Positions 1-64,000 of a stretch of 64,000 nucleotides of DNA are shown here, one piece after another. Source of the DNA: an uncultured Clostridia bacterium (lineage in GTDB: Bacteria > Bacillota > Clostridia > TANB77 > CAG-508). The translations under genes were made by a program, and so were the position numbers. The stretch is taken from the NCBI GenBank assembly GCA_944386175.1, contig CALXAB010000001.1, forward strand, positions 47,645-111,644. Direction: 5' to 3'. The stretch's first letter is position 1; each line of letters begins with the position of its first letter. The notes beneath the pieces were generated by a model. The model had not been told where the DNA came from and searched no databases. It saw only the letters and a list, made by a program, of their open reading frames with translations.

Positions 1-113
1 AATTCCAAAGATTGTTTCTATTATGTATCCAAAGAAACTATAAATAATAAAATAGAAAAATATTTTCCATATGCTGTTTCCTAATATTGTTTTTTCTTTT
101 TTAGTTTCCATAT
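1..113 (-). CDS. 5' end of a membrane protein gene running off the window (N-term METKKEKTILGNSIWKIFFYFIIYSFFGY)
   Basis: Found by reading the reverse complement by hand. RBS gaggggaat precedes the ATG at 113. Hydrophobic N-terminus. Truncated by the window edge. Confidence 0.3.
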
Positions 114-199
114 TCCCCTCATTTCTTTTTTAGATTATATTATATTTAAAATGTAATGACAAGATATTATTATTAAATATTTTATAAAAAATTATTTTG

Positions 200-235
200 C
201 GAAAAACTTTATTTACATAATATCATATTATATAT
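200..235 (+). promoter_or_regulatory. Candidate sigma-K-type promoter upstream of dpaB (AC at 206-207, 16-nt spacer, CATATTATA at 224-232)
   Basis: Matches the sigK consensus -35 AC / -10 CATAnnnTA. spoVF is sigK-dependent in Bacillus. Identified by eye only. Confidence 0.3.
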
Positions 236-264
236 AAAGGTTGATTGAAAGGAGGAATGTATTC

Positions 265-843
265 TTGGACTTAAAAGGAAAAAAAATAGGATTTGTACTT
301 ACTGGCTCGTTTTGCACATTTCAAAAAGTAATACCTAAAATGAAAGAATTAAAAAAATTAGAAGCGGAAATAATTCCAATTATGTCCTATAACAGTTATA
401 CTTTAGACACAAAATTTGGTAAAGCTAAAGATTTTATACAAGAAATCGAAAATATTAGTGAAAATGAAATAATTCATACAATACAAGGAGCTGAACCAAT
501 TGGTCCTAAAAAAATGACTGACATAATGATTATTGCTCCATGTTCTGGAAATACTATGGCAAAATTGGCTTGTGATATAATAGATACTCCAGCGGTAATG
601 GCTGCTAAGTCTCATTTAAGAAATGAAAGACCATTAGTAATTGCACCTTCTACTAATAATGGTCTAAGTGGAAATGCTGAAAATATAGGTAAATTATTAA
701 ATAGAAGAAATTATTATTTTGTGCCTTTCAGGCAAGATAACCCAATTACTAAACCTAGGTCTATAGTTTTTGATTCAGAATATATAATTAGAACTATAGA
801 GAGTGCTTTAAATGGAGAACAAATTAGTCCTATATTATTATAA
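265..843 (+). CDS. dpaB: Dipicolinate synthase subunit B (flavoprotein, SpoVFB/DpaB)
   Basis: About 195-200 aa flavoprotein. The motifs KKIGFVLTGSFCTF, MIIAPCSGNTMAKLA and VIAPSTNN are typical of the DpaB/HFCD flavoprotein family. The likely start is the TTG at 265, 9 nt after the aggagg RBS; the ORF track's 241 start is a less likely TTG. No dpaA lies upstream in the window. Confidence 0.75.
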   Translation: MDLKGKKIGFVLTGSFCTFQKVIPKMKELKKLEAEIIPIMSYNSYTLDTKFGKAKDFIQEIENISENEIIHTIQGAEPIGPKKMTDIMIIAPCSGNTMAKLACDIIDTPAVMAAKSHLRNERPLVIAPSTNNGLSGNAENIGKLLNRRNYYFVPFRQDNPITKPRSIVFDSEYIIRTIESALNGEQISPILL

Positions 844-891
844 AATCTGTGCCAATTTTACGAAAATCAAAATTGTGTGCAATGGATTTTC

Positions 892-927
892 TCTATTAGG
901 AAAAGTCAGCATGACTTTCCTAATAGA
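892..927. terminator. Bidirectional rho-independent terminator hairpin between convergent dpaB and the GH25 gene
   Basis: Near-perfect 16-bp inverted repeat TCTATTAGGAAAAGTCA-gc-TGACTTTCCTAATAGA in the 100-bp gap between the convergent genes. Confidence 0.55.
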
Positions 928-941
928 TATCAAATCATTTA

Positions 942-2198
942 TTAAATTTGTAATAACTGTCCTGGATAGATTATATTAGGATTTTGAATCCCATTTATTC
1001 TAACCAAATAATTTACTGAAACTCCATATCTCCTTGCTATTGATGTTAAGGTATCTCCTCTTTTTACTACATATGTACTACTAATATTTTGTATAGGATT
1101 TAAATCCTGTATATTACTTTCTGTTATTCTAAGTTTTTGACCTGGATAAATTAAATTTGGGTTTTGTATGTTGTTTAATTCTACAATATGATTTACTGTT
1201 ACATTGTATGATTGTGCAATTCCTGACAATGTATTACCTCTTTGTACTGTATAAATTATATCGCCTGTACCTCTTGTTTCTTCTCCTCTAACTGTTGAAT
1301 TAGTTAATATTCTGATGGTTTGACCTGGAAAAATTAAATTTGGATTTTGTATATTGTTTATATTAGCAACCTCTTGGACAGTTGTTCCATATTTTCTTGC
1401 TATTTCCCATAATGTTTCTCCTCTTTTTATTGTATAATTTATAGTTTTAGTATTTGTTATTTCCTTTGGATTTTCTATTACAGGTATTTCTGAAACTTCA
1501 TCTAAAAATATTTCTTCTGAATATTTATCCATATCTACAAATCCATTTATTCCGCGTACTCTACCTCTATCTGAATATTGAATTCCTAAAAATTTTTCCC
1601 AGTTTGTTTGAATATTTTCTAGCTCTCTATAATCTCCATAATATGCAAGCCATAATCCATAATTTTCTGATAATTCTCTTCCAAATAAATTTTGTGCATT
1701 ACTTAGATCACTATACAAAATAACTTCTTTATTTGTTAGTCTTTTTGTAGTTTCTAAAAATACCTCTGCAATTTGGTTTATTTCTTCCACTCCTACTCCA
1801 CCAAATACTTCATAGTCTAATACTAATTTACAATCTGGAGCTTTATTAGCTATTACAGAAACAAAAAACCTCGCTTCTTCTATAGCTTGTTCTGTATTTG
1901 TCGCAGTTAAAAAATGATAAAATCCTACTTTTAGTCCATTAGCTTTTGCATTTTCATAGTTTATATCAAAATATGCATCTTTTATATTTGAACCTTGGCT
2001 TGCTTTTATATATACAACATCTACACCATCACTTTTTACTCCTTCATAATCTATGTATCCTTGCCAGTTACTAACATCAATTCCTTGATATTCTAAAGTT
2101 GATATTGGAGTTATTGCATATACAAAATTAGTATTCATGAATAATATGACTGTAATAATTACTAGAAAATTTAAAATAATACTTATTTTTTTCCTCAT
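942..2198 (-). CDS. Secreted GH25 muramidase (lysozyme) with three C-terminal LysM peptidoglycan-binding repeats
   Basis: N-terminal signal peptide. The GH25 signature GIDVSNWQG...[11 protein letters not shown]. Three repeats of about 44 aa each with the YxVxxGDTLxxIAxxYG...PGQxLxI pattern of LysM. Confidence 0.85.
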
Positions 2199-2365
2199 AA
2201 AAAACCTCCATTACACATATTTAATTTATTATATGTAATAAAGGTTTTAGTGTTAATTTGCTGTATTAGTATTTGTAATATTTCATCAAATAAATCAATA
2301 CTATTTTTAGTTAAATTAATAGTTCTTTTTTTACTCATTTTATAATAATATTTAATGGTGATATT

Positions 2366-3877
2366 TTGAGAAAAGCTAAAGTTTTATTAATAAATGGATC
2401 AATACTTACAATATCAGCGCTTTTTATGCGTTTTGTTGGATTAGGTTTTAATGTTTATTTATCTAATAAATTAGGTGCTGAAACAATTGGAATTTTTACA
2501 TTAATTATGTCTGTTTATTTATTTTTCGTAACTATTGCTACTTCTGGCATTAGCATGGCTACTACTTGTATTGTGTCAGAAGAATTAGAAAAAAATAATA
2601 AACAAACAGCTTTTCAAAGTCTAAGAACTTCAATGAGTTTAAGCCTAACACTAGGTATAATCTCAGGTATTTTAATAATGCTTTTTTCCGATTTTATTAT
2701 TTCAGTTTGTTTAAATAATTTAGTTAGTAAAAAAATACTTTTCTATATAGCTATTGGGCTTCCTTTTATTGCTATGTCATCTTGCATTAATGGATATTTT
2801 TCTGCTATTAGAAAAGCTTATAAAACAGCTTTTGTGCAAAGTTTTGAACTTGTTTTTAAAATTATTGTAACAATAATTTTATTACCAAAATCTATTTCAA
2901 AAGGTGTTGAAGATATTTGTATTTCTTTAATTTTAGCTGATGTTATTGCTGAGATTGCTTCTTTTACTGTTATATATATTTGCTATTTATATGAAAAAAA
3001 TCGCTATTTTTCTTTTAGAAGTAGCTATGGCAATTTTAGAAGAATTGCTAAACTGTCTGTACCTGTTGCTTTGACTTCATATATACGTTCTGCTTTATCT
3101 ACAATAAAACAATTAATAATACCTACAAGACTTGAAAAATCTGGTCTTTCTTCTTCAATGTCTTTTGCTAGCTATGGAATTATCCAAGGTATGGTAATGC
3201 CTATTTTAGTTTTTCCTAATATATTTATAACTTCATTTAGTAATTTACTTATACCTGAATTTTCTAGATTTCATGCTACTAGCTCTAATAATAGATTGTC
3301 CATTATATGTGATAAAATATTTAAATTAACTTCTGTTTTTTCTATATGCGTATCTTTCATCTTCCTATTATTTGCAAATGAACTAAGTTTAGCAATATAT
3401 CAGAATTTAGAAAGTGCTACATGGATTAGGTTTTTATCACCTTTAGTATTTTTTATGTATATGGATACTGTAATAGACGGCGTTTTAAAAGGTATGCAAA
3501 AACAAGTTTTTGTTATGTTTGGAAATATTACAGATTTAATTGTTACTATTATTTTATTATACTTCTTACTACCTGTATTAGGCATTTGGGGATTCATCGT
3601 GTCTATCATAGTTAGTGAATTGTTGAATTTTACTATAAGTTTTATACAATTATGGAAACTTATAAAATTTAAAATAGATTTTAAAAATTATCTTTTAAAA
3701 CCTATTTTTGCTGGATTATTTAGTTACTTTATATTACATATATTTTCTTTAGTAAATACTAATTCTACTTTTACACTAATTATTACTATCGCATTTTTTT
3801 GTTGTTTTTATTTTATTGCATATATCTTACAAAATTTAAAGGATTTACCAATTTGGGGACGCGTCCAAAATTGGTAA
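2366..3877 (+). CDS. spoVB: Stage V sporulation protein B-like polysaccharide/lipid-II flippase (MOP/MurJ superfamily)
   Basis: 503 aa with about 14 TM helices. The N-terminus KAKVLLINGSILTISALFMRFVGLGFNVYLSNKLGAETIGIF is typical of SpoVB. It sits in a sporulation context, convergent with spoIIIAH. Confidence 0.7.
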   Translation: MRKAKVLLINGSILTISALFMRFVGLGFNVYLSNKLGAETIGIFTLIMSVYLFFVTIATSGISMATTCIVSEELEKNNKQTAFQSLRTSMSLSLTLGIISGILIMLFSDFIISVCLNNLVSKKILFYIAIGLPFIAMSSCINGYFSAIRKAYKTAFVQSFELVFKIIVTIILLPKSISKGVEDICISLILADVIAEIASFTVIYICYLYEKNRYFSFRSSYGNFRRIAKLSVPVALTSYIRSALSTIKQLIIPTRLEKSGLSSSMSFASYGIIQGMVMPILVFPNIFITSFSNLLIPEFSRFHATSSNNRLSIICDKIFKLTSVFSICVSFIFLLFANELSLAIYQNLESATWIRFLSPLVFFMYMDTVIDGVLKGMQKQVFVMFGNITDLIVTIILLYFLLPVLGIWGFIVSIIVSELLNFTISFIQLWKLIKFKIDFKNYLLKPIFAGLFSYFILHIFSLVNTNSTFTLIITIAFFCCFYFIAYILQNLKDLPIWGRVQNW

Positions 3878-4612
3878 TTATTTAGTAGCTATATGTATAT
3901 TTTCAATTGCTGCCTTCATTTCTCTTGAAATAATATTTTGAATTTGTGCAACTTCTTCTTGTTTTAATTCTTCTGCTTCAATTATTACACTTATACTATC
4001 TCCATTTACAAATACAATGTTATTTGAAAATCCCTTTGTTGTTATTAAATTTTCACAAATCATTATACTATTTTTAGTTTCATTTATTTTTGTTATTTCT
4101 TGTGTAGCTGTTTGTTTCTGAGTTTCTAATGAATTACTACTATTTAATACATTTTCATATGTTTCTATCATTTGTGAATACATTGTGTCTCTTTCTAATT
4201 TTGATTTTACAAAATAGTCATTATCATTATTATTTTGTTGAGTAGTACTTGTATTTATAGTTGTTTCATTTGTAGTTGAATTAGTATTTCCATCTGTATT
4301 TATAGTATTTTGATTCAATTGTGTGTTTTCTGTTAGAGCTGTTTCATTCGTACTATTTGATATTGTGTTTGTTTCTTCTTTTGATACTACATCATTACTA
4401 CTTACTAATTGTGCATCTCCTATATCCGCTAACTGTGTATCATCATTTGATTCCATTTGCATACTTGTTTCTAAATCTGTATTTTTTGTGTTTGTTGTAT
4501 AATTTAAATATCCTGCTGTAACTAACATTAAAGCTATAATATAAATAATAACTTGATTCTTTTTTAATATTTTTTTCATAGGCTTTCTCCTTAAAATATA
4601 TTTTTTGTTCAC
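3878..4612 (-). CDS. spoIIIAH: Stage III sporulation protein AH
   Basis: Last gene of the spoIIIA operon. N-terminal TM anchor, a polar low-complexity linker and a C-terminal YscJ/FliF-like domain (VFVNGDSISVIIEAEEL). Confidence 0.75.
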   Translation of the reverse strand: MNKKYILRRKPMKKILKKNQVIIYIIALMLVTAGYLNYTTNTKNTDLETSMQMESNDDTQLADIGDAQLVSSNDVVSKEETNTISNSTNETALTENTQLNQNTINTDGNTNSTTNETTINTSTTQQNNNDNDYFVKSKLERDTMYSQMIETYENVLNSSNSLETQKQTATQEITKINETKNSIMICENLITTKGFSNNIVFVNGDSISVIIEAEELKQEEVAQIQNIISREMKAAIENIHIATK

Positions 4613-4684
4613 TTACATATATAGAATTTGTTCATAAAATTTTTTTTTCTTAAATGAATTCTTATTTTTATTTTGTTTTTAATA

Positions 4685-5323
4685 TTAATTCATTTCAAAA
4701 ACTTGAATTTTATGTGTGGCAAGTCCTGTTACTGCTTCAACAGCCTGGATAATGCTTGTTTTTACTGTTGCGTCATTTGCTCCTTTTGCAGTAACTATTG
4801 CACCTTCAACTTTTGGCTGGACTATTTTTTGGGTTATGGGTGTTTTTTCTCCATTTTCTTCTTGATATATTACTTCTTTTTGTGAATCTGTTTCTTGAAT
4901 TTTCCTTGTCCCCCCTGATGTATCACTTTCTTCTGTGTTACTTACTTTTGAATTTTCATTATACATCGGTACTATTTCGTTTGATTCAGAATAATTTATA
5001 AAAACTTGTACATCTCCTACCCCTTTTATTTTTGTAAGTATTTGTTCTAGGCTTTCTTTTAGATTGCTATTAGTAGTGTTCTGTATATTATCATTCATGT
5101 TTATAGTATTATTAGTGTTATTTGATGCTAATTGTTTTGTAGATGTATTGTTAGTATTTTTACTGGTGTTTTTATTTCCATTCCATATTATATTTATTGC
5201 TACAATTGTTATTATAAGTATTATTAAAAATACAACTAAATTTTCAATTTTTCTTTTATTATTTCCTTCTTTTCCTTCCCCTTCTTCTTTGTTAAAGACG
5301 TTTTTTAATTTATCTCTAAACAT
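4685..5323 (-). CDS. spoIIIAG: Stage III sporulation protein AG
   Basis: Position in the operon. N-terminal TM. C-terminal ring-building motif domain (EGAIVTAKGANDATVKTSIIQAVEAVTGLATHKIQVF). Confidence 0.75.
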   Translation of the reverse strand: MFRDKLKNVFNKEEGEGKEGNNKRKIENLVVFLIILIITIVAINIIWNGNKNTSKNTNNTSTKQLASNNTNNTINMNDNIQNTTNSNLKESLEQILTKIKGVGDVQVFINYSESNEIVPMYNENSKVSNTEESDTSGGTRKIQETDSQKEVIYQEENGEKTPITQKIVQPKVEGAIVTAKGANDATVKTSIIQAVEAVTGLATHKIQVFEMN

Positions 5324-5955
5324 TTTTCACTCACCCCATATTCTTCTATTAAAAATTTTTTTATATTTTGAATATCTGCATTGGTAATTTTTATTGTATT
5401 TTCACTATTATTCGTTGTTTCATTATTATTTGTACTTTTACCATTATTTTCTGTTTTAGTTTCTATTGGTTTTATTTTTTGGACTTCTACAACTATTTTA
5501 TCTTCTATTGTATTATCTTGTTCTTTTTCGTTTTTCTGATTGTTTTCTCCTTTTTTTACATTTAATTTGATTTTTGTTATTTTTGTTTCTTCTTCTTCAT
5601 TTCCTATTTTAGCTTCTACATCACATTCTGTTACATCATATCCTTTTTCTTGCATTTTATTTTTTATATCTTTTTCTAATTCTTCTGAATATAATTGTAT
5701 TATTCTTTTATCCATAGAAGTTTGATCTACAGGTGTTGCTTGTGTTGTTTTATAATTTTCTAAATCTATATTTCCTATGTCCAATATTTCCTTATTCTTT
5801 ATGAATGGTGATATTATACTAAATAATATATATATTCCCATTATCATTCTTATATATTTTTTTGTTTTATTATTTGGTAACAACATTTCTAAAATAGACA
5901 CTATAACTATGGCTACTCCTAAACTTTTTGCCCATGAACTTAAAAATTCTACCAT
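5305..5955 (-). CDS. spoIIIAF: Stage III sporulation protein AF
   Basis: Position in the operon. Two N-terminal TM helices and a charged C-terminal domain. Size 216 aa versus 206 aa in B. subtilis. Confidence 0.7.
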   Translation of the reverse strand: MVEFLSSWAKSLGVAIVIVSILEMLLPNNKTKKYIRMIMGIYILFSIISPFIKNKEILDIGNIDLENYKTTQATPVDQTSMDKRIIQLYSEELEKDIKNKMQEKGYDVTECDVEAKIGNEEEETKITKIKLNVKKGENNQKNEKEQDNTIEDKIVVEVQKIKPIETKTENNGKSTNNNETTNNSENTIKITNADIQNIKKFLIEEYGVSEKCLEIN

Positions 5956-5964
5956 TTTCTCTCC

Positions 5965-7137
5965 TTATCTATACATCATCCCTGTATTTGATATTTTTAA
6001 TACTAAGGCTGTTCCAATTATTAACAATACAGAAAGTGAGCATAATATTGCAAGAAAGATTTTAAATATATCTCCTATTTGTTCTAGTAAATCAACTATC
6101 TTGCTATCCGCTATTGGTTCTGTTACGGCCGACAGAATTTTGTATGCTATAGTAAGGATTGTAAGTTTTAATATTGGTATTATACATATCCCAACTACAA
6201 TAATTACTCCTACAAATCCAACTGCATTTTTTAATATTATTCCACATCCTAAAACTGTATCCACTGCGTCTCCTAATATTTTTCCTACTACAGGTATTGC
6301 TGAACTTACTACTGCTTTTGTAGTCTTAGCCGTTATTCCATCAACACTACTTGATAGAGTTCCCTCTAATGAAACCATTGCTACAAATACTGTTAATATA
6401 ATTCCTAGAAACCACACTATTCCTGATTTTAAAAATTTTGCAATTTTTCCTATTTGTACTTTATCAGATATTTTTGAAATTATTACTAAACTTACAACAA
6501 CTAGAACTAATGGTATTAAGATTGTTTGTATTATATTTCCTATAAAGTTTATTAGAAATAATGTTATTGGTTCTAATATTGTAGTTGTAGCTATACTTCC
6601 TGTATATATCATTAAAGTCATTAATAGTGGGACTAAAATATTCATAAATCCTACTAAATTATTGCTTGTATCTTGTACAATTTTTACTATGTCAGAAAAA
6701 TTGGACATTATTATTGTTATTATTAATATGTATTGAACATAATATATTATTTTTGATATATTATCATTTTCTAAGCCATCACTTATGGATTTTAATATAC
6801 TATGTATAATTATAATTGCTAATATTCCAGCTATTGCACCTAGTGCTGATGTGAATTCTTTTCCTAATAAATTTAATATTTTATTTATAATTGTATTGTT
6901 ATTTATCTCTCCTTTTAATGCATCTTGTAAAATTTTATTTATATCAATATCTTCAAAAAAATCTCCTGTGTATTGTTTTGACTCTTGTATAAAATTATTA
7001 ATTCCAAATTCTTCTTGTTGCTCTGTTAATGTCTGATTTTGATTATCAATTTCATTTGTATTTTCATTTGCATATATTTTTTGCATTGGAAAATTTATTA
7101 GTATTATAGTTATAAATAAACAAACTATTTTTCTCAT
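5965..7137 (-). CDS. spoIIIAE: Stage III sporulation protein AE (polytopic membrane protein)
   Basis: 390 aa with a signal sequence and multiple TM helices. Matches SpoIIIAE in size and position. Confidence 0.8.
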   Translation of the reverse strand: MRKIVCLFITIILINFPMQKIYANENTNEIDNQNQTLTEQQEEFGINNFIQESKQYTGDFFEDIDINKILQDALKGEINNNTIINKILNLLGKEFTSALGAIAGILAIIIIHSILKSISDGLENDNISKIIYYVQYILIITIIMSNFSDIVKIVQDTSNNLVGFMNILVPLLMTLMIYTGSIATTTILEPITLFLINFIGNIIQTILIPLVLVVVSLVIISKISDKVQIGKIAKFLKSGIVWFLGIILTVFVAMVSLEGTLSSSVDGITAKTTKAVVSSAIPVVGKILGDAVDTVLGCGIILKNAVGFVGVIIVVGICIIPILKLTILTIAYKILSAVTEPIADSKIVDLLEQIGDIFKIFLAILCSLSVLLIIGTALVLKISNTGMMYR

Positions 7138-7149
7138 TAGTAGCTCCTT

Positions 7150-7554
7150 TTATGGTAATATTTTTAATACTATTTCTAACAATGCTGATATTATTGGAAT
7201 AGACATAGCTATAATTATTATTTTGCTTCCTATTTCTACTTTACTTGCAATTGCTGCTTCTCCTGCATCTCTACAAATACTTACTGCAAATTCTGCTAAA
7301 AATGCTATTCCTGTAATTTTTAATAGTAATGCAAGAAATTCTGTATTTATTGACGCCTTATTTGCTATAGAATTTAATAATTGTACTATGTCTGCTAGTT
7401 TGTCTGCAATTAATAAGATAATTACTATTCCTGTTAATATACTTACATATATAGCAAATTCTGGTCTATATTGTTTTAAAATTATAATTATTATTAGAGC
7501 AATCAGAGCAATACCAATAATTTTTATAATATCCATTTTGCTTGCTCCTTTCAT
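7150..7554 (-). CDS. spoIIIAD: Stage III sporulation protein AD
   Basis: About 130 aa with four TM helices, at the expected position. The true start may be the internal MDIIKI. Confidence 0.75.
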   Translation of the reverse strand: MKGASKMDIIKIIGIALIALIIIIILKQYRPEFAIYVSILTGIVIILLIADKLADIVQLLNSIANKASINTEFLALLLKITGIAFLAEFAVSICRDAGEAAIASKVEIGSKIIIIAMSIPIISALLEIVLKILP

Positions 7555-7604
7555 ATACTGCTTTTATCTCGTATAAGAAGAATCAAAGATTGTTATTACA
7601 TTTA

Positions 7605-7799
7605 TTATAGATTAAATATTGTCCTTACTGTATCAAATAATCCACTTATTTCTTTTATTACCATTGTTAATACTATTACTAATCCAGCTAAAGTCGTCAT
7701 CATTGCTTGGTCTTCTCTTCCCGCTCTTACTAAGACTTGGTGTAATACTGCTACTAGTATTCCTATTGCCGCTATTTTGAATAATAAATTTATATCCAT
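7605..7799 (-). CDS. spoIIIAC: Stage III sporulation protein AC
   Basis: 64 aa with two TM helices, at the conserved position. Size matches SpoIIIAC (68 aa in B. subtilis). Confidence 0.75.
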   Translation of the reverse strand: MDINLLFKIAAIGILVAVLHQVLVRAGREDQAMMTTLAGLVIVLTMVIKEISGLFDTVRTIFNL

Positions 7800-7970
7800 A
7801 AACTTCTCTCCTTTGTAGGTTCTTTGTGAATTTTACTTATCATATTGACTATTTTCTTTTTGATTTTCTTTATTTTTGTTTTATATATTCTTTGATTTTT
7901 TATATTTTTGATTTACTAAATTTACATTAAAATTATTACTATTACTAAACCAATTGTTGTGCCTAATCTA

Positions 7971-8501
7971 CTATATAATTTTTCGTTTTTTACTTTTTCT
8001 TCTCCGTGCTTCTTTTATTTGACTCTCTAAGAAATTTTGTGTTATTTCTATTTGACTAACTTGTCCTTCTACATCTGTTTGTCCTAGTAATTTAGATAAG
8101 CTTTTTAATATGTTTATATCTTCTTTTTTTAAGTTTGTTTTATTTTCTTCAAGTATTTCATCTAATGTTTCTTCCCACGCAATAGTAGCTGTTAGAGTAT
8201 TCATTTTTTCTTTTGCTTTTGAAAAAATAAGACCTATATTTTTTCTTGTATTTTGTGATATTTCTTCAAATATTTCTGGTATTGGCTCATATGTAAATTT
8301 TATTTTGCTTTTGAATATGTTTAATGAATTTTGTATTTCTTCTAACTCTTCTAATCTATATACATATTTTTTTGATAAAAACTTTCCTATTAATGCTGAT
8401 ATTATAAATACTAAAAATAACATAAATATTTTTATCATTTCCATTTTTATCTCATTCCTTTCTGATGTATACTCTTTACTGGTTGTCCTTTTATATTTCA
8501 T
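7971..8501 (-). CDS. spoIIIAB: Stage III sporulation protein AB
   Basis: Membrane-anchored protein of about 170 aa directly downstream of spoIIIAA. The real start is probably the internal MEMIKIF. Confidence 0.7.
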   Translation of the reverse strand: MKYKRTTSKEYTSERNEIKMEMIKIFMLFLVFIISALIGKFLSKKYVYRLEELEEIQNSLNIFKSKIKFTYEPIPEIFEEISQNTRKNIGLIFSKAKEKMNTLTATIAWEETLDEILEENKTNLKKEDINILKSLSKLLGQTDVEGQVSQIEITQNFLESQIKEARRRKSKKRKII

Positions 8502-8534
8502 ATATATTATATTCAGTTAATATTCTTATAGAAC

Positions 8535-9404
8535 CTATAAAAATATTATTTTTTCTATTTGCTTATTTTCTATTAATTTATATATTTCTTTATTATTTTT
8601 AACATCTTCTATATTTCGTCCATGCATTGTAAAAATTCCTTTTATTCCAGCTGTTGTTGCTTCTTGTATTGCTTCTATATCTTCTTTTGAGCCTATTTCA
8701 TCACATGCTATTATCTCTGGTGCCATTGTTCTTATCAAAATTTTCATTCCTTTATATTTAGATACATTTTCTATTACATCTGTCCTCATTCCTACATCAT
8801 TTTGTGGTATTCCTTTATACATTGCTGCAATTTCTCCTCTTTCGTCTACAACTCCACATGTTTTACCTTTAAAATTCAGATTTTCCATTCCATTGCTTAG
8901 TCTTCTTATTGTATCCCTTAATATTGTGGTTTTTCCTTTTCCTGGTGGTGATACTATTAATGTTGTAAAAATTGTATGATTTTCTATATCTAGTATTTCT
9001 TTTATAATTTTATTACTACAATTTAGTATTTGTCTTGCTATTCTAAAATTTAGACTTGTTATATATTTTAAATTTATTATTTTCCCATTTTCTTCTACTG
9101 CTGTTCCTGTAATTCCTACTCTATGTCCACCTTTTACAGTTATAAAACCTTCACATATTTGATTTTTGTATGCATATATGGAATTTTCACATATTTTTTC
9201 TAAAGTTTGAAGTATTTCTCTTTGATCTACTATATGATTTATTACAACATCTTCATATCTTAATTTTAAAATTATTGGTTTTTGTACTCTTATTCGTATT
9301 TCCTCTATGTTTTCTCTTATTATTTTATTGTCTTCAAATATATTTTTTAATATATTGTATATATCTATTGGGAAATACCTTATTACTTCATATATTCCAC
9401 TCAT
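8535..9404 (-). CDS. spoIIIAA: Stage III sporulation protein AA (secretion-type ATPase)
   Basis: 289 aa with the Walker A motif VSPPGKGKTTILRD. First gene of the operon. Confidence 0.85.
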   Translation of the reverse strand: MSGIYEVIRYFPIDIYNILKNIFEDNKIIRENIEEIRIRVQKPIILKLRYEDVVINHIVDQREILQTLEKICENSIYAYKNQICEGFITVKGGHRVGITGTAVEENGKIINLKYITSLNFRIARQILNCSNKIIKEILDIENHTIFTTLIVSPPGKGKTTILRDTIRRLSNGMENLNFKGKTCGVVDERGEIAAMYKGIPQNDVGMRTDVIENVSKYKGMKILIRTMAPEIIACDEIGSKEDIEAIQEATTAGIKGIFTMHGRNIEDVKNNKEIYKLIENKQIEKIIFL

Positions 9405-9553
9405 TTTTTCTCCTATTTTTTATTTATTTTATGTTTTTTTATATAACAATTTATTTATATGATATAAATTATATTTCATCACATTTAACACAAAAAAACA
9501 TATAATATTATTTTTCATAATATTATATGTTTTAGATTTTATTTTTAGAACTA

Positions 9554-11422
9554 TTATTTTTTATTTATAACTACTCTATATATAATTCCTGTGTCTGTAT
9601 CTTTTTCAAATTCTATTCTATAATAACTTTCTGGTTCTATTGAACTTTTTATAAATACTATATTTTGATCTGTTACTTCATATTCTGTACCATCAAAATT
9701 TATCTCTTTTATTTTTTGAGTTCCTTCTTCTTCATTATTTGTTTGAATTACTGTCAATAACCCTCTTGTTGTTGTTCCCATAGAGTTTGTACTTTGATAT
9801 GGTTCAAATTTAGCATTAAATGCTGATATCTCTATTCCTTCTAATTCTGATATAGAACTTTCTGCTATACTATTTGCAGAATTTAAGATTGACATAGTTG
9901 GGATAAATTTTAGTAATGGATTTTCTGTCTCACTAAGTCCTAATTCTTCCATTTGCTCTTTGTTTACTTGTGTAATCCTTTCTATTATTGAACTCATTAA
10001 ATTATCTACTTGTGATTGGTCATATTCACTTAATATTATCGCATTTCTGTTTGTCAATTCTTCTATATTGGCTGTTTCTACAAAATTTACTTTATTATTT
10101 AACTGATATTTATATGCTATTTTTTGTGTTTCTTCATTATCATTTTCACTAATGTTTGTGTTATTACTTTCAATTTCGCTACTTTCAGATCCATTTTCTA
10201 TATTTGTATCTTCTTCATTAGAAGTATTAGTATTTTCAAGTTCTGCATTTATATCCTCTTCGCTATTTAATTCATTATCTGTTGATTCATTCTCATCTTG
10301 ATATGATGTTTCTATATTTTTAGTTTTTGAATTCATAATATTTAATTCTAAAGTGTAAGTCTCTTCAATATTTTGTAATGAATTTAGTCCTTTATATTCC
10401 ATAGTAAAAACTATATTCTCATTATCTTCTATATTTGCTAAAGTTATTGAATATTTTAAATTTTCATCATCACTATTTTTTTCTATAATAAATGAGTTAT
10501 CATTATCTTTTATTTCAATCTTAGATAAACTATTATTGCTTGTATATAAAATAATATCAATACTATCATTTTGGTTGTTTGTATCCTCATTAAGCTCTAC
10601 AATAATATTATCTATATCAGCTGATGTAAGATTTGTAGAAAACATTTCATTTATATTACTTAATAATTGTTGATCATTTTTCAAATTTTCTAATAAAACA
10701 ATTTCTAAATCATTTAATTCTTGGTATGTTAAAGTCAATTTGTATCCATTATCAACTTTTGAAAATTTATCATCTGATAATCTCGAATTTATTATTTCAA
10801 TATATTTATCTAACTCAACTTTTAGTTGTTCTTTGTTAATAGTTTTTGATAATTCTAAATTCCCAATATTATTTGATAAATTACCTTGTACTTGTATATC
10901 TGATATATTTTCAGCTATATATTTACTTCCAATATATTTTGTTTGCACTCCCATAGTATCTGATAATTTTCTTACTGTAAGAGGGAAAACAACATCTGGA
11001 GAATAATTTATATTTATATTTTGTTCAAAATTTTTATTTTTTAAATCTAATATACCATCAAAAGATATGTTCATTTGATTTAATATTTCATATTCACTTT
11101 GATTTGCTTCATTTGTTACATTACACGTTAAATCTCCACTATTTTCATATGGTTCACTTATTATCTTATTATAATATTCTATTATATCATTCGAAATAAA
11201 TCCCTTTTTTTCATCTATTATTTGTGAAGCATACTCAAAAAATATTTGTTTTTTACTTCTAATTAAATCTGTTGCAAAATACATATATGCAACACCTGAT
11301 AAAATTAATATTAATAGTGTAACTATTATTAAAATTATCACTATTTTTTTGCTTTTGTTTGATTTCATAAAAAACCTCCATTGGAACAACTTATTATATT
11401 TTGATAATTTTATTCTTCCCAA
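9554..11422 (-). CDS. Hypothetical membrane-anchored or secreted protein with an acidic low-complexity region
   Basis: The likely start is the internal MKSNKSKK at 11368. One N-terminal TM/signal anchor. An Asn/Glu/Ser-rich acidic stretch. No family recognised. Confidence 0.4.
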
Positions 11423-12129
11423 TTATGATAAATGTTAGCAACATCATCTAAGTCTTCTAATCTTTCAATTAGTCTTTCCATTTTTTCTACACCTTTTTCA
11501 TCAAGAGTAACTGTTGTTGTTGGCACCATTTGAACTTCTGCTTCCAAAAATTTCAATCCTGATTCTTCTAGTTTTTCACGGACAGATGTAAAATCTGATG
11601 GATCTGTTGTAATTTCATATATTTCTTCTGATGTTTGAAAATCTTCTGCCCCTGCATCTAATGCTAACATCATTAATTCCTCTTCATCCATTGAAGTTTC
11701 TGCTTTTTCTATTATTATAACTCCTTTTTTGTTAAACATATATGATACACAACCTGTTGTTCCTAAATTTCCTCCTGATTTGTCAAATGCATGTCTTACA
11801 TCTGCTGCTGTTCTGTTTTTATTGTCTGTTGCTGCTTCTACAATAACTGCTACACCATTTGGTCCATATCCTTCATATGTAATTTCTTCATAGTTTTCGT
11901 TACTTGTTGATGCTTTTTTTATTGCATTATTTATTGTGTCATTTGGCATATTTGCTGCTTTACATTTTGCAATTACATTTTTTAATTTTGAGTTTCCTGC
12001 TGGGTCTGGTCCTCCTTCTTTTACTGCTATTAATAATTCTCTTCCTAGTTTTGTGAATATTTTTCCTCTTGCTGCATCTGCTTTTCCTTTTTTGGCTTGT
12101 ATGTTGTGCCATTTTGAGTGACCACTCAT
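11410..12129 (-). CDS. yebC: YebC/PmpR family DNA-binding transcriptional regulator
   Basis: [31 protein letters not shown]... is the invariant YebC N-terminus. Size 239 aa. Confidence 0.9.
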
Positions 12130-12310
12130 TTTATTTCCTCCTTCATTTTTCTTTTATTATTAATATCTATTTTTTAGATTAAATAAACTTTCTAGGTTAT
12201 TCTATCATATTTTTTTAGTTTTGTGTAGTATTTTTTTATATTTTTACATTTACGCAGTTAATTTGCATGTTATTATTTTATTATTTAAATTGTAATTTAT
12301 CTCCTACCTA

Positions 12311-12430
12311 TTAAATGAAATGCAAAACAATAGGAATAAGCAGAATTAAAATTACACCTACTGCACATATAGCAATCACTTTTTGAAAACTTCGTTTTTG
12401 TTGTTCACTCATATTATTATACCATTTCAT
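12311..12430 (-). CDS. Small membrane protein of 39 aa (MKWYNNMSEQQKRSFQKVIAICAVGVILILLIPIVLHFI)
   Basis: Not in the ORF track because it is under 60 aa. A strong RBS aggaggtaatagtgt precedes the ATG. Single TM helix. Confidence 0.35.
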   Translation of the reverse strand: MKWYNNMSEQQKRSFQKVIAICAVGVILILLIPIVLHFI

Positions 12431-12488
12431 ACACTATTACCTCCTAATAAATCAAACAAAAAATTACTATTTTTGTTTAACTATTGCC

Positions 12489-12692
12489 TCATCTTTTTAC
12501 TAATTTCTTTACTTCTTCAAACTTTCCAAATCCCACGTCACCTAAATGATATACCGTATCTGTATTCTTAACGACGGAATTCCATCTTTCAATTATACAT
12601 TTGTTCATTTCTTCAATATTTTTAAATGGTCTATTACAGTATTTAATTATATTTGTATGATTAAAATGTGTATCAGCTATAAAATATATCAT
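12489..12692 (-). pseudogene. Truncated metallophosphoesterase (N-terminal 67 aa only)
   Basis: [12 protein letters not shown]...[10 protein letters not shown] are the calcineurin-like phosphoesterase motifs I and II. The ORF ends after 67 aa, whereas homologues are 150-180 aa. Confidence 0.5.
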
Positions 12693-12709
12693 ACACTCTC
12701 CCTTTCTGC

Positions 12710-13564
12710 TTAAACAGTTGAAACTTCTATATCTAAACTTGAAATAAATTCTTTTAGTTCTTTTATTATTTCTTCAAACTTAATATCATTTGCATATTTA
12801 TTCTTTTTAGCATATCCATTCCATAAACTTACAATTCTATCATATGAAGATATATTATCTAAAATCTGTTCATAATCCTTTAAATATCCAAGCGATTCTC
12901 TTTTATCAAATGTATTTTTTATTGATAGTTTTAAATTCTTAATATCAATATTATCTTTAAATTTGCTTAAAAACATATGTACATCATAGTAATCCTTCAT
13001 TCTGCTATTATACTATCCTCTTCTTAAAATGGTTTCAATTTTTTCAGATATGATTGTTTCAGCGTTATATGTATAAATTAATATCTTTTTATTTTCAAAT
13101 AATGATGGATAACTATACTCCAACTCTTTTGGTACAACTTTATCTCCTGTAGAAATATCAATATCTAAATTAATTTTAACATTTTCTAATTTTCCAATTA
13201 AATGATATTTATTTCCACCATATTCATCATCTTCTCTTATATCAGTTATATCAATTAATTCAAACTTCACTCCATCTTTTAAATCAATATTTAATATTTC
13301 GTTTAAAACTTTTGCCATCTGTTCTTTAGAAATATCTAAACCCTTGATTGTTGTATCCATATCTCTTGTAGTTCTATTATTGATTCCAAATAGTGCTGAT
13401 AACAGTAAACCACCTTTTAATATAAAATTTTCTTGATATTTTGAAAGTGAAATTCTTTCTAAGATTCTTTCAAACATAAATCTTTGTAACAATTCATAAT
13501 GATTTAGTTGGTATTTTTTCTCTAGTTCCTTTGATTTTTGTTTAAGTTCTTTATATTTTATCAC
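12710..13564 (-). pseudogene. AbiEii/DUF1814 nucleotidyltransferase toxin (type IV TA), interrupted by an in-frame TAG at 13013-13015
   Basis: The 183-aa and 96-aa ORFs are in the same frame, separated only by a TAG and four codons. Both halves align colinearly with the intact AbiEii at 53266-54111. Confidence 0.75.
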
Positions 13565-14153
13565 TCATCAAAACCTCCATTATAATAGTTAATTTCTCAT
13601 ATACATTAAATATTTTAGCATATTCATCTAATAGTTTTAAATTTTTATCCTTTAAATTAAAATAACTTTTCAAAATTTTATTATATAATTCTATATCGTA
13701 CTCATCTTGTTTTTTTAGCATATCACATATACATCTTTCTAAATTATATACAATTATAGGATTACCATATGGACTTGTTATAGTAATTTTACCTATATTT
13801 AACTTTTCTTTAGATACATAGTGAATTTTTACATTTTCTCTAATTCTTTTATGAGAATATGTAGTAACATCAAGTTCATATGGTACTCTTTCACTAATTC
13901 CCAGCAAGTGAAACGCAGTATTGTATGAATAAATAATATTGTTATAACGTTTTTGCAAAATATAGTATTCATCTTCAATTAATTTATTATCAATATATAA
14001 ACCTCTTGATACTCTTCTAATTATTCCTTTTTTAATTAATTCCGGAATATATATTCTTTGAATTCCGTTTTGCTCTATTTCACTAGATGTTATATAACCA
14101 TTATTTCTTTTTAAAAATTTTTCTATTTTTTTTATATTCATATTAACCTCCAT
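13551..14153 (-). CDS. AbiEi family antitoxin/transcriptional regulator
   Basis: About 200 aa, overlaps the downstream AbiEii. Homologous to the paralogue at 54108-54701 (GYITSSEIEQNGI vs GVIETYQVEDIGI; RVSRGLYI vs RVARGVYI). Confidence 0.75.
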   Translation of the reverse strand: MEVNMNIKKIEKFLKRNNGYITSSEIEQNGIQRIYIPELIKKGIIRRVSRGLYIDNKLIEDEYYILQKRYNNIIYSYNTAFHLLGISERVPYELDVTTYSHKRIRENVKIHYVSKEKLNIGKITITSPYGNPIIVYNLERCICDMLKKQDEYDIELYNKILKSYFNLKDKNLKLLDEYAKIFNVYEKLTIIMEVLMSDKI

Positions 14154-14391
14154 TACAAACGTACTACCATTTTATCATATTGTTGTACGTTTGTAAATGT
14201 TATACTTGAAATTTATTAAATTTCTTATTAACCAATATAGTTTATAGTGTATTTTTACACCATATCATATCATTTTGAATAACAATACATTTTATATCAA
14301 TAATTTACTTGTTTCAATTTTACTTATTTCTTTGTTATAAACTTACTTTGAAATTTACAAACATTTACATTTTTTAGCAAAAAAATATAGC

Positions 14392-14435
14392 CAATAGTGG
14401 AATATTTTTATTCCACTATTGACTACTTTTTTATC
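14392..14435. terminator. Perfect 12-bp-stem hairpin (CAATAGTGGAAT/ATTCCACTATTG) flanked by T-runs on both strands
   Basis: Seen directly in the sequence. It lies in a 900-bp ORF-free gap. Confidence 0.4.
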
Positions 14436-15049
14436 TATTTTTTTCATTTGTGTAGTATTTTTACAAATATTTTTTGTATTTTACTTATGTGAGTTGTACA
14501 TTTTTTATTGTTTAAATTTATTTATAATCTTAATCTCATTGATCTTTCAAAAAACATTATTAATTGTACAAAAAGCTTTGAATGAAAAAAATTCAACCTA
14601 CTTTTTTGTTACCTATATTAAATATATTTTTTTATAAAAGCCATAAAATAAATTTTATTTATAAATTCATTTTATAGCTTAATTCTAATCAATTTGCTCT
14701 AAATTAATTAATTCATTTTCTTTAAATGTTAATTTTAGTAAACATGGTGATTTTATATTTAGTATTTTTTCATTTTATAAACAAGTGTAAATGTTAAAAT
14801 AAGATTTTTAGTTTATCAAAAACATAGGAAATGGAGAAACCACAAAGTGGTTTGTCTATTGAAATATGAAAAATACATCTACAACAGTCAAATTACAGAG
14901 GTGTTTTTCTTTTGTTGGTTATTTTTGTTTGCTAATATTATTACTAATGCAATAATTAAGGCAAACGTAATGATAGTTAACCCTATTAATGAATAATATA
15001 GTTTGTATAGCACCTAAAATAATTCCAAGTTCTGTTAGAGTTCTTGATA

Positions 15050-15877
15050 TTATTCACTTATTGTATATCCCGTAGTATCTGGTTTCGTAATATCTGTATC
15101 TTTAACCACACCAAATTCATATTTATAATCTGTTGTTCTATTATTTTGATTATCTATCATCTTTATTGCTAATCCAGTATCTACATCAATAAATTTTTCT
15201 GTATTGCCATCTCTTATTAAATAACATTCTTTTCTATTAAGTTCTATTTTATCTATACTTGTTGTAATTGCCATAAATAAGTTTTCGAATATATTTTGAC
15301 CAGTAAAGTAAACAGGATTAATGGTTATATCCGTTGAATTATTCAAAGTTTTTGTTGTCCCATTATCTATTAATGCTATTTTTTCTGTTTCCGACTTATA
15401 TAATATTATGTTAATAGTATCGTTTACTTCTGAAAATATACTCATTTTTCCCAAAGTTACGCCATTCTTATTAAATGATTCTAAAATACTCATTTGCCCA
15501 TTAGAATATGTTTCTGTTTTGGTATGATAATTTGTTTGATTTTTCATATCATTTGCTCGGTTTGATAAATTCATAAGTATCATTGTTTTTCTTCCTACTA
15601 CTATAATGAATAATATAACTACAATTAGTAAAATATTTCTTAAAAGTTTAAGTTTTCTGTTAAATTTTTTAATATATTTAACTTCTCTATTATCTCTTTT
15701 TGAACTATTTAGTTTTAAATCCTTTTGCATATTTTCAAATATGTTTTTACATTCTGTACATTCATTTAAATGTTCTTCAATGTATTTGTTTGTTTCTTCA
15801 TTTGTAAGTTTTTCTATATAATTTGGCAATAAATCTTGGATAATTTTACAATCTTTTTTTTCTTTCATACTAATCAA
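15050..15877 (-). CDS. Anti-sigma factor with a zinc-finger (zf-HC2-like) N-terminus and one TM helix
   Basis: Contains HLNECTECKNIFENMQ (CxxC...H). Co-located with, and overlapping, the ECF sigma gene. A single TM helix follows the cytoplasmic domain. Confidence 0.6.
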   Translation of the reverse strand: MISMKEKKDCKIIQDLLPNYIEKLTNEETNKYIEEHLNECTECKNIFENMQKDLKLNSSKRDNREVKYIKKFNRKLKLLRNILLIVVILFIIVVGRKTMILMNLSNRANDMKNQTNYHTKTETYSNGQMSILESFNKNGVTLGKMSIFSEVNDTINIILYKSETEKIALIDNGTTKTLNNSTDITINPVYFTGQNIFENLFMAITTSIDKIELNRKECYLIRDGNTEKFIDVDTGLAIKMIDNQNNRTTDYKYEFGVVKDTDITKPDTTGYTISE

Positions 15878-16418
15878 CCTCCTTTAATTGATTTTTTCCA
15901 CGATAAAATGTTACTCTAGCCCAGTTTTCTGTTTTATTCAAAATAATTCCTATCTCTTTAAAACTTAGTTCTCCAGTTATCCTTAGATACATTACTTCTC
16001 TTGTTTTATCATCTAAAGTTTGCATTTTTTTATATAATGAAATTTTTTCATCATTTGCAATAACTTGTTCTTCTACTGTATCTAATGCTTGTACATTTAT
16101 TAAATATTTCTCTTCTGTATTTATAACTTTTTTATTCTTTCTGCATTCATCATACCATAGATTTTTAGCTATCTGACATAACCATACTGCCATTTTACAT
16201 TCGCCTTTGTATGTATTTATTTTCTTTACAGCTTTATAAAAAGTTTCTTGCGTAAGTTCTTCAGAGATATCATTATTATGACTTAAACAGAATAGATATT
16301 TGTTTACTATTTCAAAATACTCTTCGTATATTTTTTCGATATCCTGCATAACTTTTGTCCCCCTTATATATGACGTATAAAAATTCGATTCGTTACAAAG
16401 TTTGTTAAATTTTTTCAT
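15870..16418 (-). CDS. ECF-family RNA polymerase sigma-70 factor
   Basis: Region 2 (ELTQETFYKAVKKINTY) and region 4 HTH (LSFKEIGIILNKTENWARVTFYRGKNQL). The likely start is MQDIEKIYEEY at about 16349. Confidence 0.75.
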   Translation of the reverse strand: MKKFNKLCNESNFYTSYIRGTKVMQDIEKIYEEYFEIVNKYLFCLSHNNDISEELTQETFYKAVKKINTYKGECKMAVWLCQIAKNLWYDECRKNKKVINTEEKYLINVQALDTVEEQVIANDEKISLYKKMQTLDDKTREVMYLRITGELSFKEIGIILNKTENWARVTFYRGKNQLKEVD

Positions 16419-16649
16419 TTTTTTATTCTATTATATCAAAAATAGCAGATTTTTGTACTTAAAATGAAATCTCCTTATTAAACTTTTTTGTCTAATAATT
16501 TGAGTTCACTTCATTTTTTTCTGCTATTAATTAGAACTATAAATTATTATTTTGTAATTACAATATGTTGACTATTTAAACACATTTTATAACTAGTTAA
16601 GCTTACTAAATGGCTAATTTTGTATTTATTATTATATGTTTTATCTTTA

Positions 16650-17355
16650 TCACAACTCCATTTCTTGACTATCTAATATTTTTGTACATTTTTCTCTTTC
16701 TTTTTTTATTCCTTCTTGTATTGATGTTTTTATCAATGCTTTTAAATGTTCTGGTTCTGGATAATCTTTCTTATCTAAGGCTGCAAGAACAAACTTGTCT
16801 CTTATACTAAACCTTGTTATTTTTCCTTGTTCATTAGTAACTCTTAAAAGTTGATCTAATAAAATTCCAATATCCATAGGAAAACCATGCTCTCTTGAAT
16901 ATCTCTCAGCAAAAGCAAGTGTTGTTCGTGTATTACCATCTCTAAAAGGATGTACTCTCCACATTTTTACAATATTGTCTGTAAATTCTGCTGTTACTTC
17001 ATCAATATTTTTACCTGACCAATTAGAATTATTCAGTACAGTAAGAACTTTATCTAACTCTCCGCTCAATATTTTGTGGTTCAGAATATTCTAAGCTTAG
17101 ACCTGGAATAACTACTTCTTCTTTGTATATAGGAACTGTTCTAAACTCTCCTGCCCATTCAAATATATCTTCAAAAATATGTTTATGGAGTCTTTTTATA
17201 TAATCAATATCATATTTTTACTTAAATTCTTCTCCTACATCTATTAATTTTACAAAACCTATATCTTTTTCAGCACTATTTAACTCATCATATTCTTTAA
17301 TTCCTAGTTTATTTTTTAGAGTTCCGTTATCTTGAATATATGGATCTTTCATATT
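16650..17355 (-). pseudogene. Fic/DOC family protein broken by stops and frameshifts
   Basis: The Fic motif HPFRDGNTRTT lies in the 139-aa ORF. The N-terminal part (MKDPYIQDNGTLKNKLGIKEYDELNSAEK..., then ...FEWAGEFRTVPIYK...) lies at 17070-17355 in other frames with intervening stops. Confidence 0.65.
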
Positions 17356-17398
17356 TTATTACATTCCCCCATTAACAAAATTATAATTTAAAATCATC

Positions 17399-17596
17399 TT
17401 ATTTGTTCTTATTATATCTATTAATTACTCTTTCTTGCAATTCCTTTAGTTCTATTTCTCCTTTTATATATTGTTTAGCTAAAGCGATTGTTTCGTCTGT
17501 AGGTATATCCGCACCTGACATTGAAATACCTAAAGCTTTTTTTAATAGTTCTTTTCTCTCTTCAACACTTGTTTCATTAACTTTATAACTACTCAT
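17399..17596 (-). CDS. Small antitoxin-like protein resembling the VbhA family (class I Fic antitoxin)
   Basis: 65 aa, immediately upstream of the fic pseudogene. The C-terminal GEIELKELQERV resembles the VbhA GEITLDEL motif. Confidence 0.45.
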   Translation of the reverse strand: MSSYKVNETSVEERKELLKKALGISMSGADIPTDETIALAKQYIKGEIELKELQERVINRYNKNK

Positions 17597-17736
17597 ATTA
17601 ACTTTCCTTTCTCTTTCGGATATATTTTATCACATTTTATTTATTTTGTGTAGTATTTTTTCTATCTATGGTCTTACATATATTGTGCATATGTAAATCT
17701 ATCATTATCAATATTCATTATCTTTTACTTTTCTAA

Positions 17737-18819
17737 TTATTTTTCTACTCCTAACAAAAAATCATCAAATAATTTTTCTATGTATTCGGAAGGAATATCT
17801 TTATCCTGATTTTCTTTTTTATTTTTTAGCATAGTTATCAAATCATTCTCATTTAATGTTAATATTAATTGCCCCTGGTCTCTTAAAATTCCTTTGCATA
17901 TGCTTTTAGCATTTTTATTAATTCCTTCCCTACTTATCACTATTGCAACTGTTCGTAATGTATTTTTATTTAAATATTTATTTGTAGTCTCAATTTGGTC
18001 CTGTGTAATTTTACTATTGTAATTTTTAAATTCAAATATAATATATCTAGATTTATATATTTCATACAACATTTTCCAAAATCCATCTTGCTGTTTTACT
18101 TTTCCTAATAAATCTATTCTATGCAAATTATTATCACAATTTATCTGTGATTTCCAACCATATATATAATCTCCAAATAGATATTTTAATACTTTTTCTC
18201 CTATTTTTTCAAATTCTTTTGAGCCTTCTTTTCCTTTTTTTATATTCTTTATCTCATTTATATATTTGTCTTCTATGTTTATACATTTCTCTTTTTCTGG
18301 ATTTTCTACATAGTTCATATATTTTTCTAAATCTATTTTTTGCGGAACATAATCTATAATTGAAAATGTTAACATATTCTTTAGCTGTTCCAGTAGATCT
18401 TGATTGTTCTTTATCAAGTACATAATATTAGCAATATCTATTATAATTATATTGTCTTTTTTATAATAATCCTTTTGTTGTTCATCAACACTTCCAAATA
18501 TAATAACAAATGAATACTTATTTAGTTTTTCTTTTGGATAAATTTCTCTATAACTTTTCAATTGGTTTATTGCACTAATAATAGTATTTTTTGAATTGTT
18601 CTTTACTTCTTTTATTTCTACTAATATATCAAGATTATTAGCACTTTTTAAAACAAAATCTATTATTTTATTTTTGATTCGCAATTCTTTTTTATATTCA
18701 ATACTTAAATATTGAAACATTTTTTCTATAAAATCATCTACTTGTTGAAAAAAGAAAACAAACATATTCATTCCTTCATCTCCTATCTCTATATATAGAT
18801 TATTTTTCGATATTTTCAT
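17737..18819 (-). CDS. Hypothetical protein with two tandem PD-(D/E)xK nuclease-like motifs
   Basis: IDFVL...LDILVEIKEVK at the N-terminus and IDLLG...IIFEFKNY in the C-terminal half both fit the hydrophobic-D...ExK restriction-endonuclease fold signature. Confidence 0.4.
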   Translation of the reverse strand: MKISKNNLYIEIGDEGMNMFVFFFQQVDDFIEKMFQYLSIEYKKELRIKNKIIDFVLKSANNLDILVEIKEVKNNSKNTIISAINQLKSYREIYPKEKLNKYSFVIIFGSVDEQQKDYYKKDNIIIIDIANIMYLIKNNQDLLEQLKNMLTFSIIDYVPQKIDLEKYMNYVENPEKEKCINIEDKYINEIKNIKKGKEGSKEFEKIGEKVLKYLFGDYIYGWKSQINCDNNLHRIDLLGKVKQQDGFWKMLYEIYKSRYIIFEFKNYNSKITQDQIETTNKYLNKNTLRTVAIVISREGINKNAKSICKGILRDQGQLILTLNENDLITMLKNKKENQDKDIPSEYIEKLFDDFLLGVEK

Positions 18820-19154
18820 TTATCTTTTTTTAATTTATTAACAGCTTTAATAAATACACTAAAAAACATACTCTAAAAATACTATTCCATCTAAATGATT
18901 ACATTCATGTTGCACTAATCTTGCAAAAAATCCATTTAATTGTTTTTGTATTTTTTCCCCATTCTTATTATAATAAGTTATTCTTCATCACATTTTTTGT
19001 TAAGAATAGGCTCTCCTACTTCTCTTACTTTTAAGACTTTTTCCATGTATATTTTCCTCTTTTAAAATAATATTTCTTTATAAATTTCTACTTGTTGTAG
19101 TATAAACTAATATTACATTTAATTTTTTCATTTATAATCTTCTCCAAAATTTTT

Positions 19155-19991
19155 TTATATATTATCAGTATTAATTCCTAATTTTTTAAAATTTGCATTA
19201 ATTCTTGTCATGTCTCTATATCTTCCTTCTTTTAGTTCAAATCTGTAATTTTCTTTTTCTATATTTATCTTCTCATCATTCAGTTCTTTTTCTATATTAT
19301 ATGGGAGTTTTATAAATTGAAAAGAAATCTCTGATGTATAATCTTTACTTCCATATTCTCCTTCAATAATTAAATAAAAAGCTTTTGTTGTTTCTAAAAC
19401 ATTGCTATCTTTATTCCTATTTCTAATAACATCAAAAGAATTTCCTACACTTCCAACATTTATTATTGTTTTATTATATATTTTGTCCATATATGGGTGA
19501 TGAATATGCCCATATATTACAACATCTGCAATATTTTGTGATACTGTTTTTTCAGTTGGTAAAAACATTTGATATTTAGTATCTATACTATCAACATTTA
19601 ATATAGCTTTATTATTTACTTTTGGTGTTGCATGAAATACCCTCACTAAACTTCCACTCATATAAAACTCATAACAAAATGGTAGGTTTAATAAGTATTC
19701 TTTATCTTCTTTAGCTAATAATGACTGATTCCATTTAATTCTTTTTTGCTCTTGTTTAGGCATATTTCCTATATTTTCATGACTTTTTGAAAAATGTTCA
19801 TCACAATTTCCTTGTAATACCACATCACAGTTTTCTTTTATCAATTCAACACATTCTTTTGGATGTACTCCTTTGGCTATAATATCACCTAAACATATAA
19901 TCTTATCTACATTTCTTTTTTCTATATCTTTTAAAGTTACCTTTAATGCTTCTAAGTTGCCATGTATATCTGAAATTATTGCTATCCTCAT
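19155..19991 (-). CDS. Metallophosphoesterase (calcineurin-like) with a C-terminal extension
   Basis: Contains MRIAIISDIHGN...LGDIIAKG...GHIHHP motifs. 278 aa. Confidence 0.75.
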   Translation of the reverse strand: MRIAIISDIHGNLEALKVTLKDIEKRNVDKIICLGDIIAKGVHPKECVELIKENCDVVLQGNCDEHFSKSHENIGNMPKQEQKRIKWNQSLLAKEDKEYLLNLPFCYEFYMSGSLVRVFHATPKVNNKAILNVDSIDTKYQMFLPTEKTVSQNIADVVIYGHIHHPYMDKIYNKTIINVGSVGNSFDVIRNRNKDSNVLETTKAFYLIIEGEYGSKDYTSEISFQFIKLPYNIEKELNDEKINIEKENYRFELKEGRYRDMTRINANFKKLGINTDNI

Positions 19992-20094
19992 ATTTAATTC
20001 GACCTCTTTTCCTTATAACCAATTTATATCACAAAAAGCTAAATTTTCATAGTATTTTACCAATATTTCCAAACATATTTATCCTTAAATTTTA

Positions 20095-20345
20095 ATATAA
20101 TTTTATAAGTACACTTAGTGAACTTTTTCTTAAAAATCACTTCTTTTTTGTTCATTTAGTGAACTTTTGCACTCTAAAAAGCGTTTTTTATCCATTCACT
20201 CGGTGAATTTTTGCATCAGATCTGCATAAAATTTTTGTTTTTTTATTAACTCTTGAAGGCTTGCCCTTCAATGTGTATATGCGTTGCGTAATGCACGCTA
20301 TCCTGCCTTTAGTATTCACTTTAGTTCACCTTATCAAAATTAATT
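20095..20345. repeat. Remnant (right half) of the parS-like palindrome array family, with no recombinase attached
   Basis: About 85-90% identical to the distal 210 bp of the arrays at 36380-36890, 43200-43625 and 50940-51350, including the shared terminus ...TTAACTCTTGAAGGCTTGCCCTTCAATGTGTATA...CCTGCCTTTAGT. Confidence 0.7.
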
Positions 20346-20452
20346 TATGTAAATTGTTGAATTATTTCCTTTTTTATGCTATATTAACTGTATCGTTTCA
20401 AAATCTTCTTTATAAAATTTCTACTCAAAATTATTTCAAAGGAGGTGTATTT

Positions 20453-20791
20453 GTGGATTTAAATCTATTGGAACCTATTATTAATAATCTTGATAAAGCA
20501 ATTCATAAGACTAACTTAAAAGACTCTTTTATAGACGAGTTTATTCATGATTTACAAAGAAGTATTTTAAGGCAAAACCTTGATTATGATTATAGTAAAT
20601 TACCTAAAAATACCATATTTGAAGTCGACTATATTGAAAATGGATTTGCTTCTTGTTTAGATACTGCACAAAAACATTCAGAAAAATATTATATTCCAGA
20701 AGAGTTACTTGATGAAACTGCCAAAAATGCAGATTATATTCAACTTGACGGTAACAAATATACTGCTGTTTCTAATCCATATAAAAATTAG
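20453..20791 (+). CDS. Hypothetical protein of about 112 aa
   Basis: The GTG start lies 7 nt after the aaaggagg RBS. The upstream part of the ORF-track ORF (20261-) runs through the repeat and is not coding. Confidence 0.45.
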   Translation: MDLNLLEPIINNLDKAIHKTNLKDSFIDEFIHDLQRSILRQNLDYDYSKLPKNTIFEVDYIENGFASCLDTAQKHSEKYYIPEELLDETAKNADYIQLDGNKYTAVSNPYKN

Positions 20792-21758
20792 TTTCTGCAT
20801 AAAAATAAGAACATATTTGAAACATGCTCTTATAACTTATCTTATTTGCTCCATCTAAATTTAAATCTTTTCTTTTTTCTATTATAATATTATTTCCATC
20901 ACTCTTTAGCCATATAGTTCCATCATCTTTTGTTATAAATATATTATCTTCTTCTATTCCAATATTTTTTAGTCTTTCTAAAACATTTAAGTTTGGATGA
21001 TTATACCCTTCATTATTTCCAGCAGATATGATTGCATAAGTAGACTTTACTATATTTAAAAATTCACTAGATGTAGCATCTTCTGCTCCATGATGTGCAA
21101 CTTTTAATACATCAATTTTTTCTAAACCTTCTATTTTACTGTCTAAGTTATTTGTTAAATCTCCTGTAAATAAATATTTTGTATTTATATATTCAAGTTC
21201 AATTACTATTGATGTATCATTTAATTTATTTTTGTCAGTTGGATCTGAATTATCAACATTTAAACACTTCCACTTTGCTTTTCCTAAACTATATTCGATG
21301 TCTTGCGATTTCTCTATCTGTTGCTTGTTAATATTATTTTCTTTTATATAGTCTTCTAATTCAGTATAAAATCTTTTTCCTTGATATGTACTATATGGCA
21401 TATACAATGTTTTTACATTTATATTTGTTAATACTTCTTGCATCCCACCAATATGGTCTTCATCTATATGTGTTCCAATTAAATAATCTAATTCAACTAT
21501 TCCCTGTTCTTTCAAAAATTTTGATATATATTCTCCATCAGAGCCATTTCCACAATCTATCAACATATTGACATCATTATTCGTGACTAATATACTTTCA
21601 GCTTGTCCTACATTAAAAAAAATTATATTTAATTCTGAACTATCAATTCCAATATTTCCATATTTATTATTTAAGTTCACTTCTATAAATATTAAGAAGA
21701 TTAATACTAGTATAATTAATAATACTGTTAAAATAGATTTTAAGTTTTTCTTATTCAT
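20772..21758 (-). CDS. Membrane-anchored MBL-fold metallo-hydrolase of the ComEC/Rec2-related family
   Basis: N-terminal TM. HIDEDHIGG metal-binding motif and KVAHHG later in the sequence. 328 aa. Confidence 0.65.
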   Translation of the reverse strand: MNKKNLKSILTVLLIILVLIFLIFIEVNLNNKYGNIGIDSSELNIIFFNVGQAESILVTNNDVNMLIDCGNGSDGEYISKFLKEQGIVELDYLIGTHIDEDHIGGMQEVLTNINVKTLYMPYSTYQGKRFYTELEDYIKENNINKQQIEKSQDIEYSLGKAKWKCLNVDNSDPTDKNKLNDTSIVIELEYINTKYLFTGDLTNNLDSKIEGLEKIDVLKVAHHGAEDATSSEFLNIVKSTYAIISAGNNEGYNHPNLNVLERLKNIGIEEDNIFITKDDGTIWLKSDGNNIIIEKRKDLNLDGANKISYKSMFQICSYFYAETNFYMD

Positions 21759-21767
21759 ACTCTCCTC

Positions 21768-22589
21768 CTATACATTTGCAACTTGTAATGTTTCAAAATA
21801 ATCTAGTACACTTTTAACTACCTCTTCTATTGGTAGTTCTAGCCAATTGTTTTTAGCAGTATTTAAACTCTTCAAATAATTTTTGTTATGTAATATTCTA
21901 TTTAATCTTTTAAATATATCCTCTAAGTTATTTTCTTTCATAGTTTCATCACTAAATATAAAAGTATTAAAACATTTTATCAATTTATTCTTATTTAAAT
22001 TTTCATTATTTATTAAATAATAGAAATCAAATATATCTTTGTATCTTGTAGAGATAAAACCAAATTTTAATAATGATTTCAATTTTTCTGAAAAAATTTG
22101 CTCTTTAGAATTTATTAGTAAAGTAACACTTTCTTTGATATTATTTAGATCAAAACAATATTCTTCTTGTTCAATATCAAAATTTTTATGCACTCCTATA
22201 TCTAATTTTGTTTCAATTTTATTATGTCTTTTATCTTTTAATTCAATATATACTCTTTTTCCATTATAATCTTGATGACTTAATTCTTCAATTGGAGCTA
22301 TAATTTTTATTGTTATATCTGATTCTTCATGATTCAACTTATCTATAAAATTTTCTATGGACTCATTTGATAAAGAATACTTTATAAAATCTAAGTCTAA
22401 ATCTCTTGTAGCTCGACGACTATCTTTAGAAATATTATGCATAACTACTCCACCTTTTATAGTTATATTTCTATTTAAAGAACTTTTGGATATTTTGGCT
22501 AGTATAATATCTTGACATACTTTGGCAGATGCATCTAAATGTTCATATCCATCTTTAATATAGTTATCTCTCATTTCTTTTAAATTCAT
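21768..22589 (-). CDS. AbiEii/DUF1814-like nucleotidyltransferase toxin (divergent second family)
   Basis: 273 aa. KGGVVMH...RATRDLDLD fits the nucleotidyltransferase GG...D.D motif. Overlaps the upstream AbiEi-like gene by 1 nt. Confidence 0.6.
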   Translation of the reverse strand: MNLKEMRDNYIKDGYEHLDASAKVCQDIILAKISKSSLNRNITIKGGVVMHNISKDSRRATRDLDLDFIKYSLSNESIENFIDKLNHEESDITIKIIAPIEELSHQDYNGKRVYIELKDKRHNKIETKLDIGVHKNFDIEQEEYCFDLNNIKESVTLLINSKEQIFSEKLKSLLKFGFISTRYKDIFDFYYLINNENLNKNKLIKCFNTFIFSDETMKENNLEDIFKRLNRILHNKNYLKSLNTAKNNWLELPIEEVVKSVLDYFETLQVANV

Positions 22590-23140
22590 TAAAACACCTC
22601 TCTTTGTAATGATTCATATATGTGTTCTTCATGTGGGAACATTTCTATATATTCTTCAATTTTACTTATATCTAAGCTATTTATAATTTTTCTGTAATTA
22701 GAAATTATTTCTTTGTAATAGTCAAATGCAAGTTGTTTTTTATTTCTGATTAGTTCTATTAACATTCTTTCCTTATCATATATATTTACTGTTACACCTT
22801 CTATATCAATTTGAGCTTTACCAATTTCAAATAATTTTTCTGAAACAAAGACTTGTACAATTTTATCGTCCTTAATTCTTAATGCATTTCTTTTTGTTGC
22901 TAAGTTTAATTTAGTTGGGATAACATCTGTTAAATTATGAAAATAAAATGCACTATCCATTGTAAAAATTGCATTTTTATACTTTTTTGATAATATTTCT
23001 AAATAATTTACATTTTTTGTATCTGAATATATATTTTTTTCAATTTTATATATTTCTTCTCTTTGAATTGCTTTCCTTATTTGATAGTCTGATTTGTATT
23101 TTTCCTTTATTTCTTTATGATTATATATCATTTTTACCAC
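22589..23140 (-). CDS. AbiEi-like antitoxin partner
   Basis: 183 aa, overlaps the toxin-like gene by 1 nt. Similar size and architecture to the other AbiEi copies. Confidence 0.5.
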   Translation of the reverse strand: MVKMIYNHKEIKEKYKSDYQIRKAIQREEIYKIEKNIYSDTKNVNYLEILSKKYKNAIFTMDSAFYFHNLTDVIPTKLNLATKRNALRIKDDKIVQVFVSEKLFEIGKAQIDIEGVTVNIYDKERMLIELIRNKKQLAFDYYKEIISNYRKIINSLDISKIEEYIEMFPHEEHIYESLQREVF

Positions 23141-23203
23141 CCATATGTATTTTAAACTAAAAACTCACACTTGTCAAGTTTGTGTGAGTTTTTAGTTTAA
23201 TTT

Positions 23204-23755
23204 TTATAAATAACTTACTATATCTTCAAATGTATCATGTCCACTTTCACTATTGATATGCCCACCATTTGGTATCAGAACTTGTTCTGTAGCAATTTTA
23301 TTTGCAAAATCGTTTTCTACTTCATATTTTACATATGGATCATTGTCTGAGTAGAAACATATAATTTCATTAGCATATTTTTTTACATTTTCTAAATTAT
23401 CAAAATACATTGTTCTATTTACTGTGTCATATTCTTCATTTATTCCTAAATAATTGTTAAATCCACATACAAATATTAATTTTTTAACTTTTACTTTATT
23501 TTGGGCTAAAAATTTGGATATAAATACTGGTGCAATACTATGCCCTATTATTGTTGTGTTTTCGTTTATTAATCCTAAATCTAAGTAATTTTTCAATAAT
23601 TTGCTCCAATTCTCATAATTTTGAAATCCTACTCCAATTGGAAAGTCTGGTACATATACTTGTTTTCCATCATCTTCTATAAAATCATGTAACCAACCAA
23701 ACCAATTTGAGTATGGGCTTCCAAATGATCCATGTATTATAAAATAATTTTCCAT
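23204..23755 (-). CDS. Alpha/beta-hydrolase of the RBBP9/YdeN (DUF1234) serine-hydrolase family
   Basis: The nucleophile motif IIGHSIA within a 183-aa alpha/beta fold. Confidence 0.6.
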   Translation of the reverse strand: MENYFIIHGSFGSPYSNWFGWLHDFIEDDGKQVYVPDFPIGVGFQNYENWSKLLKNYLDLGLINENTTIIGHSIAPVFISKFLAQNKVKVKKLIFVCGFNNYLGINEEYDTVNRTMYFDNLENVKKYANEIICFYSDNDPYVKYEVENDFANKIATEQVLIPNGGHINSESGHDTFEDIVSYL

Positions 23756-23768
23756 TTACTTTTCCTCC

Positions 23769-24008
23769 TTAATATGTTGCATCTTGTATTCTATATTCTG
23801 TATAGTCAACAAGTTCAACCAATTCATCTAATATTTTTTCTTTTAATTCGTTGTAATCTTTTTTATTGATGTACGAATCTTCTCTTTCAAACTCATTTTC
23901 TGCTGGGTTTATATTATTAATTTTTATATCATTATTGCATAGCAATTGTTCTACTTCATATAAAATTTCTTCTGCTATTTCTTCACACCATGAATTACTA
24001 ACTAGCAT
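23769..24008 (-). CDS. Hypothetical acidic protein of 79 aa
   Basis: The ORF overlaps the upstream 135-aa ORF by 11 nt, suggesting a co-transcribed pair. Confidence 0.35.
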   Translation of the reverse strand: MLVSNSWCEEIAEEILYEVEQLLCNNDIKINNINPAENEFEREDSYINKKDYNELKEKILDELVELVDYTEYRIQDATY

Positions 24009-24405
24009 TTTTTAATACCTCCACATCATAACAATATTTTTTTAAAATTTTTAAATCTAGTTCTATTACAGGTAACAAAATTAATTTAACAGCAATTCTT
24101 TTAACTATTTTCTTCATAATACCTAGTTCCAACAAAACACTTATTAAGTTTGTATTTGAATAGCTGTCTATTACAACTTGATTTTCTGGTAAATCTTCTT
24201 CTACATCAACTGTTACATTTGAAATTTGTGATAAGTTTGTATCATCTTCTATATAACCATATATACATAAACTCATTTTTCCTTTTCTGTATTCTCCTTT
24301 ATCAAAAAAACAGTTTTTGTATTTTACGCAATTTGATTCATAGTTAAATGTTTTCAAATAACTCCCTCCTTTTTTATAAATTTTTATTATTGTATTCAAA
24401 AACAA
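23998..24405 (-). CDS. Hypothetical protein of 135 aa
   Basis: ORF preceded by a ggagggag RBS. No recognisable domain. Confidence 0.35.
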   Translation of the reverse strand: MFLNTIIKIYKKGGSYLKTFNYESNCVKYKNCFFDKGEYRKGKMSLCIYGYIEDDTNLSQISNVTVDVEEDLPENQVVIDSYSNTNLISVLLELGIMKKIVKRIAVKLILLPVIELDLKILKKYCYDVEVLKNAS

Positions 24406-24765
24406 TAAACTACCCTCCTTTCTTTTTAAAACAAAAAAATAACAAGTTAGATTTCTCTTTCCTGTTATTTTATCTTGTTATATTTACTTTTAAGCACAAT
24501 TCCCCTATAGCCATGTTAAAACTATAAGAGACATTTTATAAAGTGCCACTTACTTTACCTTTGCTTGTAAGCAAAGGTATGCTGATAAATCAGCTTACCC
24601 TATTACTAGGTGTTACTTCATCAGTAACTATTTTTGAATACACATATATTATAATACATAATTTTTTTTTGTACAATATATACATATAATTTTTTTAATT
24701 GCTTACATATCAACTATTTAAAGTCTTTTTTATATCCACAATATTTTGAAGTAAACTTTTTATAA

Positions 24766-25515
24766 CTATTTCTTAATCAATTTTTTACTATAAAATTCAT
24801 AGTACTTATCATCTATGTTTTGGATCTTTTCTATCAATTTATTATATTTTTTTCTTCTTACTCCTATTTTTAAAGGTTTAACTATTTTCAATTCCTCTTT
24901 ATCCATACCATCAGATTTATAAAATCTCAATATTTCATACCTTATTGTGTCAAATTCACTTTGTGTATATATTTTATTCTTTTCTATTTCTATCCCTAAT
25001 TTTTTTAATATTTTTAATTCTTTACTATTTAACTCATCATATAAACTTATAATTTTTTTATTAGTGTATTCTTCATACCATTCTTCATATTCCATACTTA
25101 TCTCTCCTTTAATTACTTTATCATTTTTAAGTAGTTTCTCTATTTTTCTTATCTCTTCTATTATTATTGTATCATCATAATACGGTTTTTCTATATATCC
25201 TCCTATTTTTAATTTTTCATCTTTTTTAATAATATAATCTTTTTTGTCTGATGAAATAATCAAAAAATATGGTGAATATTGATTTTTACTATATTTTTTA
25301 ATTATGTCTAATCCTGTATATTTATAGTTTTTTCTCATTAAATCTGTAATAACTATGTCTGGTTTTAGAGTATCAATCATTATAACTTCATCATAATCAT
25401 TATTAGCAAGTCCTACTATCTCTATTTCTTCAAATTTACCTAAATATTTAGCAATTTGGTTACATATTGTTGAGTTATCATCTGCAATCAATACTTTTAT
25501 TGTATCATTTTCCAT
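24766..25515 (-). CDS. Orphan response-regulator receiver-domain protein with an atypical C-terminal half
   Basis: KVLIADDN...DIVITDL receiver signature. No recognisable output domain. No histidine kinase adjacent. Confidence 0.55.
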   Translation of the reverse strand: MENDTIKVLIADDNSTICNQIAKYLGKFEEIEIVGLANNDYDEVIMIDTLKPDIVITDLMRKNYKYTGLDIIKKYSKNQYSPYFLIISSDKKDYIIKKDEKLKIGGYIEKPYYDDTIIIEEIRKIEKLLKNDKVIKGEISMEYEEWYEEYTNKKIISLYDELNSKELKILKKLGIEIEKNKIYTQSEFDTIRYEILRFYKSDGMDKEELKIVKPLKIGVRRKKYNKLIEKIQNIDDKYYEFYSKKLIKK

Positions 25516-25626
25516 ACTTTCTCCTTTCTCGTATAAATTTTAATTTAACATTTTTATATAGACCATGAATATGGTCTATATTTATGAAAAAAATTGCTAT
25601 ATTATAAAAAGAAAGGATTTACAAAT

Positions 25627-25884
25627 ATGTTATTAAATGATGCAATTAAAATACGAATAGAATATTTTTTAAATAGAAATGGATTATCTTCATTATGGGA
25701 TTTATATAAAGTATCTGGTGTACCTAAATCAACTATTAATTCATTGTTTTCTTCACAGACAAATTCTCTCCCACGTCTTTCAACATTACTGCATTTATGT
25801 GAAGGTTTAAATACAAACTTGAAAGAGTTTTTTAATGATGATATATTTCTTGATGTTGAAGATTATACAGAAGATAAAAAATAG
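25627..25884 (+). CDS. XRE-family HTH transcriptional regulator
   Basis: The HTH is LYKVSGVPKSTINSLF. Start chosen at MLLNDAIKIR. Confidence 0.5.
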   Translation: MLLNDAIKIRIEYFLNRNGLSSLWDLYKVSGVPKSTINSLFSSQTNSLPRLSTLLHLCEGLNTNLKEFFNDDIFLDVEDYTEDKK

Positions 25885-26064
25885 TTTTCTGTATTGTCTT
25901 TTTTTTGTAAAATTTCTTTATTTTATATTTTTATAGCACTTTTTATTTTATTCGAATTTTATCATTTTTTTATCAATACTTATATTGTATTTTTGCCATA
26001 ATATCAATATAAGTTTGTTCTGTTTGACTTAAAATTCCTATATTATTGATAAAAAAGGAGATTT

Positions 26065-26424
26065 TTGATGAAAAAAAATGACAACTTAAAATTTATTGGA
26101 AATAATATTCAACTTGCAAGGCTAAAAAGAGGCTTAACTCAAGAGACTTTAGCAGAAAAGTGTGATGTTTCTACTAATTATATTAGCTCTTTAGAACGTG
26201 GTCTTACTTCTGGTAGTATTCCTCTTATAATAAGCATTTGTAATGTTTTACAAGTTACTCCAAATTATTTATTTAATTATTCATCTAATACTGAAAATTT
26301 TAATGATAATGTTGATATAATTAATCCTGAAATACTTATTTGTTATTCTAAATTAAAGGATGAAAATAAAATATTTGTAAATCAAACAATACGCCATCTA
26401 TATGGTATGCAAAAAAAGAGATAA
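26065..26424 (+). CDS. XRE-family HTH transcriptional regulator
   Basis: LTQETLAEKCDVSTNYISSLERG is a canonical Cro/C1-type HTH. Confidence 0.7.
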   Translation: MMKKNDNLKFIGNNIQLARLKRGLTQETLAEKCDVSTNYISSLERGLTSGSIPLIISICNVLQVTPNYLFNYSSNTENFNDNVDIINPEILICYSKLKDENKIFVNQTIRHLYGMQKKR

Positions 26425-26488
26425 ATAAAATAAAGAGGGAGTAGTATATATTTGTTAAATCAACATTTATATCTACTCCCCTTTCAAC

Positions 26489-27163
26489 TTAGTCTTTCGG
26501 GTCTTTAATAACAATTCTAAAAGAGATGTCTGGACTTTCTCTTTCTGGGTCTGCCCATGTTCTGAAAATAGGAGAATGTTTTTCACCTGTGTTAAAGCAT
26601 GAGCCATGTCCTCCCCTAATAATTCTATGATGGTCATACAGTTCAGATTTTTCTGTTGTCCATGTATATGCATTTCCCCAGAAACAATCTAAACGGTTAC
26701 GCATCCAATTAGGATTTGAGCCTGTTTTCTTTAAAATAAATGGATTGGTATAATTCCCAATATCATCATTTCCTTTAATAAAAACTTCCTCAAAAGTTGC
26801 TGCACCTGTTTGTACTAACCACATAGCAATTCGGTTATATTCTTCGTTTCCTATTACAGTTCCATCCATCTTTTTTGCTAATTCCATTGCATCAGGAAAT
26901 TTAATATTTACACATGGATATTTTCCTGCAATTGAATATGGATTTCCTTTGTTGTCTATAGATATCTCATATCTTGAAATCCAAAAACCTCTTACATATA
27001 ACCCATCTGCTGTGTACCCTGATGGAATTCTTAAAAGATGATTTCCATTATCATCTTCTATTACATATCCATCATTAATAGTTCCTTCTTTGAAGTGATA
27101 TTTCTCTAAAACATCTACTTCAATCCGATCACCATCACAATACTCTACAAATCTTTCTCTCAT
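26489..27163 (-). CDS. Formylglycine-generating-enzyme (SUMF1/EgtB/PvdO) family protein
   Basis: FGE-sulfatase-like C-type-lectin fold, with motifs including RGGHGSCFN...RTW and WGNAYTWT. 224 aa. Confidence 0.55.
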   Translation of the reverse strand: MRERFVEYCDGDRIEVDVLEKYHFKEGTINDGYVIEDDNGNHLLRIPSGYTADGLYVRGFWISRYEISIDNKGNPYSIAGKYPCVNIKFPDAMELAKKMDGTVIGNEEYNRIAMWLVQTGAATFEEVFIKGNDDIGNYTNPFILKKTGSNPNWMRNRLDCFWGNAYTWTTEKSELYDHHRIIRGGHGSCFNTGEKHSPIFRTWADPERESPDISFRIVIKDPKD

Positions 27164-27291
27164 GTTAATGACCTCCTATATAAAGACTTGTTAATAAGAT
27201 ACCAATTAGCTTTTGCTAATTGGTATTATTATATATTATGGTATTGATTTTGTCAACATAATTAAATTTTAATCAATTTATACTTTTAAAA

Positions 27292-27975
27292 TTACTTTCC
27301 AAAAATTCTACTTGCTTCTACTTGATTATATAATGCTTCTTCATTATCATAATAGAAAGCCCATTCTTTATCTCCATATGAAAAGTGCCACCACTCACCA
27401 TCATATGGAGCAAATCCTTCTTTCATCATAATTTTTCTTAATAATTTCCTATTATTTTTTGCTTCCTCTGATATATTTTCAGTTTCATAATAGCATTGTA
27501 TAGTACTATAATCTAATATATCTGAACCAAAATCTAATATTTTATTTTCAACATCATCATATATAGCTGCATCAACTGCTCCACCTGTCGGATGTCCTGA
27601 AACAACTGGTACAGCAATTTTCTCATGTATGTATTCATACATCTCTATTTCATCTTCAAATTTATCCTTTACTTCTTCTAGGATTTCATTAAAATATTTC
27701 TCTTGTTTTTTCATATCTCTAAAACCATATACTACTATTATTTTATAATTTTCATTTACTTCTTTTAACTTTTTTGCAACATTTATAAGTTTTTTATAAA
27801 CAGTTTTTCTTACAGCTATTTGATGTCCATATTCCAACATATTTCTTCTTTCTTGATATTTTCCAATCACTAGGTCATCTTCTAATGGAAGTAGTACAAA
27901 TTCTTCTTTGTCTGTTTCTTCATTAAAGTTCTCAATAGTTATCAAATCTTCATATCTTACAAAATTATTTGCCAT
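27292..27975 (-). CDS. D-alanyl-D-alanine dipeptidase (VanX/DdpX, peptidase M15D)
   Basis: SGHPTGGAVD and EWWHF match the VanX zinc-binding and catalytic motifs. 227 aa. Confidence 0.8.
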   Translation of the reverse strand: MANNFVRYEDLITIENFNEETDKEEFVLLPLEDDLVIGKYQERRNMLEYGHQIAVRKTVYKKLINVAKKLKEVNENYKIIVVYGFRDMKKQEKYFNEILEEVKDKFEDEIEMYEYIHEKIAVPVVSGHPTGGAVDAAIYDDVENKILDFGSDILDYSTIQCYYETENISEEAKNNRKLLRKIMMKEGFAPYDGEWWHFSYGDKEWAFYYDNEEALYNQVEASRIFGK

Positions 27976-27997
27976 TTGTATATTTGTCCTTTCTTTC

Positions 27998-29317
27998 CTA
28001 TTTTTTATTTTTTTGTAGTATTTTTATAGTTTCATCTAGCGTTATAGTATTTTGTTCCCCTGAATTCATATCTTTTAATGTTATTACATTATTTTTTATT
28101 TCTTCATCTCCTATAATTATTACATAATTTGCATTAATATTATTAGCATACTTGAATTTTTTTCCTATCTTTTGTTGTTCAATATTAATTTGTACATTTA
28201 TACCCTTTTCTCTTAGTTTTGCAGCTACTTTTGCACACATTTCACAGTCATCTGTCATTGAAATTATTAATACTTCTGCAATTGTTTCTTCAGTTGCTGA
28301 AATTATTTTATTATCTATTAGTTGAAAAAATAGCCTTGATAATCCTATTGAAATCCCTACTCCTGGCATTTTTCTATCAGTATAAAATTCTGTTAAATTG
28401 TCATATCTTCCTCCTGAACATATACTTCCTAAGTTTTTATATTGATTTAAAAATGTTTCATAAACTGTTCCTGTATAATAATCTAACCCTCTAGCAATAC
28501 TCAAATCAATTTTATAATTCTCTTCTGGAACTCCAAATATTTCAATAAATTTAGAAACTTCTTTTATTTCTTTTATACCTTCATTAAATATTTCATTATT
28601 AATTTGCATATTTTCTAATTCTTTTATTTTTTCTTCATTGTTTCCTCCTATACCCAAAAATTTAATTATAACATTAGCTTTTTTTTCTGGCATAAGTACT
28701 AATAATTCTTTTTTTACTTCTTCTTTTCCTATTTTTTCTATTTTATCAATTATTCTTAATATTTCAGATGATATATCTTCAAGTTTTAAACTTGAAAAAA
28801 GTCCATTTAATATTTTTCGATTATTTATACATATTGTAAAATCATCAAATCCTAACTTTTTAAAGGTATTATATATAATAGATGGAATTTCTGCATCATT
28901 TATTATTGACAATTCACCATCTCCAATAATATCAACATCACATTGATAAAATTCTCTATATCTTCCTCTTTGAGGTTTCTCACCACGATATACTTTTCCT
29001 ATTTGGTATCTTTTAAATGGAAAACTTAATTTATCATAGTATTCAGTTACATATTTAGCTAATGGTACTGTTAAATCAAACCTCAAAGCTAAATCTGTAT
29101 CTCCTTTTTCAAATCTATAAATTTGTTTTTCCGTTTCTCCTCCAGCTTTGGCCAGTAAAACATTTGCATCTTCTATTATTGGTGTATCTAATGGTACAAA
29201 ACCATATTGTTCGTAAGATTCTTGTATTATCGCTCTCATTTTATTAAATAATATTTGTTCATTAGGTAATAATTCCATAAATCCTGGTAAAGTTTTTGGT
29301 TGTATTTTCCCTTTCAT
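27998..29317 (-). CDS. hisS: Histidyl-tRNA synthetase, second copy in the window
   Basis: 439-aa class II aaRS. Motif 1 region ...GFVPLDTPIIE, the HisRS histidine-binding region GGRYD and a C-terminal anticodon-binding domain. Confidence 0.85.
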   Translation of the reverse strand: MKGKIQPKTLPGFMELLPNEQILFNKMRAIIQESYEQYGFVPLDTPIIEDANVLLAKAGGETEKQIYRFEKGDTDLALRFDLTVPLAKYVTEYYDKLSFPFKRYQIGKVYRGEKPQRGRYREFYQCDVDIIGDGELSIINDAEIPSIIYNTFKKLGFDDFTICINNRKILNGLFSSLKLEDISSEILRIIDKIEKIGKEEVKKELLVLMPEKKANVIIKFLGIGGNNEEKIKELENMQINNEIFNEGIKEIKEVSKFIEIFGVPEENYKIDLSIARGLDYYTGTVYETFLNQYKNLGSICSGGRYDNLTEFYTDRKMPGVGISIGLSRLFFQLIDNKIISATEETIAEVLIISMTDDCEMCAKVAAKLREKGINVQINIEQQKIGKKFKYANNINANYVIIIGDEEIKNNVITLKDMNSGEQNTITLDETIKILQKNKK

Positions 29318-29329
29318 TCTAACTCCTCC

Positions 29330-29980
29330 TTAATAATCTCCTTTAATATTTTTTTTCTTTTTATTTCCTTGTTTTTTATGTCTTTCAATTAATTTATCTT
29401 CTATTTCTTGTATTGAAACATTAGATTTAAACATTAATACTAGTGTATGATATATTAAATCAGAAATTTCTCCTATCAATTCTTTTTTATCTATGTTTTT
29501 CGCAGCTATTACTGTTTCAGTTGCTTCTTCACCAACTTTTTTGCATATTTTATCTATTCCTTCATCTAATAAATAATTAGTATATGAATTTTCCTTTGGA
29601 TTAATATTTCTATCAATTATCTGATTATAAATATCCTGTAAGATATTTGTATCATCATTATTTTCATAAGAAACTATTTCCTTAAAAAAGCATGAATAGT
29701 TACCAGTATGACATGCTCCTTTTCCTTCCTGCTTTACATAAATCAACAATGTGTCGTTGTCACAATCTAAATACATGCCTTTTATTTCTTGAATATTTCC
29801 TGATGTTTCTCCTTTATGCCATAATTCTTTTCTACTTCTTGAATAAAAACATGTTTGTTTGTTTTCTATCATATATTTATAACTATCTTCGTTTACATAT
29901 GCTAACATCAATACTTCTTTTGTTTTATAATCTTGTACTATTGCTGGAATTAACTCCATCTTTTTAAAATCTGGCTTCAA
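29330..29980 (-). CDS. hisI: Bifunctional phosphoribosyl-AMP cyclohydrolase / phosphoribosyl-ATP pyrophosphatase (HisIE)
   Basis: HisI N-terminal domain ([27 protein letters not shown]...C...C zinc ligands) plus a HisE C-terminal domain. Confidence 0.85.
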
Positions 29981-30082
29981 TATTCTTCAACTCCTAAAAT
30001 ATTTATATTACTTATATATTGTTATTTTTATTGTGGGGAAAATAATACAATTATTTTCCCCTTTGATTAAACACTTTAAATC

Positions 30083-31447
30083 TTAAAGCTCTTTATCAAG
30101 GTAGATTTTTAAATCTTCCTCTTTTCTCTCTTTCTGTAATCTTCTCATCTTGTCAACACTACTTACACCTTCAAGTAATTTAAATCCTAATTTCACGGCA
30201 ATATTATAGGACATAGATTTACCTATTTCGAGAGTTTTCATATATACTCTTTCATAACCATCCTCTTTCATTACTTCAATAGCATATTTCATTAACTCTG
30301 TCCCAATTCCTTTTCCACGAAACTCTTGTAAGACTGTTATATCAGCAAGATATGCTGTTTTTTCTGGATTATCATAATGGACAGGATGCCTATCTTTTAA
30401 TAACATTTTTCTAAAAGTTACTGTTCCTATACATTCATCTCCAATATAATATCCATAAACATGACCGTATTTTGTTAGTTCTTCATATTCTTCTTTGATT
30501 AAATCATCTGTCCAATCCTCACAATATGGGGGATTACAAAATACTTTATATGCTTTTATAAAGTCTTTTATTTTATCTGGTGTTATTGCTTTGATTCTCC
30601 GTGCCATCATAGTTTTTTCCTCCTCTAATTCAATTGAATATTTTTTTCCATCAGTTTCAACATTGCCTAAAATAGTAGCCTTTTCAAAATTCCCTTCTTT
30701 ATAGATTATGTCTGCTGTAATAATCAATCCAGAAGGCTGTAAAACATCAATTTTTACACTTTCATTTTTTAAATAAGCTTCTACAATACATGTAGCTGTT
30801 GTCCCAGACCCACATGCTGTTTCATAGAAAAGTGTATGAATTTCCTTAACCCATACAATTGGATTAATCTTTATTACACCTTTTTCTTTTTCGCAGAACA
30901 TAACTCCTACTGCTTCACTATATTCAAGATGATATTTATGAATATAGTGCATCCCCATTGCTTTTAAATCCTTCTTATTAATAAGATATTTTTTAGCAAT
31001 TTCATCTTGAATAACTACAGTTACCATACCATTCATTTTTACAATAAAAATTCCTGGCTCTTTTTCAGTGATTACATCATCACCATGATAAAGTGGAATT
31101 TCGCACCATGCCTTTCCTTCTTCATCAACTCCTGCATTAATCAAATCTTTAGAATTTACAAACATTTGTAAATTCCCTGATTTACCATTTAAATAAATGG
31201 TTGCTGCACTTCTTGTTGCATTACCACAAAACTCTCCCCCTGCCATTTGCAATTCAGGTTTATGATTTAATTCAATAAACCCAACCTGCTCAACATTAGA
31301 ATGTTTTGCCATAATCAAATCGTTGATTTTCTTTCTCTGTTTTTGTGTATATTCCAATCCATAAACGAATGCTGTATCATTACCAGCTGGTCTATAAATT
31401 GAATATTCCACATTAGTTACAGATGCTTTGCAATGTTTTTCGTTCAT
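30083..31447 (-). CDS. Fusion of a DapF-family PLP-independent amino-acid racemase/epimerase with a C-terminal GNAT N-acetyltransferase
   Basis: AGNDTAFV, GGEFCGNATRS and TACGSGTTA correspond to the DapF/HisR-type GNDF, CGNG and ACGSG two-cysteine motifs. C-terminal ...FRGKGIGTELMKYA... is the GNAT acetyl-CoA-binding motif A. Confidence 0.6.
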   Translation of the reverse strand: MNEKHCKASVTNVEYSIYRPAGNDTAFVYGLEYTQKQRKKINDLIMAKHSNVEQVGFIELNHKPELQMAGGEFCGNATRSAATIYLNGKSGNLQMFVNSKDLINAGVDEEGKAWCEIPLYHGDDVITEKEPGIFIVKMNGMVTVVIQDEIAKKYLINKKDLKAMGMHYIHKYHLEYSEAVGVMFCEKEKGVIKINPIVWVKEIHTLFYETACGSGTTATCIVEAYLKNESVKIDVLQPSGLIITADIIYKEGNFEKATILGNVETDGKKYSIELEEEKTMMARRIKAITPDKIKDFIKAYKVFCNPPYCEDWTDDLIKEEYEELTKYGHVYGYYIGDECIGTVTFRKMLLKDRHPVHYDNPEKTAYLADITVLQEFRGKGIGTELMKYAIEVMKEDGYERVYMKTLEIGKSMSYNIAVKLGFKLLEGVSSVDKMRRLQKERKEEDLKIYLDKEL

Positions 31448-31579
31448 AATGTTCTCCTTTCTTTGAATTGAAGGTAAGTATAAAATATTTATACTTAGTA
31501 ATGAATAAATTACATTAATTATTATATATTCATTTTATGTAAAAGTCAAGAAAATCCAGTATATTCAAGACTTTTACGG

Positions 31580-32206
31580 TTATTTATTATTTTGTTTTTC
31601 TATTAAATCAATTAAATTTAAAATTTCTTCCTTCTTATACTTAAATTTAGTCTTATTACAAATTAATCTTGTACTTACATCTGCTATTTTCTCTATAACT
31701 TCTAAGCCATTCGCTTTCAATGTTGCTCCTGTTTCTACTATATCTACTATTGCATCTGTTAATCCAACTACTGGTCCTAATTCAACTGACCCTTCAAGTT
31801 TTATTATTTCAACATCTTCATCTTTACTTTCAAAATAGTTTTTAGCAACACTAGGATATTTTGTTGCTATCCTTTTTCTTCTATTTAATTTTAGATTTTT
31901 ATATTCAGGATAACTACAGACTGCAAATGAGCATTTTCCTATTTCCAAATCTAGTAATTCATAATAATTTTTAAAAGAATTTTCCAGTAATGTATCACTA
32001 CCTACAATTCCTATATCAACAATACCATGTTCAATAAAGGTAACTACATCGTTTGACTTTGCAAATATTATTATCATTTTATCTTCTACGTTTATTTGTA
32101 ATTCTCTTTTTTTATTTATCATAGATTCTACATTATATCCTAATTTTTCTAACATTTCTGTCATCTTTTTTTCTATTCTACCCTTTGTTAAGGCTATCTT
32201 TAACAT
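31580..32206 (-). CDS. hisG: ATP phosphoribosyltransferase, short form (HisG-S)
   Basis: About 205 aa HisG short form overlapping hisZ. Start taken at [10 protein letters not shown]. Confidence 0.85.
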
Positions 32207-33176
32207 TTTGTTCACCTGCTCTTTCTACTGCTTTTAATATATTATCCATATAATAAGCCATTCCTATGGCTGGTACATCCTTTCCGAAATTGTTATATAA
32301 TTTGTCATATCTTCCACCACTTATTATAGGTTCTTCTACAAATTTACTATATACTTTAAATATAATTCCTGTATAATATTCCATATTAGGAACACAAGCC
32401 AAATCAAACAAATCTTGTTGTTTCATATTCATGGTTTCATACAATTCTTTCAATTCTATTAGACTATTCTTTAATTCATTATCTCTTAATTTTTCTATGG
32501 TTCTTACTAATATTTCTATATTTCCATTAAGTCTTGGTAAAGATATTAAAAAATTGCTTATATTTTTATCTATATTATATTTATCACAAAATTTTTTTAA
32601 TCCACTTATATTTTTTTGTAGTAATAGCTGCGAAAACTCTTTCTTTTTTTCAGATCCAACTATTTGGCATAATCTATTATAAAAACTAGCTGAACCAAGT
32701 TCTATCTTTAAATCCTTTAATCCAAAAAGTGGTAAAGATTTTTGTAATAATGATATACACTCTACATCTCCTTCTATTGCTTTTTTTCCAATTAATTCTA
32801 TCCCTACTTGGTATATTTCGCTATTCTTTCCTTTATGTTCCTTTTCTTTTCTATATACTTTTCCAAAATAGCAATACCTTTTTATTTCATCTTTTTTTTG
32901 TGATACATAGTATCTAGCTATTGGAACTGTAAAATCCCATCTTAAAGCAACATCTTTTCCTTCTTTATTTATATATTTGAATAAAGTACTCTCATCTAAA
33001 TTCTTATATACACTTTTATATAATTCCACATATTCAAATGTTGGCATCAGCATTTCTATATATTTTTCATCATAGAATATCTTTCTCAATTTACTTTCAA
33101 AATTTCTTAATTTATTAACATTCTCAGTAATTACCCCACTACTTTCTTCTGGTATTGAAAATTTGTATAATTCCAT
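32178..33176 (-). CDS. hisZ: ATP phosphoribosyltransferase regulatory subunit HisZ
   Basis: A 332-aa HisRS-like catalytic core ([16 protein letters not shown]) without an anticodon-binding domain. Directly upstream of the short-form hisG. Confidence 0.8.
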
Positions 33177-33482
33177 AAAAATTCTCCTTTCACATTAAAA
33201 AGCTATATAGTTAAATAATATCTTTCTATGAATATTATCTACCTATATAGCTTTATATTTTTATATAGGCACATCAAAATCGACTTGTGCCTATACATTA
33301 TATTAGACACAAGTTTAAAAATGATGATGCACTTTATTTATATTTTTAGTTATATTCTTCATTTTTATTCCTCTTTTTTCTTATTTTTAATTATAATACA
33401 TTATTTTTTTATATATGTCAAGTACAAAATTCATTTTTTTTAACATGCTATAACCAATTATGATTATAGCATGCTTTAGATT

Positions 33483-33767
33483 TTACTTAGAGAAAGATAT
33501 AATTGCATAATGTCGCTTTGCATCAATTTGATAATAAGAATGCCCCCTAATATTAATTGGCTTTTCTATTGTTTTAATAGAAATTTTCAGCCCATTACCA
33601 TTTGCCCAGCTTGTTAGTTCTCTTTCCATAGCAACATCTACATCCCTTTTTTCTTTTTCAATCTGAACTTTCTTGAAAAATACTAATGCTACTTTTACTT
33701 TGAACTTAATCCATTCCGTATCAAACCGTGACCTTTCTCTTCTTTTTCTACTTTCAAATTTTGACAT
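33483..33767 (-). CDS. Hypothetical basic protein of 94 aa, possibly a gene fragment
   Basis: ORF only. Arg/Lys-rich N-terminus. No recognisable domain. Confidence 0.3.
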   Translation of the reverse strand: MSKFESRKRRERSRFDTEWIKFKVKVALVFFKKVQIEKEKRDVDVAMERELTSWANGNGLKISIKTIEKPINIRGHSYYQIDAKRHYAIISFSK

Positions 33768-33873
33768 ATAGATTTACCTCCTACTATTTATTTTATTTAT
33801 TTTATCACATACACTTATATTTTTCAATTAAAATTTTAGGAAGCCATGCATTATACACAGCTCCCTATGATTT

Positions 33874-35205
33874 TCAGTCCTTATTATTAGTTTCGATAAA
33901 TTGCATAATCCCTTCATAGTCAAAGATACCGAACTCTCGATTGTTTCCAGTTTCCATATCCTTGACTTGGATTTTTTGCTGTTTGATTTCATCTTCCCCA
34001 ATAATAATAACGTAAGGAATGTTCATTTTGTTGGCATAATTCATACTTTTTTTCAGTTTCTGAGTCTTTTTTTCCATTTCTGTTTTGATTCCAACTTCAC
34101 GCATTTTAGTAACAAACTTAAATGTCTGTTCTTCTGTTCCCATTGGAATCACAAACAAATCAACGGTAGAAAACTTTTTGTCAGAATTCTTTAAGACTAA
34201 AATTTCATATATAACATCTAATCCAAAAGACATTCCAACTGCTGGATATTCATTTCCATCATCAATGAATGTTGTAATAATTTTATCGTATCTGCCTCCT
34301 CCTCCTATGCTCATGTTGAAATCTTGTACACCAACTTTTCTGTCTTTCAGGAAAATCTCCCAAACTGTACCAGTATATATATCAATCCCTCTTGCCAAAT
34401 AAGGAGCAAATTTCATGCATTTTTCGGCCTCTGTTCCTGACAGATAATCATATAATGCATCAATTTCTTTTATCCCTTCGGCAATCATTTCATTATCATA
34501 TACTGATAATAATCTTTTTAATGTTACATAATCAGAGTTTAGAACATTTTTCAATGCCTCCACTTTATTGGCATCAATACCAATAGCTGCAAACTCTTCA
34601 AATAATTCTTCCTCTGTGAGTTTGGCAAACTTATCAATCAACATGATTGATTTTCTTAATATTTCTTCCGAAACATCACCAAAAATAGAGAAGATGATAC
34701 CACTCAATAGCTTTCTGTTGTTGAATTCTATTTCAATGTCAAGTCCTAGCTCTTTATATGCTTCGCTTGTCATTGTCATGTATTCTGCTTCTGCTAAAAC
34801 ACTTTTAACTCCAACAACATCAACATCGCATTGGGTAAATTCTCTGTTTCTACCTACCTTAACTGGACCATCTCTAAAAACTTTTCCAATCTCATACCGT
34901 TTAAAGGGTAAGGTAACTCCTTTATTTGAACTAATCAATTTAGAAAAAGTGATTGTCAAATCATACCTTAAACCCAGTTTTCTTTTTCCTTGATCACTCA
35001 ATTTGTACATCTCGTTCAGAATATCTGCACCTTCTGAATATTTAGATGCCAATAAGTCATACATACAAAGAATTGGTGTTTCGACTGGTGAAAATCCGTA
35101 CTTTACAAAGATGCTTTGCAATACACTTTTGATTTTTTCCCGGATAATTTGTTTTTCCGGCAAATAATCATAAGTCCCCTTTAAGTTTTCAAAATTTCTG
35201 CTCAT
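33874..35205 (-). CDS. hisS: Histidyl-tRNA synthetase
   Basis: 443-aa class II HisRS with an anticodon-binding domain (GGGGRYD...FVIPMG). It is a paralogue of the copy at 27998-29317. Confidence 0.85.
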   Translation of the reverse strand: MSRNFENLKGTYDYLPEKQIIREKIKSVLQSIFVKYGFSPVETPILCMYDLLASKYSEGADILNEMYKLSDQGKRKLGLRYDLTITFSKLISSNKGVTLPFKRYEIGKVFRDGPVKVGRNREFTQCDVDVVGVKSVLAEAEYMTMTSEAYKELGLDIEIEFNNRKLLSGIIFSIFGDVSEEILRKSIMLIDKFAKLTEEELFEEFAAIGIDANKVEALKNVLNSDYVTLKRLLSVYDNEMIAEGIKEIDALYDYLSGTEAEKCMKFAPYLARGIDIYTGTVWEIFLKDRKVGVQDFNMSIGGGGRYDKIITTFIDDGNEYPAVGMSFGLDVIYEILVLKNSDKKFSTVDLFVIPMGTEEQTFKFVTKMREVGIKTEMEKKTQKLKKSMNYANKMNIPYVIIIGEDEIKQQKIQVKDMETGNNREFGIFDYEGIMQFIETNNKD

Positions 35206-35450
35206 AAAATTACTCCTTTCTGAAAATCATGGAAAATCATACTTTTAATTTTCCTTAGTCTATATGAACATTCTTCGCAATTATTATACTGTATTTTACT
35301 AAATTTGTCAATTATTTACATAATTTTTTCACCTAAAAAAGCACATTATATCAATACTTTTGATACAATATGCTTTAATAATTTTAATATAAATTATTAT
35401 TTTATATTTAATTATTTATATAGTATTTATAATTTTTATATGTTACATTA

Positions 35451-36125
35451 TTAAAATTCCCTTATATCATATCTAAAATATAGTCCATCCATTTTTATTT
35501 TATGAAAATCTTTTATTATATTTTCTTTGACTTTATTAAAATCTTTTCCTACTCTTCTTAATGCAAATACTCTACCTCCTGAAGGATATAGTATATTATT
35601 TTTTGATATTATATGTTCCCCTATAATATCTGTTGTATTTTTTACTTTGTTCATACCTAAAATTGGTTCATCAAAACTACTTCTTTCTACTTCTGGATAT
35701 CCTGCTGAAAATCCATACATTGCTATAGAAAAGCAGTCTTTTTTCCAACAATTATTTATCTTTTCTACATCTTCATAAAAGAAATTTATTATATCTATAA
35801 AAGGTTTATTCAGTAACCCTAATAAAGCTAACCACTCTGGATTACCTGTTCTTGTATTATATTCTAATACATATACTTTTTTATCTTCGGTAACCATTAT
35901 TCCTATATATAAAATATAGTTATATTCCATATTTTCTTTTTTCATACCTCTTATAGTTGGTTCTATTATATCTTTTTTTAATTGTTCTTCTTTTTCTGTG
36001 CTAACTCTTGCATAAGCACATACTCTTAAATTACCTTTTATAACTTCTCCTGTTGTTCTATTAATTCTTCCTTTTTTCTTCTCTATTACTTGTACTTTCA
36101 AATTTAACCTCTCTTTCTCAAGCAT
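35451..36125 (-). pseudogene. purD: Chimeric ORF: the first 48 codons of a large serine recombinase, including the catalytic RVST, fused in frame to the C-terminal ~175 aa of phosphoribosylamine-glycine ligase (PurD)
   Basis: The N-terminus MLEKERLNLKVQVIEKKKGRINRTTGEVIKGNLRVCAYARVSTEKEEQ is identical, apart from one I-to-N substitution, to the start of the intact recombinase at 48681-50573. The remainder (VLEYNTRTGNPE...YGFSAGYP...SGGRVFALRRVG...GLYFRYDIR) aligns with the PurD ATP-grasp C-terminus. Confidence 0.7.
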
Positions 36126-36168
36126 AGAGAATCTTTATGTTTGTATTATATACTAAAATTTTATATTT

Positions 36169-36354
36169 TTAAATACCTATGTGGATTAAATTATATTCTT
36201 TTAAAATATTTTGTTTTAGTTCTAAATATCTTTTCTCTTTAATTAATCCTGCATTATATGTTTTATTTAGAATTGCTATTTTAATGCTACAATTAAAAAT
36301 ATTTTCATTTAGTTTTACATTTTTCGTATTATCAAATTTTACTTCGTACAACAT
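36169..36354 (-). CDS. Small conserved protein of 61 aa encoded immediately upstream of the serine recombinases
   Basis: A strong RBS agaggagga precedes it. It is paralogous to 50617-50802 and, more distantly, to 42882-43058. Confidence 0.5.
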   Translation of the reverse strand: MLYEVKFDNTKNVKLNENIFNCSIKIAILNKTYNAGLIKEKRYLELKQNILKEYNLIHIGI

Positions 36355-36379
36355 AAAAATCCTCCTCTGCTTGAATTAA

Positions 36380-36890
36380 ATTTCAAAAAAGAGCGACAAA
36401 AAAGCCAGCCGGCTAGCTAGACTGACTTCTTTGTCTTACATTTTTTGATAATACAATTATATTATGCTGTTCTATAAAGTTCAATTCCCGTTTTTTTCCC
36501 TTTTTTCTATTTTAATTGATAAAGCGTTGACTTTTTAGTTAGTACACTAAGTAAACTTGTGTAAAAATTTTTTTAATTATTTTTTACTTTATTATTTTTG
36601 AGTTCACTTAGTGTACTTTTTGTTTTGTATTTAAAAACCTTAGTTCACTTAGTGAATAAAAAACTAACTTTCAAGTACACTTGGTGAACTTTTTCTTAAA
36701 AATCACTTATTTTTCGTTCATTTAGTGAACTTTTGCACTCTCAAAGGCATTTTTTAGCTGTTCATTCGGTGAATTTCCGCATCAAATTTGCTTAAAATTT
36801 TTGTTCTTTTGTTAACTCTTGAAGGCTTGTCCTTCAATGTGTATAGGCGATGTGTGCACACTCGCTTTCCTGCCTTTAGTATTGTTTTTT
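36380..36890. repeat. Array of parS-like 15-bp palindromes (GTTCAC-N3-GTGAAC and variants, 6 sites) plus a conserved hairpin
   Basis: Sites TAGTACACTAAGTAAAC, GTTCACTTAGTGTAC, GTTCACTTAGTGAAT, GTACACTTGGTGAAC, GTTCATTTAGTGAAC and GTTCATTCGGTGAAT. The region is about 95% identical to 50940-51350. Confidence 0.8.
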
Positions 36891-36891
36891 A

Positions 36892-38670
36892 TCATATATT
36901 AATTACTTTTTGTTGACTCATATATAATTTATAATAATTTCCTTTTATGCTCATTAATTCTTCATGAGTTCCATATTCTACTATTTCTTTATCTTTAATA
37001 AAAAATATTCTGTCACTATCCACTATTGTAGATAATCTATGAGCAATCGTTATTACAGTTTTATTTTTAACCATTTCTTTTGTTAGATTTTGTAGCATTT
37101 TTTCTGTTTTTACATCAATCTTACTTGTTGCTTCATCGAAGATTAATATTTTAGGGTTATTAATAATTGTTCTTATATAGCATAATACCTGTTTTTCTCC
37201 ATCTGATAGATTTTTTCCATTACTACTTAATTTTGTATTGTATCCATCTTCTAAACTCATTATCCAATTATGTACATTCAATCTTTTACATATTTCTATT
37301 ACTTTATCATCAGTTATATTTTCATTTCCATATTTTAAATTTTTCATAATGCTTGTACTAAATAAGTAATTTTCTTGTTGCATAATAGCTATCTGTTTTC
37401 TAAGTCTATTTAGTTTTATATTTCTAACATCTTCTCCATCAATAAAAATATTTCCTGAATCTATATCATAAAATCTTCCAATTAGATTTGTAATAGTGGT
37501 TTTTCCACTTCCTGTACTACCTACAATAGCTACTTTTTCTTGCGGTTTTACTTTAAAAGATATATTATTTAAAACTTTATTATTTTCTATATAAGAAAAA
37601 CTAACATTTTTAAATTCTATTTCACCTTTTATTTTGATGTCTTTAGCATCTATTTTATCTTTTATATCTATTTTTTCATCCATTGTTTCAAATATTCTCT
37701 CTAAATATGTAATTGAATTAATAAAATCATCTAATGTTTTAAATAAGTCTTCTATAGGTTGCCAAAAGTTAGATGAATAACTTCCCATAGCAACAATAGT
37801 TCCAACTGATGTAGTTGGATATAAAAACATCGCTCCTACAAAATATATTGTTGCAGTTACCCAATGTGACATTGTTTGTACACTACACCATCCAATATTG
37901 CCAAATTTTATTTGTTTGCAACTTGCATCTTTCCAACTTCTACTTAAATCATTAAATATATCTTCATTCTTTTCTTCTCTATTAAATGCTTGGGTTATTT
38001 GCATTCCTTTTAATGTTTCTAATAGATATGCATTAGTATTAGAATTTTTATTATTAATTAGTAATTTATTTTTTCTCTTTATCTTAGCTGTTGAAGCAAA
38101 TATAAAAATAAGTATTACTATTCCAACTAATGCGATTAATGTTAGTTTCACACTTGTTAAAAACATAAATATCAGAATAATAAGCATATTAAATATGTTT
38201 AAAAATGTTGTTACTAATTTATCTGTAATTAGAGTAGAAACATCTTCTGCATATTCTGTTAGTCTAACTAGTATTTTTCCATGAGGTCTTGTGTCGTAAT
38301 AATTAACTGATAAATACTGAATATGTGAAAACAAATCATTTTTTATATCTTCTACAATATTTTGATTTACTTTAGCCAACATTTTTTTATACACTTTAGT
38401 TACAATAATAGACAATAATACTAAAAATAATGCTAATAATATTATGATAAACAATTTTTCATAATCGCTATTAGGAATAACATCATCGATTACATATTGT
38501 AGTATTTTAGTGATAAATAAAGTAGCTATAATAGATATACAATTTAAAATAAATATAATAATCAATTTTGATTTATATTTTTTTATGTATGTTAAACCTC
38601 TTTTATAATTAGAAAGACTGAATGAAGTATTTTTTTCATCTTGGTCATATTTGTTTACACTCATATACAT
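36892..38670 (-). CDS. ABC exporter, fused permease-ATPase subunit (type I exporter half-transporter)
   Basis: Six TM helices followed by an NBD with Walker A GSTGSGKTT, signature LSDGEKQ and Walker B ILIFDEA. Confidence 0.85.
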   Translation of the reverse strand: MYMSVNKYDQDEKNTSFSLSNYKRGLTYIKKYKSKLIIIFILNCISIIATLFITKILQYVIDDVIPNSDYEKLFIIILLALFLVLLSIIVTKVYKKMLAKVNQNIVEDIKNDLFSHIQYLSVNYYDTRPHGKILVRLTEYAEDVSTLITDKLVTTFLNIFNMLIILIFMFLTSVKLTLIALVGIVILIFIFASTAKIKRKNKLLINNKNSNTNAYLLETLKGMQITQAFNREEKNEDIFNDLSRSWKDASCKQIKFGNIGWCSVQTMSHWVTATIYFVGAMFLYPTTSVGTIVAMGSYSSNFWQPIEDLFKTLDDFINSITYLERIFETMDEKIDIKDKIDAKDIKIKGEIEFKNVSFSYIENNKVLNNISFKVKPQEKVAIVGSTGSGKTTITNLIGRFYDIDSGNIFIDGEDVRNIKLNRLRKQIAIMQQENYLFSTSIMKNLKYGNENITDDKVIEICKRLNVHNWIMSLEDGYNTKLSSNGKNLSDGEKQVLCYIRTIINNPKILIFDEATSKIDVKTEKMLQNLTKEMVKNKTVITIAHRLSTIVDSDRIFFIKDKEIVEYGTHEELMSIKGNYYKLYMSQQKVINI

Positions 38671-40379
38671 TCCTCCATATTATTTACTTGAATATCATAA
38701 ATTTCTTTATATTCTCCATTCTTATTCAATAATTCTTCATGTGAACCACTCTCTATGATTTCTCCGTTTTTCATTACAAATATGACATCAGCATTTTTTA
38801 CAGAAAGAATTTTTTGTGCAATTATAATTTTTGTACATCTATATTTCAAATTATTAATATTTTCAGTAACTTCTAATTCAGTTTCAAAATCTAGTGCGGA
38901 AGTTATATCATCTAATATTAATATACTAGGTCTCTTAGCTAATGCTCTTGCCAAAGATAAACGCTGTTTTTCACCTCCTGATAAACTCACTCCATTTTCT
39001 CCTATTATTGTATTAATATCCTCTGGTAAATCAAATACATAATCAGCTTTAGCCAATTTTAAACATTTTTTTATTTCTTCTTCTTTTAAATCTTCATTTC
39101 CAAAACTAACATTATTGGAAATAGTATCAGAAAACAGAAAAGGAGTTTGAGAAACATAACCGATATTTTTTCTTAATGATTTTAATGTATATGTATTTAT
39201 TAAATTATCGTCTATTTCTATCTTTCCACTTGAACATTCTATCAGTCTTAACATCAGTTTTCCAATAGTAGATTTTCCACTCCCTATTTCTCCAATAAAT
39301 GCATAAGTCTTATTGGGCTTTAAATCTAAATTAATATTTTTTATAACTTTCCTATTATTAAGTTTGACATTAACCCCTTTAAAAATAATATTTTCCCAAT
39401 TATTTAATATTAAACTTCCTTTATCTTTTATTTTAGGTTCAGTTTCTAATAATTTTCTTACTTTTGATACAGATACTCTAAATTGTTGCCATTCATTTAT
39501 AAAACCACTTAATTCTATAAACGGTTTTCTTATAGTGCCTATAAAAGAATTAATAATAATAAATTGTCCCATTGTCGTGTAACCTTTTATAACAAATATT
39601 CCCCCAAATAAAGTTAATAATATTTGCATACAATATGATAAAAATGTGACTATATTGTCATAAGAGATATTCATATTTTGTATTTCTAAATTCTTATTTT
39701 TCAAATTTCTATTCTTTACTTTAAAGTTATCTATTTCTTTTTGTTCTGTTGCAAATGTTTTGATTAATCTATTTCCTTCTATATTTTCTTGTATATAATT
39801 ATTTAGGTTTGACAAACTTTCTCTTTGATCTTTATATAATTCCTTTGATTTTTTTATATGTTTTTTAGATATAACTGCAATTATAGGAGTAGGTATTAAA
39901 ATAATTAGTGTTAAAATTGGGTTTATATATAGGCAGTAAATTGTAGTTAAAATACTAGTAGTTAACATGCTTATAGATTGTTTTATCACAAAACACATAT
40001 TATGATGAATAATGCTATTATCTGTTGTTAAAAGCGTGCTTATTTCTCCCAAAGTTTTTTCTTCGTAAAAATCTTGATTTAATTCATTCAATTTTTTATA
40101 ACATTCAACTTTTAACTTATGTGCTAAATTAAATCTAACATGATCCATTATTAATATTCCAAAATAAGTTATCAGCCTACCTATAAAATACATACTAATA
40201 GATATAATAAAAAGGTATGGAATAATAGAAAAATTACTCTCATATATACCTTTATCTATTATTTCTCCTAATAGTATAACTGGTAATATTTTAGAAATTC
40301 CTCCACCTAATATTATCATTAAATTTGAAATCCAATATCTAAAATTATATTCTTTAATAAATTTTAATACCCATCTCAT
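38661..40379 (-). CDS. ABC exporter, fused permease-ATPase subunit (heterodimer partner)
   Basis: Six TM helices followed by an NBD with GEIGSGKST, LSGGEKQRLSLARAL and ILILDD. Confidence 0.85.
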   Translation of the reverse strand: MRWVLKFIKEYNFRYWISNLMIILGGGISKILPVILLGEIIDKGIYESNFSIIPYLFIISISMYFIGRLITYFGILIMDHVRFNLAHKLKVECYKKLNELNQDFYEEKTLGEISTLLTTDNSIIHHNMCFVIKQSISMLTTSILTTIYCLYINPILTLIILIPTPIIAVISKKHIKKSKELYKDQRESLSNLNNYIQENIEGNRLIKTFATEQKEIDNFKVKNRNLKNKNLEIQNMNISYDNIVTFLSYCMQILLTLFGGIFVIKGYTTMGQFIIINSFIGTIRKPFIELSGFINEWQQFRVSVSKVRKLLETEPKIKDKGSLILNNWENIIFKGVNVKLNNRKVIKNINLDLKPNKTYAFIGEIGSGKSTIGKLMLRLIECSSGKIEIDDNLINTYTLKSLRKNIGYVSQTPFLFSDTISNNVSFGNEDLKEEEIKKCLKLAKADYVFDLPEDINTIIGENGVSLSGGEKQRLSLARALAKRPSILILDDITSALDFETELEVTENINNLKYRCTKIIIAQKILSVKNADVIFVMKNGEIIESGSHEELLNKNGEYKEIYDIQVNNMEECI

Positions 40380-40511
40380 TTATATTTTTTCTCCAATATT
40401 TATTATATTTTTATATTACTTTTCATATTCTATCATAATTTTATTTCTTTCTCAATAAAATTATAAAGTTTCAAAATATATTTATCCTTACATTTGCTTA
40501 ATTATGAAAAA

Positions 40512-40586
40512 ATCCGCAATAGAAATAATGTCAAGAGCGAGTGATAATGAGTTTATTTACTCTTGATATTATTTTTATTGCAGATT
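40512..40586. promoter_or_regulatory. Long palindromic operator (24-bp arms, 22-bp spacer) with inward-facing TTGACA boxes and divergent promoters
   Basis: CTCCAATAGAAATAATGTCAAGAG ... CTCTTGACATTATT. On the + strand, TTGATA-N17-TAAATT. A near-identical copy at 57947-58026 has TTGACA-N17-TAAAAT. Confidence 0.6.
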
Positions 40587-40821
40587 AAATTTACCCTGCA
40601 AATGTATGAGGCAAAAAATAAGTATCAGTACATATCTACCGACACTTAAATTTATAAAGATTCTCTATTACTTATTTCATAAATTCTTTCTAGCAATTGA
40701 AATAACTGATAATTTTACATATCTACAATTAAACACAACCTATATATGTCATGCTTATCATAGACACAATCTCAAATTCCCTAGTATTTCAAACACTTCT
40801 ATCAATTTTCTAAAATTTAAT

Positions 40822-41004
40822 TTATGTGTTTCCACTTACCACATCTGCAACTACTTTAACTTTCACATCTGAATTTTGATGTTTTTCTCTTCCATATCTT
40901 CCTTTTTTCTCGAAAGTTATAATCTCTGAAAACATATCAAATTCAAGTATTACCTGTCCTGTTTTAGTTGTAGCACTGCCACACATTCCACATGTGTTGG
41001 TCAT
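40822..41004 (-). CDS. Questionable small ORF (60 aa, MTNTCGMCGSATTK...) inside the conserved transporter leader
   Basis: A paralogous sequence at about 58370-58560 is conserved in translation, but that copy has no start codon. It could be a leader or regulatory RNA rather than a protein. Confidence 0.2.
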   Translation of the reverse strand: MTNTCGMCGSATTKTGQVILEFDMFSEIITFEKKGRYGREKHQNSDVKVKVVADVVSGNT

Positions 41005-42679
41005 CTCTGGTTGCAGTAAGTTTTAAATGTTGTTTATCTCCTGTTGCAGTAAAATTGTCTTTACAATTTATTTCTGTTCCGTTTTTACAAATAAACCTTA
41101 TTGTATATGGATTTATTGTACCATTTTCTAATGTTTCCCCAATTATTACTTTCTCTATTATACATTCAAAAATATCTTTATCAAAATTTTTCATTATTTC
41201 CATATCTTTAAATAAACCTTTAAACTTGTTTAATCTATGTTTAATACTTTCATTTCTGTTTGTGTCTTTTAGTAGGTTTTGTATTTTCTGTTCTACTTTT
41301 AATAGTTCTATGTTTAGCTCATCATATTTTAAAGTATATTGTTCTTTATTTATTCTGCCTTCTAAGTTTAGTTCTAATAGATTATTAAGTTTCTTGTTTA
41401 TTTTCTCTTTGTCTTTTTCTAGCTTATTTACTACTGTTTCTGTAGTATTTTCTTTTAAGACATTTTCTATTTTTTCTAAAAAATCTTCTACTACTTTTTT
41501 ATTGTTGTTACAGAGTATTCTATATCCTTGTACAAAACAATCTTCTAGTATTTCTTCTGGTATTGCTTTACAGTATGGGCATTCTTCTTTTCCATGTTTT
41601 GCTCTTTTGATACATTGCCATACTGCTTTTTCATATTTTCTTTTTGAGTTCCAGTTTCTTCTTGTAAGTAAGCTACCACAAAATCCACAATATAATTTAC
41701 TACTAAAAGCATATTTCTTACTATAGTTATTATTTCTTCTTCCTGTTTCTCTTGTTCCTACTCGTTTTATTCTTATTTCTTGTACTCTATCAAATAACTC
41801 TTTACTAATAATTGGCTCATGATGTTCTTTTATATAATGCTTTTCTGCTTCTCCTAAATTGCTTAATCTTTTATGTGATATTGGATCTATTGTAAATGTT
41901 TTTCCCATTAGCACATCTCCAATATATTTTTCATTTTTTAGTATTCCTCTTATTGTTGATTCGTTCCAATTATCATTACCTTTTGGGGATTTAATGCCTT
42001 TTGCTTTTAGTTCTTTTGCTATTGTACTTGAACCTATTCCGTCTACATATCTTTCAAATATATATTTTATAACTTCTGCTTGTTCCTCATTTATAGTTAT
42101 CTGTTTTGTTATTAAATCATAGTTATAACCGTAACAACCATTATAGCCAATTAACTCTCCCCTGTCTTTCTTCATTTTTAGTCCAAGCAATACATGTGAA
42201 GATATGTTCTCACTTTCTTGTTGTGCCATAGCACTTAATACTGTTAGTAGCATTTCTCCTGTTCCTGATAGAGTATTTAGATTTTCTTCTTCAAATAAAA
42301 CTGCAATGTTCTTTTCTTTTAGCATTCTTACATATTTTAAAGTATCTAATGTGTTTCTAGCAAATCTTGATATGGATTTTGTTAAAATCATATCAAATTT
42401 TCCAGACATTCCATCTGTTATCATTTTCATAAAGTCTGTTCTTTTAAAATCTAATGTGCCACTTATAGATTCATCTGCATATATTCCTGCAAATTGCCAT
42501 TCAGATTTGCTATTGATTTTTTCATCATAATACTTTAATTGTGATTGGTAACTATTTAATTGTTCTTTATTTCCTGTACTAACTCTACAATATGCACATA
42601 CTCTTAATCTTTCTTTGATTGTTGTACCTGTTACTCTGTTAATTCTTCCGTTTGTTTTCTCTATGACTTGAATTTCCAT
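40964..42679 (-). CDS. Large serine recombinase (resolvase domain plus recombinase and zinc-ribbon domains), 571 aa
   Basis: Catalytic RVCAYCRVSTG...YQSQ motif near the N-terminus, a C4 zinc ribbon (CGFCGS...C..C) and a coiled-coil C-terminal region. It is 60-70% identical to the recombinase at 48681-50573. Confidence 0.85.
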   Translation of the reverse strand: MEIQVIEKTNGRINRVTGTTIKERLRVCAYCRVSTGNKEQLNSYQSQLKYYDEKINSKSEWQFAGIYADESISGTLDFKRTDFMKMITDGMSGKFDMILTKSISRFARNTLDTLKYVRMLKEKNIAVLFEEENLNTLSGTGEMLLTVLSAMAQQESENISSHVLLGLKMKKDRGELIGYNGCYGYNYDLITKQITINEEQAEVIKYIFERYVDGIGSSTIAKELKAKGIKSPKGNDNWNESTIRGILKNEKYIGDVLMGKTFTIDPISHKRLSNLGEAEKHYIKEHHEPIISKELFDRVQEIRIKRVGTRETGRRNNNYSKKYAFSSKLYCGFCGSLLTRRNWNSKRKYEKAVWQCIKRAKHGKEECPYCKAIPEEILEDCFVQGYRILCNNNKKVVEDFLEKIENVLKENTTETVVNKLEKDKEKINKKLNNLLELNLEGRINKEQYTLKYDELNIELLKVEQKIQNLLKDTNRNESIKHRLNKFKGLFKDMEIMKNFDKDIFECIIEKVIIGETLENGTINPYTIRFICKNGTEINCKDNFTATGDKQHLKLTATRDDQHMWNVWQCYN

Positions 42680-42699
42680 CTTTCCTCCGTTCCGCCTAG

Positions 42700-42770
42700 A
42701 GATAAAACTTAATAATTTTATTTTATAGAAAAGTGCATTTTAATGCATCTTTTCTATAAAACAAGGTTAA
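42700..42770. promoter_or_regulatory. Perfect 13-bp inverted repeat (TTTTATAGAAAAG / CTTTTCTATAAAA) plus two more hairpins in the leader between the small ORF and the recombinase start
   Basis: Seen directly in the sequence. It is absent from the paralogous module at 50574-50617. Confidence 0.35.
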
Positions 42771-42881
42771 TTTACCTATATTTGCCCGAGCTTTAGCTCG
42801 TGGCATTTGAGCCTAGAAATCTTTGATTTCGTTAAGGCTCAATTATCTTATATCATTTTTTAGATAAAAAGTAAATTGTTC

Positions 42882-43058
42882 TTACAAAAGTTTATAATCT
42901 TTTAAGATTTTTCTTTTTATTTCAATATATTCTGAATCTAGTATTAAGTTTTCTCTAAACAAATTATTTAAAAACAATAATTCCATGCTACAGTCTAGCA
43001 TATTATTATCTTTTAGTTGTTTAGAGTTATCTACTTCTATTTTATAATTATGTAGCAT
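42882..43058 (-). CDS. Small conserved protein of 58 aa upstream of a serine recombinase
   Basis: Start taken at MLHNYKIEVDN. It is colinear with the 61-aa paralogues (ML.E.K.DN.K...N.F.C...Y.E.K..IL.EY.L). Confidence 0.45.
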   Translation of the reverse strand: MLHNYKIEVDNSKQLKDNNMLDCSMELLFLNNLFRENLILDSEYIEIKRKILKDYKLL

Positions 43059-43199
43059 GAAATTGCTCCTTTTCTTTAAATTTGAAAAGAAAAAGAACAA
43101 AGAAACTAGAATCTTTCTAATCCCTTTGCTCTTTCTCTTTCATACTACCATTATATTATCGTGTTTTTATATAGTCAATTCCATTTTTATTCCCTCTTT

Positions 43200-43625
43200 T
43201 CTATTTTTGATATAATTCTAGTATCTAATTTTATAAGTACACTAAGTAAACTAAAAATTGTATAATTTTAAATTGCAGTTCACTTGGTGTACTAGAAAAA
43301 TATAACAAAAGTTCACTAAGTGTATTTGTAAATTTTGTTTTATTTTCACATTCACTTAGTGAACTAAATTCAAAAATATTATTCAATATCAAGTACACTT
43401 GGTGAACTTTTTCCCAAAATAAGTGAATTTTTTTAATTTTTTAATTCACCATTTTTAATTTTGAACGAAGAATAGCGGGTTTGAGCCAGTTCACCGAGTG
43501 AATTTTTACATCATATTTGCATAAAATTTTTGTTTTTTTATTAACTCTTGAAGGCTTGTCCTTCAATATGTATAGGCATTTTGTTAAGAATGCTATCCTG
43601 CCCTCATTTTCAATGAGGTATTTTG
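43200..43625. repeat. parS-like palindrome array (GTTCACTTGGTGTAC, GTTCACTAAGTGTAT, TTCACTTAGTGAAC, GTACACTTGGTGAAC, AGTTCACCGAGTGAAT)
   Basis: Same family as the 36380-36890 array. It ends with ...TTAACTCTTGAAGGCTTGTCCTTCAATATGTATAGGC. Confidence 0.75.
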
Positions 43626-43788
43626 CTCTTAAAATGTACTTATTCTACTTAATTAAATATACTTATCCTTAAATCCTCTTAATCGAAAAACAATGTGCTT
43701 TTAAAAATAAGTCAAGGTTGTGCGATAGCACATTTATTTAAACCTTGACTTGTTTTTATAAAGCACATTATACTTTTCTAAAAGGATT

Positions 43789-45240
43789 TTAACTATTTAT
43801 AAAAAATTGAATTATTGCAAATATTCCCATATCTGAAATTGTTTTTATTGCATCTACATTAGCAATAACTTTATAAGGGTGATGAATTACTAAATCTAAA
43901 TAGTTTTTCATTCCTTCATTATTAAAACATGTCTCCCATGCTCTTGAAATAGTATCGTCATCAATAAGATTTTGTTTATCTATTGATATTTTATTTATAA
44001 TCTTCTCTAATCTCAAGTCCAAATTATTATTTGCAGATTTCCATTTTTCCCATTTTCCTTTGTTTATTAAAAAATAGATGCTTGATTGTTCTAATAATGA
44101 GCGGATTAAAAAGCAATATGATATTGGGTAATTTTTATATAAATTTCCAAATGATAAATGCTGAATTTCATAGCATAGATTTTTAATCCCTTTAGCTCTA
44201 TCATTACTATATTTTAGTTTGCTACAATTAATATTTTTAAATAAAATACTATTGTCTTTTCTTGTTAATCTGATTTTATTAAATGCTATACTTTCATTTA
44301 TTTTATTTTTTACTATTTCACTTTCATTGGCATTATTATGTTTTTCTTCTCTACCATTAGAAAATATCTTCATTTGTTCATTTTTATTTTCTAAATTTTC
44401 ATTTATTTTATCTTTGCTGTCAAACCTTTCACTAACATTATTTTCTATATTGCCATACAAATATTTTTCTATATTAGCATTATTTTTTATTGTGTTACTT
44501 GTAATCCTACCACTTACAATATCTTGAACAATTCGTAATACTTTCTTGTCTAATTCATTTATTGAAGACAATGGCATTAAAACATTGTTATTAAAAGAAA
44601 TATTCAGATATTCTTTACCAACTTTTGAAGAAACAATCTTTTCAAACTTATTTACTGAAAAATTATTGTCAACTCCATCAAATGCTTTTTTACAAAATCC
44701 TTGTAATTGTGAAAATATATTTTTTACTCCCATTTTATCTTCAAATCTTTTTATTGAAGCTGTATCCCATTTTAAAGCTCCTGTATCAGTTGTATGTACA
44801 TTTCTTATATATCCAGCACAATCTTCAAATGAAGTGGCCACATAACAAGGAATTTGAAAATATTCTTCTCCTTGAATTCCTGCACTCATTGCATATATGC
44901 TTCTTATTTGTGTATATGAAAAGTATTTAAAAGATTCTACCAATTTAGGATTTTTTAAGATTTTCATTGCTGTTAATCTTCTATTACCATCCCATGCCAC
45001 AAATTTTTCTTTTTTCTCATCATAAGTGACTGTAACTATTGATTGTGGATACCAACCATTTGTGTAAATATCACTAATTAACTTATGCATTGCCTTCGCT
45101 TCTTTAGAATTTCTCACCAATTGTTGCATTATAAAAAGTTCATCCGCTATCATAATTTGTGTATGTCTTGGATTCTCTGGATTTACTAATATTTTTTCTA
45201 TGTCTATTAGTTGATGTTCTCTCATATATAATTCCCCCAT
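43789..45240 (-). CDS. ParB/Srx-superfamily (DUF262-like, DGNRR motif) protein with a long C-terminal extension
   Basis: LVNPENPR and VAWDGNRRLTAM are the ParB N-terminal-domain boxes. A possible His-Me/HNH-like DLVIHHP lies near the C-terminus. Confidence 0.55.
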   Translation of the reverse strand: MGELYMREHQLIDIEKILVNPENPRHTQIMIADELFIMQQLVRNSKEAKAMHKLISDIYTNGWYPQSIVTVTYDEKKEKFVAWDGNRRLTAMKILKNPKLVESFKYFSYTQIRSIYAMSAGIQGEEYFQIPCYVATSFEDCAGYIRNVHTTDTGALKWDTASIKRFEDKMGVKNIFSQLQGFCKKAFDGVDNNFSVNKFEKIVSSKVGKEYLNISFNNNVLMPLSSINELDKKVLRIVQDIVSGRITSNTIKNNANIEKYLYGNIENNVSERFDSKDKINENLENKNEQMKIFSNGREEKHNNANESEIVKNKINESIAFNKIRLTRKDNSILFKNINCSKLKYSNDRAKGIKNLCYEIQHLSFGNLYKNYPISYCFLIRSLLEQSSIYFLINKGKWEKWKSANNNLDLRLEKIINKISIDKQNLIDDDTISRAWETCFNNEGMKNYLDLVIHHPYKVIANVDAIKTISDMGIFAIIQFFINS

Positions 45241-45294
45241 TTTTTACCTTATAAAGTCTTTCGTAAATCCCTCATCATTCTTAAGTATATTATT

Positions 45295-46812
45295 CTATTT
45301 TTTTGCAATATATTTTTGATTTTTAGTATTTGGTTTATCTGGTATAGTCATTTGCAATTTTCCACTATCTAATAATGGTCTCATGTATTTTAAATAGAAA
45401 TTTCTTCTGTCTTTTAATCCTAAATATGCCATTATTTCTTTTGTTGTTTTTGGTTCTCTACAAAATTCTAATATTTTATCTTGATGGGTATCTTGGTGGA
45501 TATCTTGGTGGGTTGTTGGTCGGTCTTTTATCTCATTTTCAAATCTATCATGTATAAATATTGTTGTAATAAAATAATCTCTTGTTTCATTTGTTTCAAA
45601 CTCTGGTTCTTTTGAGCCATTATTTTTCAATGCTCTTTTTATTTTTGGAATACCTGTATTTCTACCTTCTGTTAATTTTAATTCTTTTAAAAACTCTCCA
45701 ATTCTACGATTTCTATATTTTCTTGCTATCATATTTTTATCTTCAATTGATTTTTCGCTTATTGAACGGTCTGGTCCTGGATAACTTACAATATGAATTC
45801 TATCTTCCATTATTCTTACTTCTACTGGTTCCCTTACATCATATCCTCTATGATAAACTGCATTTACTAATGCTTCTTCTATTGCTTGATATGGATAATT
45901 AAAAAATCTTACAGCCTCCGCTTGTCCATCTATCTTTAAAATTTTTTCCATAATAACAGTATTTTTAATATATGTTAAAGCACTTTTTATCATAGTATCA
46001 ATAGGTCCTTTAAATATTTGCTCTGTCATATCATCACCTTCTGGACCGTTTCTTAAATCTACTACTTCTATTTGTGAATATGGAAAGAATTTTTGTGGCT
46101 CATCATTAAAAAACATTAACCCTACATTTAAAGGTTTCATATATTCTGGTGTTCCATCTACTATTCTCATACTTTTACATAAATCTATAAAACTCATTGT
46201 TTCGGATTCTTTTAATAGTTCACTCTTTATCTCATATAAGTAATTTTGAATTAGTGGTAGTTTTAAATCTTGAATTTGTGCCTCATGATTCATTCTATCA
46301 TCGAATGGTATTACTCTTGCCATATCATATAATTCTTTTTGCTCTACTTCTGTAGCTTTTACTGTACTGGACATTTTTCTAATATAATATGAATATCCTT
46401 TTGAAAAATCTTTATCTAGTGTTGTTGGACATTTGTATGGTCTATTCTGACCACCAAAACACCATACTACTAGTATATTTTTACCTTTATATTGAGCAAC
46501 ATCTACAATTGGTGTATAGGCTGGCTGTATCATTTTACATTTTGTTAGCAATTCTTTTTGAATTTTATCTATTTCAGATAATTGTAGCCCTTCAAAATCT
46601 TTCTTAGGTCTACCATTTGCTTCTTCAACACCTATTAAAATATATCCTCCACCCCAGTTATCTATATCATTTGCAAAAGCACAAATTGTATGTAATATTG
46701 GTTCTGGATTCCAGTTTCTCTTTAATTCTAATCTTGCATTTTCTACAATGTTTTCATTTAGTATATTTTCTATACTTGTAGGTAATCTCATCTTCTCACC
46801 TTTCTTTTTCAA
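45295..46812 (-). CDS. COG2865-type Schlafen-like (AlbA_2) ATP-binding / HTH protein
   Basis: An N-terminal AlbA_2/Schlafen-like DNA-binding domain (LELKRNWNPEPILHTICAFANDIDNWGGGYILIGVEE), a central HATPase_c_4-like region and a C-terminal HTH. Confidence 0.55.
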   Translation of the reverse strand: MKKKGEKMRLPTSIENILNENIVENARLELKRNWNPEPILHTICAFANDIDNWGGGYILIGVEEANGRPKKDFEGLQLSEIDKIQKELLTKCKMIQPAYTPIVDVAQYKGKNILVVWCFGGQNRPYKCPTTLDKDFSKGYSYYIRKMSSTVKATEVEQKELYDMARVIPFDDRMNHEAQIQDLKLPLIQNYLYEIKSELLKESETMSFIDLCKSMRIVDGTPEYMKPLNVGLMFFNDEPQKFFPYSQIEVVDLRNGPEGDDMTEQIFKGPIDTMIKSALTYIKNTVIMEKILKIDGQAEAVRFFNYPYQAIEEALVNAVYHRGYDVREPVEVRIMEDRIHIVSYPGPDRSISEKSIEDKNMIARKYRNRRIGEFLKELKLTEGRNTGIPKIKRALKNNGSKEPEFETNETRDYFITTIFIHDRFENEIKDRPTTHQDIHQDTHQDKILEFCREPKTTKEIMAYLGLKDRRNFYLKYMRPLLDSGKLQMTIPDKPNTKNQKYIAKK

Positions 46813-46842
46813 ATGTCCGTTTTTTCGGACTTATAAAATTTT

Positions 46843-47259
46843 TTATTTCATATAATCTCTAATTTTAAATAATAACTCATCATCTAATATCTCTGTTGAG
46901 GCAAAATTATTTAAAGTATTATTATCTTCCCAATCTATATCAAATAAATTTATCACTTTATCATATCTTGGGAAAGCATGATAATGAACAAATGGATCAT
47001 GCATCATCATAATCATATAATTAAACTTTATTGCTCCAAACCTGTCTCTACATAGTTCTTCATACCATTTTATTACTTTTGGAAATTCAGCACCTTCATC
47101 TTGTAACATTCCACTTACATTTTGTGTTTCTCTTTTCAATAAAATAACTACATCTCCTAATGTTGTTTGTTTTTGCCTAACACAAACAATCCAATACTTA
47201 AACTCTTTAATACAAAGTTCCTCTGGTCTAAATTTTTTCATAAATTCTAAATTGTCCAT
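46843..47259 (-). CDS. HIT-like small hydrolase (tentative)
   Basis: 138 aa with DPFVHYHAFP, which resembles the histidine-triad HxHxH motif. Confidence 0.3.
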   Translation of the reverse strand: MDNLEFMKKFRPEELCIKEFKYWIVCVRQKQTTLGDVVILLKRETQNVSGMLQDEGAEFPKVIKWYEELCRDRFGAIKFNYMIMMMHDPFVHYHAFPRYDKVINLFDIDWEDNNTLNNFASTEILDDELLFKIRDYMK

Positions 47260-47282
47260 TGATAAGACCTCCTCTTACATTT

Positions 47283-47920
47283 TTATTTTTTAAACATATC
47301 ATTTAAATTATGTGATATTAATTTTAAATTATCTATATTTTCCCCTTCAATAACATAAGGCGTACAATGTTGTATTTGCAATTCAAATACTCTTTCTCTT
47401 GGTTCAATCTTAAACATATTTAAAAATAAGCACCTTATTGCATGATAATGTGAGAATATTCCTATTGTTATATCATCATTAAAATCTAACGAATCAAGAA
47501 ATCTTTTACATCTTATACTAACATCAGTATAGTTTTCTCCTTTTGGTGCTTTTTGTACGAAATCTGTTCTAAATTTATTAAATTTTTCATCTGTAATATA
47601 TTCATTATATTCATTAGAAGCTAATAAATCCTTCTTTTCCTTCAAATATTCCTAAACATCTTTCTCTTAAATCTTTACTTAAATTTAGTTCATATCCTGG
47701 TTTAGCTAATTTTGCTGTTTGTATTGCTCTCATTAAATCTGAAGAATAAACTTTTTTAATACTTTTAATAATATCATTTTTTGCTAAAATACTTGCTTGA
47801 TTCTTTCCTTATTCTGTTAAACTCGTCAATTCATTATCTAAAGTTCCTGTGTATAAAGCTGTTCCTTCATCATTTATCACGTTTGCCATTGTTTGTCCAT
47901 GTCTAATTATAACTATTCTC
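47283..47920 (-). pseudogene. Histidine phosphatase (phosphoglycerate-mutase-like) gene broken by frameshifts
   Basis: The N-terminus MRIVIIRHGQTMANV (RHG catalytic motif) at 47920 runs into a stop after about 37 codons. Downstream pieces in other frames end with the 120-aa ORF. Confidence 0.55.
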
Positions 47921-47921
47921 A

Positions 47922-48506
47922 TTAATTGTTACCTTCCTTTTTATTCTTTATTGTTTCAATATATTCTTTAACATATGCGTTCATATCTCTATCAAATAGT
48001 TCTTTTGAATATTCTAATCTTAATAGTTCTTCTCTTAAGATTGGCAAATATACTTCTATAATTTCATCTAACGCCTCTGGTTCTTCTTCAATACATCTTT
48101 TCCATCTATTTTTTCCGATATAAGCAATTTTGTCTGCATCTCTTACAATTTTTCCTTCAACTGTTGGAGGAATACATTTTCTCTTATGATTTACTACTGC
48201 TGAATAACATTGTTCTATTATTTCATTACTATAACTTAACTTTTCCATTTCTTCTTTTAGAATTCTTCCGCTTTCTTCTTCATGTCCTTTATCTGTAACA
48301 GACCTTCCAACATCATGCCAATATGCAGCTATAATACATATTTCTTTATTAGCTGGTATCTCTTCTAATAATTCTTTTACATAGTTTACGACATCAATAG
48401 TATGACCTATAAAATGTAGAGGATCATTTTCACATACTTTCATTTTTTCTATAGCTATATCAATTAATTTTTTATTTTTATTATATATTTCTTCGTAAAT
48501 ATCCAT
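47922..48506 (-). CDS. HD-domain phosphohydrolase
   Basis: H...HD signature (IGHTIDVV...AAYWHDVGR). 194 aa. Confidence 0.65.
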   Translation of the reverse strand: MDIYEEIYNKNKKLIDIAIEKMKVCENDPLHFIGHTIDVVNYVKELLEEIPANKEICIIAAYWHDVGRSVTDKGHEEESGRILKEEMEKLSYSNEIIEQCYSAVVNHKRKCIPPTVEGKIVRDADKIAYIGKNRWKRCIEEEPEALDEIIEVYLPILREELLRLEYSKELFDRDMNAYVKEYIETIKNKKEGNN

Positions 48507-48680
48507 TCTATCTAAATTCTCCCTATCTCTATTCTTTTATATTTTGACCATATTTTACCATAAAACAATAAAAAAATAAAGCATATAACAAATTAAATTA
48601 TTACATACTTTACCTTTCAAGTTTTATCTCCAAACATTTTTATTTTTCGTTGACAAATCGTTGACATTATCAACAAGAAA

Positions 48681-50573
48681 TTATACTACTCCGCACACCA
48701 TGTCAACTTCTATCGTTACTTTAATTTTATGATTTTCTGTTCTTTTAACCTTATTTTTGCCTTTTCTATCAAAACTAATAAAATCTTCAAAAGCAGTAAA
48801 TTGGGCTATTGTATCGAATCTTTCAGACATAGCACCGAGCAACACTCCACATGGCTCACACCCAGTCTGTAGATAGTTTTGGCTTACCTCGTATGATGAC
48901 TGTTGCAAACTACCTTGATTTTTATCTTTTTGACATTTGATTTCGTTTCCAGATTTTAGGATAAATGTTATTACTCTTGGATTTACATCTCCATTTTGTT
49001 CTTTTTCTCCTATTATAACTTTTTCTATCATTAATTCAAAAACATCTTTATCAAATGTTGGCATTATTTCATCATCTTTAAATAGACTTTTAAACTTGTT
49101 TAATCCTTGATTTAAACTAATTGAATCTTCTAACTCTAGTTGTAAATGTTCTTGCTCTTTTTCTATTTTGTTTATCTTGTTTTGTAATTTTGCCTTTTTA
49201 TCTTTTAATGTTTCAAGTGTTATTGTTCCATTCAAGTTTAAATCAATTAACTTGTCTATCTTTTCTTTTAAAGTTTGTTTTTCTTCTTCTAATTTTTTAA
49301 TAGAACTTTCATTACTTTCTTCTTGTATGATTTCTTCCATTTGTTTTAAGAATGTTTTGATTAGTTTTTTGTTATTATTACATAAAAGTTTATAACTTTC
49401 TGTAAATGCTTCTTCTATAATGTTTTCTTTCATTGCTTTACAATATGGGCAATTTTCTTTTCCATGTTTTACAAATTCCATACAATGCCATACCGTAATA
49501 CTATTTTTTGTTCCAGAGTGCCAGTTTCTTCTTGTTAATAAACTTCCACAAAAACCACAATATATTCTACTACTAAAAGGATATTTTCTGCTAAAGTTTC
49601 CTTTTCTTCTTCCAGAGCCTCGTACTCCTCCTCGCTTTTGTAATATTTCTTGTGCTTGATTAAACATTCTTTCTGAAATAATTGGTTCATGATGTTCTTG
49701 TATGTAATACTGATTTTCTTCTCCCATATTGACTACTCTTCTATGTGAGATTGGATCTGTTGTATATGTTTTTCCTTGTAAGACATCTCCTTTGTATTTT
49801 TCGTTTTTCAAAATACCTCTTATAGTTGAGTCATGCCATTGTTTCTTTCCTGTTGGTGTTTTATATTTCATAGCAGTTAGTTCTTTTGCAATTGTTGTGC
49901 AACCTACTCCTTGACAGTATCTTTCAAAGATATATCTTACTATTTCTGCTTCTTGATAATTTACTGATATTTTCTTTGTTTCTTTATCATATACATATCC
50001 TAAACATCCATTATATCCAATTAATTCTCCTCTTTTTTGTTTCATCTGTAATCCTAGTTTTACATGAGAAGATATATTTTCGCTCTCCTGCTGTGCCATT
50101 GCACTCATTACTGTTAGCATTACTTCGCCAGATAATTCTAAAGTATTGATGTTTTCTTCTTCAAAATAAATAGTGATTCCTTTTTCCTTTAATAATCTTA
50201 CATACTTTAAAGTATCTACTGTATTTCTTCCAAATCTTGATATTGATTTTGTAATTATCATGTCAAATTTGTTTTCTGTTGCATCTTGCATCATTCTCAT
50301 AAAGTTATCTCTTTTATAGTCAAGTGTTCCTGTTATCCCTTCATCTGCATAAATCCCTACATAAGTCCAATCACTTCTTGATTTTATTTTTTCTTCATAA
50401 TATTTTAGCTGAGAATTATAACTATTTATTTGTTCTTCTTTTTCTGTACTAACTCTTGCATAGGCACATACTCTTAAATTGCCTTTTATAACTTCTCCTG
50501 TTGTTCTATTAATTCTTCCTTTTTTCTTCTCTATTACTTGTACTTTCAAAATTAACCTCTCTTTCTCAAGCAT
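48681..50573 (-). CDS. Large serine recombinase, 630 aa
   Basis: Catalytic RVCAYARVSTEKEEQ...YNSQ motif, a zinc-ribbon CGFCGS...CPYC and a coiled-coil. It is paralogous to 40964-42679. Confidence 0.85.
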   Translation of the reverse strand: MLEKERLILKVQVIEKKKGRINRTTGEVIKGNLRVCAYARVSTEKEEQINSYNSQLKYYEEKIKSRSDWTYVGIYADEGITGTLDYKRDNFMRMMQDATENKFDMIITKSISRFGRNTVDTLKYVRLLKEKGITIYFEEENINTLELSGEVMLTVMSAMAQQESENISSHVKLGLQMKQKRGELIGYNGCLGYVYDKETKKISVNYQEAEIVRYIFERYCQGVGCTTIAKELTAMKYKTPTGKKQWHDSTIRGILKNEKYKGDVLQGKTYTTDPISHRRVVNMGEENQYYIQEHHEPIISERMFNQAQEILQKRGGVRGSGRRKGNFSRKYPFSSRIYCGFCGSLLTRRNWHSGTKNSITVWHCMEFVKHGKENCPYCKAMKENIIEEAFTESYKLLCNNNKKLIKTFLKQMEEIIQEESNESSIKKLEEEKQTLKEKIDKLIDLNLNGTITLETLKDKKAKLQNKINKIEKEQEHLQLELEDSISLNQGLNKFKSLFKDDEIMPTFDKDVFELMIEKVIIGEKEQNGDVNPRVITFILKSGNEIKCQKDKNQGSLQQSSYEVSQNYLQTGCEPCGVLLGAMSERFDTIAQFTAFEDFISFDRKGKNKVKRTENHKIKVTIEVDMVCGVV

Positions 50574-50616
50574 AGAGAATCTTTATGTTTGTATTATATA
50601 TTAAAATCTTATATTT

Positions 50617-50802
50617 TTAAATACCTATATGAGTTAAATCATATTCTTTTAAAATATTTTGTTTTAGTTCTAAATATCTTTCCTCTTTAATTAGTCCTGC
50701 ATTATATGTTTTATTTAGAATTGCTATTTTAATGCTACAATTAAAAATATTTTCATTTAGTTTTACATTTTTCGTATTATCAAATTTTACTTCGTACAAC
50801 AT
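50617..50802 (-). CDS. Small conserved protein of 61 aa upstream of a serine recombinase
   Basis: About 95% identical to 36169-36354. Start at MLYEVKFDN. The upstream extension in the ORF track is not supported. Confidence 0.5.
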   Translation of the reverse strand: MLYEVKFDNTKNVKLNENIFNCSIKIAILNKTYNAGLIKEERYLELKQNILKEYDLTHIGI

Positions 50803-50939
50803 AAAAATTCTCCCTTGCTTAAATAAAATTTCAAAAAAGAGCAATAGAAAAAGCCAGTCGGCTAGCTTCGACTGACTTCTTTGTCTGACATTTTTTGATA
50901 ATACGATTATATTATGATGTTCTATAAAGTTCAATTCCC

Positions 50940-51350
50940 GTTTTTTTCCCTTTTTTCTATTTTAATTGATAAAGTGTTGATTTTTTAGTTAGTACACTAA
51001 GTGAACTTGTGTAAAAATTTTTTTAATTATTTTTTACTTTATTATTTTTGAGTTCACTCGGTGTACTTAGTTTTTTATTATATCAATTTTTAGTACACTT
51101 AGTGAACTAATTATAAATTATTTCATAAAATTTAGTACACTTGGTGAACTTTTTCTTAAAAATTACTTATCTTTCGTTCATTTAGTGAACTTTCACACTC
51201 TAAAAGAGATTTTTTAGTCATTCATTCGGTGAATTTTTGCATCAAATTTGCTTAAAATTTTTGTTCTTTTATTAACTCTTGAAAGCTTGACCTTCAATGT
51301 GTATATGCGTTGCGTGATGCACGCTATCCTGCCTTTAGTGTTCACTTTAT
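50940..51350. repeat. parS-like palindrome array (the full copy, contiguous with the intact recombinase module)
   Basis: About 95% identical to 36380-36890 over roughly 0.9 kb when the small ORF and the recombinase 5' end are included. Confidence 0.8.
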
Positions 51351-51355
51351 ATCCT

Positions 51356-53209
51356 TTAATTAGTATTAGATTCTGATGTAGTTTTATTTACAACACCCAA
51401 GTTCTTAATACTATCTTGTAAACTTTCATCTGGAATAAAGTTTCTACAATTTTCTAATTTATAAAATTCCCCTAATTTATCTATATCTTTATATAAGAAA
51501 TAAAAATAGTTTTTTAATGCATTTTCTGTTGTTTCTAATCTAGGTCTTAATGAGTATGCTCTTTTCTTCTTATAGAAATAGTTTTCATTAAATAATTTAT
51601 ATAAATTATTTAGTTCATCACTATCTAATGTTATTTTGTGAAATCTCGTTTCTTTGAAAATATAATTTATTTTATCAATGTCTATATTTAAATCATCAAC
51701 ATATTCTCTAATGTTATTCTTGCTTATTATAGTTATTATAGATAATGTAATACTCATAATTATATAATCCATAAATTCTTTTGATAAATTCATTGTCCTA
51801 AATATTTTTATTGATCTAATATCATTGTTTTCAATCATTTTTAAAAACATTATAATGATTGGTTCACCCTTTATAAGATATGGTATAAATATTTCTTCTT
51901 CATGTATATTTTTTCTTTGCAGAAAATCATTAATACTTCTATCTGGAAATTTTTCCCTATGTTCCATTAATCTAATATTATCGTATAATTCTTCTAGTAC
52001 TCTGTACTTTTCATTTTTAGTTAAATTCTTATTTTCAATAACACATGTATATACAGATTCTAAATATCTATTACTAGTAAACATATATATAGAATCATAT
52101 TTATATAATCTACAATAGCTAAAATCTATAACATTTTCATATAGAAAAATTAAATACATATCTAATTTAATAATTCTCCATACAAGATTTATATATTCTT
52201 TTTCTTGACTTTCAGTTTGAATATATTTTATTTTATCTATTAAATTTGCAATATTTTGCATTTTATAATCATCATGAACAGGCACAAATTCATAATAAGC
52301 AAACATTGTATAAAGTTTACAATATATATTTGCAGCCTCTATATGTTTATTATATAAAATCAAATGCGAAACTATTTCATGTATAGCACTAATCAAATCA
52401 CTTCTAAAAATCATTTCTGTATAATATTCTTGAAGAATTTTTTTGTTATTAAATAAAGTTAAATCTATAAGATTCATTATGTTGTGAATATTATAATTAT
52501 AATCATTATCATTTTTTTGTATTAATACTAATGTTTGATTCTTTAAGTCTGTGATATCTTTGCACCCATGGCTATTTAGAGGAATCGCCTTTTTTATATG
52601 CTTCTTTTGTTTCTCTAAATACATACATAGTAAACTGTTTCCAAACCAATTTTTATGAGTGTAAAACCAAATCATTTTAATACACATATAAAATATAACT
52701 ACAAGAGAAAGCAAAAAATTTATTAATATTAGTATTTGACTACTGCCTTTTAGGCATTGTATAATATTTACAAATAATAGGAGAACTAAAATTATAAAAA
52801 TTTTTAGCAATGATAAAAAACTATTGTTAGGGAAAATAACATTAATATGTTTTTTTCCCAATATATAACTTTCAGACAACCCAGATAATAAAGATATTAC
52901 TGAAATTATTATCAATGTATTACTAATTTGAGCTACTAATATATCATTTGAATCAATGTTAAATTCTTTATTCAAGTCTAATATATTTTCAATTTTGTAA
53001 TCATTAATAGCATAAAAAATTACAAACATACTAAATATAACTATACTAAACATAAAAATAATCATTAAAAAATTCATAATTTTTTGTTTAACTACAAAAT
53101 ATTTTTTATTATCATATATTTTATACCATTTTAAAAATTCTTTTATTTTATAATTTTTATTTAAAATAAATCTTCTTATTTTTTTTAATTTACCATTAGA
53201 ATCTTCCAT
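51356..53209 (-). CDS. Hypothetical polytopic membrane protein of 617 aa with a large cytoplasmic C-terminal domain
   Basis: About five predicted TM helices in the first 200 aa. No recognisable domain. Adjacent to an AbiE pair. Confidence 0.4.
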   Translation of the reverse strand: MEDSNGKLKKIRRFILNKNYKIKEFLKWYKIYDNKKYFVVKQKIMNFLMIIFMFSIVIFSMFVIFYAINDYKIENILDLNKEFNIDSNDILVAQISNTLIIISVISLLSGLSESYILGKKHINVIFPNNSFLSLLKIFIILVLLLFVNIIQCLKGSSQILILINFLLSLVVIFYMCIKMIWFYTHKNWFGNSLLCMYLEKQKKHIKKAIPLNSHGCKDITDLKNQTLVLIQKNDNDYNYNIHNIMNLIDLTLFNNKKILQEYYTEMIFRSDLISAIHEIVSHLILYNKHIEAANIYCKLYTMFAYYEFVPVHDDYKMQNIANLIDKIKYIQTESQEKEYINLVWRIIKLDMYLIFLYENVIDFSYCRLYKYDSIYMFTSNRYLESVYTCVIENKNLTKNEKYRVLEELYDNIRLMEHREKFPDRSINDFLQRKNIHEEEIFIPYLIKGEPIIIMFLKMIENNDIRSIKIFRTMNLSKEFMDYIIMSITLSIITIISKNNIREYVDDLNIDIDKINYIFKETRFHKITLDSDELNNLYKLFNENYFYKKKRAYSLRPRLETTENALKNYFYFLYKDIDKLGEFYKLENCRNFIPDESLQDSIKNLGVVNKTTSESNTN

Positions 53210-53265
53210 ATTTTGCTCCCATTTTCATATATTCATTTAATTATTCTATGTATGTAGTTATTAGA

Positions 53266-54111
53266 TTATTTTTTTAATTCATTCTTTATTTCTTCTAATA
53301 CTCCCATCGTATCTTCATAATTAATATCTTCTGCATAACTAAATTTAGATTGATAATTCTTCCAATGCTCTTTCAGAACATCACTTTCTTTTATAACTTC
53401 CATTATCTCATTTATATTATTTAATTTATCCATTGAACCTCTATATTCAAATTTCTTCAATATAGCTTGTCCTAATAATTCTTTATTAAAATTTTGTTGT
53501 TGAGTAGTCCATAATATATAAATATCATAAAAATCTCTCGCTCTTGTAGTATCTATATTTCTTGATATAATTGTTTCAAATTTATCAGCTATTACTGTTT
53601 CCATATTATATGCTAATATTTCTATTGAACGATTTTCAAACATTAAATCGAACTTATAATTTACTTCTTTTGGAACAATTACATCTCCTGTTGTTATATC
53701 TAATTTCATTGGTACAACTAACTTATCAAATTTAGCATCTAAAGCTACTCTGTATCCTCCATATTCATCTTCTTGTCTTATTTCTTTTATACTTCTAAAT
53801 TCAAATGCTACTCCATCATCTAAATCTATATTAAAAATTTCATTTAAGATATTTTCAAGATTATCCTTTTCTAAATCAAATCCTTTTATCGTTGCATCCA
53901 TATCAAGAGTATTTCTCATGTCTATTCCAACTATTGCTGTTATTAACATTCCTCCTTTTAATACAAATTTATATTTGTATTTTGATACCGAAATTCTTTC
54001 CAATAGTCTTTCTAGCATATAGTTTTGTAAAATAATGTTTTCATTCACATCTACTTTATCTGACATATTCTTTATCCATGCTTTTAATTGTGCTCTATTT
54101 TTTGCTATCAC
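53266..54111 (-). CDS. AbiEii/DUF1814 nucleotidyltransferase toxin (type IV TA), intact
   Basis: 281 aa. The GG...D.D region (KGGMLITAIVGIDMRNTLDMD). Overlaps the upstream AbiEi gene by 4 nt. Confidence 0.8.
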   Translation of the reverse strand: MIAKNRAQLKAWIKNMSDKVDVNENIILQNYMLERLLERISVSKYKYKFVLKGGMLITAIVGIDMRNTLDMDATIKGFDLEKDNLENILNEIFNIDLDDGVAFEFRSIKEIRQEDEYGGYRVALDAKFDKLVVPMKLDITTGDVIVPKEVNYKFDLMFENRSIEILAYNMETVIADKFETIISRNIDTTRARDFYDIYILWTTQQQNFNKELLGQAILKKFEYRGSMDKLNNINEIMEVIKESDVLKEHWKNYQSKFSYAEDINYEDTMGVLEEIKNELKK

Positions 54112-54701
54112 AATAACACCTCCAAGTATTTTCTTACTTCATCTTCAATATTAAATAATTTTGCATATTTGTGTAGTTTAATAGAGTTTCTATCTTTTCT
54201 TTCAGCATATCTTTTCATCGCATCTGTAAATAAGGCAATTTCTATTTTTTTCTTATTTCTGATAATGTCACATATTGTTCTCTCTAAATCATAAACTTTA
54301 ACTTTGTTTCCATATGGTGTATTCATTTCTATTATTCCTAATTCATATAATTCATCTTTTAAATAGAAAAATTGATAGTTTCTATCTTTTAGTAATTTAG
54401 TATTATAGTAACTAGGTATAGTCAATTGATATTTTATGGGAGTTCTATCACATAAATCATGAAAATACAAAGCTGTCTCATGAGAGAATATCCCTTTTTT
54501 ACAAATTGCTTGTGTGATAAAATAATTATCTTCAAATGTATCTGCTCCAATATATACTCCTCTTGCTACTCTATCTATCAATCCCTTTTCTATCATCCTT
54601 GTTAAAATCTTATTATTTATCCCAATATCTTCTACTTGATATGTTTCAATCACTCCATTATTATTTTTTAATAATTTTTCTACTTTTTCTATATCATCCA
54701 T
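54108..54701 (-). CDS. AbiEi family antitoxin
   Basis: 197 aa with an N-terminal wHTH (RVARGVYI). Overlaps AbiEii. Confidence 0.75.
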   Translation of the reverse strand: MDDIEKVEKLLKNNNGVIETYQVEDIGINNKILTRMIEKGLIDRVARGVYIGADTFEDNYFITQAICKKGIFSHETALYFHDLCDRTPIKYQLTIPSYYNTKLLKDRNYQFFYLKDELYELGIIEMNTPYGNKVKVYDLERTICDIIRNKKKIEIALFTDAMKRYAERKDRNSIKLHKYAKLFNIEDEVRKYLEVLL

Positions 54702-54810
54702 AAATTTTCTCCTTTGCCGTTTTCATTCGTAAATATTATATCATTTACGAATAAAAACGGCAACAATATTTAAAAAATTAATAGCACAAAATTAAAATTT
54801 GTGCTAAAAT

Positions 54811-55296
54811 CTAACTTTCAAAGTAAAATGCTAACCTTGAATTATTTCTAATATATTTCTCCTCAAAATTATTATTTGTAAAATTTTTTATAGTCTTTCT
54901 CCAAAATTTTTGAGCTCTTTCATTTTTTAATAATGTTCTAACTTCCCATTTTCCTTTATATAACTCAAACATTTTATTTGCCATATATGTACCTGCTCCC
55001 ATTTTTCTATACTTGTTAAGAATAAAAAATTCAGCTATTTCGTTCATATTTTCTTCATTAAATCTATGTAAAACAAAACCTGCTAATTCATTATCACATT
55101 TTAATATATATGGATGTCTATTTTCTTCTTGCCAGTATCTTTCAACATATTTATTCATTACATATAATCCAGAATCTAGCATTGTAAATGTTGCTGTCTC
55201 ATCTTCAAAAAAGCTAAGCTCATATGTATATAATTGCATTAAATTATATATTATATTTTTGTCTTTTTCATCAACTTTTATTAAATCAAATCTCAT
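54811..55296 (-). CDS. GNAT family N-acetyltransferase
   Basis: 161 aa. The NKYRKMGAGTYM motif A. Confidence 0.6.
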   Translation of the reverse strand: MRFDLIKVDEKDKNIIYNLMQLYTYELSFFEDETATFTMLDSGLYVMNKYVERYWQEENRHPYILKCDNELAGFVLHRFNEENMNEIAEFFILNKYRKMGAGTYMANKMFELYKGKWEVRTLLKNERAQKFWRKTIKNFTNNNFEEKYIRNNSRLAFYFES

Positions 55297-55325
55297 TTTC
55301 TTCTCCTTATTTAAATAATAAAAAA

Positions 55326-55949
55326 CTATTTTTCAATTTCATTATCATATATACTTTTATATTCTTCAAACTTAGCCTTTGCTCTTGGTAGTCCTGCATC
55401 CACTGCCATCTTTAAATAATATTCTGATAATCTTAAATTTTTCTCTGTTCCAACTCCATTATAATAAAAATTTGCTCCTAAATCATAAATTGCTGGAAGA
55501 TGTCCTTGTATTGCACAGTCATGTATTAATTCAAATGCTTTCTTTTCATCTCTTTCAATATTTCCAAATCCAAAATAGTAATAAGCTCCTAAACAAAATT
55601 TTGAAAATGCTTGTCTTCTCGGTGTTTCTTGTTCTTCATTTATAAGACTTAATAGTGATTCATAAGCCTCAATATGTATCTGTTTTGCTTTTTCTTTATC
55701 TTGTTCCACTCCATCTCCAAAATGATAGCAAGCACCAACTCCATATGCACAACGAGGATCTCCTAAGTCTTTTCCTTTTTCATACCAGTACATTGCTTTT
55801 TCAAAACTTTGCTCTGCTCCATTTTCTTGACTATCATAACTTCTTCCTAGAATATAGCACGCAAGTCTATCTCCATTTTTAGCTTTCATTTCTAAATCTT
55901 CTATGTTAAATATCATTGGCTTTATTATATTATTCACTTTTAGCTTCAC
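55326..55949 (-). CDS. Sel1-like / TPR repeat protein
   Basis: Repeated AxxGxxYxxGxGVxxDxxKA units. Confidence 0.6.
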   Translation of the reverse strand: MKLKVNNIIKPMIFNIEDLEMKAKNGDRLACYILGRSYDSQENGAEQSFEKAMYWYEKGKDLGDPRCAYGVGACYHFGDGVEQDKEKAKQIHIEAYESLLSLINEEQETPRRQAFSKFCLGAYYYFGFGNIERDEKKAFELIHDCAIQGHLPAIYDLGANFYYNGVGTEKNLRLSEYYLKMAVDAGLPRAKAKFEEYKSIYDNEIEK

Positions 55950-56481
55950 CTAATTTCTTTAATAAAATATATCTTTTTATATTTTCATCTTTTTTATACC
56001 AAGTTTGTTCCTCATATCCTAAGTCTTTTAAATTTCTTAAACTATAAATATTTCCAAAAGTTACTTCTGCAATAATGTTACTTATTCCTTTTTCTTTAGC
56101 CCTTCCTTCAAGATATTTTACTAATGTTTTCTGTAATCCATATCCTCTATACTCTGGTAATACAATAACTCCATCTATATCAGCACAATTACCTTTGATA
56201 TTTGTAATCATTTGCTTTAATTCTTTCATTCTGCTTGAAACTGATAAAAAAATCCATGCAATCATTTTATTATCTATAAAAGCACCATATATCTCTCCAT
56301 CATTTATAGGGTTGTTTAATATCCTTAAATATGTTTCTTTTTTAAAAGGTAAAAAATAACCTTTTTCCTCCTCTTTAAAATTATCTATTACAATATTTTG
56401 AATATTATATATGTCATCAACGTCATTCGAATTGCATTTTCTAATTTTTAGTTTTTCCTTAGAAAATTGATTAATTTCCAT
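55930..56481 (-). CDS. GNAT family N-acetyltransferase
   Basis: 183 aa. The RGYGLQKTLVKY motif A. Confidence 0.65.
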   Translation of the reverse strand: MEINQFSKEKLKIRKCNSNDVDDIYNIQNIVIDNFKEEEKGYFLPFKKETYLRILNNPINDGEIYGAFIDNKMIAWIFLSVSSRMKELKQMITNIKGNCADIDGVIVLPEYRGYGLQKTLVKYLEGRAKEKGISNIIAEVTFGNIYSLRNLKDLGYEEQTWYKKDENIKRYILLKKLGEAKSE

Positions 56482-56498
56482 ATTTTAATTCACCTTCG

Positions 56499-57494
56499 TT
56501 ATTTTGTTTTTTCAAAAATATCACTCCAAAAGTCATTGTTGCTAAATTCTAATCCTTTTTCACTTTCATAATACCAAAATTTATCTTCTTCCGATATTTC
56601 TCCTTTACTCATCAAATGACTTAACTGTAAAATTCCCATTGCATTTGCAATATCAAATAATATTGGAAATACTTCTTTTTCATAGCTTGTCAATTTATTA
56701 TATTTCTCATACTCATTTAATATCATCCTTATCTTGTTTTTGGTATCTTCAGTATCATTTGGGTTTAAACATAAGTTACAACTACTTACAGCTAAATCAA
56801 TAATTCTAGGAAGATAATTTGACACTGCAAAATCTATTATCCATAATTTTCCATTATTATCTTTCATAACATTTGTACTTATTATATCTCCATGTGTAAA
56901 AGCATGTGGTAATTTTTGCATATCAATATTTTTAAATTTTACTATCAATTCATTTAACCTTGTGTAATCATTTTCACTTAAATGTTGTTTTTTATCCTCA
57001 AACTCTTGTGCAAAATTTATAATTGCCCATTTGTCATAAATAAACTCTGAATCTAATTTTTGGTTATGTATAATCGCCATTTGTCTTATAATTTCTTTTA
57101 TTTCTTCTTCACTTGGAATAATTCCTAAATCAAAAAAGCTATTACCATTTATGTACTGAAATACACATAATCTATATTTGATATTTTCTATTTCAATTAC
57201 ACATTCACTTTCATTATTTACTTTATACAGTTTTGGTGTATTTATTTCTGTTTTTTCTGCTAATTCAATTCTCTCAATATAGTTTTTACAATCTGTATCT
57301 GTTCTTTCTTTATGAAATATTTTTACACAATATTTTCCTGTTGTTGTCTTTAATATATAATTGAAATCTTCATACCCAACTGTAATAATCGTATCTGATA
57401 CATATTCTCCTAAATTATACATATTACATATATGTTTTGAAACTGTACTTAAATCAGTGTTTAGATTAATCCTATCTTTAAATTCTTCTTCCAC
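56499..57494 (-). CDS. Phosphotransferase-family (APH/choline-kinase-like) kinase
   Basis: HGDIISTNVM...IIDF matches the APH catalytic loop HGD...N and the DFG-like motif. Confidence 0.65.
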   Translation of the reverse strand: MEEEFKDRINLNTDLSTVSKHICNMYNLGEYVSDTIITVGYEDFNYILKTTTGKYCVKIFHKERTDTDCKNYIERIELAEKTEINTPKLYKVNNESECVIEIENIKYRLCVFQYINGNSFFDLGIIPSEEEIKEIIRQMAIIHNQKLDSEFIYDKWAIINFAQEFEDKKQHLSENDYTRLNELIVKFKNIDMQKLPHAFTHGDIISTNVMKDNNGKLWIIDFAVSNYLPRIIDLAVSSCNLCLNPNDTEDTKNKIRMILNEYEKYNKLTSYEKEVFPILFDIANAMGILQLSHLMSKGEISEEDKFWYYESEKGLEFSNNDFWSDIFEKTK

Positions 57495-57500
57495 TAATAT

Positions 57501-57833
57501 TTATACCTCCATGTACCATTGTTTAAGAAATATACATTTATTGCTCTTATTTAATTTTATTTGATATATCATGTCATATAATATTGTATCTTTCAAAATA
57601 AAATTAACTATACAACATTCATCATTTTCACATAGTATATTGAACTCAATATCATTTGTGTTTTGCCCTTTTATTTCTTCCCATATTTCTCTAATTTTTT
57701 TCATGTTATTTATTTTTTCTATAGGCGACTCATAATACTCCACTTTTTCATCAAATAAGTTAATTATCTTGTCTATATCTTTCTGTTTCCAATTATTTAG
57801 TAATTCATCACACCATTTATAATAATCTCTCAT
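57501..57833 (-). CDS. Hypothetical protein of 110 aa
   Basis: ORF only. No recognisable domain. Confidence 0.35.
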
Positions 57834-57939
57834 ATTCTATTCTCCTAATCTTTACTGTATATAATATATCATAAATTCCTTAATTTTACAATGAAATCGC
57901 CAATATTTTAATATTACATATATCTTTACATTTGCTTAA

Positions 57940-58545
57940 CTACCCCAAAATCTCCAATAGAAATAATGTCAAGAGCGAGTGATAACAAGTTCATTTACTC
58001 TTGACATTATTTGTATTGGAGATTAAAATTGCTTTGCAAATGTATAGCACAAATTTTTCGCTTTTTTCGTGATATAAAATTCCATCGGACGAAAATTTCA
58101 ATTTTTTCGTCCGATAAATTTTTATAAGCCGAATTTCATTAAATTTTCGTCCTATAAAAAATAAGCATCAGCAGATATCTACCAACACTTAAATTTATAA
58201 AGATTCTCTATAACTTATTTCATAAATTCTTTCTAACTATTAAAATAACTAATAAATTCACATATCTACTAACCACCTCAACCTATATATGTTTTTCTTG
58301 CCATAGATACAATCTCAAATTTCCTAGTATTTCAAACACTTTCATCAATTTTCTAAAATTTAATTTATGTGTTTCCATTTACCATATCTGCAACTACTTT
58401 AACTTTCACATCTGAATTTTGATGTTTTTCTCTTCCAAATCTACCTTTTTTATTAAAAGTTATAATCTCTGAAAACATATCAAAATCAAGTATTACCTGC
58501 CTTTCTTTAGTTGTAGCACTGCTACACACTCCACATGTGTGGTCG
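57940..58545. promoter_or_regulatory. Second copy of the conserved transporter leader (palindromic operator at 57947-58026), with an extra ~110-bp insert carrying three TTTTCGTCC repeats
   Basis: About 90% identical to 40508-41002. Identity ends at CCACATGTGT-GGTC (58531-58544). Confidence 0.6.
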
Positions 58546-58597
58546 CTTATAAATTCAATTACAAAATTTTTTTTTGAATATTAAAAATTTTTTATGT

Positions 58598-60187
58598 TTA
58601 TGCTCTTAACTTAAATGTTTTTGGTGCATATTTATATGCCACAAACAATGAAATCAAAGAATAAAGTATGCAAAAAACAATTGTTGCTATTCCAAAAGAA
58701 AATGTAGGTAGTTGTATTTGTATCATATACCAACATACAAAATAAGTTATTCCTTGTACCACTGTATATGTACTACTTTTCATTTCTGTGCTAACATTAT
58801 AAGGTTGAAGTAAATAGTACATTACTAAATAGTGGACTGAAAAAAATACACTCATTGCTATTATAGATATTATCAAAATAGCATAATTTAATGAATTATT
58901 TGTTCCACCAGATAAGTATAGTAATAAAGCTAATCCTAATCCTATTAGTGTTGCTGGTAATAGATTTATTACTATTAAAGTTTTTAATCTTTCTTTAAAT
59001 ATTCCAAGTATAACTTTTGGTGTTCTATATATTCTATATGTAAGCATACTGTAGTCGCAATTCATGAACATTGCTTGGGTAACAGATGAACTCCTATTTA
59101 TACAATACATGATAAACACAAAATATGGCAAATATACCATTAATATTTTATTTATTCTATCCTTAAGTCCGTTATTTATCAAAATCCCAATAATTAGTGC
59201 AATAAAAATAAATAATATAACAATCGATTGTTTTTTTACTGCTTTTGTTAAAATCTTGCTATGTCTTTTTACAAATAAATCATGAAAATATGCAAATCCA
59301 GATTTATTACTTGTATAGTTTTCATTCAATTCTATTTGTTTTAGACTTACATTTTTTATAGCTTGTGTTCCAGTATTTTTCTCTTGCATATATACATTGT
59401 TTTCTGTCAATATTTGTTTATACATCTTTTTATAATCTTTAAAATTATGTATTTTTATTAAACTGTAAATTCCTATTATTATTGAAATAATAAATATAAC
59501 TAAGAAAATATTCTTGTTTAATACTATATTTATAGCTGGTAATCCATAAGCTAATAATAGACACACTCCTACAAATCCCCAGACAAATTTTGTTGGTAAG
59601 TTTTCATTTGATGCCTTGTTTGTCTTCTTAAAGTAATATATGCTGTAATTCATTACAATTAGCTTTATTGCTACCACAAAAAATGGTAATACTATTTGAA
59701 TCCACAAGGGTACTTCTGTTATCATTCCAAATAAAATTGTAAATGGTAAAAAGCCAATAATCAGTTTTAATAATTGATAATAGTAATTAGATAAGCCATA
59801 TTCTCTTGCATTTATATTCATTAAAACTATTGCATAATATTTGTCTTTTGTTGGATTTAACATATATGTGTTTAAAACTCCTCCACATAGTGTTAAAAAG
59901 GTAAATAAATGTATAAACATATCTGATTGATTTGTTTTATACCATGATAATGCCATAAATATCATGGCTACAATATATATGATTTTTCCAATAAATATAC
60001 TTAATATTTCATATAATATACTTATAATATTTGCAAATATTTTTAATCCTTTATTTTTATATAAACTATTTGGCAATATTTTTTTAATAATTGGGAGTTG
60101 TTTTATAGAATAAATAATACTATTTATTCTATATGTATTTTTTAATTTAAAGGATGTTATAAATGTTTCTATCATATTAAATTTCAT
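58598..60187 (-). CDS. ABC-2-type polytopic membrane permease of 529 aa (putative)
   Basis: About 12 TM helices. Immediately downstream of an ABC ATPase gene. Confidence 0.5.
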   Translation of the reverse strand: MKFNMIETFITSFKLKNTYRINSIIYSIKQLPIIKKILPNSLYKNKGLKIFANIISILYEILSIFIGKIIYIVAMIFMALSWYKTNQSDMFIHLFTFLTLCGGVLNTYMLNPTKDKYYAIVLMNINAREYGLSNYYYQLLKLIIGFLPFTILFGMITEVPLWIQIVLPFFVVAIKLIVMNYSIYYFKKTNKASNENLPTKFVWGFVGVCLLLAYGLPAINIVLNKNIFLVIFIISIIIGIYSLIKIHNFKDYKKMYKQILTENNVYMQEKNTGTQAIKNVSLKQIELNENYTSNKSGFAYFHDLFVKRHSKILTKAVKKQSIVILFIFIALIIGILINNGLKDRINKILMVYLPYFVFIMYCINRSSSVTQAMFMNCDYSMLTYRIYRTPKVILGIFKERLKTLIVINLLPATLIGLGLALLLYLSGGTNNSLNYAILIISIIAMSVFFSVHYLVMYYLLQPYNVSTEMKSSTYTVVQGITYFVCWYMIQIQLPTFSFGIATIVFCILYSLISLFVAYKYAPKTFKLRA

Positions 60188-60296
60188 TCCTTTCTCGCTT
60201 TACTATAAAGGCACAAATAGTTATGAAAGTAATTTTATTTCAAACTAATCTTATCCCTTTCTAGTAAAAATTTAATTAGAAATTAATCTTATAACT

Positions 60297-60995
60297 TTAC
60301 TCTTCTTTTAATGCTTCTATTATTTTATTTTTCAAATGTTGATTATCTAAATTATTTTTATCTATTTCTTCTAACATGCCTTTATTTAAAATAACAATTT
60401 CATCACATAAATCTAGTGCTAATTCCATGATATGTGTAGAAAATATAATAATATGGTCTTTTTTTATTTCTCTTAGCATTTGTTTCATTTCTTCTGCAAC
60501 AACTACATCAAATGATGTTAAAGGTTCATCTAATAACAATACATTTGGACTTGCTATTATATTAACAAGCATTTGCATTTTATTTTTCATACCATGCGAA
60601 TAATCTTTTAATAATTTATCCCTATCTTCTTGCTCTATCTTCATAAAGCCAAAATATTCATCTATTGTTTTCTCATTTTTTATTCTATTTTTATTGATAT
60701 CTATGAAAAATTTTAAAAATTCTCTTGCTGTTAAAAATTCTGGAACATTTGGAGTAGATAATACATATCCTATGTCTTCTGCTTCCATTTTTCTTTTATT
60801 ATTATTGTCTTCTATATAAAATTCTCCTGCATCTATTTCTATATCTTCATTTAAACAATTAAAAAATGTTGTTTTTCCTGCTCCATTTCTACCAAGTAAA
60901 CCATAAATTTTACCTTTTTCAAATTCAAAATTTATGTCTTTTAAGACTTCTTTTTTTTCAAAACTTTTTTTTAGATTTTTAACGACTAATTTCAT
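60297..60995 (-). CDS. ABC transporter ATP-binding protein
   Basis: Walker A GRNGAGKTT and Walker B LLLDEP. 232 aa. Confidence 0.8.
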   Translation of the reverse strand: MKLVVKNLKKSFEKKEVLKDINFEFEKGKIYGLLGRNGAGKTTFFNCLNEDIEIDAGEFYIEDNNNKRKMEAEDIGYVLSTPNVPEFLTAREFLKFFIDINKNRIKNEKTIDEYFGFMKIEQEDRDKLLKDYSHGMKNKMQMLVNIIASPNVLLLDEPLTSFDVVVAEEMKQMLREIKKDHIIIFSTHIMELALDLCDEIVILNKGMLEEIDKNNLDNQHLKNKIIEALKEE

Positions 60996-61097
60996 ACACT
61001 TCTCCTTTAATTCTATCTTTAATTATTTCGTCAATAGAATACCATATATATATAAATTAGTCTAGTATCTTTTATTATAATTTTTTCATTTTTCAAC

Positions 61098-63194
61098 TTA
61101 TTCCTCCTCTTTAATAATATTTTTACTTCCAAAATATGTTGCTAAAAAATATATTCCATAAATTACTCCTATAATAATTGCTGTTGCTATAGTAGAAGGC
61201 AACAATTCGTCTGGTGAAGCAAGTACAGCAAGCATTGATAATATAAATTTAATTCCAAATATTGAATGTACTATTGCTAAAACAAGTGGCAACATAAAGA
61301 AAATAAATATCTGCCTAAATAATGCTTTATTTATCATTTTTTCATCACAACCTATTTTTCTTAAAATTGTATATCTTTGTTTGTTATCAGAACTTTCAGT
61401 TAATTGTTTTAAAGCTAAAATTGCTGAACTTGCAATTAGAAATACAATTCCTAAATAAATTGCTATAAATATGATAATTGTTGCTAATCCTTTACTTGCT
61501 TCTTTTAAACTAATTTTAGATGTTCCATCAAGGTTAATTCCTTTTTCTTTTATATTATTAATAAATTCTGTGTCTCCATTTCCTATTAATGTATTTTCTA
61601 TTTCTTGTTTACCCGCTTCTGTATCTGCATTATAGTTTGCTACTAAAAGGTATTGTTCTGTATATTGATTTTGTACCTCAAAACTATCTGGTACTAATAT
61701 AATTCCTGCATTCATATTACTTGAAGACATAAATATAAATCCATATTTACATTCATTATATTTTGAATGATATCTTTTGCCATTTATTTCTATATCTGAG
61801 TTATTTTTTAATGCTTGATTTCTTAAATTGGTCATTTGGTCAAAATCGCAAAGTACCATATATTCATCATCATTTAAACTATATTGTTCTTCTCCATATA
61901 ATGTAGCTATTTTGTTATAATCAGAAAGTTTTATAACTGATTCTGGTGTATCATAAGTTAGCATTGAAAATTGATTTTTAGCTGTTTCGTAATAATCTCC
62001 CAAACTAGTTTTTAAAGTCCATTCTGGTATTGCATAAATTGGAACTTCTACAACATCTTTTAATGTATTCATATCATAGCCATTTGTTTCTAAAGTATAG
62101 CTTACAGGATGTTTTGAATCTTCTATTTGTGTTTGCGTATTATATATTGTTTTTCCACTATATGAACTCACATAACTTTCTGGAAGATATGCTGTTTTAT
62201 ATAAATTTACATCTACTGGTGTAAGTTCTTCTAGTTGTGAATCTAATGCCGATTTTATAGATAGACTTCCAGATAATACACTTATTGTCATAAATAACAT
62301 TAAACAAATGATACTCATACTGATTATATTTGTATTAACTTTATTATTTAATTGCCTTAATACAAACATATTTGTTCCTTTTAAATATACTTTTTTACTT
62401 GATTGTATCATTCGTAATATAAACCCTGATAATGACCAAAATATGCCGATTGTCCCTATAATGCCCATTAGTATAGGTTTTAATAATTTATCTGCTGTAT
62501 TTAATTCATATACTCCGCCTGTTACTCTCCAATACGCATATCCTAGTATTCCAGCTGATATTAGAAATACAAGTATTGAAATAATTGGATTTTTCATTTT
62601 TACTTTTTCATTTTTTCTTATAGCAGTTAATAAATTAATTAATTTATATCTTGAAATTGTTAGTGTGTTAAAAATAATAACTGCTAAATACATAACTGCA
62701 AAATAAATACATGTTTTTATGCAAGCATCTTTTGAAAATACAAAAGTAAATTCGCTCATATCTGCTTCAAATAGTTTTGCAACTAAAATAGACATAAATT
62801 GTGAAGCAAATACACCTATAAATATACCAACTGCTAATGATAAAATTCCAATTAATATAGTTTCTAAAAGGATAATTCCTGATATTTGCCTTCTTCCCAT
62901 ACCAAGTGTCATATATATTCCAAATTCTCTTTTTCTTCTATTTACTAAAAAGTTATTGGCATATACAATTAAAAATCCTAATACGATTGCTACAAAAACT
63001 GACATCATTCCAAGTAAATCAACTAATAGAGTTATCATTTCTCTTGTTGAAGTAGATACTTTTATCATTGCTTGTTGACTATCTAATGAGTTAAACATAT
63101 AGAAAATTGCTACTCCTAATACTAATGTTAAAAAATATATTGCATAATCTTTAAAACTTTTTTTCATATTTCTTATAGATAATTTAAATAACAT
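61098..63194 (-). CDS. FtsX-family permease (BceB/MacB-like, 10 TM helices with a large extracellular domain)
   Basis: 698 aa with two FtsX domains. Overlaps the upstream ABC ATPase. Confidence 0.75.
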   Translation of the reverse strand: MLFKLSIRNMKKSFKDYAIYFLTLVLGVAIFYMFNSLDSQQAMIKVSTSTREMITLLVDLLGMMSVFVAIVLGFLIVYANNFLVNRRKREFGIYMTLGMGRRQISGIILLETILIGILSLAVGIFIGVFASQFMSILVAKLFEADMSEFTFVFSKDACIKTCIYFAVMYLAVIIFNTLTISRYKLINLLTAIRKNEKVKMKNPIISILVFLISAGILGYAYWRVTGGVYELNTADKLLKPILMGIIGTIGIFWSLSGFILRMIQSSKKVYLKGTNMFVLRQLNNKVNTNIISMSIICLMLFMTISVLSGSLSIKSALDSQLEELTPVDVNLYKTAYLPESYVSSYSGKTIYNTQTQIEDSKHPVSYTLETNGYDMNTLKDVVEVPIYAIPEWTLKTSLGDYYETAKNQFSMLTYDTPESVIKLSDYNKIATLYGEEQYSLNDDEYMVLCDFDQMTNLRNQALKNNSDIEINGKRYHSKYNECKYGFIFMSSSNMNAGIILVPDSFEVQNQYTEQYLLVANYNADTEAGKQEIENTLIGNGDTEFINNIKEKGINLDGTSKISLKEASKGLATIIIFIAIYLGIVFLIASSAILALKQLTESSDNKQRYTILRKIGCDEKMINKALFRQIFIFFMLPLVLAIVHSIFGIKFILSMLAVLASPDELLPSTIATAIIIGVIYGIYFLATYFGSKNIIKEEE

Positions 63195-63951
63195 CGTTCA
63201 AATCACCTCCAAGAAGTGTTTGCACCTCAATTATTTTTTCAAAGAATTGTTTTCTTGTGTCTTCACCTTTAATTAATTCATTAAATATCTTTCCATCTTT
63301 TATAAAGATAATTCTTTCTGCATAACTTGCTGTGAAAGCGTCATGTGTAACCATTAAAATGGTTGCTCCTAAATTTTTATTTAAATGTTCAAACGTTTCT
63401 AGTAATTGTCTTGCTGATTTTGAGTCTAATGCTCCTGTTGGTTCATCCGCTAGAACTATTTTAGGGTTTGTTATAATTGCTCTGCTACTAGCCACTCTTT
63501 GTTTTTGTCCTCCTGATATCTGATATGGATATTTATTTAAAATATCTGATATATCAAGTTTTTTTGCTACTTCTTTTACTTTTTTATCTATTTCATGAGA
63601 ATTTACCTTTTGAATTGTTAATGCTAGTGCAATATTTTCATAAGCAGTTAAAGTATCTAGTAAATTAAAATCTTGAAATATAAAGCCTAATTCTTCTCTT
63701 CTAAACTTATTTAGCTTATTTCCTTTTAATCTTGTAATGTCTTGGTTATTAATTATAATTTTTCCGGCTGTTACTCTATCAATTGTTGATATACAATTTA
63801 ATAATGTTGTTTTACCAGATCCGGATGCCCCCATTATACCAACAAATTCTCCTTCTCCTACATTAAAACTAATTCCATCTATTGCTTTTGTTAAATTTGA
63901 TTTGTTACCATAGTATTTTTCTATGTTTTTTACCTCTAATACATTACTCAT
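63184..63951 (-). CDS. ABC transporter ATP-binding protein (BceA/MacB-type)
   Basis: GASGSGKTTLLN, QISGGQKQRVA and LADEPTGALD. The KYYG motif near the N-terminus is typical of BceA. Confidence 0.85.
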   Translation of the reverse strand: MSNVLEVKNIEKYYGNKSNLTKAIDGISFNVGEGEFVGIMGASGSGKTTLLNCISTIDRVTAGKIIINNQDITRLKGNKLNKFRREELGFIFQDFNLLDTLTAYENIALALTIQKVNSHEIDKKVKEVAKKLDISDILNKYPYQISGGQKQRVASSRAIITNPKIVLADEPTGALDSKSARQLLETFEHLNKNLGATILMVTHDAFTASYAERIIFIKDGKIFNELIKGEDTRKQFFEKIIEVQTLLGGDLNDVI

Positions 63952-64000
63952 TATAAAATTTTCCTCCTTTTTCTTAGTTAAAATTGTAATTGTTTTTCGA

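What the first reader, a model, noticed from the sequence alone, without database searches (positions are those of the whole stretch)
35990..51350. About 0.9-kb near-identical direct repeats (35990-36900 and 50440-51350) bracket a 13.5-kb segment
Both copies contain the recombinase 5' end, the 61-aa small ORF, a conserved hairpin and the palindrome array, at about 95% identity. One copy is truncated at recombinase codon 48. The bracketed segment holds the ABC exporter operon, the second LSR module, the defence-like cargo and the intact recombinase. This looks like tandem or nested integration of related elements into the same hotspot, followed by partial deletion. Repeats this long can also mediate RecA-dependent excision or amplification of the whole block.
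Basis: seen in the sequence. Interest (0 to 1): 0.5.

Follow-up and report, generated by a model that had tools for sequence, protein, structure and literature searches.

The report
Tandem serine-recombinase islands share start modules
The two 0.9-kb repeats are the conserved control region and gene start of two related serine-recombinase mobile islands stacked head to tail, one cut short by a deletion; this is a real but fairly ordinary piece of mobile-element architecture.

Summary
The repeat is real. Copy A is 35982-36885 and copy B is 50430-51342. Identity is 95% over the recombinase start, small ORF and leader (544 nt), 85% over the palindrome array, and 91% overall. Two other metagenome assemblies carry both copies on single contigs, so it is not an assembly duplication.

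The copies are the upstream modules of two related elements that encode a large serine recombinase (LSR). In related genomes this LSR family integrates into the 3' end of rumA, a 23S rRNA U5-methyltransferase gene. Its attachment site (CATGTGGA...GTGCTA) lies inside the 3' end of the recombinase gene. This family is already described for streptococcal elements (PMC4701971).

The window holds three head-to-tail units, delimited by three such sites at 58537, 48853 and 40994. Copy B belongs to unit X and copy A to unit Z.

Unit Z's recombinase is cut after codon 48 and fused in frame to the C-terminal half of a purD-like gene. No att-like motif sits at the junction, so this is an illegitimate deletion.

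One low-coverage contig from another sample joins B's upstream flank to A's downstream flank through a single switch inside the small ORF. That is the predicted homologous-recombination deletion, or an assembly chimera.

Novelty is low to moderate.

The parts
35982..36885 (-). Repeat copy A: upstream module of unit Z. It holds two boundary hairpins, a six-palindrome array, a promoter, a leader terminator-like hairpin, a 61-aa ORF, and LSR codons 1-48.
50430..51342 (-). Repeat copy B: upstream module of unit X, with the same parts as copy A, continuing into the intact LSR1.
35451..36125 (-). Fusion ORF of 224 aa (216 aa from the TTG start at 36101). LSR residues 1-48 are fused in frame to the C-terminal 176 residues of a PurD-like ATP-grasp protein. 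The junction is at 35982|35981.
   Evidence: Pfam GARS_A positions 132-193 plus GARS_C. tblastn. Junction compared with LSR1 and with the whole purD-like gene of L100. The identical product occurs on at least 10 contigs.
36542..36774 (.). Palindrome array A: six sites of type GTTCACnnnGTGAAC, with centres 32-60 nt apart.
   Evidence: 45 matches against 3.3 expected. The palindromes are the invariant blocks in the four-copy alignment.
50992..51234 (.). Palindrome array B: six sites.
36403..36484 (-). Promoter-like TTGAAC-17-TATAAT (36484-36456) followed by a terminator-like hairpin with a U-run (36420-36403), upstream of the small ORF. The copy B equivalents are at 50934-50906 and 50869-50850.
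   Evidence: The hairpin is conserved in 44 sequences with no covariation, because it hardly varies.
36169..36354 (-). 61-aa small ORF, copy A. Copy B is at 50617-50802 (95% aa identity). A diverged 72-aa version in module C is at 42882-43100. No family match was found, and a role as directionality factor or regulator is only inferred.
48681..50573 (-). LSR1, an intact large serine recombinase with Resolvase, Recombinase and Zn_ribbon_recom domains. Its likely start is the TTG at 50549.
48830..48853 (-). att-like site at the LSR1 3' end, marking the junction of unit X and unit Y. The sequence is CATGTG GA GTGTTGCTCGGTGCTA. The right arm ('tail1') encodes HVECCSVLCLKDSIQ* in the RumA frame and 56 further LSR1 residues in the LSR frame.
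40971..40994 (-). att-like site at the LSR2 3' end, marking the junction of unit Y and unit Z. The right arm is 'tail2' (HVECVAVLQLKQDR*), followed by a leader of about 0.6 kb (40970-40380).
58514..58537 (-). Orphan att-like site at the start of unit X. It has tail2 plus a leader (58513-57834). Only about 11 nt of an LSR 3' end remain on its left.
48847..58530 (-). Unit X (about 9.7 kb). Order: tail2 and leader, SnoaL-like, APH, GNAT, Sel1, GNAT, AbiEi/AbiEii, a 617-aa membrane protein, module B, LSR1.
40988..48846 (-). Unit Y (about 7.9 kb). Order: tail1, HD protein, histidine-phosphatase fragment, a 138-aa ORF, Schlafen/AlbA_2-HATPase protein, PD-Lambda-5_A-like protein, module C (43644-42680), LSR2 (42679-40964).
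35982..40987 (-). Unit Z (about 5.0 kb, truncated). Order: tail2 and leader, two ABC exporter genes (40379-36892), module A, LSR codons 1-48.

Best explanation
The two repeats are the conserved upstream modules of two related integrative elements. Each module holds boundary hairpins, a palindrome array, a promoter, a leader hairpin, a 61-aa ORF and the first codons of the recombinase gene.

**The element family.** The recombinase is a large serine recombinase (LSR). Its family targets the 3' end of rumA, a TRAM/U5 rRNA methyltransferase gene. Its attachment site lies inside the 3' end of the recombinase gene. An integrated element therefore reads: replacement rumA end ('tail'), then cargo, then module, then LSR, then att.

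**The array in the window.** Three such units lie head to tail:
- Unit X: LSR1 type, carries copy B.
- Unit Y: LSR2 type, carries a diverged module.
- Unit Z: LSR1 type, carries copy A.

**The truncation.** An illegitimate deletion removed unit Z's recombinase from codon 49 onward. It also removed the right-hand att site and the host DNA up to the middle of a purD-like gene. This left an in-frame fusion.

**Consequences of the repeat.** Because X and Z are close relatives in direct orientation, their modules are substrates for homologous recombination. That means sequence exchange between the copies and loss of the roughly 14.4 kb between them.

**What is shown and what is inferred.**
- Shown: the anatomy, the att sites, rumA targeting in relatives, the deletion junction, and independent assemblies of both copies.
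- Inferred: how the units stacked, which may be by use of a junction that mimics attB; the activity of the recombinases; and that contig L095 is a true deletion variant.
For: **Repeat and module anatomy:**

**How widespread the module is.** The same LSR with its small ORF and array occurs in more than 45 species-level genomes of gut Clostridia. Homology to the window starts sharply at 51333-51349. It ends at about 48845 or runs on through the tail.

**The att site.**
- The junction sequences share CATGTGGA followed by a conserved right arm of about 24 nt with variable sequence beyond it.
- Exactly three such sites occur in the window, against 0 expected.
- In 13 related loci the left arm is the 3' end of a TRAM/U5-methyltransferase gene.

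**A clean single insertion.** In the complete genome locus L055, one 7,267-nt element sits between a rumA gene joined to a tail and an LSR joined to the native rumA end.

**The tails restore rumA.** All right arms encode RumA-like C-termini (HVECxxxLxLK*) in the rumA frame.

**Match to the literature.** PMC4701971 describes single serine integrases that target rumA. Their att site lies inside the integrase gene, and integration causes a reciprocal exchange of the two 3' ends with a change of reading frame.

**The truncation.** Pfam finds GARS_A and GARS_C in the fusion ORF. A related locus, L100, has the whole purD-like gene. The junction GAACAA|TTAAAA carries no att-like motif.

**Decay is common in these arrays:**

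**Independent contigs carry both copies:**

**Recombinant contig.** L095 is B-type at 125 diagnostic sites. It then switches once, within a 115-nt stretch identical in A and B (A 36361-36246, inside the small ORF). From there it is A-type and continues into purD-C.

**Shared polymorphisms.** A and B copies from different samples share alleles in the central part of the repeat.
Against: - **No rumA gene in the window**. The array is not seen at its canonical target here. Its left end is a decayed junction and its right end has been deleted.
- **Canonical LSRs recombine only attP with attB.** How units stack is therefore not explained by textbook behaviour.
- **L095 is weak on its own.** It is a 5-kb, roughly 4x-coverage metagenome contig. 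Assemblers can cross a repeat of this kind wrongly.
- **The mosaic alleles may be artefacts.** The patterns could come from bubble-merging during assembly.
- **Homology to the streptococcal rumA integrases was not tested.** The best phage hit, at 46% identity, is an LSR next to mef(A)/msr(D), not one at a rum junction.
Confidence: 0.8

Rival explanations
1. In-situ segmental duplication: copy A arose by duplicating copy B, or the reverse, within this chromosome. On this view the two copies did not arrive with two separate elements.
For: Over the 544-nt proximal part, A is closer to the same-species B copies (94-97%) than to any other genome (93% or less).
Against: - The array halves are only 85% identical, with a diverged patch and an indel.
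- Each copy sits in the canonical place of a complete unit, with its own tail, leader and different cargo.
- The high proximal identity is patchy and varies between samples. That fits exchange between the copies better than a recent duplication.
Confidence: 0.1
2. Codon 48 is a site-specific junction. On this view the recombinase gene carries an attachment site in its 5' end, integration splits the gene, and the fusion to purD is an att junction.
For: The fusion is in frame and lies just after the catalytic-serine motif. This was my first hypothesis (note).
Against: - No purD fragment lies near any of about 80 related LSR loci.
- The family's junctions all map to the 3' end of the gene.
- The sequence at codon 48 has no similarity to the att core.
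- Other decayed copies break at many different codons.
Confidence: 0.03
3. Assembly artefact: a single module was duplicated or misplaced by the assembler.
For: Many contigs from other samples break inside or next to the module. This shows that assemblers struggle with it.
Against: - Two other assemblies span both copies on one contig with the same flanks.
- The copies differ at more than 60 diagnostic positions that are reproduced across samples.
Confidence: 0.02
4. The window arrangement is derived from an L095-like ancestor (617-aa gene, module, fusion). On this view a circle carrying the 14.4-kb block entered by homologous recombination, and the window does not represent the parent of L095.
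For: The reaction is reversible in principle, and L095 exists.
Against: L095's module is a mosaic: a B-type array joined to an A-type proximal part. That requires both parental copies to have existed first. The full arrangement is the one seen in most samples.
Confidence: 0.05

Closest known systems
rumA-targeting single serine integrases of streptococcal ICEs and related elements (Ambroset et al. 2016, PMC4701971; vanG elements in rumA, PMC4120198)
   Same: - One large serine recombinase per element.
- The att site lies inside the 3' end of the integrase gene.
- The target is the 3' end of rumA.
- Integration swaps the C-terminal coding ends of rumA and the integrase, with a change of reading frame.
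   Different: - The units here are 5-10 kb, and no conjugation or relaxase gene was found by Pfam.
- They carry a palindrome array and a 61-aa ORF upstream of the integrase.
- They are stacked in arrays that alternate between two integrase types.
- The window copy is no longer next to rumA.
- Direct sequence relatedness to the streptococcal integrases was not tested.
Tandem accretion of integrative elements at one att site (streptococcal ICE/IME/CIME arrays, reviewed in PMC5704250; ssrA islands of Dehalococcoides with serine recombinases, PMC3146451)
   Same: Several related islands sit head to tail, separated by repeated copies of the target gene's 3' end. Decay and deletion of the internal recombinases is frequent.
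   Different: The repeated att here lies inside the recombinase genes. The long repeats in question are the elements' own regulatory modules, not the att duplications. I retrieved those two papers by search but did not read them in detail.
SCC elements with Ccr recombinases (tandem SCC arrays at rlmH/orfX)
   Same: These are large serine recombinases that insert cargo islands into the 3' end of an rRNA methyltransferase gene. A usable site is regenerated, so arrays form. This description is from my own knowledge.
   Different: LSR1 and LSR2 score 128-133 bits against the CcrB and CcrC models, whose cut-off is 900. They are not Ccr proteins. The target gene is different, and each unit has one recombinase.

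Membership tests
rumA-targeting single serine integrase elements | Large serine recombinase with Resolvase, Recombinase and zinc-ribbon domains | tested here: met
   Pfam on LSR1 and LSR2.
rumA-targeting single serine integrase elements | Attachment site located inside the 3' end of the integrase gene | tested here: met
   Homology among more than 40 loci breaks at LSR codon ~575, at a shared CATGTGGA core followed by varied right arms.
rumA-targeting single serine integrase elements | Left junction lies in the 3' end of rumA (a 23S rRNA U5-methyltransferase gene) | tested here: inconclusive
   Met in 13 related loci, including the single insertion in L055. Not met in the window itself, which holds no rumA. 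There the left end is a decayed LSR junction.
rumA-targeting single serine integrase elements | Reciprocal exchange of the 3' coding ends of rumA and the integrase, in different reading frames | tested here: met
   Every right arm encodes HVECxxxLxLK* in the rumA frame. In another frame it encodes the LSR C-terminus.
rumA-targeting single serine integrase elements | Sequence clustering with the streptococcal rumA integrases | not tested
   No reference sequence of that clade was retrieved. The best phage hit (46% identity) is an LSR beside mef(A)/msr(D).
Integrative conjugative or mobilizable element | Conjugation module, or a relaxase/oriT | tested here: not met
   Pfam on all ORFs of units X, Y and Z shows no relaxase, coupling protein or VirB4. 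An oriT cannot be excluded.
Integron-like cassette array | One recombinase with an adjacent attI site, and promoterless cassettes each ending in an attC site | tested here: not met
   Each unit has its own recombinase. Only three att-like sites occur. Cargo genes are tightly packed with no repeated intergenic site.
SCC / Ccr recombinases | Score above the NCBIfam equivalog cut-off | tested here: not met
   128-133 bits against a cut-off of 900.
Prophage | Phage structural or replication genes, or close relatives in viral collections | tested here: not met
   No phage domains were found in the cargo. The only IMG/VR hit is 45% identical.

The most novel reading that the evidence does not exclude
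The arrays may be built by two cooperating or parasitic element types. LSR1-type units always carry 'tail2' and are the ones found joined to rumA. LSR2a-type units carry 'tail1' and are found directly downstream of LSR1 genes in at least 10 species. They could specifically target the junction created by the first type.

The palindrome array and small ORF occupy the position where a third LSR type has an HTH_ParB gene. They could be a previously undescribed control or partition device for the excised circles. Together these features would make a self-extending cargo and defence platform in small-genome gut Clostridia.
Probability: 0.15. Interest if true: 0.6.

Novelty: new member of a known kind. 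Interest (0 to 1): 0.3.

Why it matters
This finding explains a confusing stretch of the genome: repeats, a half recombinase fused to half a biosynthetic gene, and scattered defence genes. All of it is the product of one known process, the stacking and decay of serine-recombinase islands.

It also gives practical material:
- defined att sequences and natural attP and attB candidates for a widespread family of gut-Clostridia recombinases;
- a natural test case for how long direct repeats between stacked elements drive loss of cargo. Here that cargo is an ABC exporter, a PD-Lambda-5-like gene and a Schlafen-type gene.

It is not a new kind of system.

Tried and rejected
- **Split-gene hypothesis (attP at LSR codon 48).** Rejected. 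There is no purD fragment near any related LSR, no att motif at the junction, and all family junctions lie at the gene's 3' end.
- **Integron-like cassette array.** Rejected.
- **LSR2 as a frameshifted pseudogene.** Rejected. The LSR2a-type gene of L007 ends in the same frame.
- **Rfam scan of 35-59 kb.** Only two chance miRNA-model hits, far below their gathering scores.
- **JGI metagenome scan for the fusion junction.** No match.
- **IMG/VR scan with LSR1.** No close relative.
- **Phage and plasmid tblastn.** Best hits were 46-47% identical. The phi-SsuZKB4_rum hit is an internal LSR beside mef(A)/msr(D), and the record's ends gave no rum junction, so nothing was inferred from it.
- **PDB sequence search with the 483-aa protein.** Nothing.
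- **Look-up of the 630-aa LSR1.** Not on record, because gene callers use the TTG start.
- **Covariation test of the leader hairpin.** Uninformative, because the hairpin hardly varies.
- **Search for the reciprocal product.** No contig was seen with the ABC exporter, an A-type array and a full LSR1.


Full report
**1. The observation**

A repeat search and a pairwise alignment confirm two direct copies.
- A three-way alignment puts the low-coordinate limit at A 35982 / B 50430. This is the last base of codon 48 of the recombinase reading frame.
- The high-coordinate limit is about A 36885 / B 51342.
- Identity is 95.1% over the 544 nt nearest the recombinase. It is 85.1% over the 366-nt palindrome array, which has a diverged patch and a 10-nt indel. 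It is 90.8% overall.
- The palindrome motif occurs 45 times in the window against 3.3 expected. The matches cluster in four arrays: 20109-20208, 36542-36774, 43237-43503 and 50992-51234.

All genes in the region are on the minus strand.

**2. Anatomy of one module, read on the minus strand**

- It starts with a sharply defined boundary carrying two hairpins. The first varies in sequence but keeps its GCnn...nnGC stem in the copies compared. The second is invariant.
- Next come six palindromes with centres 32-60 nt apart.
- Then a near-consensus promoter (TTGAAC-17-TATAAT) and a 9-bp hairpin with a U-run.
- Then a 61-aa ORF with no family match.
- Then a second promoter-like site and the recombinase start.

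LSR1 (48681-50573) and LSR2 (40964-42679) are large serine recombinases and share 58% aa identity. A third, diverged module (43644-42680) precedes LSR2.

**3. The truncated copy**

ORF 35451-36125 joins LSR residues 1-48 in frame to a protein that matches GARS_A from profile position 132 onward, plus GARS_C. That is the C-terminal half of a PurD-like ATP-grasp enzyme.

Homologues are few. One related contig, L100, carries the whole gene, although frameshifted. It sits in a syntenic cluster with HisS-like, PanC-like, HisZ, HisG and HisIE genes.

The three sequences at the junction are:
- LSR1: ...GAAGAACAA|ATAAAT
- Fusion: ...GAAGAACAA|TTAAAAAAAGAT
- L100: ...ATGAAAAAG|TTAAGAAAAGAT

There is at most a few bases of A-rich microhomology and nothing like the family's att core. 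The simplest reading is an illegitimate deletion that ran from LSR codon 49 to the middle of the purD-like gene.

The identical fusion protein is found on at least 10 contigs from several samples. The deletion therefore looks widespread in this population.

**4. The elements and where they recombine**

A scan of one genome per species found about 80 loci. More than 45 of them have an LSR 83-94% identical to LSR1, nearly always with the small ORF upstream.

Homology to the window's module B and LSR1 begins at 51333-51349 in locus after locus. It ends in two classes: at about 48845, or further on at 48685-48531.

Lining up the sequences at that point shows the following:
- an invariant left arm ending in CATGTGGA;
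- a right arm with a conserved pattern (RTGTnnnCnGTGCTAnnnnTAAA);
- unrelated DNA beyond the right arm.

The window has exactly three such sites: at 48853, at 40994, and an orphan at 58537.

In 13 loci the left arm is not a recombinase. It is the end of a gene reading ...VDMFPxTxHVE. In L055 this gene has TRAM and tRNA(U5)-methyltransferase domains, so it is rumA/rlmD.

L055 comes from a complete chromosome and shows a clean single insertion of 7,267 nt. The order is rumA joined to an element-borne end (HVECCALLELKNCQ*), then cargo, then the LSR, then the native end (HVECVAILCLK*).

Every right arm examined encodes a RumA-like C-terminus in the rumA frame. This holds for the element-borne 'tail1' and 'tail2' and for many species-specific ends that look native. 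In the LSR1 frame, the same DNA adds 54-56 residues to the recombinase.

This is the arrangement published for streptococcal elements that use a single serine integrase to enter rumA. There the att site is inside the integrase gene and the two 3' ends are exchanged with a frame change (PMC4701971).

I cannot place the crossover more precisely than the shared core CATGTGGA(R)TG. A GA crossover, as I recall for TnpX and TndX, is possible but untested.

**5. Reading the window with that key**

- **Unit X (58530 to 48847).** Tail2 and a 0.7-kb leader, then SnoaL-like, APH, two GNATs, Sel1, AbiEi/AbiEii and a 617-aa membrane protein, then module B and LSR1.
- **Unit Y (48846 to 40988).** Tail1, then an HD protein, a phosphatase fragment, a 138-aa ORF, a Schlafen/AlbA_2-HATPase protein and a PD-Lambda-5_A-like protein, then module C and LSR2.
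- **Unit Z (40987 to 35982).** Tail2 and leader, then two ABC exporter genes, then module A and the truncated LSR.

To the left of the orphan site, the window keeps only about 11 nt of an LSR 3' end. Two other samples keep about 240 nt. No rumA is present in the window. The array is decayed at both ends.

**6. Is it real, and does it recombine?**

Two contigs from other samples each hold both copies with the same flanks: ERZ2641816 NODE_1181 and ERZ2916285 NODE_561. Many shorter contigs end in the module, as expected for a true repeat.

Contig L095 comes from sample ERZ24773253. It is 4,994 nt at about 4x coverage, and it runs as follows:
- AbiE genes and the 617-aa gene;
- a B-type array, matching B at 125 diagnostic sites;
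- a single switch inside a 115-nt stretch that is identical in A and B (A 36361-36246, within the small ORF);
- A-type sequence continuing into the LSR-PurD fusion.

That is the product expected from homologous recombination between the copies, with loss of about 14.4 kb. Because its module is a mosaic of both parents, it must be derived from them, not ancestral.

It could also be an assembly chimera, and I could not check reads.

A and B copies from different samples share polymorphisms in the central part of the repeat. This fits gene conversion, but assembly bubble-merging could produce it too. No reciprocal product was seen.

**7. Comparison with known systems, and novelty**

The elements match the defining architecture of rumA-targeting serine-integrase elements. 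They differ in four ways:
- they are small and have no detectable transfer genes;
- they carry the palindrome array and small ORF;
- they stack in arrays;
- here they have been separated from rumA.

They are not Ccr recombinases, not integron-like, and not phage-like by the available evidence. Tandem accretion and decay of integrative elements is well known (papers found).

I rate this a new member of a known kind. The finding itself, the pair of repeats, is an expected by-product of stacking two close relatives.

**8. What remains open**

- **How the units stack.** Textbook LSRs recombine only attP with attB.
- **Why the two types alternate.** In at least 10 species, LSR1 genes are followed by tail1 and then by an LSR2a-type module. 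rumA is always joined to a tail2-like arm.
- **What the palindromes bind.** A third LSR type has a 246-aa HTH_ParB gene in the position where these types have the array.

One simple explanation for the alternation is that adjacent units of the same type share kilobases of direct repeat and are quickly lost. L095 suggests this is happening here.

Noticed in passing
window 20108-20349: A fourth, partial module holds the two boundary hairpins plus three palindromes and is 86% identical to copy B. It lies directly in front of a metallophosphoesterase gene (19155-19991). The same layout, half an array followed by cargo, occurs in L001, L018 and other loci. The array can therefore be split by cargo after its third palindrome.
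   Followed up: partly
window 58514-58537 and L091/L092 1-300: Strains differ to the left of the orphan att site. Two samples keep about 240 nt of an LSR 3' end of a third type. The window and two other samples keep only about 11 nt, followed by a 529-aa membrane protein and ABC/FtsX genes.
   Followed up: partly
loci L001-L035 versus window 40964-50573: The two unit types alternate. LSR1-type genes are followed by tail1 and, 1-5.7 kb further on, by an LSR2a-type module in at least 10 species. LSR2a-type genes are followed by tail2 and its leader. rumA is always joined to a tail2-like arm and never to tail1.
   Followed up: partly
L045, L049-L062 (for example L055 8999-9739): Loci with the third LSR type have no palindrome array. 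They always have a 246-aa HTH_ParB-domain gene just upstream of the small ORF. The array and this gene look like alternatives at the same position.
   Followed up: partly
window ~58046-58155: The leader of unit X has an extra insertion of about 110 nt relative to the leader of unit Z. It contains inverted repeats (CGGACGAAAA...TTTTCGTCCG) and may be a small mobile insertion.
   Followed up: no
window 43789-46812: The 483-aa protein has no Pfam or PDB match but matches PD-Lambda-5_A in PADLOC (E 8e-43). Its neighbour is a Schlafen/AlbA_2-HATPase_c_4 protein. Together with AbiEi/AbiEii (53266-54701) and a second AbiEii (21768-22589), this shows the cargo is rich in defence genes.
   Followed up: partly
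window 26400-35981 and L100: An unusual gene cluster holds two HisS paralogues, HisZ, HisG, HisIE, a CntK_N-GNAT fusion, a VanY-type peptidase and the PurD-like remnant. It is syntenic in L100, where PanC-like and HisS-like genes precede a whole PurD-like gene. It looks like a histidine-derived small-molecule pathway that lost its ATP-grasp enzyme through the deletion.
   Followed up: no
window 23204-23755: A 183-aa serine-hydrolase gene recurs at 79-89% identity within 10 kb of LSR modules in about 20 other species. This suggests that single genes move between these islands.
   Followed up: no
window 40822-41004: A 60-aa ORF overlaps the end of LSR2. It is the tail2 sequence read in the frame that LSR1-type genes would use. 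LSR2a-type genes read the att core in a different frame and stop 8-10 codons later. The same DNA is thus read in up to three frames, depending on which gene sits to its left.
   Followed up: yes

Follow-up and report, generated by a model that had tools for sequence, protein, structure and literature searches.

Gene Content and Organization of the Locus

Two related repeats lie on the minus strand of the window, the 64,000-nucleotide stretch of DNA from an uncultured Clostridia bacterium that was analysed here. Copy 1 (40427..40994) follows recA, a large serine recombinase (LSR) gene, and precedes an ABC exporter pair (36892-40379), while copy 2 (57863..58543) precedes a string of SnoaL-like/APH/GNAT/Sel1/AbiE cargo genes that runs from 57833 down to 51356. 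Because the minus strand carries all genes around both copies, the genes for the ATPase (60297-60995) and for a 529-aa membrane protein (58598-60187) lie upstream of copy 2. The initial annotation had placed each copy upstream of an ABC transporter operon; this holds for copy 1, but copy 2 lies 3′ of the ATPase/permease pair, and a leader common to two transporter operons was therefore rejected. The repeat is nevertheless located 5′ of an operon in both copies.

A repeat search recovered direct repeats on the same strand, 40613-40912 against 58156-58455 (89%) and 40469-40607 against 57907-58045 (83%). Global alignment from the core to the outward promoter (40427-40994 against 57863-58537) gave 491 identities in 561 positions (87.5%), with about 105 extra nucleotides at 58052-58156 in copy 2. 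The previously reported identity of about 90% is thus borne out at 87.5% outside the insert, but the limits given with it were too narrow, the true ends being 40427 and 57863, at the outward promoter. The window contains exactly two occurrences of the 31-mer CAATAGAAATAATGTCAAGAGCGAGTGATAA, where chance predicts none. Relative to the unit consensus, copy 1 matches positions 1-383 and 457-593 at 86-88% identity, and copy 2 matches over positions 1-601. A third, partial copy on the minus strand (20021..20092), 5′ of a metallophosphoesterase gene (19155-19991), comprises the outward promoter region only and lacks the hairpin described below.

The 571-aa product of recA (40964..42679, minus strand) carries the Pfam domains Resolvase, Recombinase and Zn_ribbon_recom and matches the integrase family phrog_95; its homologues at six other loci (L005, L008, L015, L038, L039, L050), 82-94% identical over residues 1-571, also abut a unit. 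A second LSR of 630 aa, recB (48681..50573, minus strand), was recognised by domain and phrog search. A third LSR is represented by its initial 48 codons (96% identity to recB), which are fused to the 3′ half of purD (35982..36125, minus strand), and this fusion is a deletion scar that forms the right end of a tandem array without a clean attR. Modules in the array follow the order unit, cargo, small ORF and LSR, and three modules plus remnants are present, which accounts for the two cassettes in the window. Complete cassette-cargo-LSR modules were found at seven other loci (L002, L009, L016, L018, L057, L073, L104), and another, L083, shares the window’s recB-cargo-recA-cassette order at 92% protein identity. 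The body of rumA, the 23S rRNA uracil-methyltransferase gene, is absent from the window, and the left end of the array lies outside view. None of the modules contains a relaxase, an oriT or conjugation genes.

Recombination Core and Reading Frames

On the gene strand, the unit consists of rumA-healing codons, an LSR tail, a terminator, variable hairpins, a long hairpin of about 115 nt and an outward extended −10 promoter. Its 5′ edge always corresponds to the last 15 codons of rumA, starting at a CCACA-CA-TGTGG core. Motif scanning and left-flank classes placed the cores of copy 1 (CCAACA-CA-TGTGG, 40988..41000, minus strand), at the recA/unit junction, and copy 2 (CCACA-CA-TGTGG, 58531..58542, minus strand). 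No LSR gene lies left of copy 2, where only the 10 nt adjoining the core (AGCGACCACA) correspond to the end of an LSR gene of the type found at L030, its body being missing. A third core, GAGC-CA-TGTGGAG (48847..48858, minus strand), sits inside the 3′ end of recB and is followed by an alternative left-end type without the hairpin; the same flank follows a recB-like LSR in L002.

The sequences left of the core sort into separate classes (rumA, several types of LSR, and others), and all of these part at precisely ...ACA|CATGTGG, a pattern that points to a crossover at the CA dinucleotide before TGTGG. Intact rumA runs into the core at 27 loci, and an LSR gene stands immediately upstream of the unit at 16.

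Past the core, the same DNA is read in three frames. The rumA-healing codons, HVECVAVLQLKQDR plus stop in copy 1 (40950..40994, minus strand) and HVECVAVLQLKKGR plus stop in copy 2 (58493-58537, minus strand), can be compared with the rumA of L017, which ends in FTSHVECVAVLQLKQDR. In every locus the rumA frame reaches its stop 11-14 codons beyond the core, and codon-3 variability (0.54/0.09/1.82) is confined to this frame. LSRs of the recA type stop 9 codons past the core, and recA itself does so in the third reading frame. The tail frame, which serves recB-type and L030-type LSRs as an alternative C-terminal extension of 49-56 codons, corresponds to minus-strand ORFs at 40822..41004 in copy 1 and 58365-58535 in copy 2. 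In 62 of 66 loci it runs for 49 codons or more without a stop, with weak codon periodicity (position 3 > position 1 > position 2). In L030 the tail ORF is fused in frame to the LSR, and the C-terminal tail of recB is read through the core in this frame, residues 575-628 being 33% identical to the copy 2 tail ORF.

Distribution and Divergence of the Cassette

An inner-arm pattern, searched in a set with one genome per species, matched 77 loci, all in metagenome-assembled genomes of gut Clostridia, and had no match in viral contigs; an anchor outside the arms matched 37 metagenome contigs. The related sequences come almost entirely from metagenome assemblies of uncultured gut Clostridia, across which the unit is about 640 nt long. 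When copy 2 was compared with the 77 loci by blastn, homology in nearly all of them began at 58543/58537 and ended near 57900. No similarity to plasmids or phages was found, and no Rfam family matched.

These data bear on whether the cassette could simply be ordinary host DNA, such as a regulatory region, that lies downstream of rumA and is passed on vertically, with the window copies arising by segmental duplication unrelated to mobile elements. Many loci have the cassette after rumA and lack any recombinase within 5-9 kb, as this explanation would expect. Several genomes, however, hold two or three copies, the LSR gene reads straight into the cassette at the 16 loci mentioned above and in copy 1, and the left flank switches class exactly at one dinucleotide. 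The cassette is also better conserved (mean identity 83.5% over its first 380 nt) than the adjacent rumA coding sequence (72% over the final 300 nt), and divergence of the one does not follow divergence of the other (r = 0.08). As judged from these comparisons, cassette divergence is uncoupled from the host, and vertical inheritance is very improbable.

The reading preferred here, held with a probability of about 0.8, is that the repeats are copies of a junction cassette of about 640 nt belonging to rumA-targeting LSR islands; this figure covers the identity of the repeat and not the function of its hairpin. The cassette probably travels with the islands, and several rumA-adjacent copies without an LSR within 5-9 kb downstream (L006, L052, L080) imply that it can also be a resident landing pad.

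Promoters, Terminators and Insert

The outward promoter, P_out, is predicted on the minus strand with an upstream TG in both copies: TTGAGA-17-TAGAAT in copy 1 (40427..40455), which would feed the exporter pair, and TTGTAA-17-TATATT in copy 2 (57863..57891), which would feed 57501-57833 and the following genes. The copy 2 variant, together with the same first cargo gene, recurs at six loci (L016, L034, L051, L052, L054, L061). Among 66 related copies, the genes that follow are diverse and unrelated, and homology breaks off immediately behind the −10 box; the cargo beyond P_out differs between loci, each with its own ribosome-binding site. In both copies the repeat very probably supplies the promoter of the following operon.

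Terminator scanning predicted an intrinsic terminator on the minus strand of each copy, at 40619..40648 in copy 1 (12-bp stem and T6) and 58162-58191 in copy 2, and RNAalifold identified this terminator as the only strong conserved helix in consensus positions 150-392. The extra DNA of copy 2 (58052..58156) is a variable hairpin-repeat insert, GGACGAAAA.../...TTTTCGTCC, that resembles a terminator on either strand. Copy 1 lacks it, and other loci have it in 0-3 modules. The threefold occurrence of TTTTCGTCC noted earlier was confirmed, two on the plus strand and one on the minus strand.

A back-facing promoter, P_anti, lies on the plus strand. Copy 2 carries TTGACA-17-TAAAAT (58001..58029; 11 of 12 consensus matches), and copy 1 the weaker TTGATA-17-TAAATT (40563-40591; 9 of 12). 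The promoter firing away from the downstream operon, as first proposed, is real and conserved: all 66 copies share a 17-nt spacing, and the key positions of the −10 box are retained (T1 in 66/66, A2 in 65/66, T6 in 63/66), while the flanking bases vary. These promoters and terminators are probably active.

The Long Hairpin and Its Possible Functions

The long hairpin spans 40489..40606 in copy 1 and 57927..58044 in copy 2, where it was recovered by inverted-repeat search. It comprises an outer helix, P1 (TACATTTGC/GCAAATGTA in copy 1), internal loops, a main stem, P2, and an apical loop of 22 nt. P2 is the palindrome of the initial annotation (40511-40586 in copy 1, 57949-58024 in copy 2), which was right about the 24-nt arms and 22-nt spacer of copy 2 but called perfect a structure that has one G/G mismatch there and two G.T positions in the copy 1 arms (GCAATAGAAATAATGTCAAGAG / CTCTTGATATTATTTTTATTGC). 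Likewise, inward-facing TTGACA boxes in both arms are found in copy 2 and not in copy 1. P2 contains the −35 box of P_anti, and the internal loop that separates P2 from P1 contains the −10 box.

As DNA, copy 1 folds at −20.8 to −21.0 kcal/mol (z −6.6 to −7.2) and copy 2 at −27.9 to −29.6 kcal/mol (z −8.2 to −9.6), so that single-stranded DNA of both strands folds far better than shuffled sequence (z −6.6 to −9.6). In the alignment, 94-98% of cells are paired, compared with 38-49% in slid registers; seven pairs show double compensatory changes, and covariation extends to the outer helix, at a distance of 30 nt, and to a 2-bp apical helix. These patterns support the palindrome as a selected feature and indicate a hairpin maintained by compensatory changes.

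The palindrome had been interpreted as a duplex operator for a dimeric regulator that co-regulates the downstream operons and a divergent RNA, and thereby defines a regulon. Its symmetric arms do bear TTGAYA motifs, there is overlap between one arm and the conserved P_anti at the −35 box and spacer, and the element lies about 45-165 bp upstream of P_out. At four loci (L037, L046, L068, L065) the hairpin falls in a divergent control region beside a recombinase or excisionase-like gene, and a compact TTGATA-A-TGTCAA motif occupies the equivalent place after recB. However, no regulator gene is linked to the element or travels with the repeat, the genes downstream of the 66 copies are unrelated (copy 2 is not even upstream of a transporter), and the window contains only two copies, both within the cassette. 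Half-site recognition also predicts neither paired arm substitutions that keep complementarity nor co-variation of the outer and apical helices; compensatory arm changes and a co-varying outer helix seem to fit a folded single strand better than dimer half-sites. An operator is therefore unlikely, and the region described as a regulatory leader is better read as a mobile-element end, which starts at the serine-recombinase core in the rumA/LSR 3′ end.

A folded strand could act in more than one way. The hairpin might be a further gene-strand terminator or insulator, or the body of a small antisense RNA, that shields P_out and the cargo from read-through. Of the terminator-like hairpins that separate the upstream gene from P_out it is the last, and a fully conserved ATTTTG follows the stem on the gene strand; a weak conserved plus-strand TTGCCA-18-TATCCT could start an RNA at the hairpin base, with the GGAC hairpins as terminators. 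On the other hand, the stem is AT-rich and 27 bp in length, the loop measures 22 nt and no more than four T come after the stem; terminator scanning passed over the hairpin, whereas it recognised a canonical terminator upstream. On the gene strand the RNA is destabilised by the conserved A.C mismatches (−38.4 kcal/mol; other strand −47.4), copy 1 has no TTGCCA box, and no Rfam family matches. This role is possible but less than even.

Alternatively, the hairpin could be a promoter or priming site active in single-stranded DNA, like Frpo/ssi of conjugative plasmids or sso of rolling-circle plasmids. The entering plus strand would fold, and RNA polymerase would use the stem −35 and the internal-loop −10 box, with sense transcription off the hairpin base into the cargo and LSR genes, or priming of the complementary strand, as the outcome. 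The geometry fits, since the plus strand is the template for all module genes. A spacing of exactly 17 nt separates the stem −35 box from the −10 box, whose internal loop is closed by the co-varying P1, and Frpo elements are described as hairpins mimicking duplex −35/−10 boxes (PMC11541004). Of the mismatches, nearly all are A.C when read on the gene strand, hence G.T on the plus strand (119 cells against 28), a bias that also holds in a sample not selected on the arms but rests on about four independent positions. DNA folding is, however, about equal for both strands, template switching can also yield compensatory palindrome changes without selection, and the lack of transfer genes in every module and of plasmid or phage similarity is not what such a site would lead one to expect. 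The proposal is improbable, if slightly less so than the operator. As a working view, we regard the hairpin of the junction cassette as a single-strand-forming control element of a divergent promoter region.

Proposed Model of Island Integration

The model starts from the observed anatomy and distribution of the unit, its junction classes and frame relations, and its conservation and covariation. The LSR would move small islands of about 5-10 kb into the 3′ end of rumA. Because both rumA and the LSR gene have the crossover core within their final codons, each integration event would exchange their 3′ ends: the cassette, as the left end of the island, would restore the last 15 codons of rumA, and the LSR at the right end would read into whichever cassette adjoins. 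Repeated insertion would then build a head-to-tail array of cassette, cargo, small ORF and LSR modules. Such islands are probably mobile today.

Comparison with Known Systems

Elements that target rumA with a single large serine integrase include streptococcal ICEs and dICEs and CTn5 of Clostridioides difficile; in the streptococcal elements attR lies inside the integrase gene, and integration is a reciprocal 3′-end exchange with a frame change (Ambroset et al. 2016, PMC4701971). The islands described here share with them an LSR with Resolvase, Recombinase and Zn-ribbon domains, insertion at the rumA 3′ end, an attR inside the integrase gene, and the reciprocal rumA/integrase exchange with a frame change. 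The published elements, in contrast, are large and conjugative and bounded by direct repeats of 2-21 bp, whereas these islands measure 5-10 kb, lack conjugation genes and are tandem-stacked, and their repeated flank is a cassette of about 640 nt with terminators, a hairpin and promoters.

The SCC/SCCmec islands of staphylococci, moved by the serine recombinases CcrAB/CcrC, insert at the 3′ end of rlmH (orfX). They resemble the present islands in using a serine recombinase to enter the 3′ end of an rRNA methyltransferase gene that is kept intact, and in forming composite tandem arrays bounded by target-end repeats. Unlike here, the ccr genes are internal to the element, the att site lies outside ccr and the repeats are about 15-20 bp; SCC elements are not known to carry a conserved promoter/hairpin cassette. 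In the integron platform (attI and the Pc promoter), a conserved promoter beside a recombination site likewise expresses variable, unrelated cargo that starts right after it, but an integron depends on a single resident tyrosine recombinase and on promoterless cassettes with attC hairpins, whereas each module here brings its own serine recombinase and promoter cassette. Finally, the long imperfect hairpin with −35/−10 boxes in a duplex-like context on one strand recalls Frpo/ssi promoters and sso origins (Masai & Arai 1997; PMC11541004), a likeness of layout that, unlike in those systems, is seen outside any oriT or relaxase context.

Elements that target rumA through an LSR, and the att site inside the integrase gene in streptococci, were already known; what is new is the long conserved cassette and its hairpin. 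A flank of 640 nt far exceeds the needs of an LSR att site, so att function alone fails to explain its conservation. Beyond the core, the cassette would serve as an expression and insulation device, in which the terminator and extra hairpins would stop transcription coming from rumA or an upstream LSR, the long hairpin would carry an embedded promoter pointing back to the junction, and the outward extended −10 promoter would drive any cargo, be it the exporter pair of copy 1 or the SnoaL-like/APH/GNAT/AbiE genes of copy 2.

A Repeated Cassette at Two Probable Island Junctions

Between 33.8 and 64 kb of the window (G+C ~25%), every annotated ORF lies on the minus strand, referred to here as the gene strand. 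Two stretches of this region are direct repeats, as the initial annotation had reported. A repeat search paired 40613-40912 with 58156-58455 (89% identity) and 40469-40607 with 57907-58045 (83%), and an alignment of 40427-40994 with 57863-58537, running from a putative crossover core to an outward-facing promoter, gave 87.5% identity over 561 positions. The repeated unit spans about 640 nt on the minus strand, with copy 1 at 40427-40994 and copy 2 at 57863-58543. Copy 2 is longer by ~105 nt, at 58052-58156, and this insert does contain TTTTCGTCC three times, one of the three on the opposite strand.

Both copies enclose a palindrome, a 31-mer of which has exactly two matches in the window where chance predicts 0. 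It had been described as perfect, but copy 2 carries one G/G mismatch and copy 1 two G.T positions. The paired TTGACA boxes need a similar correction, the right arm of copy 1 reading TTGATA, and the plus-strand promoter TTGACA-17-TAAAAT is present as proposed in copy 2 but reads TTGATA-17-TAAATT in copy 1. The placement of each repeat upstream of an ABC transporter operon was right for copy 1, which precedes an ABC exporter pair, but copy 2 is 3' of ATPase and permease genes that run from 60995 down to 58598 (minus strand) and stop 54 nt ahead of it. The genes after copy 2 encode a SnoaL-like protein, an APH-family kinase, two GNATs, a Sel1-repeat protein, an AbiEi/AbiEii pair and a 617-aa protein. 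An exact-sequence look-up of the 529-aa permease returned a single 2.7-kb contig, broken at the repeat.

Read along the gene strand, the window holds a tandem array of modules, each combining a left end, cargo, a small ORF and a large serine recombinase (LSR) gene. The order opens with the ABC genes, behind which stand 10 nt from the end of an LSR gene. Module 1 follows with unit copy 2, cargo from 57833 to 51356, an array of 17-bp motifs, a 61-aa ORF and the LSR gene recB, and a core at 48853 separates it from module 2. The latter begins with an alternative, hairpin-less left end, an HD protein and a His_Phos fragment. A Schlafen/AlbA_2-HATPase protein and one resembling PD-Lambda-5_A come next, and a 58-aa ORF then leads to the LSR gene recA. 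Module 3 lies beyond the next core, at 40994. Its unit is copy 1 and its cargo the ABC exporter pair; 17-bp motifs in an array and a small ORF of 61 aa come next, and a third LSR, cut off after 48 codons, runs into the 3' half of purD, with HisS and his genes behind. Complete modules of the same design were found in seven related loci (L002, L009, L016, L018, L057, L073 and L104), and L083 has the recB-cargo-recA-unit order of the window at 92% protein identity.

The fusion at the right end of the array is a hybrid ORF (35451-36125, minus) that joins LSR codons 1-48, 96% identical to recB, to the GARS_A/GARS_C half of purD; the 740 bp upstream of the LSR fragment are also duplicated, with their source region at 50425-51316. 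This ORF is the scar of a deletion that took away the array end and the 5' half of purD, and exact-sequence look-up found no record of it.

The alternative left end, CATGTGGAGTGTTGCTCGGTGCTATGTCTGAAAGATTCGATACAATAG, lies behind recB-like LSRs (window 48681-48853; L002 7610-7680) and would read HVECCSVLCLKDSIQ* in the frame of rumA, a 23S rRNA uracil-methyltransferase gene. Without a long hairpin, it carries a compact TTGATA-A-TGTCAA about 100 nt ahead of an extended -10 promoter.

The Putative Crossover Core and the Recombinases

The left edge of the unit, marked by CCACA-CA-TGTGG, is probably where a serine recombinase crosses over within the rumA end; this core is an imperfect inverted repeat with a non-palindromic dinucleotide in its centre. 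Sites of large serine recombinases are typically imperfect inverted repeats about such a dinucleotide. To the left of CA-TGTGG, sequences sort into discrete classes with no relation to one another. The end of rumA (GATATGTTTCCnTTTACAAGC) makes up one, the ends of LSR genes make up several (recA-type ...ACCAGAGAGAAACAACA, recB-type ...CTATGTGTGAGC and, named after locus L030, L030-type ...AGCGACCACA), and there are a few additional ones. Nucleotides 1-45 of the unit encode H-V-E-C-V-A-V-L-Q-L-K-Q-D-(M/R)-stop, and in one related locus (L017) they are the final codons of a RumA-type TRAM/SAM methyltransferase of 457 aa. An intact rumA-type gene enters the unit at the core in 27 related loci, and third-position variability is confined to these 45 nt and to the rumA frame. 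Within the window, each junction retains just 15 codons from the end of rumA, and since the body of the gene is missing, the left end of the array lies outside the view. In four metagenome contigs (L082, L093, L104 and L111), rumA ends ~1.2-1.5 kb short of the core and cassette, with an intervening insert.

The products of recA (40964-42679, minus) and recB (48681-50573, minus) each contain Resolvase (PF00239), Recombinase (PF07508) and zinc-ribbon (PF13408) domains above curated cut-offs, and match the phage integrase family phrog_95 (E 1e-136 to 1e-141). The ORFs of recA, recB and the L030-type LSR span the core, which places the putative att site within the recombinase gene. Three reading frames pass through the core: the rumA frame stops 11-14 codons beyond it, recA-type LSRs stop after 9 codons (...HMWNVWQCYN*), and recB-type and L030-type LSRs read a tail of 49-56 codons. 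A frameshift in recA, caused by one extra A before this tail ORF, was considered and rejected; six orthologues (82-94% identity) share the same end, and the short end is therefore normal for the lineage. In 62/66 loci the tail ORF is open; its coding periodicity is weak, and its identity to the C-terminus of recB itself is 33%. A gene on the plus strand of the unit was rejected as well: the one conserved ORF there is the antisense of the tail ORF, which is free of stops. The location of the core inside the LSR gene and the change of frame match streptococcal single-serine-integrase elements, which insert into rumA, have attR in the integrase gene and exchange 3' ends reciprocally with a change of frame (PMC4701971).

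Directly upstream of every LSR gene lies a conserved ORF of 58-61 aa (MLYEVKFDNTKNVKLNENIF... and MLHNYKIEVDNSKQLKDNNM...), found on the minus strand at 50617-50802, 36169-36354 and 42882-43058. Its product has no Pfam or PHROG match and may serve as a recombination directionality factor or as a regulator. Upstream of each operon of small ORF and LSR, a 17-bp near-palindrome, AGTTCACYWAGTGTACT, recurs in clusters of 5-6 copies (36541-36731, 43236-43504 and 50991-51191), and two further copies lie at 20.1 kb (20108-20165). Scanning gave 35 strand-matches against 0.4 expected. Such clusters resemble an operator or iteron array that would govern recombinase expression.

The cargo of the islands is rich in defence genes (43789-46812 and 53266-54701). 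These include a PD-Lambda-5_A-like protein (E = 8e-43) with an adjoining Schlafen/AlbA_2 and HATPase_c_4 protein, and the AbiEi/AbiEii pair (E-values 1e-70 to 1e-96).

At 20021-20092 the cassette recurs a third time in part, as the outward-promoter segment only, hairpin-less and 85% identical to the consensus. It precedes a metallophosphoesterase gene (19155-19991), abuts copies of the 17-bp motif and has an AbiEii-like gene nearby (21768-22589); this area is probably a further island remnant.

Distribution of the Cassette

An inner-arm pattern (13 + 13 nt, gap 16-28) retrieved 77 stretches from a one-genome-per-species collection, all from uncultured gut Clostridia, and a 20-mer anchor outside the arms added 37 metagenome contigs, most from human gut. 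Such a search for the half-site had been proposed as a way to define a regulon, but the downstream genes are unrelated across 66 copies. In blastn with copy 2 as query, related loci are 75-88% identical, and in nearly every one homology starts at 58543/58537 and stops around 57900, so that the unit is discrete. Several genomes carry 2 or 3 copies. The pattern had 0 matches in viral contigs and the unit no blastn match among PLSDB plasmids or the GenBank phages of INPHARED, results on which a plasmid or phage origin was rejected. The palindrome is found only within the cassette, where its setting and its orientation with respect to core and outward promoter never vary, and a MITE or insertion-sequence end, whose terminal inverted repeats would occupy many unrelated sites with target duplications, was rejected on this ground.

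The unit differs from ordinary host DNA. Across 24 species with rumA adjoining the unit, mean identity is 72% for the last 300 nt of rumA and 83.5% for the first 380 nt of the unit, and the two are uncorrelated (r = 0.08). Solo units also exist behind rumA, LSR-free for 5-9 kb. From these arrangements we infer that the unit may be both the islands' left end and the residue left by island loss, which could proceed, for example, by recombination between flanking units.

Unit Anatomy: Predicted Terminator and Outward Promoter

In consensus numbering on the gene strand, the rumA end (1-45) is followed by the tail ORF to about 152 and by a predicted canonical intrinsic terminator at ~348-385 (window 40648-40619 and 58191-58162). 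A variable stretch with 0-3 GGACGAAAA/TTTTCGTCC hairpins comes after the terminator and corresponds to the copy 2 insert. The long hairpin occupies 457-571, and a predicted outward promoter lies at ~609-636, with the consensus ATGAAA-16-TATAAA and an upstream TG (copy 1 has TTGAGA-17-TAGAAT, copy 2 TTGTAA-17-TATATT). Homology between loci ends a few bases past its -10 box; the cargo behind is unrelated from locus to locus, each with its own ribosome-binding site. As predicted from these elements, the unit would stop incoming transcription and provide a promoter for the genes that follow. The term leader used in the initial annotation is thus apt in this limited sense, but the unit is part of a mobile module, not of a regulon.

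A large structured RNA in the 240 nt between tail ORF and hairpin was also considered and rejected: RNAalifold on 61 sequences of this stretch returned the terminator helix only, with little covariation on either strand. Rfam gave 0 matches at gathering scores across the whole window, and a permissive threshold produced only generic long-hairpin (plant miRNA precursor) matches, far under the cut-offs.

The Long Hairpin and Its Embedded Promoter

An outer helix of 8-9 bp (ACATTTGC/GCAAATGT) and internal loops form the base of the hairpin; above them stand a main stem of 27 bp, which is the palindrome of the initial annotation, and a loop of 22 nt. Across 66 copies, standard pairs fill 94.2% of gene-strand cells and 97.9% of plus-strand cells, against 38-49% in registers slid by 1-3 nt. 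Double-sided compensatory changes affect 7 pairs. Those in the main stem turn TA into AT or CG, CG into AT or GC, and AT into GC; the outer helix changes from ACAT/ATGT to ATCT/AGAT, and the apical 2-bp helix exists in two complementary states (split 37/25 and 33/27). This pattern bears on the earlier proposal of a duplex operator for a dimeric regulator shared by two exporters, which is very unlikely. Compensatory double changes that reach the outer and apical helices indicate that complementarity, not half-site sequence, is kept; no conserved regulator gene adjoins the cassette, and a common regulated function is lacking among the unrelated downstream genes, copy 2 not being upstream of a transporter. 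A regulator may act in trans. Covariation together with the want of a linked regulator or common function disfavours an operator.

Read on the gene strand, most mismatches are A.C, equivalent to G.T on the plus strand (119 vs 28 cells), and this bias is repeated in a metagenome sample selected without the arms. The RNA fold is also stronger for the plus strand (-47.4 kcal/mol, against -38.4 for the gene strand), whereas as DNA both strands are about equally stable. The plus strand as the folding strand is suggestive only, since independent positions are few and template switching can mimic compensation without selection. Within the fold, the embedded promoter has TTGATA as its -35 box in 64/66 copies, a 17-nt spacer in all, and TAAAAT or TAGAAT as its -10 box (T1 in 66/66, A2 in 65/66, T6 in 63/66); the five bases past it are variable. 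The -35 box is within the stem, and the -10 box is within an internal loop closed by the outer helix.

Four loci, L037 (5500-7585), L046, L068 and L065, carry the hairpin and outward promoter without the rumA and tail part, in a divergent control region. The partner is a distant LSR operon (21-27% identity) or an excisionase-like HTH gene, and the inner promoter faces it.

Two readings of hairpin function remain to be weighed beside the operator. The first, possible if doubtful, takes it as a terminator, insulator or small-RNA body; the conserved ATTTTG behind the stem and the row of terminators would fit such a role, which leaves the outer helix and the promoter placement unexplained. The second takes it as an element of Frpo/sso type, a promoter or priming site that works on single-stranded DNA. 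Hairpins of the Frpo, ssi and sso kind are long and imperfect, form on a single strand and space their -35 and -10 boxes by 16-18 nt (Frpo features after PMC11541004), and the present hairpin, with TTGATA-17-TAAAAT/TAGAAT, agrees in geometry and strand bias; its transcripts would enter the cargo and LSR genes in the sense orientation. Those elements, however, belong to an oriT/relaxase or rolling-circle Rep context, whereas the present modules have no relaxase, Rep, oriT or conjugation genes and resemble no plasmid or phage in PLSDB or INPHARED, which makes this reading unlikely. There is accordingly a slim prospect that the hairpin is a Gram-positive counterpart of Frpo, active only on the single-stranded template strand of the island. 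If so, cargo and recombinase genes would be transcribed, or the second strand primed, upon entry by mobilisation or transformation, and recombinase-only islands without transfer genes of their own would carry a single-strand establishment signal.

Two other roles were tried for parts of the hairpin and rejected. An oriT-like nick site in the loop, suggested by a resemblance to a MOBV nick sequence, differs between the two loop variants, and an accessory LSR site was dropped on finding no similarity between hairpin and core.

Conclusions

The structure is real and non-trivial, and a known kind of mobile element accounts for most of it. What is new is the very small size of these islands, which carry a recombinase and cargo only, their tandem stacking, and a 640-nt junction cassette in place of a repeat of a few bases. 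Each island carries a ready insulation-and-promoter cassette for expressing the gene behind it. For further work, the cassette offers a sequence handle for discovering such arrays in metagenomes, natural (putative) att sites for a serine recombinase family, and a hairpin that is well defined and conserved, has a promoter embedded in it and is open to direct functional tests. The array shows how recombinase-and-cargo islands accumulate at one chromosomal site in abundant, uncultured Clostridia of the human gut, with cargo of a defence-like or resistance-like kind: AbiE, a PD-Lambda-5-like gene, a kinase of the aminoglycoside-phosphotransferase family and ABC exporters.

What the first reader, a model, noticed from the sequence alone, without database searches (positions are those of the whole stretch)
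40964..41002. The recombinase gene at 40964-42679 ends 36 bp inside the sequence shared with an unoccupied paralogous site
Leader copy 1 and copy 2 stay homologous up to CCACATGTGT(T)GGTC (41002 / 58544) and then diverge completely. Beyond that point copy 1 continues into the recombinase and copy 2 into unrelated DNA. So the last ~12 codons of the recombinase (…HMWNVWQCYN*) are encoded by the shared sequence. This fits an att crossover overlapping the 3' end of the recombinase gene, with integration at a site of the form ACATGTGTGGTC. It gives a candidate attB-like sequence and one element boundary.
Basis: seen in the sequence. Interest (0 to 1): 0.55.

Follow-up and report, generated by a model that had tools for sequence, protein, structure and literature searches.

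The report
Serine-integrase att junction in an island array
The recombinase gene does end across its own recombination site. The "second copy" is not an empty target. It is the end of a neighbouring mobile element of the same kind, a type already described in streptococci that normally inserts into the tail of the rRNA methyltransferase gene rumA.

Summary
The two copies are 84-89% identical over about 565 nt. Homology stops at 41002/58544, 36 nt plus the stop codon inside recombinase gene 40964-42679.

The shared sequence is not a host leader with an empty site. It is a mobile module of about 570 nt, seen as 76 copies across 78 loci from related gut Clostridia genomes. Its 5' edge is sharp, at CATGTGGA (40994-40987).

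In 35 copies the module follows a RumA/RlmCD methyltransferase gene and supplies its last 11-14 codons. In others it follows the 3' ends of at least four types of large serine recombinase.

The window holds three such elements in tandem (35977-58537), each built as module, cargo, regulatory region, recombinase body. Copy 2 is the left end of the newest element. A metagenome contig (L098) with the identical host flank lacks that 9.7-kb element, and its junction lies inside a 12-nt core.

The 40994 junction is the right end of the middle element.

rumA-targeting serine integrases whose att site lies inside their own 3' end are already described in streptococcal ICEs, prophages and vanG elements. 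LSR1 is 48% identical to such recombinases. This is a new member of a known kind.

The parts
40964..42679 (-). LSR1, a 571-aa large serine recombinase. Its last 10 codons and stop are encoded by the adjoining module.
   Evidence: Pfam Resolvase, Recombinase and Zn_ribbon_recom domains. The same 571-aa architecture, ending 25-37 nt into the module, recurs in loci from other species and in metagenome contigs, at 76-94% identity. It is 48% identical to recombinases of Streptococcus '_rum' prophages.
40987..40994 (-). Core CATGTGGA, where the right end (attR) of element E1 meets the left end of remnant E2'. The most likely crossover dinucleotide is CA at 40994-40993.
   Evidence: The conservation edge is sharp across 76 copies. 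In rumA-adjacent copies, host-like synonymous scatter stops at -1 and position +5 is G in 34 of 35. The dyad symmetry CCACA-CA-TGTGG is centred on CA.
40995..41017 (-). P arm of LSR1 (ACTGCAACCAGAGATGACCAACA), the recombinase-side half site. A similar 23-nt unit lies 33 nt upstream, at 41050-41028.
   Evidence: Conserved in 14 LSR1-type junctions. It resembles the 3' end of the streptococcal rum-phage recombinase gene, GACCAGACAACA|CACGTTGAGG. The repeat is seen.
40424..40994 (-). Module M1' (copy 1). It holds a rumA-tail mimic, the 60-codon sORF (41004-40822; its ATG lies in the LSR1 P arm), a terminator-like hairpin, and an outward promoter-like site just upstream of the ABC genes.
   Evidence: Per-column conservation of 0.7-0.98 over about 570 nt in 76 copies. 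Variation in the first 45 nt falls at third codon positions of the rumA frame. Terminator at 40648-40619 and promoter at 40455-40427.
57862..58537 (-). Module M1 (copy 2), the left end (attL) of element E2. It contains a 105-nt insertion at 58046-58150. The 3' limit is approximate.
   Evidence: Alignment with copy 1. L098 carries the same flank but joined to M2. L180 and L181 carry the occupied allele.
58538..58547 (-). A 10-nt stub, AGCGACCACA, identical to the P arm of a third recombinase type (LSR3). Host DNA begins upstream of it.
   Evidence: Identical 10-mer next to the core in L034 and L012. No sequence beyond about 58750 is shared with any other species' locus.
48854..58537 (-). Element E2 (9,684 bp): M1, cargo Z (SnoaL-like, APH, GNATs, Sel1, AbiEi/AbiEii, 617-aa ORF), regulatory region U2, and the LSR2 body.
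   Evidence: Absent from allele L098, with the junction inside the 12-nt core. rumA|M1 followed 5-7 kb downstream by an LSR2-type gene recurs in L015, L016, L031, L039 and L063.
48681..50573 (-). LSR2, a 630-aa large serine recombinase. Its C-terminal 58 aa are encoded in frame by module M2 beyond the core at 48853-48842.
   Evidence: Pfam domains. Its C-terminus aligns with the sORF. The M2 core is read directly. On a native rumA tail, in L051, LSR2 stops at CEPC*.
40995..48853 (-). Element E1 (7,859 bp): M2, cargo Y (HD, His_Phos fragment, 138-aa ORF, Schlafen/ATPase-like, PD-Lambda-5_A-like), U1, and the LSR1 body.
   Evidence: The same unit sits directly after rumA in L048 as rumA|M2...LSR1|M1. 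It follows an LSR2 gene in L078 and L088-L091.
35977..40994 (-). Remnant element E2': M1', two ABC exporter genes, region Uc, and the first 48 codons of an LSR2-type gene fused in frame to the C-terminal part of purD (35451-35976).
   Evidence: The same fusion is present in same-species contigs L088-L092.

Best explanation
Positions 40994-40987 are the core of a large-serine-recombinase attachment site lying inside the 3' end of the LSR1 gene.

The unit of mobility is a small element, circularly permuted relative to the gene map. It reads: ~570-nt module, cargo genes, regulatory region U, recombinase body. In the excised circle the recombinase body is joined to its own module, which forms attP. 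The P arm is the 3' end of the recombinase gene and the P' arm is the start of the module.

The family's normal attB is the 3' end of the 23S rRNA (uracil-5) methyltransferase gene rumA/rlmCD, at ...F-T-x|H-V-E.... The incoming module replaces the last 11-14 codons of rumA. It also recreates an attB-like junction at the left end, so further elements pile up there.

The window holds such an array, at a place that is not rumA: host flank | E2 | E1 | E2' remnant fused to purD. The inferred order of arrival is E2', then E1, then E2.

The junction in the finding is the right end of E1, where the LSR1 body meets the module of the older element. Copy 2 is the left end of E2.

Shown: the junction classes, the module's mobility, the E2 presence/absence polymorphism with its junction inside the 12-nt core, and homology to rum-specific integrases.

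Inferred: that LSR1 itself is active, the order of arrival, and the exact crossover. The crossover is most likely the CA at 40994-40993 and is bounded to positions 0 to +4 of CATGTGGA.
For: 1. The module has a sharp 5' edge at CATGTGG in 76 copies from different species. The DNA upstream of the edge falls into several unrelated classes.
2. In 35 copies the upstream DNA is a methyltransferase ORF with TRAM and tRNA_U5-meth_tr domains, in most cases of about 455-478 aa, completed by the module as HVECVAVLQLKQDM*. Module variation there falls at third positions of the rumA frame.
3. The other classes are the 3' ends of LSR1-, LSR2-, LSR3- and LSR4-type genes.
4. Only 35977-58546 of the window is shared with loci of other species.
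5. L098 carries the identical 529-aa permease and host flank, joined to M2 through the 12-nt core CATGTGGAGTGT. That is the window minus E2. L180 and L181 carry the E2-occupied form.
6. E1- and E2-type units occur in either order, and directly at rumA, in other genomes: L048, L078, L015 and others.
7. In L051 the LSR2 body is joined to a native-looking rumA tail, HVECVCVLKRR*.
8. LSR1 is 48% identical over 93-95% of its length to recombinases of Streptococcus phages named '_rum'. Their gene ends GACCAGACAACA|CACGTTGAGG..., which reads HVEVVGLLVKS* in the rumA frame.
9. Published descriptions report the same arrangement (PMC4701971; PMC4120198).
Against: There is no rumA in this window, and no fully empty site for the whole island was found. 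A permease-based metagenome scan gave no synteny.

Both outer ends of the island look eroded. The left end keeps a 10-nt LSR3-type stub and the right end is an LSR::purD fusion. So the island's arrival at this locus is not explained by a clean attB x attP event.

No presence/absence polymorphism was seen for E1 itself, and no circular junction was observed.

L098 is a short-read contig that ends 18 nt past the core.

For the related vanG and ICE-r elements the published crossover dinucleotide is GA (PMC4120198). That would be 40988-40987, whereas my sequence statistics favour CA.
Confidence: 0.85

Rival explanations
1. The shared sequence is a host 'leader' present in two paralogous copies. 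An LSR1 element inserted into copy 1, and copy 2 is the empty attB-like site.
For: The two copies diverge exactly at the recombinase junction. Copy 2 has no recombinase directly upstream.
Against: The module is mobile. It sits next to unrelated flanks in 76 copies. Everything between the two copies is shared with elements of other species. Copy 2, together with 9.7 kb downstream of it on the gene strand (the minus strand), is absent from allele L098. Copy 2 also carries a 10-nt recombinase P-arm stub.
Confidence: 0.05
2. LSR1 plus the 60-codon sORF is a single 618-aa gene broken by a one-base insertion (a pseudogene or a sequencing error). The homology boundary is then a deletion end point, not an att site.
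For: Deleting one A in GACCAACAC gives an ORF colinear end to end with LSR2. LSR3-type genes and some LSR1-type fragments read the sORF in frame.
Against: The 571-aa form, in the -1 frame relative to the sORF, is the conserved state in about fifteen loci from other species. The boundary recurs at the same nucleotide next to many unrelated flanks. LSR1-type tails diverge right after QHMW.
Confidence: 0.07
3. The array and the L098 allele arose by homologous recombination or replication slippage between repeated modules, without any recombinase activity at this core.
For: The modules are long direct repeats. Both ends of the island show ordinary deletions.
Against: M1 and M2 share only 12 identical nt at the L098 junction and diverge immediately after it. 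That is too short for RecA-dependent exchange, and it sits exactly at the family-wide core. Homologous elements in streptococci are accepted as serine-integrase products (PMC4701971).
Confidence: 0.03

Closest known systems
rumA-targeting single serine integrases of streptococcal ICEs, IMEs and prophages (Ambroset et al. 2016, PMC4701971; Coluzzi et al. 2017, PMC5357655; 'phi-..._rum' phages)
   Same: The recombinase is a large serine recombinase at one end of the element. The att site lies inside its own 3' end. The target is the 3' end of rumA, and integration exchanges the 3' ends of rumA and the integrase reciprocally. LSR1 is 48% identical to such recombinases. The core and P arm are alike: AACA|CAYGTKGA.
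   Different: The hosts are uncultured low-GC gut Clostridia. The elements are 5-10 kb units that carry only cargo or defence genes, with no conjugation or phage genes seen. They carry a ~570-nt highly conserved module. This particular array is not at rumA.
vanG elements and ICE-r inserted in rumA (Srinivasan et al. 2014, PMC4120198)
   Same: [quoted passage not shown] The left end is an ORF segment without a start codon, joined to the 5' part of rumA. Two different elements can sit side by side in rumA. The site is conserved across species.
   Different: In those elements the left-end segment (115 codons) is in frame with rumA. Here the rumA frame ends after 11-14 codons and the 60-codon sORF is in another frame. 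The reported crossover there is GA. The statistics here favour CA, 6 nt upstream.
SCC elements (CcrAB/CcrC) at the 3' end of rlmH/orfX in staphylococci (from my own knowledge)
   Same: Large serine recombinases integrate cargo cassettes into the tail of an rRNA methyltransferase gene. The gene end is restored, and a usable site is regenerated so that composite tandem arrays build up.
   Different: The target gene is different (rlmH, not rumA), as is the recombinase clade. There the att site is not inside the recombinase gene.
Mx8 integrase, whose attP lies within int (Magrini et al. 1999, as cited in PMC4701971)
   Same: Integration changes the C-terminus of the integrase because attP lies in its coding sequence.
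   Different: It is a tyrosine recombinase in a myxophage.

Membership tests
Large serine recombinase | N-terminal resolvase catalytic domain with a serine nucleophile | tested here: met
   PF00239 at residues 28-175, E 1e-27. The motif CRVSTGNKEQ is present.
Large serine recombinase | Recombinase domain plus zinc-ribbon domain C-terminal to the catalytic domain | tested here: met
   PF07508 and PF13408, in both LSR1 and LSR2.
rumA-specific single serine integrases (Ser_4 of PMC5357655) | Sequence relatedness to known rum-specific integrases (the authors clustered at 40% identity) | tested here: met
   48% identity over 93-95% of LSR1 to recombinases of phi-SsuZKB4_rum, phi-SgaBSJ31_rum and phi-SgaBSJ27_rum.
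rumA-specific single serine integrases | att site located inside the 3' end of the integrase gene | tested here: met
   The module edge lies 10 codons before the LSR1 stop. LSR1-type tails diverge after QHMW. LSR2 is truncated on a native rumA tail in L051.
rumA-specific single serine integrases | Integration into the 3' end of rumA, with exchange of the gene's 3' end | tested here: inconclusive
   Met for the family: 35 of 76 module copies complete a RumA-type ORF, including E1- and E2-type units (L048, L015 and others). Not met for this copy: the window has no rumA, and the array abuts an ABC permease gene.
rumA-specific single serine integrases | Two-base staggered crossover shared by attP and attB | not testable with these tools
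   Only bounded. It lies within the 12-nt core by L098, and within positions 0 to +4 by substitution pattern and dyad symmetry.
SCC (ccr) elements | ccrAB/ccrC recombinases and integration at rlmH (orfX) | tested here: not met
   The target gene of the family is a TRAM plus tRNA_U5-meth_tr methyltransferase. The best homologues are rum-phage recombinases. It works like SCC but is not a member.
Integron | Tyrosine IntI integrase with attI/attC cassettes | tested here: not met
   The recombinases are serine type. Each repeated unit carries its own recombinase.

The most novel reading that the evidence does not exclude
The ~570-nt module may be a portable landing pad. In one piece it carries a replacement rumA tail, an attB-like half site, terminators and an outward promoter. 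That would let defence and cargo islets stack without limit, and even set up a docking site away from rumA, as seems to have happened here.

Its 60-codon ORF may also be a swappable C-terminal domain. LSR2- and LSR3-type enzymes would gain it only when joined to a module (in the circle or inside an array) and lose it on a native rumA tail. LSR1 always reads the module out of frame. This would give state-dependent recombinase isoforms that could set directionality.
Probability: 0.25. Interest if true: 0.5.

Novelty: new member of a known kind. Interest (0 to 1): 0.3.

Why it matters
The result gives precise boundaries for three small recombinase-driven islets, two of which carry phage-defence genes, in an uncultured gut Clostridia lineage.

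It extends the rumA-targeting serine-integrase family, so far described mainly in streptococci and enterococci, to many gut Clostridia species.

It provides natural attP- and attB-like sequences for at least four related recombinase types that share one core. That could be useful for recombinase engineering.

It does not reveal a new mechanism.

Tried and rejected
- Rfam at gathering and E-value thresholds found nothing meaningful in the module or the U regions. No tRNA genes were found.
- I considered the idea that the 60-codon sORF is a separate host gene. All 72 database homologues are short, but they sit in modules next to recombinases or rumA. Codon periodicity is only weak.
- I rejected a frameshifted-pseudogene reading of LSR1 because the -1 arrangement is conserved.
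- I searched for an empty site through exact-protein look-ups. These gave only the same architecture, apart from L098. A metagenome scan with the flanking permease returned 80 loci, none with a module, rumA or purD downstream.
- A protein search with the LSR1 C-terminus returned only short fragments, although these did show variable tails.
- Dyad-symmetry scoring was informative for LSR1- and LSR4-type sites but flat for LSR2 sites.

Full report
**Observation.** The window has about 25% GC. ORF 40964-42679 on the minus strand encodes a 571-aa protein with Resolvase, Recombinase and Zn_ribbon_recom domains, so it is a large serine recombinase, here called LSR1. A base-by-base alignment of 40400-41080 with 57840-58640 shows 83-89% identity over about 565 nt. 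Copy 2 has a 105-nt insertion. On the + strand the homology ends at CCACATGTGT(T)GGTC, that is 41002/58544. The stop codon of LSR1 is at 40964-40966, so its last 12 codons lie in the shared sequence.

**What the shared sequence is.** It contains a 60-codon ORF (sORF, 41004-40822) that overlaps the end of LSR1 in another frame, followed by about 400 nt of non-coding DNA. A search with the sORF found 72 homologues, all 42-99 aa long. A scan of one genome per species with the sORF alignment returned 78 loci, almost all from uncultured gut Clostridia MAGs.

I aligned 76 copies from -200 to +700 around the sORF start. They share a ~570-nt module with 0.7-0.98 per-column conservation. Its 5' edge is very sharp, at CATGTGG (window 40994), and its 3' edge lies about 45 nt before whatever gene follows. 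The genes downstream of the module differ between loci.

In the window the module contains a terminator-like hairpin (40648-40619). Near its 3' end it has a promoter-like site facing the cargo (40455-40427).

**What lies upstream of the edge.**
- In 35 of 76 copies it is the 3' end of a conserved gene ending ...QPVDMFPFT(S)|HVECVAVLQLKQDM*. In most of these the reconstituted ORF is about 455-478 aa. It has TRAM and tRNA_U5-meth_tr domains, so it is an RlmCD/RumA-type 23S rRNA (uracil-5) methyltransferase. The module supplies its last 11-14 codons in a third reading frame.
- Within the first 45 nt of the module, the variable sites are the third codon positions of that rumA frame. This shows selection for the rumA tail.
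- In 15 copies the upstream DNA is an LSR1-type gene. It is always 571 aa and always ends 25-37 nt into the module.
- Other copies follow LSR3-type genes (55% identical to LSR2, reading the sORF in frame), LSR4-type genes (which stop about 30 nt before the edge), an LSR2 P-arm stub (L061), or miscellaneous flanks.

**The second recombinase in the window.** LSR2 (48681-50573, 630 aa) carries a C-terminal 58-aa domain that aligns with the sORF to the last residue. Its DNA has the same core, GAGC|CATGTGGAGTGT (48853-48842). This region is a second module type, M2. It also occurs directly after rumA (L048, L075) and reads HVECCSVLYLKDSIQ* in the rumA frame. In L051 an LSR2 body is joined to a different, native-looking rumA tail (HVECVCVLKRR*), and LSR2 then stops at CEPC*.

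**Units of mobility.** The arrangement rumA|M1, then 5-7 kb, then an LSR2-type gene recurs in L015, L016, L031, L039 and L063. The arrangement M2, then about 5 kb, then LSR1|M1 recurs in L048, L073, L075, L078 and in same-species contigs. The unit of mobility is therefore module, cargo, regulatory region U, recombinase body.

**The island in the window.** Only 35977-58546 is shared with loci of other species. In gene order on the minus strand the island reads:
- host ABC permease;
- a 10-nt stub (58547-58538);
- E2 (58537-48854): M1, AbiE and other cargo, U2, LSR2 body;
- E1 (48853-40995): M2, PD-Lambda-5_A-like and Schlafen-like cargo, U1, LSR1 body;
- E2' (40994-35977): M1', two ABC exporter genes, Uc, and 48 codons of an LSR2-type gene fused in frame to the C-terminal half of purD.

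**Direct evidence that the core is a recombination site.** Contig L098 (Logan, ERR4836933) encodes the identical 529-aa permease and has the identical host flank and stub. It continues CATGTGGAGTGT|TGCTCGGTGCTATGTCTG, which is M2 rather than M1. That is exactly the window with E2 removed. The junction falls inside the 12 nt that M1 and M2 share, which is far too short to be a de Bruijn assembly artefact at k=31 or a substrate for RecA. L180 and L181 carry the E2-occupied form. So copy 2 is the occupied left end of E2, not an empty site. E2 is polymorphic in the population. The junction of the finding is the right end of E1.

Because L098 appears to have E1 without E2, the inferred order of arrival is E2', then E1, then E2. 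New elements enter at the junction next to the flank, which each incoming module regenerates. L098 ends 18 nt past the core, so the presence of E1 in it is itself inferred.

**Position of the crossover.** In the 35 rumA-adjacent copies, four-fold degenerate third positions on the host side are scattered. Position -10 is A14/T10/G10/C1 and position -4 is A25/G4/T4/C2. In contrast the valine third position at +5 is G in 34 of 35. The exchange therefore lies between 0 and +4. Dyad symmetry peaks with CA (0/+1) as the centre, as in CCACA-CA-TGTGG. It scores 14.3 of 24 for LSR4-type sites and 12 of 24 for a reconstructed LSR1|M2 attP. I therefore favour CA at 40994-40993. For the related vanG and ICE-r elements, GA was reported (PMC4120198). 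Here that would be 40988-40987. Both lie inside the 12-nt core.

**Comparison with what is known.**
- LSR1 is 48% identical over 93-95% of its length to recombinases of Streptococcus prophages named '_rum'.
- In phi-SgaBSJ31_rum the recombinase gene ends GACCAGACAACA|CACGTTGAGGTAGTTGG.... In the rumA frame this reads HVEVVGLLVKS*. The core and P arm are the same as here.
- Ambroset et al. 2016 (PMC4701971) describe the single serine integrases of streptococcal ICEs that target rumA. They report direct repeats of 2-21 bp in rumA and in the integrase gene, and a reciprocal exchange of the two 3' ends.
- Srinivasan et al. 2014 (PMC4120198) describe recombinase genes that lack a stop codon at the element end, and a start-less ORF at the left end.
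- Coluzzi et al. 2017 (PMC5357655) report IMEs in rumA and tandem accretion.
The arrangement is therefore already known. This is a new member, in another bacterial group and in a small defence-islet format.

**Open points.**
- The array is not at rumA, and both of its outer ends are eroded, so its arrival at this locus is unexplained.
- Whether LSR1 is active was not tested.
- The function of the sORF-encoded domain is unknown. It is conserved at about 30% identity between M1 and M2 and shows weak codon periodicity.

Noticed in passing
window 35451-36125 (-): An in-frame chimeric ORF. The first 48 codons of an LSR2-type recombinase (96% identical to LSR2 at the DNA level) are fused to the C-terminal half of purD (GARS_A and GARS_C). 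The same fusion is present in same-species contigs L088-L092. It looks like a deletion that removed the rest of the recombinase and the 5' half of purD.
   Followed up: partly
window 50574-51375, 42680-43644, 36126-36915: Each recombinase gene is preceded by a conserved 'U' region. It holds four to six near-palindromic 15-mers (GTTCACTAAGTGAAC-like), a 58-72-codon ORF with no Pfam hit (MLYEVKFDNTKNV...), and a conserved hairpin (TTGAAGGACAAGCCTTCAA). This may be an operator array with a regulator or a directionality factor.
   Followed up: partly
window 20083-20349: A solitary fourth copy of the first ~240 nt of the U region (86% identical to 51134-51375), far outside the island, with no recombinase nearby.
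   Followed up: no
window 58046-58150: A 105-nt insertion found only in copy 2 of the module. It is rich in internal inverted repeats (ATCGGACGAAAATTTCAATTTTTTCGTCCGAT) and resembles a small MITE-like insert.
   Followed up: no
window 41050-41028 and 41017-40995 (-): The P arm of LSR1 is duplicated 33 nt upstream: ACTGCAACAGGAGATAAACAACA and ACTGCAACCAGAGATGACCAACA, encoding TATGDKQH and TATRDDQH. Some homologues have three such units (P0080). These may be extra binding sites or scars of past exchanges.
   Followed up: no
window 58538-58547; L061 ~7980-8010; L018 and L071 ~7965-8004: Modules that have lost their upstream recombinase gene still keep 10-27 nt of its P arm next to the core. This pattern recurs in unrelated loci.
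   Followed up: no
window 40964-41004 (-): All three reading frames are open across the core. One gives the rumA tail (HVEC...), one gives the LSR1 tail (HMWNVWQCYN*), and one gives the sORF (TCGMCGS...). The two cysteines of the sORF N-terminus are often arginine in other copies, so they are unlikely to form a zinc site.
   Followed up: partly
window 43789-45240, 45295-46812, 53266-54701 (-): The cargo includes phage-defence genes. They are a PD-Lambda-5_A-like protein (E 8e-43), a Schlafen/AlbA_2 plus HATPase_c_4 protein with weak hits to pAgo-associated models, and an AbiEi/AbiEii pair.
   Followed up: partly

Follow-up and report, generated by a model that had tools for sequence, protein, structure and literature searches.

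Between two serine recombinases in the window, the whole stretch of 64,000 nucleotides of an uncultured Clostridia bacterium that we analysed (assembly GCA_944386175.1, contig CALXAB010000001.1), lies a minus-strand gene that belongs to the family of PD-λ-5 component A (Table 1). It encodes a ParB/Srx fold joined through a disordered linker to a HEPN fold, and we refer to it as the ParB–HEPN gene. The open reading frame of 483 aa put forward in the original prediction is present in the ORF list of the window, with a listed start that lies probably five codons too early. The closest homologues are 478 aa long and begin with MREHQ, and inspection for a ribosome-binding site found GGGGGA 9 nt 5' of the ATG of M6; we therefore take M6, at 45225, as the probable true start, giving a protein of 478 aa. 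A gene with Schlafen AlbA_2 and HATPase domains ends 54 nt upstream on the same strand, and an AbiEii/AbiEi pair is nearby. The stop codon is directly followed by a terminator hairpin (-37.7 kcal/mol, z = -7.58, with 0/200 shuffles equally good). Past this terminator, and a short way upstream of the best promoter-like site of orf72 and recombinase 1, lies an array of palindromes within a larger repeat. The simple promoter scan performed at chance level (31 sites vs 32.8 expected) and was used for this one strong site only.

Table 1. Positions of the ParB–HEPN gene, its domains and motifs, and the neighbouring features in the window
Feature	Position	Strand	Basis or remark
ParB–HEPN gene, PD-λ-5 component A family	43789..45240	-	ORF list, PADLOC profiles, homologue lengths and start, RBS inspection
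ParB/Srx-fold core, residues 7-135	44836..45222	-	Holds the Box I-like and Box II-like motifs
VNPENPR, residues 19-25	45166..45186	-	Box I-like
WDGNRRLTA, residues 83-91	44968..44994	-	Box II-like
Middle region, mostly helical, residues 136-263	44452..44835	-	H149 and W158 family-invariant; secondary structure
Disordered low-complexity linker, residues 265-328	44257..44448	-	pLDDT <50; length and sequence vary in the homologue alignment
HEPN-fold C-terminal domain, residues 333-483	43792..44244	-	Conserved E358, R380, E384, H453
IHHP, residues 452-455	43876..43887	-	At the end of the penultimate helix
Terminator, long hairpin and U-run directly after the ParB–HEPN stop codon	43685..43778	-	RNA folding; ~91% of nt kept in homologue locus L017
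Repeat copy 3 with GTWCAC-N3-GTGWAC palindromes	43235..43644	.	Upstream of orf72 and serine recombinase 1; outside the ParB–HEPN unit
Promoter-like site	43178..43150		Between repeat copy 3 and orf72/recombinase 1
Schlafen AlbA_2 + HATPase_c_4 + Fic-like_C (wHTH) gene	45295..46812	-	Pfam; upstream neighbour, recurrent, not obligate

Domain architecture and family membership

Structure prediction places a ParB/Srx fold at the N-terminus, bearing out the fold originally proposed, while by sequence the domain stands between ParB_N and DUF262/GmrSD_N. Against Noc, the Foldseek alignment covers 280 columns with a high rmsd. The window protein itself has no match at E<=0.1 in Pfam and NCBIfam, including ParB_N (PF02195), GmrSD_N and DUF1524; among 92 family members, 7 weakly match Pfam ParB_N and 9 weakly match GmrSD_N (best E=6e-5). 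A sequence search of the PDB with the window protein gave no matches, and one with a profile of 57 sequences returned only a spurious match to gp160.

The two boxes first noticed in this protein, VNPENPR and WDGNRRLTA, are real, and their columns, as well as that of IHHP, are conserved in the alignment of 57 homologues. Across 92-122 family members that are ~20% identical, N23, R25, G85-N86-R87-R88, H149, W158, E358, R380, E384 and H453 vary rarely or not at all, and these family-wide invariants are also kept within the gut-Clostridia clade. The family as a whole has roughly 2,200 representatives. Box III of ParB (ENxQR) is not recognisable, the equivalent stretch carrying the invariant H149 and W158, and for this reason neither CTP binding nor CTP hydrolysis can be claimed. 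The middle region may be the equivalent of Box III and the DNA-binding region of ParB.

The C-terminal domain consists entirely of helices, and the structures that it matches best are HEPN domains; IHHP, which had been read as a possible HNH-like motif, belongs to no HNH fold. HEPN folds are typically RNases. Residues 330-483 of the window protein hold no Rx4-6H, the catalytic HEPN motif, and the conserved R380 (helix 2) and H453 are separated by 73 residues, so that RNase activity is not assured.

The family assignment comes from PADLOC, which assigns PD-Lambda-5_A only. The profile PDLC03998 matches with E=8.3e-43, aligning residues 6-434 to profile positions 1-417 of 466, and 19 further PD-Lambda-5_A models match as well (20 in all); moreover, a homologue in a Vibrio phage carries the PD-Lambda-5_A annotation in its own record. 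The reference system, from E. coli ECOR7, is a validated two-gene anti-phage system listed as 'ParB/HEPN, methyltransferase' (Vassallo 2022, Table S1; PMC9519451). Described as a compact "RM + Abi" pair, it protected more broadly than any other system in the E. coli functional screen, acting on 9 of the 10 phages used, and protection has been shown only for the two genes together, cloned in a Δmrr host (PMC9519451). Our literature search for the mechanism of PD-λ-5 or of ParB–HEPN proteins returned no mechanistic paper.

Mobile cargo without a linked methylase

In the gut-Clostridia clade the ParB–HEPN gene is carried as cargo by prophages, by satellite-like islands and by elements with serine recombinases. 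One homologue sits at a prophage edge, another comes last in an integrase/primase island that lies within spo0A, and in three loci (L018, L019 and L025) the gene lies directly upstream of large serine recombinases. The window gene, too, is an accessory passenger of an integrative element, in a gut Clostridia genome of low GC. Between the window and locus L017, the flanks are 91-92% identical at the nucleotide level, against only 49% identity of the ParB–HEPN proteins, as in an allele swap.

The second component of PD-λ-5, a D12 (Dam-like) methylase, is what this clade does not carry. In phage contigs (IMG/VR), a D12 methylase lies <=1.5 kb from the fused homologue in 61 of 67 cases (91%), phage ValB1MD-2 has components A and B together (PD-Lambda-5_B, E=2e-118), and P0121 and P0122, outgroups among the closest relatives outside the clade, have MethyltransfD12 immediately downstream. 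These loci served as positive controls for the search. By tblastn, motif scan and an HMM of 68 partner methylases, the component B methylase gave zero matches in the window and 34 Clostridial loci, and PD-Lambda-5_B had no match among the neighbours of the window gene; the methylase is thus absent from the window and from all ~22 distinct Clostridial contexts. The sole window ORF with a [DNS]PP[YFW] motif (30083-31447, NPPY) is not a methylase and was identified by Pfam as a GNAT acetyltransferase. The gut-Clostridia clade is a methylase-less variant of the PD-λ-5 A family. GATC is avoided about three-fold in the Clostridial carrier genomes (ratio 0.30-0.34), against a ratio of 0.85 where phage loci carry the canonical A+B pair.

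Could another neighbour have taken the place of the methylase? The obvious candidate is the upstream ATPase (AlbA_2/HATPase_c_4/wHTH, of Schlafen type), which would then act as sensor or regulator of ParB–HEPN in an obligate two-gene system. The two genes are closely spaced on one strand in the window, and a full copy of AlbA_2 lies directly upstream of ParB–HEPN in L007-9 and L017 as well, despite ParB–HEPN proteins there being only ~50% identical to that of the window. A 3' remnant of AlbA_2, its last 112 aa, is still attached in L001-3/L011, and the AlbA_2 protein matches the Schlafen-type regions of pAgo-associated PADLOC models. However, AlbA_2 is missing in ~18 of 22 distinct Clostridial contexts, including those with intact genes at the ends of prophages and satellites, and the remnant itself is a case of ParB–HEPN persisting without functional AlbA_2. 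Furthermore, AlbA_2 is 80-88% identical at the amino-acid level where ParB–HEPN is 49-50% identical, which is easier to reconcile with a swappable slot next to a conserved flank than with partners that co-evolve. We consider this arrangement unlikely, and an obligate pairing was rejected on co-occurrence (~4/22 contexts). In one sub-lineage, ParB–HEPN may occupy a swappable slot beside the Schlafen/AlbA_2 ATPase, with the latter as an alternative partner.

Alternatively, the gene could be a selfish module of the toxin or addiction type, or a decaying orphan in which, after loss of the methylase, the remaining A gene either has no function or helps to maintain the element instead of defending against phages. 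Loss of the partner across the whole clade would agree with this, as would the location on mobile elements that hold toxin-antitoxin genes nearby (PemK, HEPN/MNT, AbiE and DUF4258), and domains with a ParB fold can be toxins, as in the ATPase ToxB (bioRxiv 10.64898/2026.05.05.722872). Yet more than 120 clusters (at 90% identity) have intact full-length ORFs, 40-96% identical, with all family-wide invariants kept, and decay is disfavoured for that reason. No conserved small antitoxin-like neighbour was seen in the examined loci either. Taken as a whole, this explanation seems to us rather improbable.

The neighbouring palindromes and the two original readings

A ParB-like protein next to parS-like palindromes invites the reading, made in the original prediction, that the protein is the cognate binder of the sites, a KorB-like regulator of the recombinase. 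The protein would load on the palindromes and control the serine recombinase, or else serve to partition or mark the element. The palindromes themselves are far above chance, with 15 matches in the window at <=1 mismatch, vs 0.02 expected. The nearest palindrome (43489-43503) is 286 bp from the stop codon, instead of the 170 bp first given, and the edge of the larger repeat (43644) is 145 bp away. This arrangement of gene plus array is kept in L017, and in four contexts a large serine recombinase follows closely downstream of the gene, both of which would suit a regulatory pair.

Nevertheless, several findings speak against such a pair. They belong to a dispersed intergenic repeat of ~240-400 nt with four copies in the window (20108-20349, 36674-36915, 43403-43644 and 51134-51375), three of which adjoin unrelated genes, namely a metallophosphoesterase, a purD fragment and recombinase 2. 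The repeat is not a known RNA, given that Rfam has no match over the whole window. The palindromes are not carried along with the family: among homologue loci totalling 330 kb there is a single match, against 15 in the window, and no clusters of any similar palindrome occur in 37 other loci, 34 of them Clostridial loci with homologues and 3 of them phage records, in a scan that allowed one mismatch and recovered 3/4 arrays in the window, its positive control. The strong terminator stands between gene and array, and none of the adjacent genes is ParA-like. Where ParB or KorB would have a dimerisation domain, the protein ends in a HEPN effector domain; its middle region is helical and at most a candidate HTH, and its nearest relatives belong to phage PD-λ-5 systems that include a methylase. 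In Firmicutes, parS is a 16-bp palindrome without a spacer. We rejected a parS identity for the window palindromes, whose arms are separated by a 3-bp spacer and whose occurrence does not follow that of the protein. The ParB–HEPN gene is independent of the nearby palindromes, and a partition or regulatory role through them is highly improbable.

The other original reading, a type IV-restriction-like defence gene, has broad support as to defence, through the validated PD-λ-5 A family, and is wrong in its specifics. A GmrSD/BrxU/SspE-like enzyme, with a DUF262-type NTPase controlling a C-terminal HNH/DUF1524 DNase that cuts modified DNA, has in its favour the likeness of DGNRR to the DUF262 motif DGQQR, the 9/92 relatives with weak GmrSD_N matches and the analogous order of a ParB-superfamily N-domain and a nuclease-type C-domain, but it too has very little likelihood, since there is no DUF1524/HNH nuclease: the window protein matches neither GmrSD_N nor DUF1524, its all-alpha C-domain has no ββα-metal fold and resembles HEPN domains instead, PADLOC points to a different family and HHsearch on the E. 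coli PD-λ-5 prototype favours ParBc (96.4%) over DUF262 (36.6%; PMC9519451).

Proposed role and comparison with known systems

We therefore return to the ParB–HEPN gene as PD-λ-5 A cargo, with a role that is probably defence against phages or other mobile elements, most likely of the abortive-infection type. We infer such a defence function in this organism, along with RNase activity and nucleotide or DNA sensing. The ParB-like domain, which keeps the phosphate-binding GNRR loop, would act as a nucleotide- and/or DNA-dependent sensor or switch, and the HEPN domain would be the effector, most likely an RNase, gated by this sensor. Given that a linked Dam-like methyltransferase is absent, the protein would work alone, together with a variable neighbour of the AlbA_2/HATPase type, or on methylation supplied from elsewhere in the genome. 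Against a defence role, a component A that depends on the methylase to spare its own host might, once orphaned, have taken on a different function. We tentatively suggest that the Clostridial clade functions without a linked methyltransferase, either as a self-contained nucleotide- or DNA-gated RNase effector that needs no methylation to distinguish self from non-self, or by borrowing resident GATC methylation.

A large natural clade that has lost the methylase and keeps every conserved residue of component A is a ready-made test of whether ParB–HEPN is sufficient and of what the methylase contributes. Should methylase-free action prove true, self and non-self would be told apart without methylation. 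Additionally, more than 100 "hypothetical" proteins of gut Clostridia, without a Pfam or NCBIfam match, gain a name and a domain structure. The case also corrects a tempting misreading, in that a ParB-like protein beside parS-like palindromes is here no partition or regulator pair.

Several known systems share parts of this architecture. With the CTP-dependent DNA clamps ParB, Noc and KorB, the window protein has in common the N-terminal fold, a Box I-like NPxNPR and a Box II-like GxRR; unlike them, it has no recognisable ENxQR, C-terminal dimerisation domain or ParA partner and carries a fused HEPN domain instead, and cognate palindromic sites do not co-occur with the ParB–HEPN family. GmrSD, BrxU and SspE likewise combine, in one polypeptide and in a defence context, a ParB-superfamily N-domain that has a D/E-G-x-x-R loop with a C-terminal nuclease-type effector, which is HNH/DUF1524 in their case and HEPN in the window protein. 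PD-T4-2 is an anti-phage system that also brings together ParB-superfamily and HEPN domains (Vassallo 2022, Table S1), but it does so in two separate proteins, and its N-domain is a clear DUF262 (99.7% in HHsearch), making it a separate family. In ToxB, an ATPase toxin of CDI systems with a ParB-CTPase fold (bioRxiv 10.64898/2026.05.05.722872), which we compare by its description, the ParB fold has similarly been repurposed from DNA segregation to conflict and its nucleotide specificity is switchable, whereas ToxB lacks HEPN and is a toxin domain that is secreted and paired with an immunity protein.

Also similar are the ParB–HEPN fusions catalogued among defence-linked HEPN architectures in restriction-modification contexts (PMC3710099). 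Fusions such as Saro_3948, likened here by architecture, have the same predicted domain arrangement and the same link to restriction-modification and defence. Most ParB–HEPN fusions in that survey are 'active', that is, they have Rx4-6H, whereas the window family has R and H on different helices. The best match remains PD-λ-5. The clade differs from it in that component B, the Dam-like D12 methyltransferase, is missing from the window and every Clostridial locus; moreover, the host of the window gene is a Firmicute, some genomes have the Schlafen/AlbA_2-HATPase neighbour, and proteobacterial PD-λ-5 A members are only ~20-25% identical to the window protein. Even so, PD-λ-5 A and the window protein agree in domain order, length class, a near-full-length profile match and carriage on mobile elements or prophages, and they share the invariants NPR, GNRR, H149, W158, E358, R380, E384 and H453.

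A defence-family protein with ParB/Srx and HEPN folds

The 483-aa ORF of the original prediction is present in the ORF list of the window, a low-GC stretch (~25%) in which the minus strand carries nearly all genes, as are its quoted motifs VNPENPR (residues 19-25), WDGNRRLTA (83-91) and IHHP (452-455). As an observation, the original prediction largely holds. The true start is probably 45225, since the nearest homologues (478 aa) begin with MREHQ, the sixth codon of the window ORF, and GGGGGA lies 9 nt 5' of that ATG. The protein, here called ParB–HEPN, has no match in Pfam, NCBIfam or a PDB sequence search, and is matched by 20 PD-Lambda-5_A profiles of a defence-system library (best E = 8.3e-43, residues 6-434 on profile positions 1-417 of 466). 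PD-λ-5 originates from a functional selection in E. coli with a Δmrr cloning host, and nine of the ten phages tested were affected; it was labelled "ParB/HEPN, methyltransferase" in Table S1, HHsearch assigning A to ParBc (96.4% probability) and B to MethyltransfD12 (99.9%) (Vassallo et al., PMC9519451). ParB–HEPN fusions were catalogued in 2013 among defence-linked HEPN architectures (PMC3710099). ParB–HEPN belongs, then, to a known family that is experimentally validated and mechanistically unexplained. The suggestion of a defence gene is supported by membership of this family, with HEPN, not the proposed HNH, as the effector.

The AlphaFold2 model (57 homologues, mean pLDDT 75) has two confident domains separated by a disordered linker (residues 265-328). 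An exhaustive profile search returned 2,195 cluster representatives at E ≤ 1e-3, 817 of them at E ≤ 1e-10. Across 92-122 full-length members, at ~20% identity to the query, N23, R25, G85-N86-R87-R88, H149, W158, E358, R380, E384 and H453 are invariant or nearly so, and the window protein retains them all. Because such residues fall in each domain, both look catalytically or ligand-competent. With no recognisable ParB Box III (ENxQR), ParB–HEPN gives no ground for claiming CTP use. Its HEPN domain lacks the Rx4-6H motif, and R380 and H453 are placed on separate helices. That the N-terminal motifs fit both ParB and DUF262 families was a fair remark: weak Pfam matches to ParB_N occur in 7 of 92 family members and to GmrSD_N in 9, and the N-domain lies, as judged from sequence, between ParB_N and DUF262 in sequence space.

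The missing methylase partner

In Vibrio phage ValB1MD-2, component A is split over two ORFs and followed by a DNA adenine methylase matching PD-Lambda-5_B (E = 2e-118). Eighty IMG/VR loci were fetched, 67 of which code for the fused N+C protein; a D12-class methylase lies within 1.5 kb of the gene in 61 of these (91%), mostly 0-90 bp downstream. Contexts were also examined for two relatives just outside the Clostridial clade (P0121, 37% identical; P0122, 33%), and both have MethyltransfD12 directly downstream. No PD-Lambda-5_B match was found among the window neighbours of ParB–HEPN. Searches by tblastn and by an HMM from 68 partner methylases detected no methylase either, both in the window and across 34 Clostridial homologue loci, which cover ~22 distinct contexts and in most cases extend beyond 1.2 kb to each side of the gene. 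The sole window ORF with a [DNS]PP[YFW] motif was rejected as a methylase, being a GNAT acetyltransferase. At 90% identity the Clostridial clade forms at least 120 clusters, every one of them from uncultured gut Clostridia and with a hypothetical annotation. The clade derives from the PD-λ-5 A family and lacks the methylase; the existence of such a sizeable clade is the new element here. Two phage relatives of PD-Lambda-5_A also have non-methylase neighbours, so that partners vary outside Clostridia too: Yersinia phage HQ103 (L035, 227-2327) has a 373-aa A-like protein and an overlapping 329-aa protein without PADLOC match, and Vibrio phage 10N.286.55.C4_PE001 (L036, 1-3284) has a 551-aa A beside an HNH-type gene.

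Loss of the methylase leaves two possibilities: a component A that acts autonomously, or methylation provided in trans. GATC occurs 30 times in the window against 100 expected (~3-fold depletion). In 254 kb of Clostridial homologue loci (L001-L033) its ratio is 0.34, versus 0.85 for phage loci carrying the canonical A+B pair, a comparison confounded by taxonomy. This depletion could reflect resident GATC-specific restriction-modification, hence GATC methylation, in the hosts, and bears on the question of methylation in trans as a lead only. The window is poor in GCGC and GGCC as well.

Palindromes, neighbours and the mobile-element setting

The palindromes GTTCAC-N3-GTGAAC are real (15 window matches at ≤1 mismatch vs 0.02 expected), and the nearest lies 286 bp from the stop codon, downstream of the gene, rather than at the predicted 170 bp. 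They are not private to the ParB–HEPN gene: a dispersed intergenic repeat (Table), without Rfam match, carries 3-6 GTWCAC-N3-GTGWAC palindromes per copy at ~41-bp spacing, and its other three copies adjoin a metallophosphoesterase gene, a purD fragment and recombinase 2. Two copies lie upstream of a small ORF and a large serine recombinase. A very stable terminator hairpin (-37.7 kcal/mol, z = -7.6) closes the ParB–HEPN unit; repeat copy 3 lies beyond it, directly upstream of the best promoter-like site for orf72 (a small ORF) and recombinase 1. The homologue loci (330 kb) hold one palindrome in total, in L017, a locus that has the window's flanking DNA in common. When the scan was generalised to clusters of any similar 6-N(0-5)-6 palindrome, three window arrays were recovered and none in 37 other loci. 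As a property of the protein family, a ParB/parS or KorB/operator pairing thus lacks support; it may at most hold, with low probability, for this one lineage. Nor is the proposed role of parS binder or KorB-like recombinase regulator supported, the palindromes being a dispersed repeat beyond the terminator that does not track the homologues.

Features of the window around the ParB–HEPN gene
Feature	Coordinates	Strand	Remarks
HisRS-like paralogues (three)	27998-29317, 32178-33176, 33874-35205	-	clustered with hisG, hisIE in 27998-35205
Chimeric ORF	35451-36125	-	recombinase 2/PurD
Duplicated block	35977-36915, 50425-51375		91-96% identical (nt)
Dispersed repeat	20108-20349, 36674-36915, 43403-43644, 51134-51375		four copies, ~240-400 nt, 60-86% identical
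Direct repeats	40469-40912, 57907-58455		~440 nt, 83-89% identical
Large serine recombinases	40964-42679, 48681-50573		flank ParB–HEPN; 48681-50573 (minus strand) is recombinase 2
ParB–HEPN	43789-45240	-	483-aa ORF
AlbA_2 protein	45295-46812	-	Schlafen AlbA_2 + HATPase_c_4 + Fic-like_C (wHTH)
617-aa protein	51356-53209		no family match; adjoins AbiEii/AbiEi
AbiEii toxin + AbiEi antitoxin	53266-54701	-	AbiEii E = 1e-37

The AlbA_2 gene stands immediately 5' of ParB–HEPN in the window, L007-9 and L017; in L001-3/L011 only its 3' remnant (last 112 aa) is joined to ParB–HEPN. It is a recurrent, non-obligate neighbour, since it is absent from the remaining homologue contexts examined. Highly conserved across MAGs (80-88% aa), the AlbA_2 protein hits SIR2-PNTD Aga models as well as a pAgo PADLOC model (E = 1e-22), the latter in that model's Schlafen-type part. 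A comparison of window 43396-46818 with L017 8448-11848 gives nucleotide identities of 92% for AlbA_2 and ~91% for the 410 nt that follow ParB–HEPN, against 49% identity of the ParB–HEPN proteins, which makes ParB–HEPN a swapped allele in a fixed slot with conserved flanks. Such allele swaps are common at defence loci.

Also between the two recombinases lie an HD-domain gene and a truncated histidine phosphatase. The AbiEii/AbiEi pair, a few kb away, is further defence or toxin-antitoxin cargo within the block that the direct repeats enclose. Homologues lie at a prophage edge beside lysis and tail-fibre genes, as the last gene of an integrase/primase island inserted in spo0A, immediately 5' of a large serine recombinase (L018, L019, L025), or adjoining toxin genes (HEPN/MNT, PemK, DUF4258), positions typical for defence or toxin cargo of mobile elements.

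The direct repeats enclose 17.4 kb with both recombinases, ParB–HEPN, the AlbA_2 ATPase, the HD protein, the 617-aa protein and AbiEii/AbiEi, and may be composite-element boundaries. Elsewhere in the window, the chimeric ORF joins the first 48 aa of recombinase 2, ending just beyond the catalytic RVST motif, to PurD residues ~257-427; the 5' half of purD is absent from the window, and the ORF resembles a scar left in purD by recombination or integration. The density of histidyl-tRNA-synthetase-family genes is unusual.

A proposed sensor-effector model

The best-supported model makes ParB–HEPN a sensor and effector in a single chain. The switch would be the ParB/Srx domain, through binding of nucleotide, possibly together with DNA; the effector, the HEPN domain, would be an RNase arresting the infected cell. 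Known systems offer two parallels: in GmrSD and BrxU a DUF262 NTPase controls a C-terminal nuclease, and in PD-T4-2 a DUF262 protein is paired with a HEPN protein.
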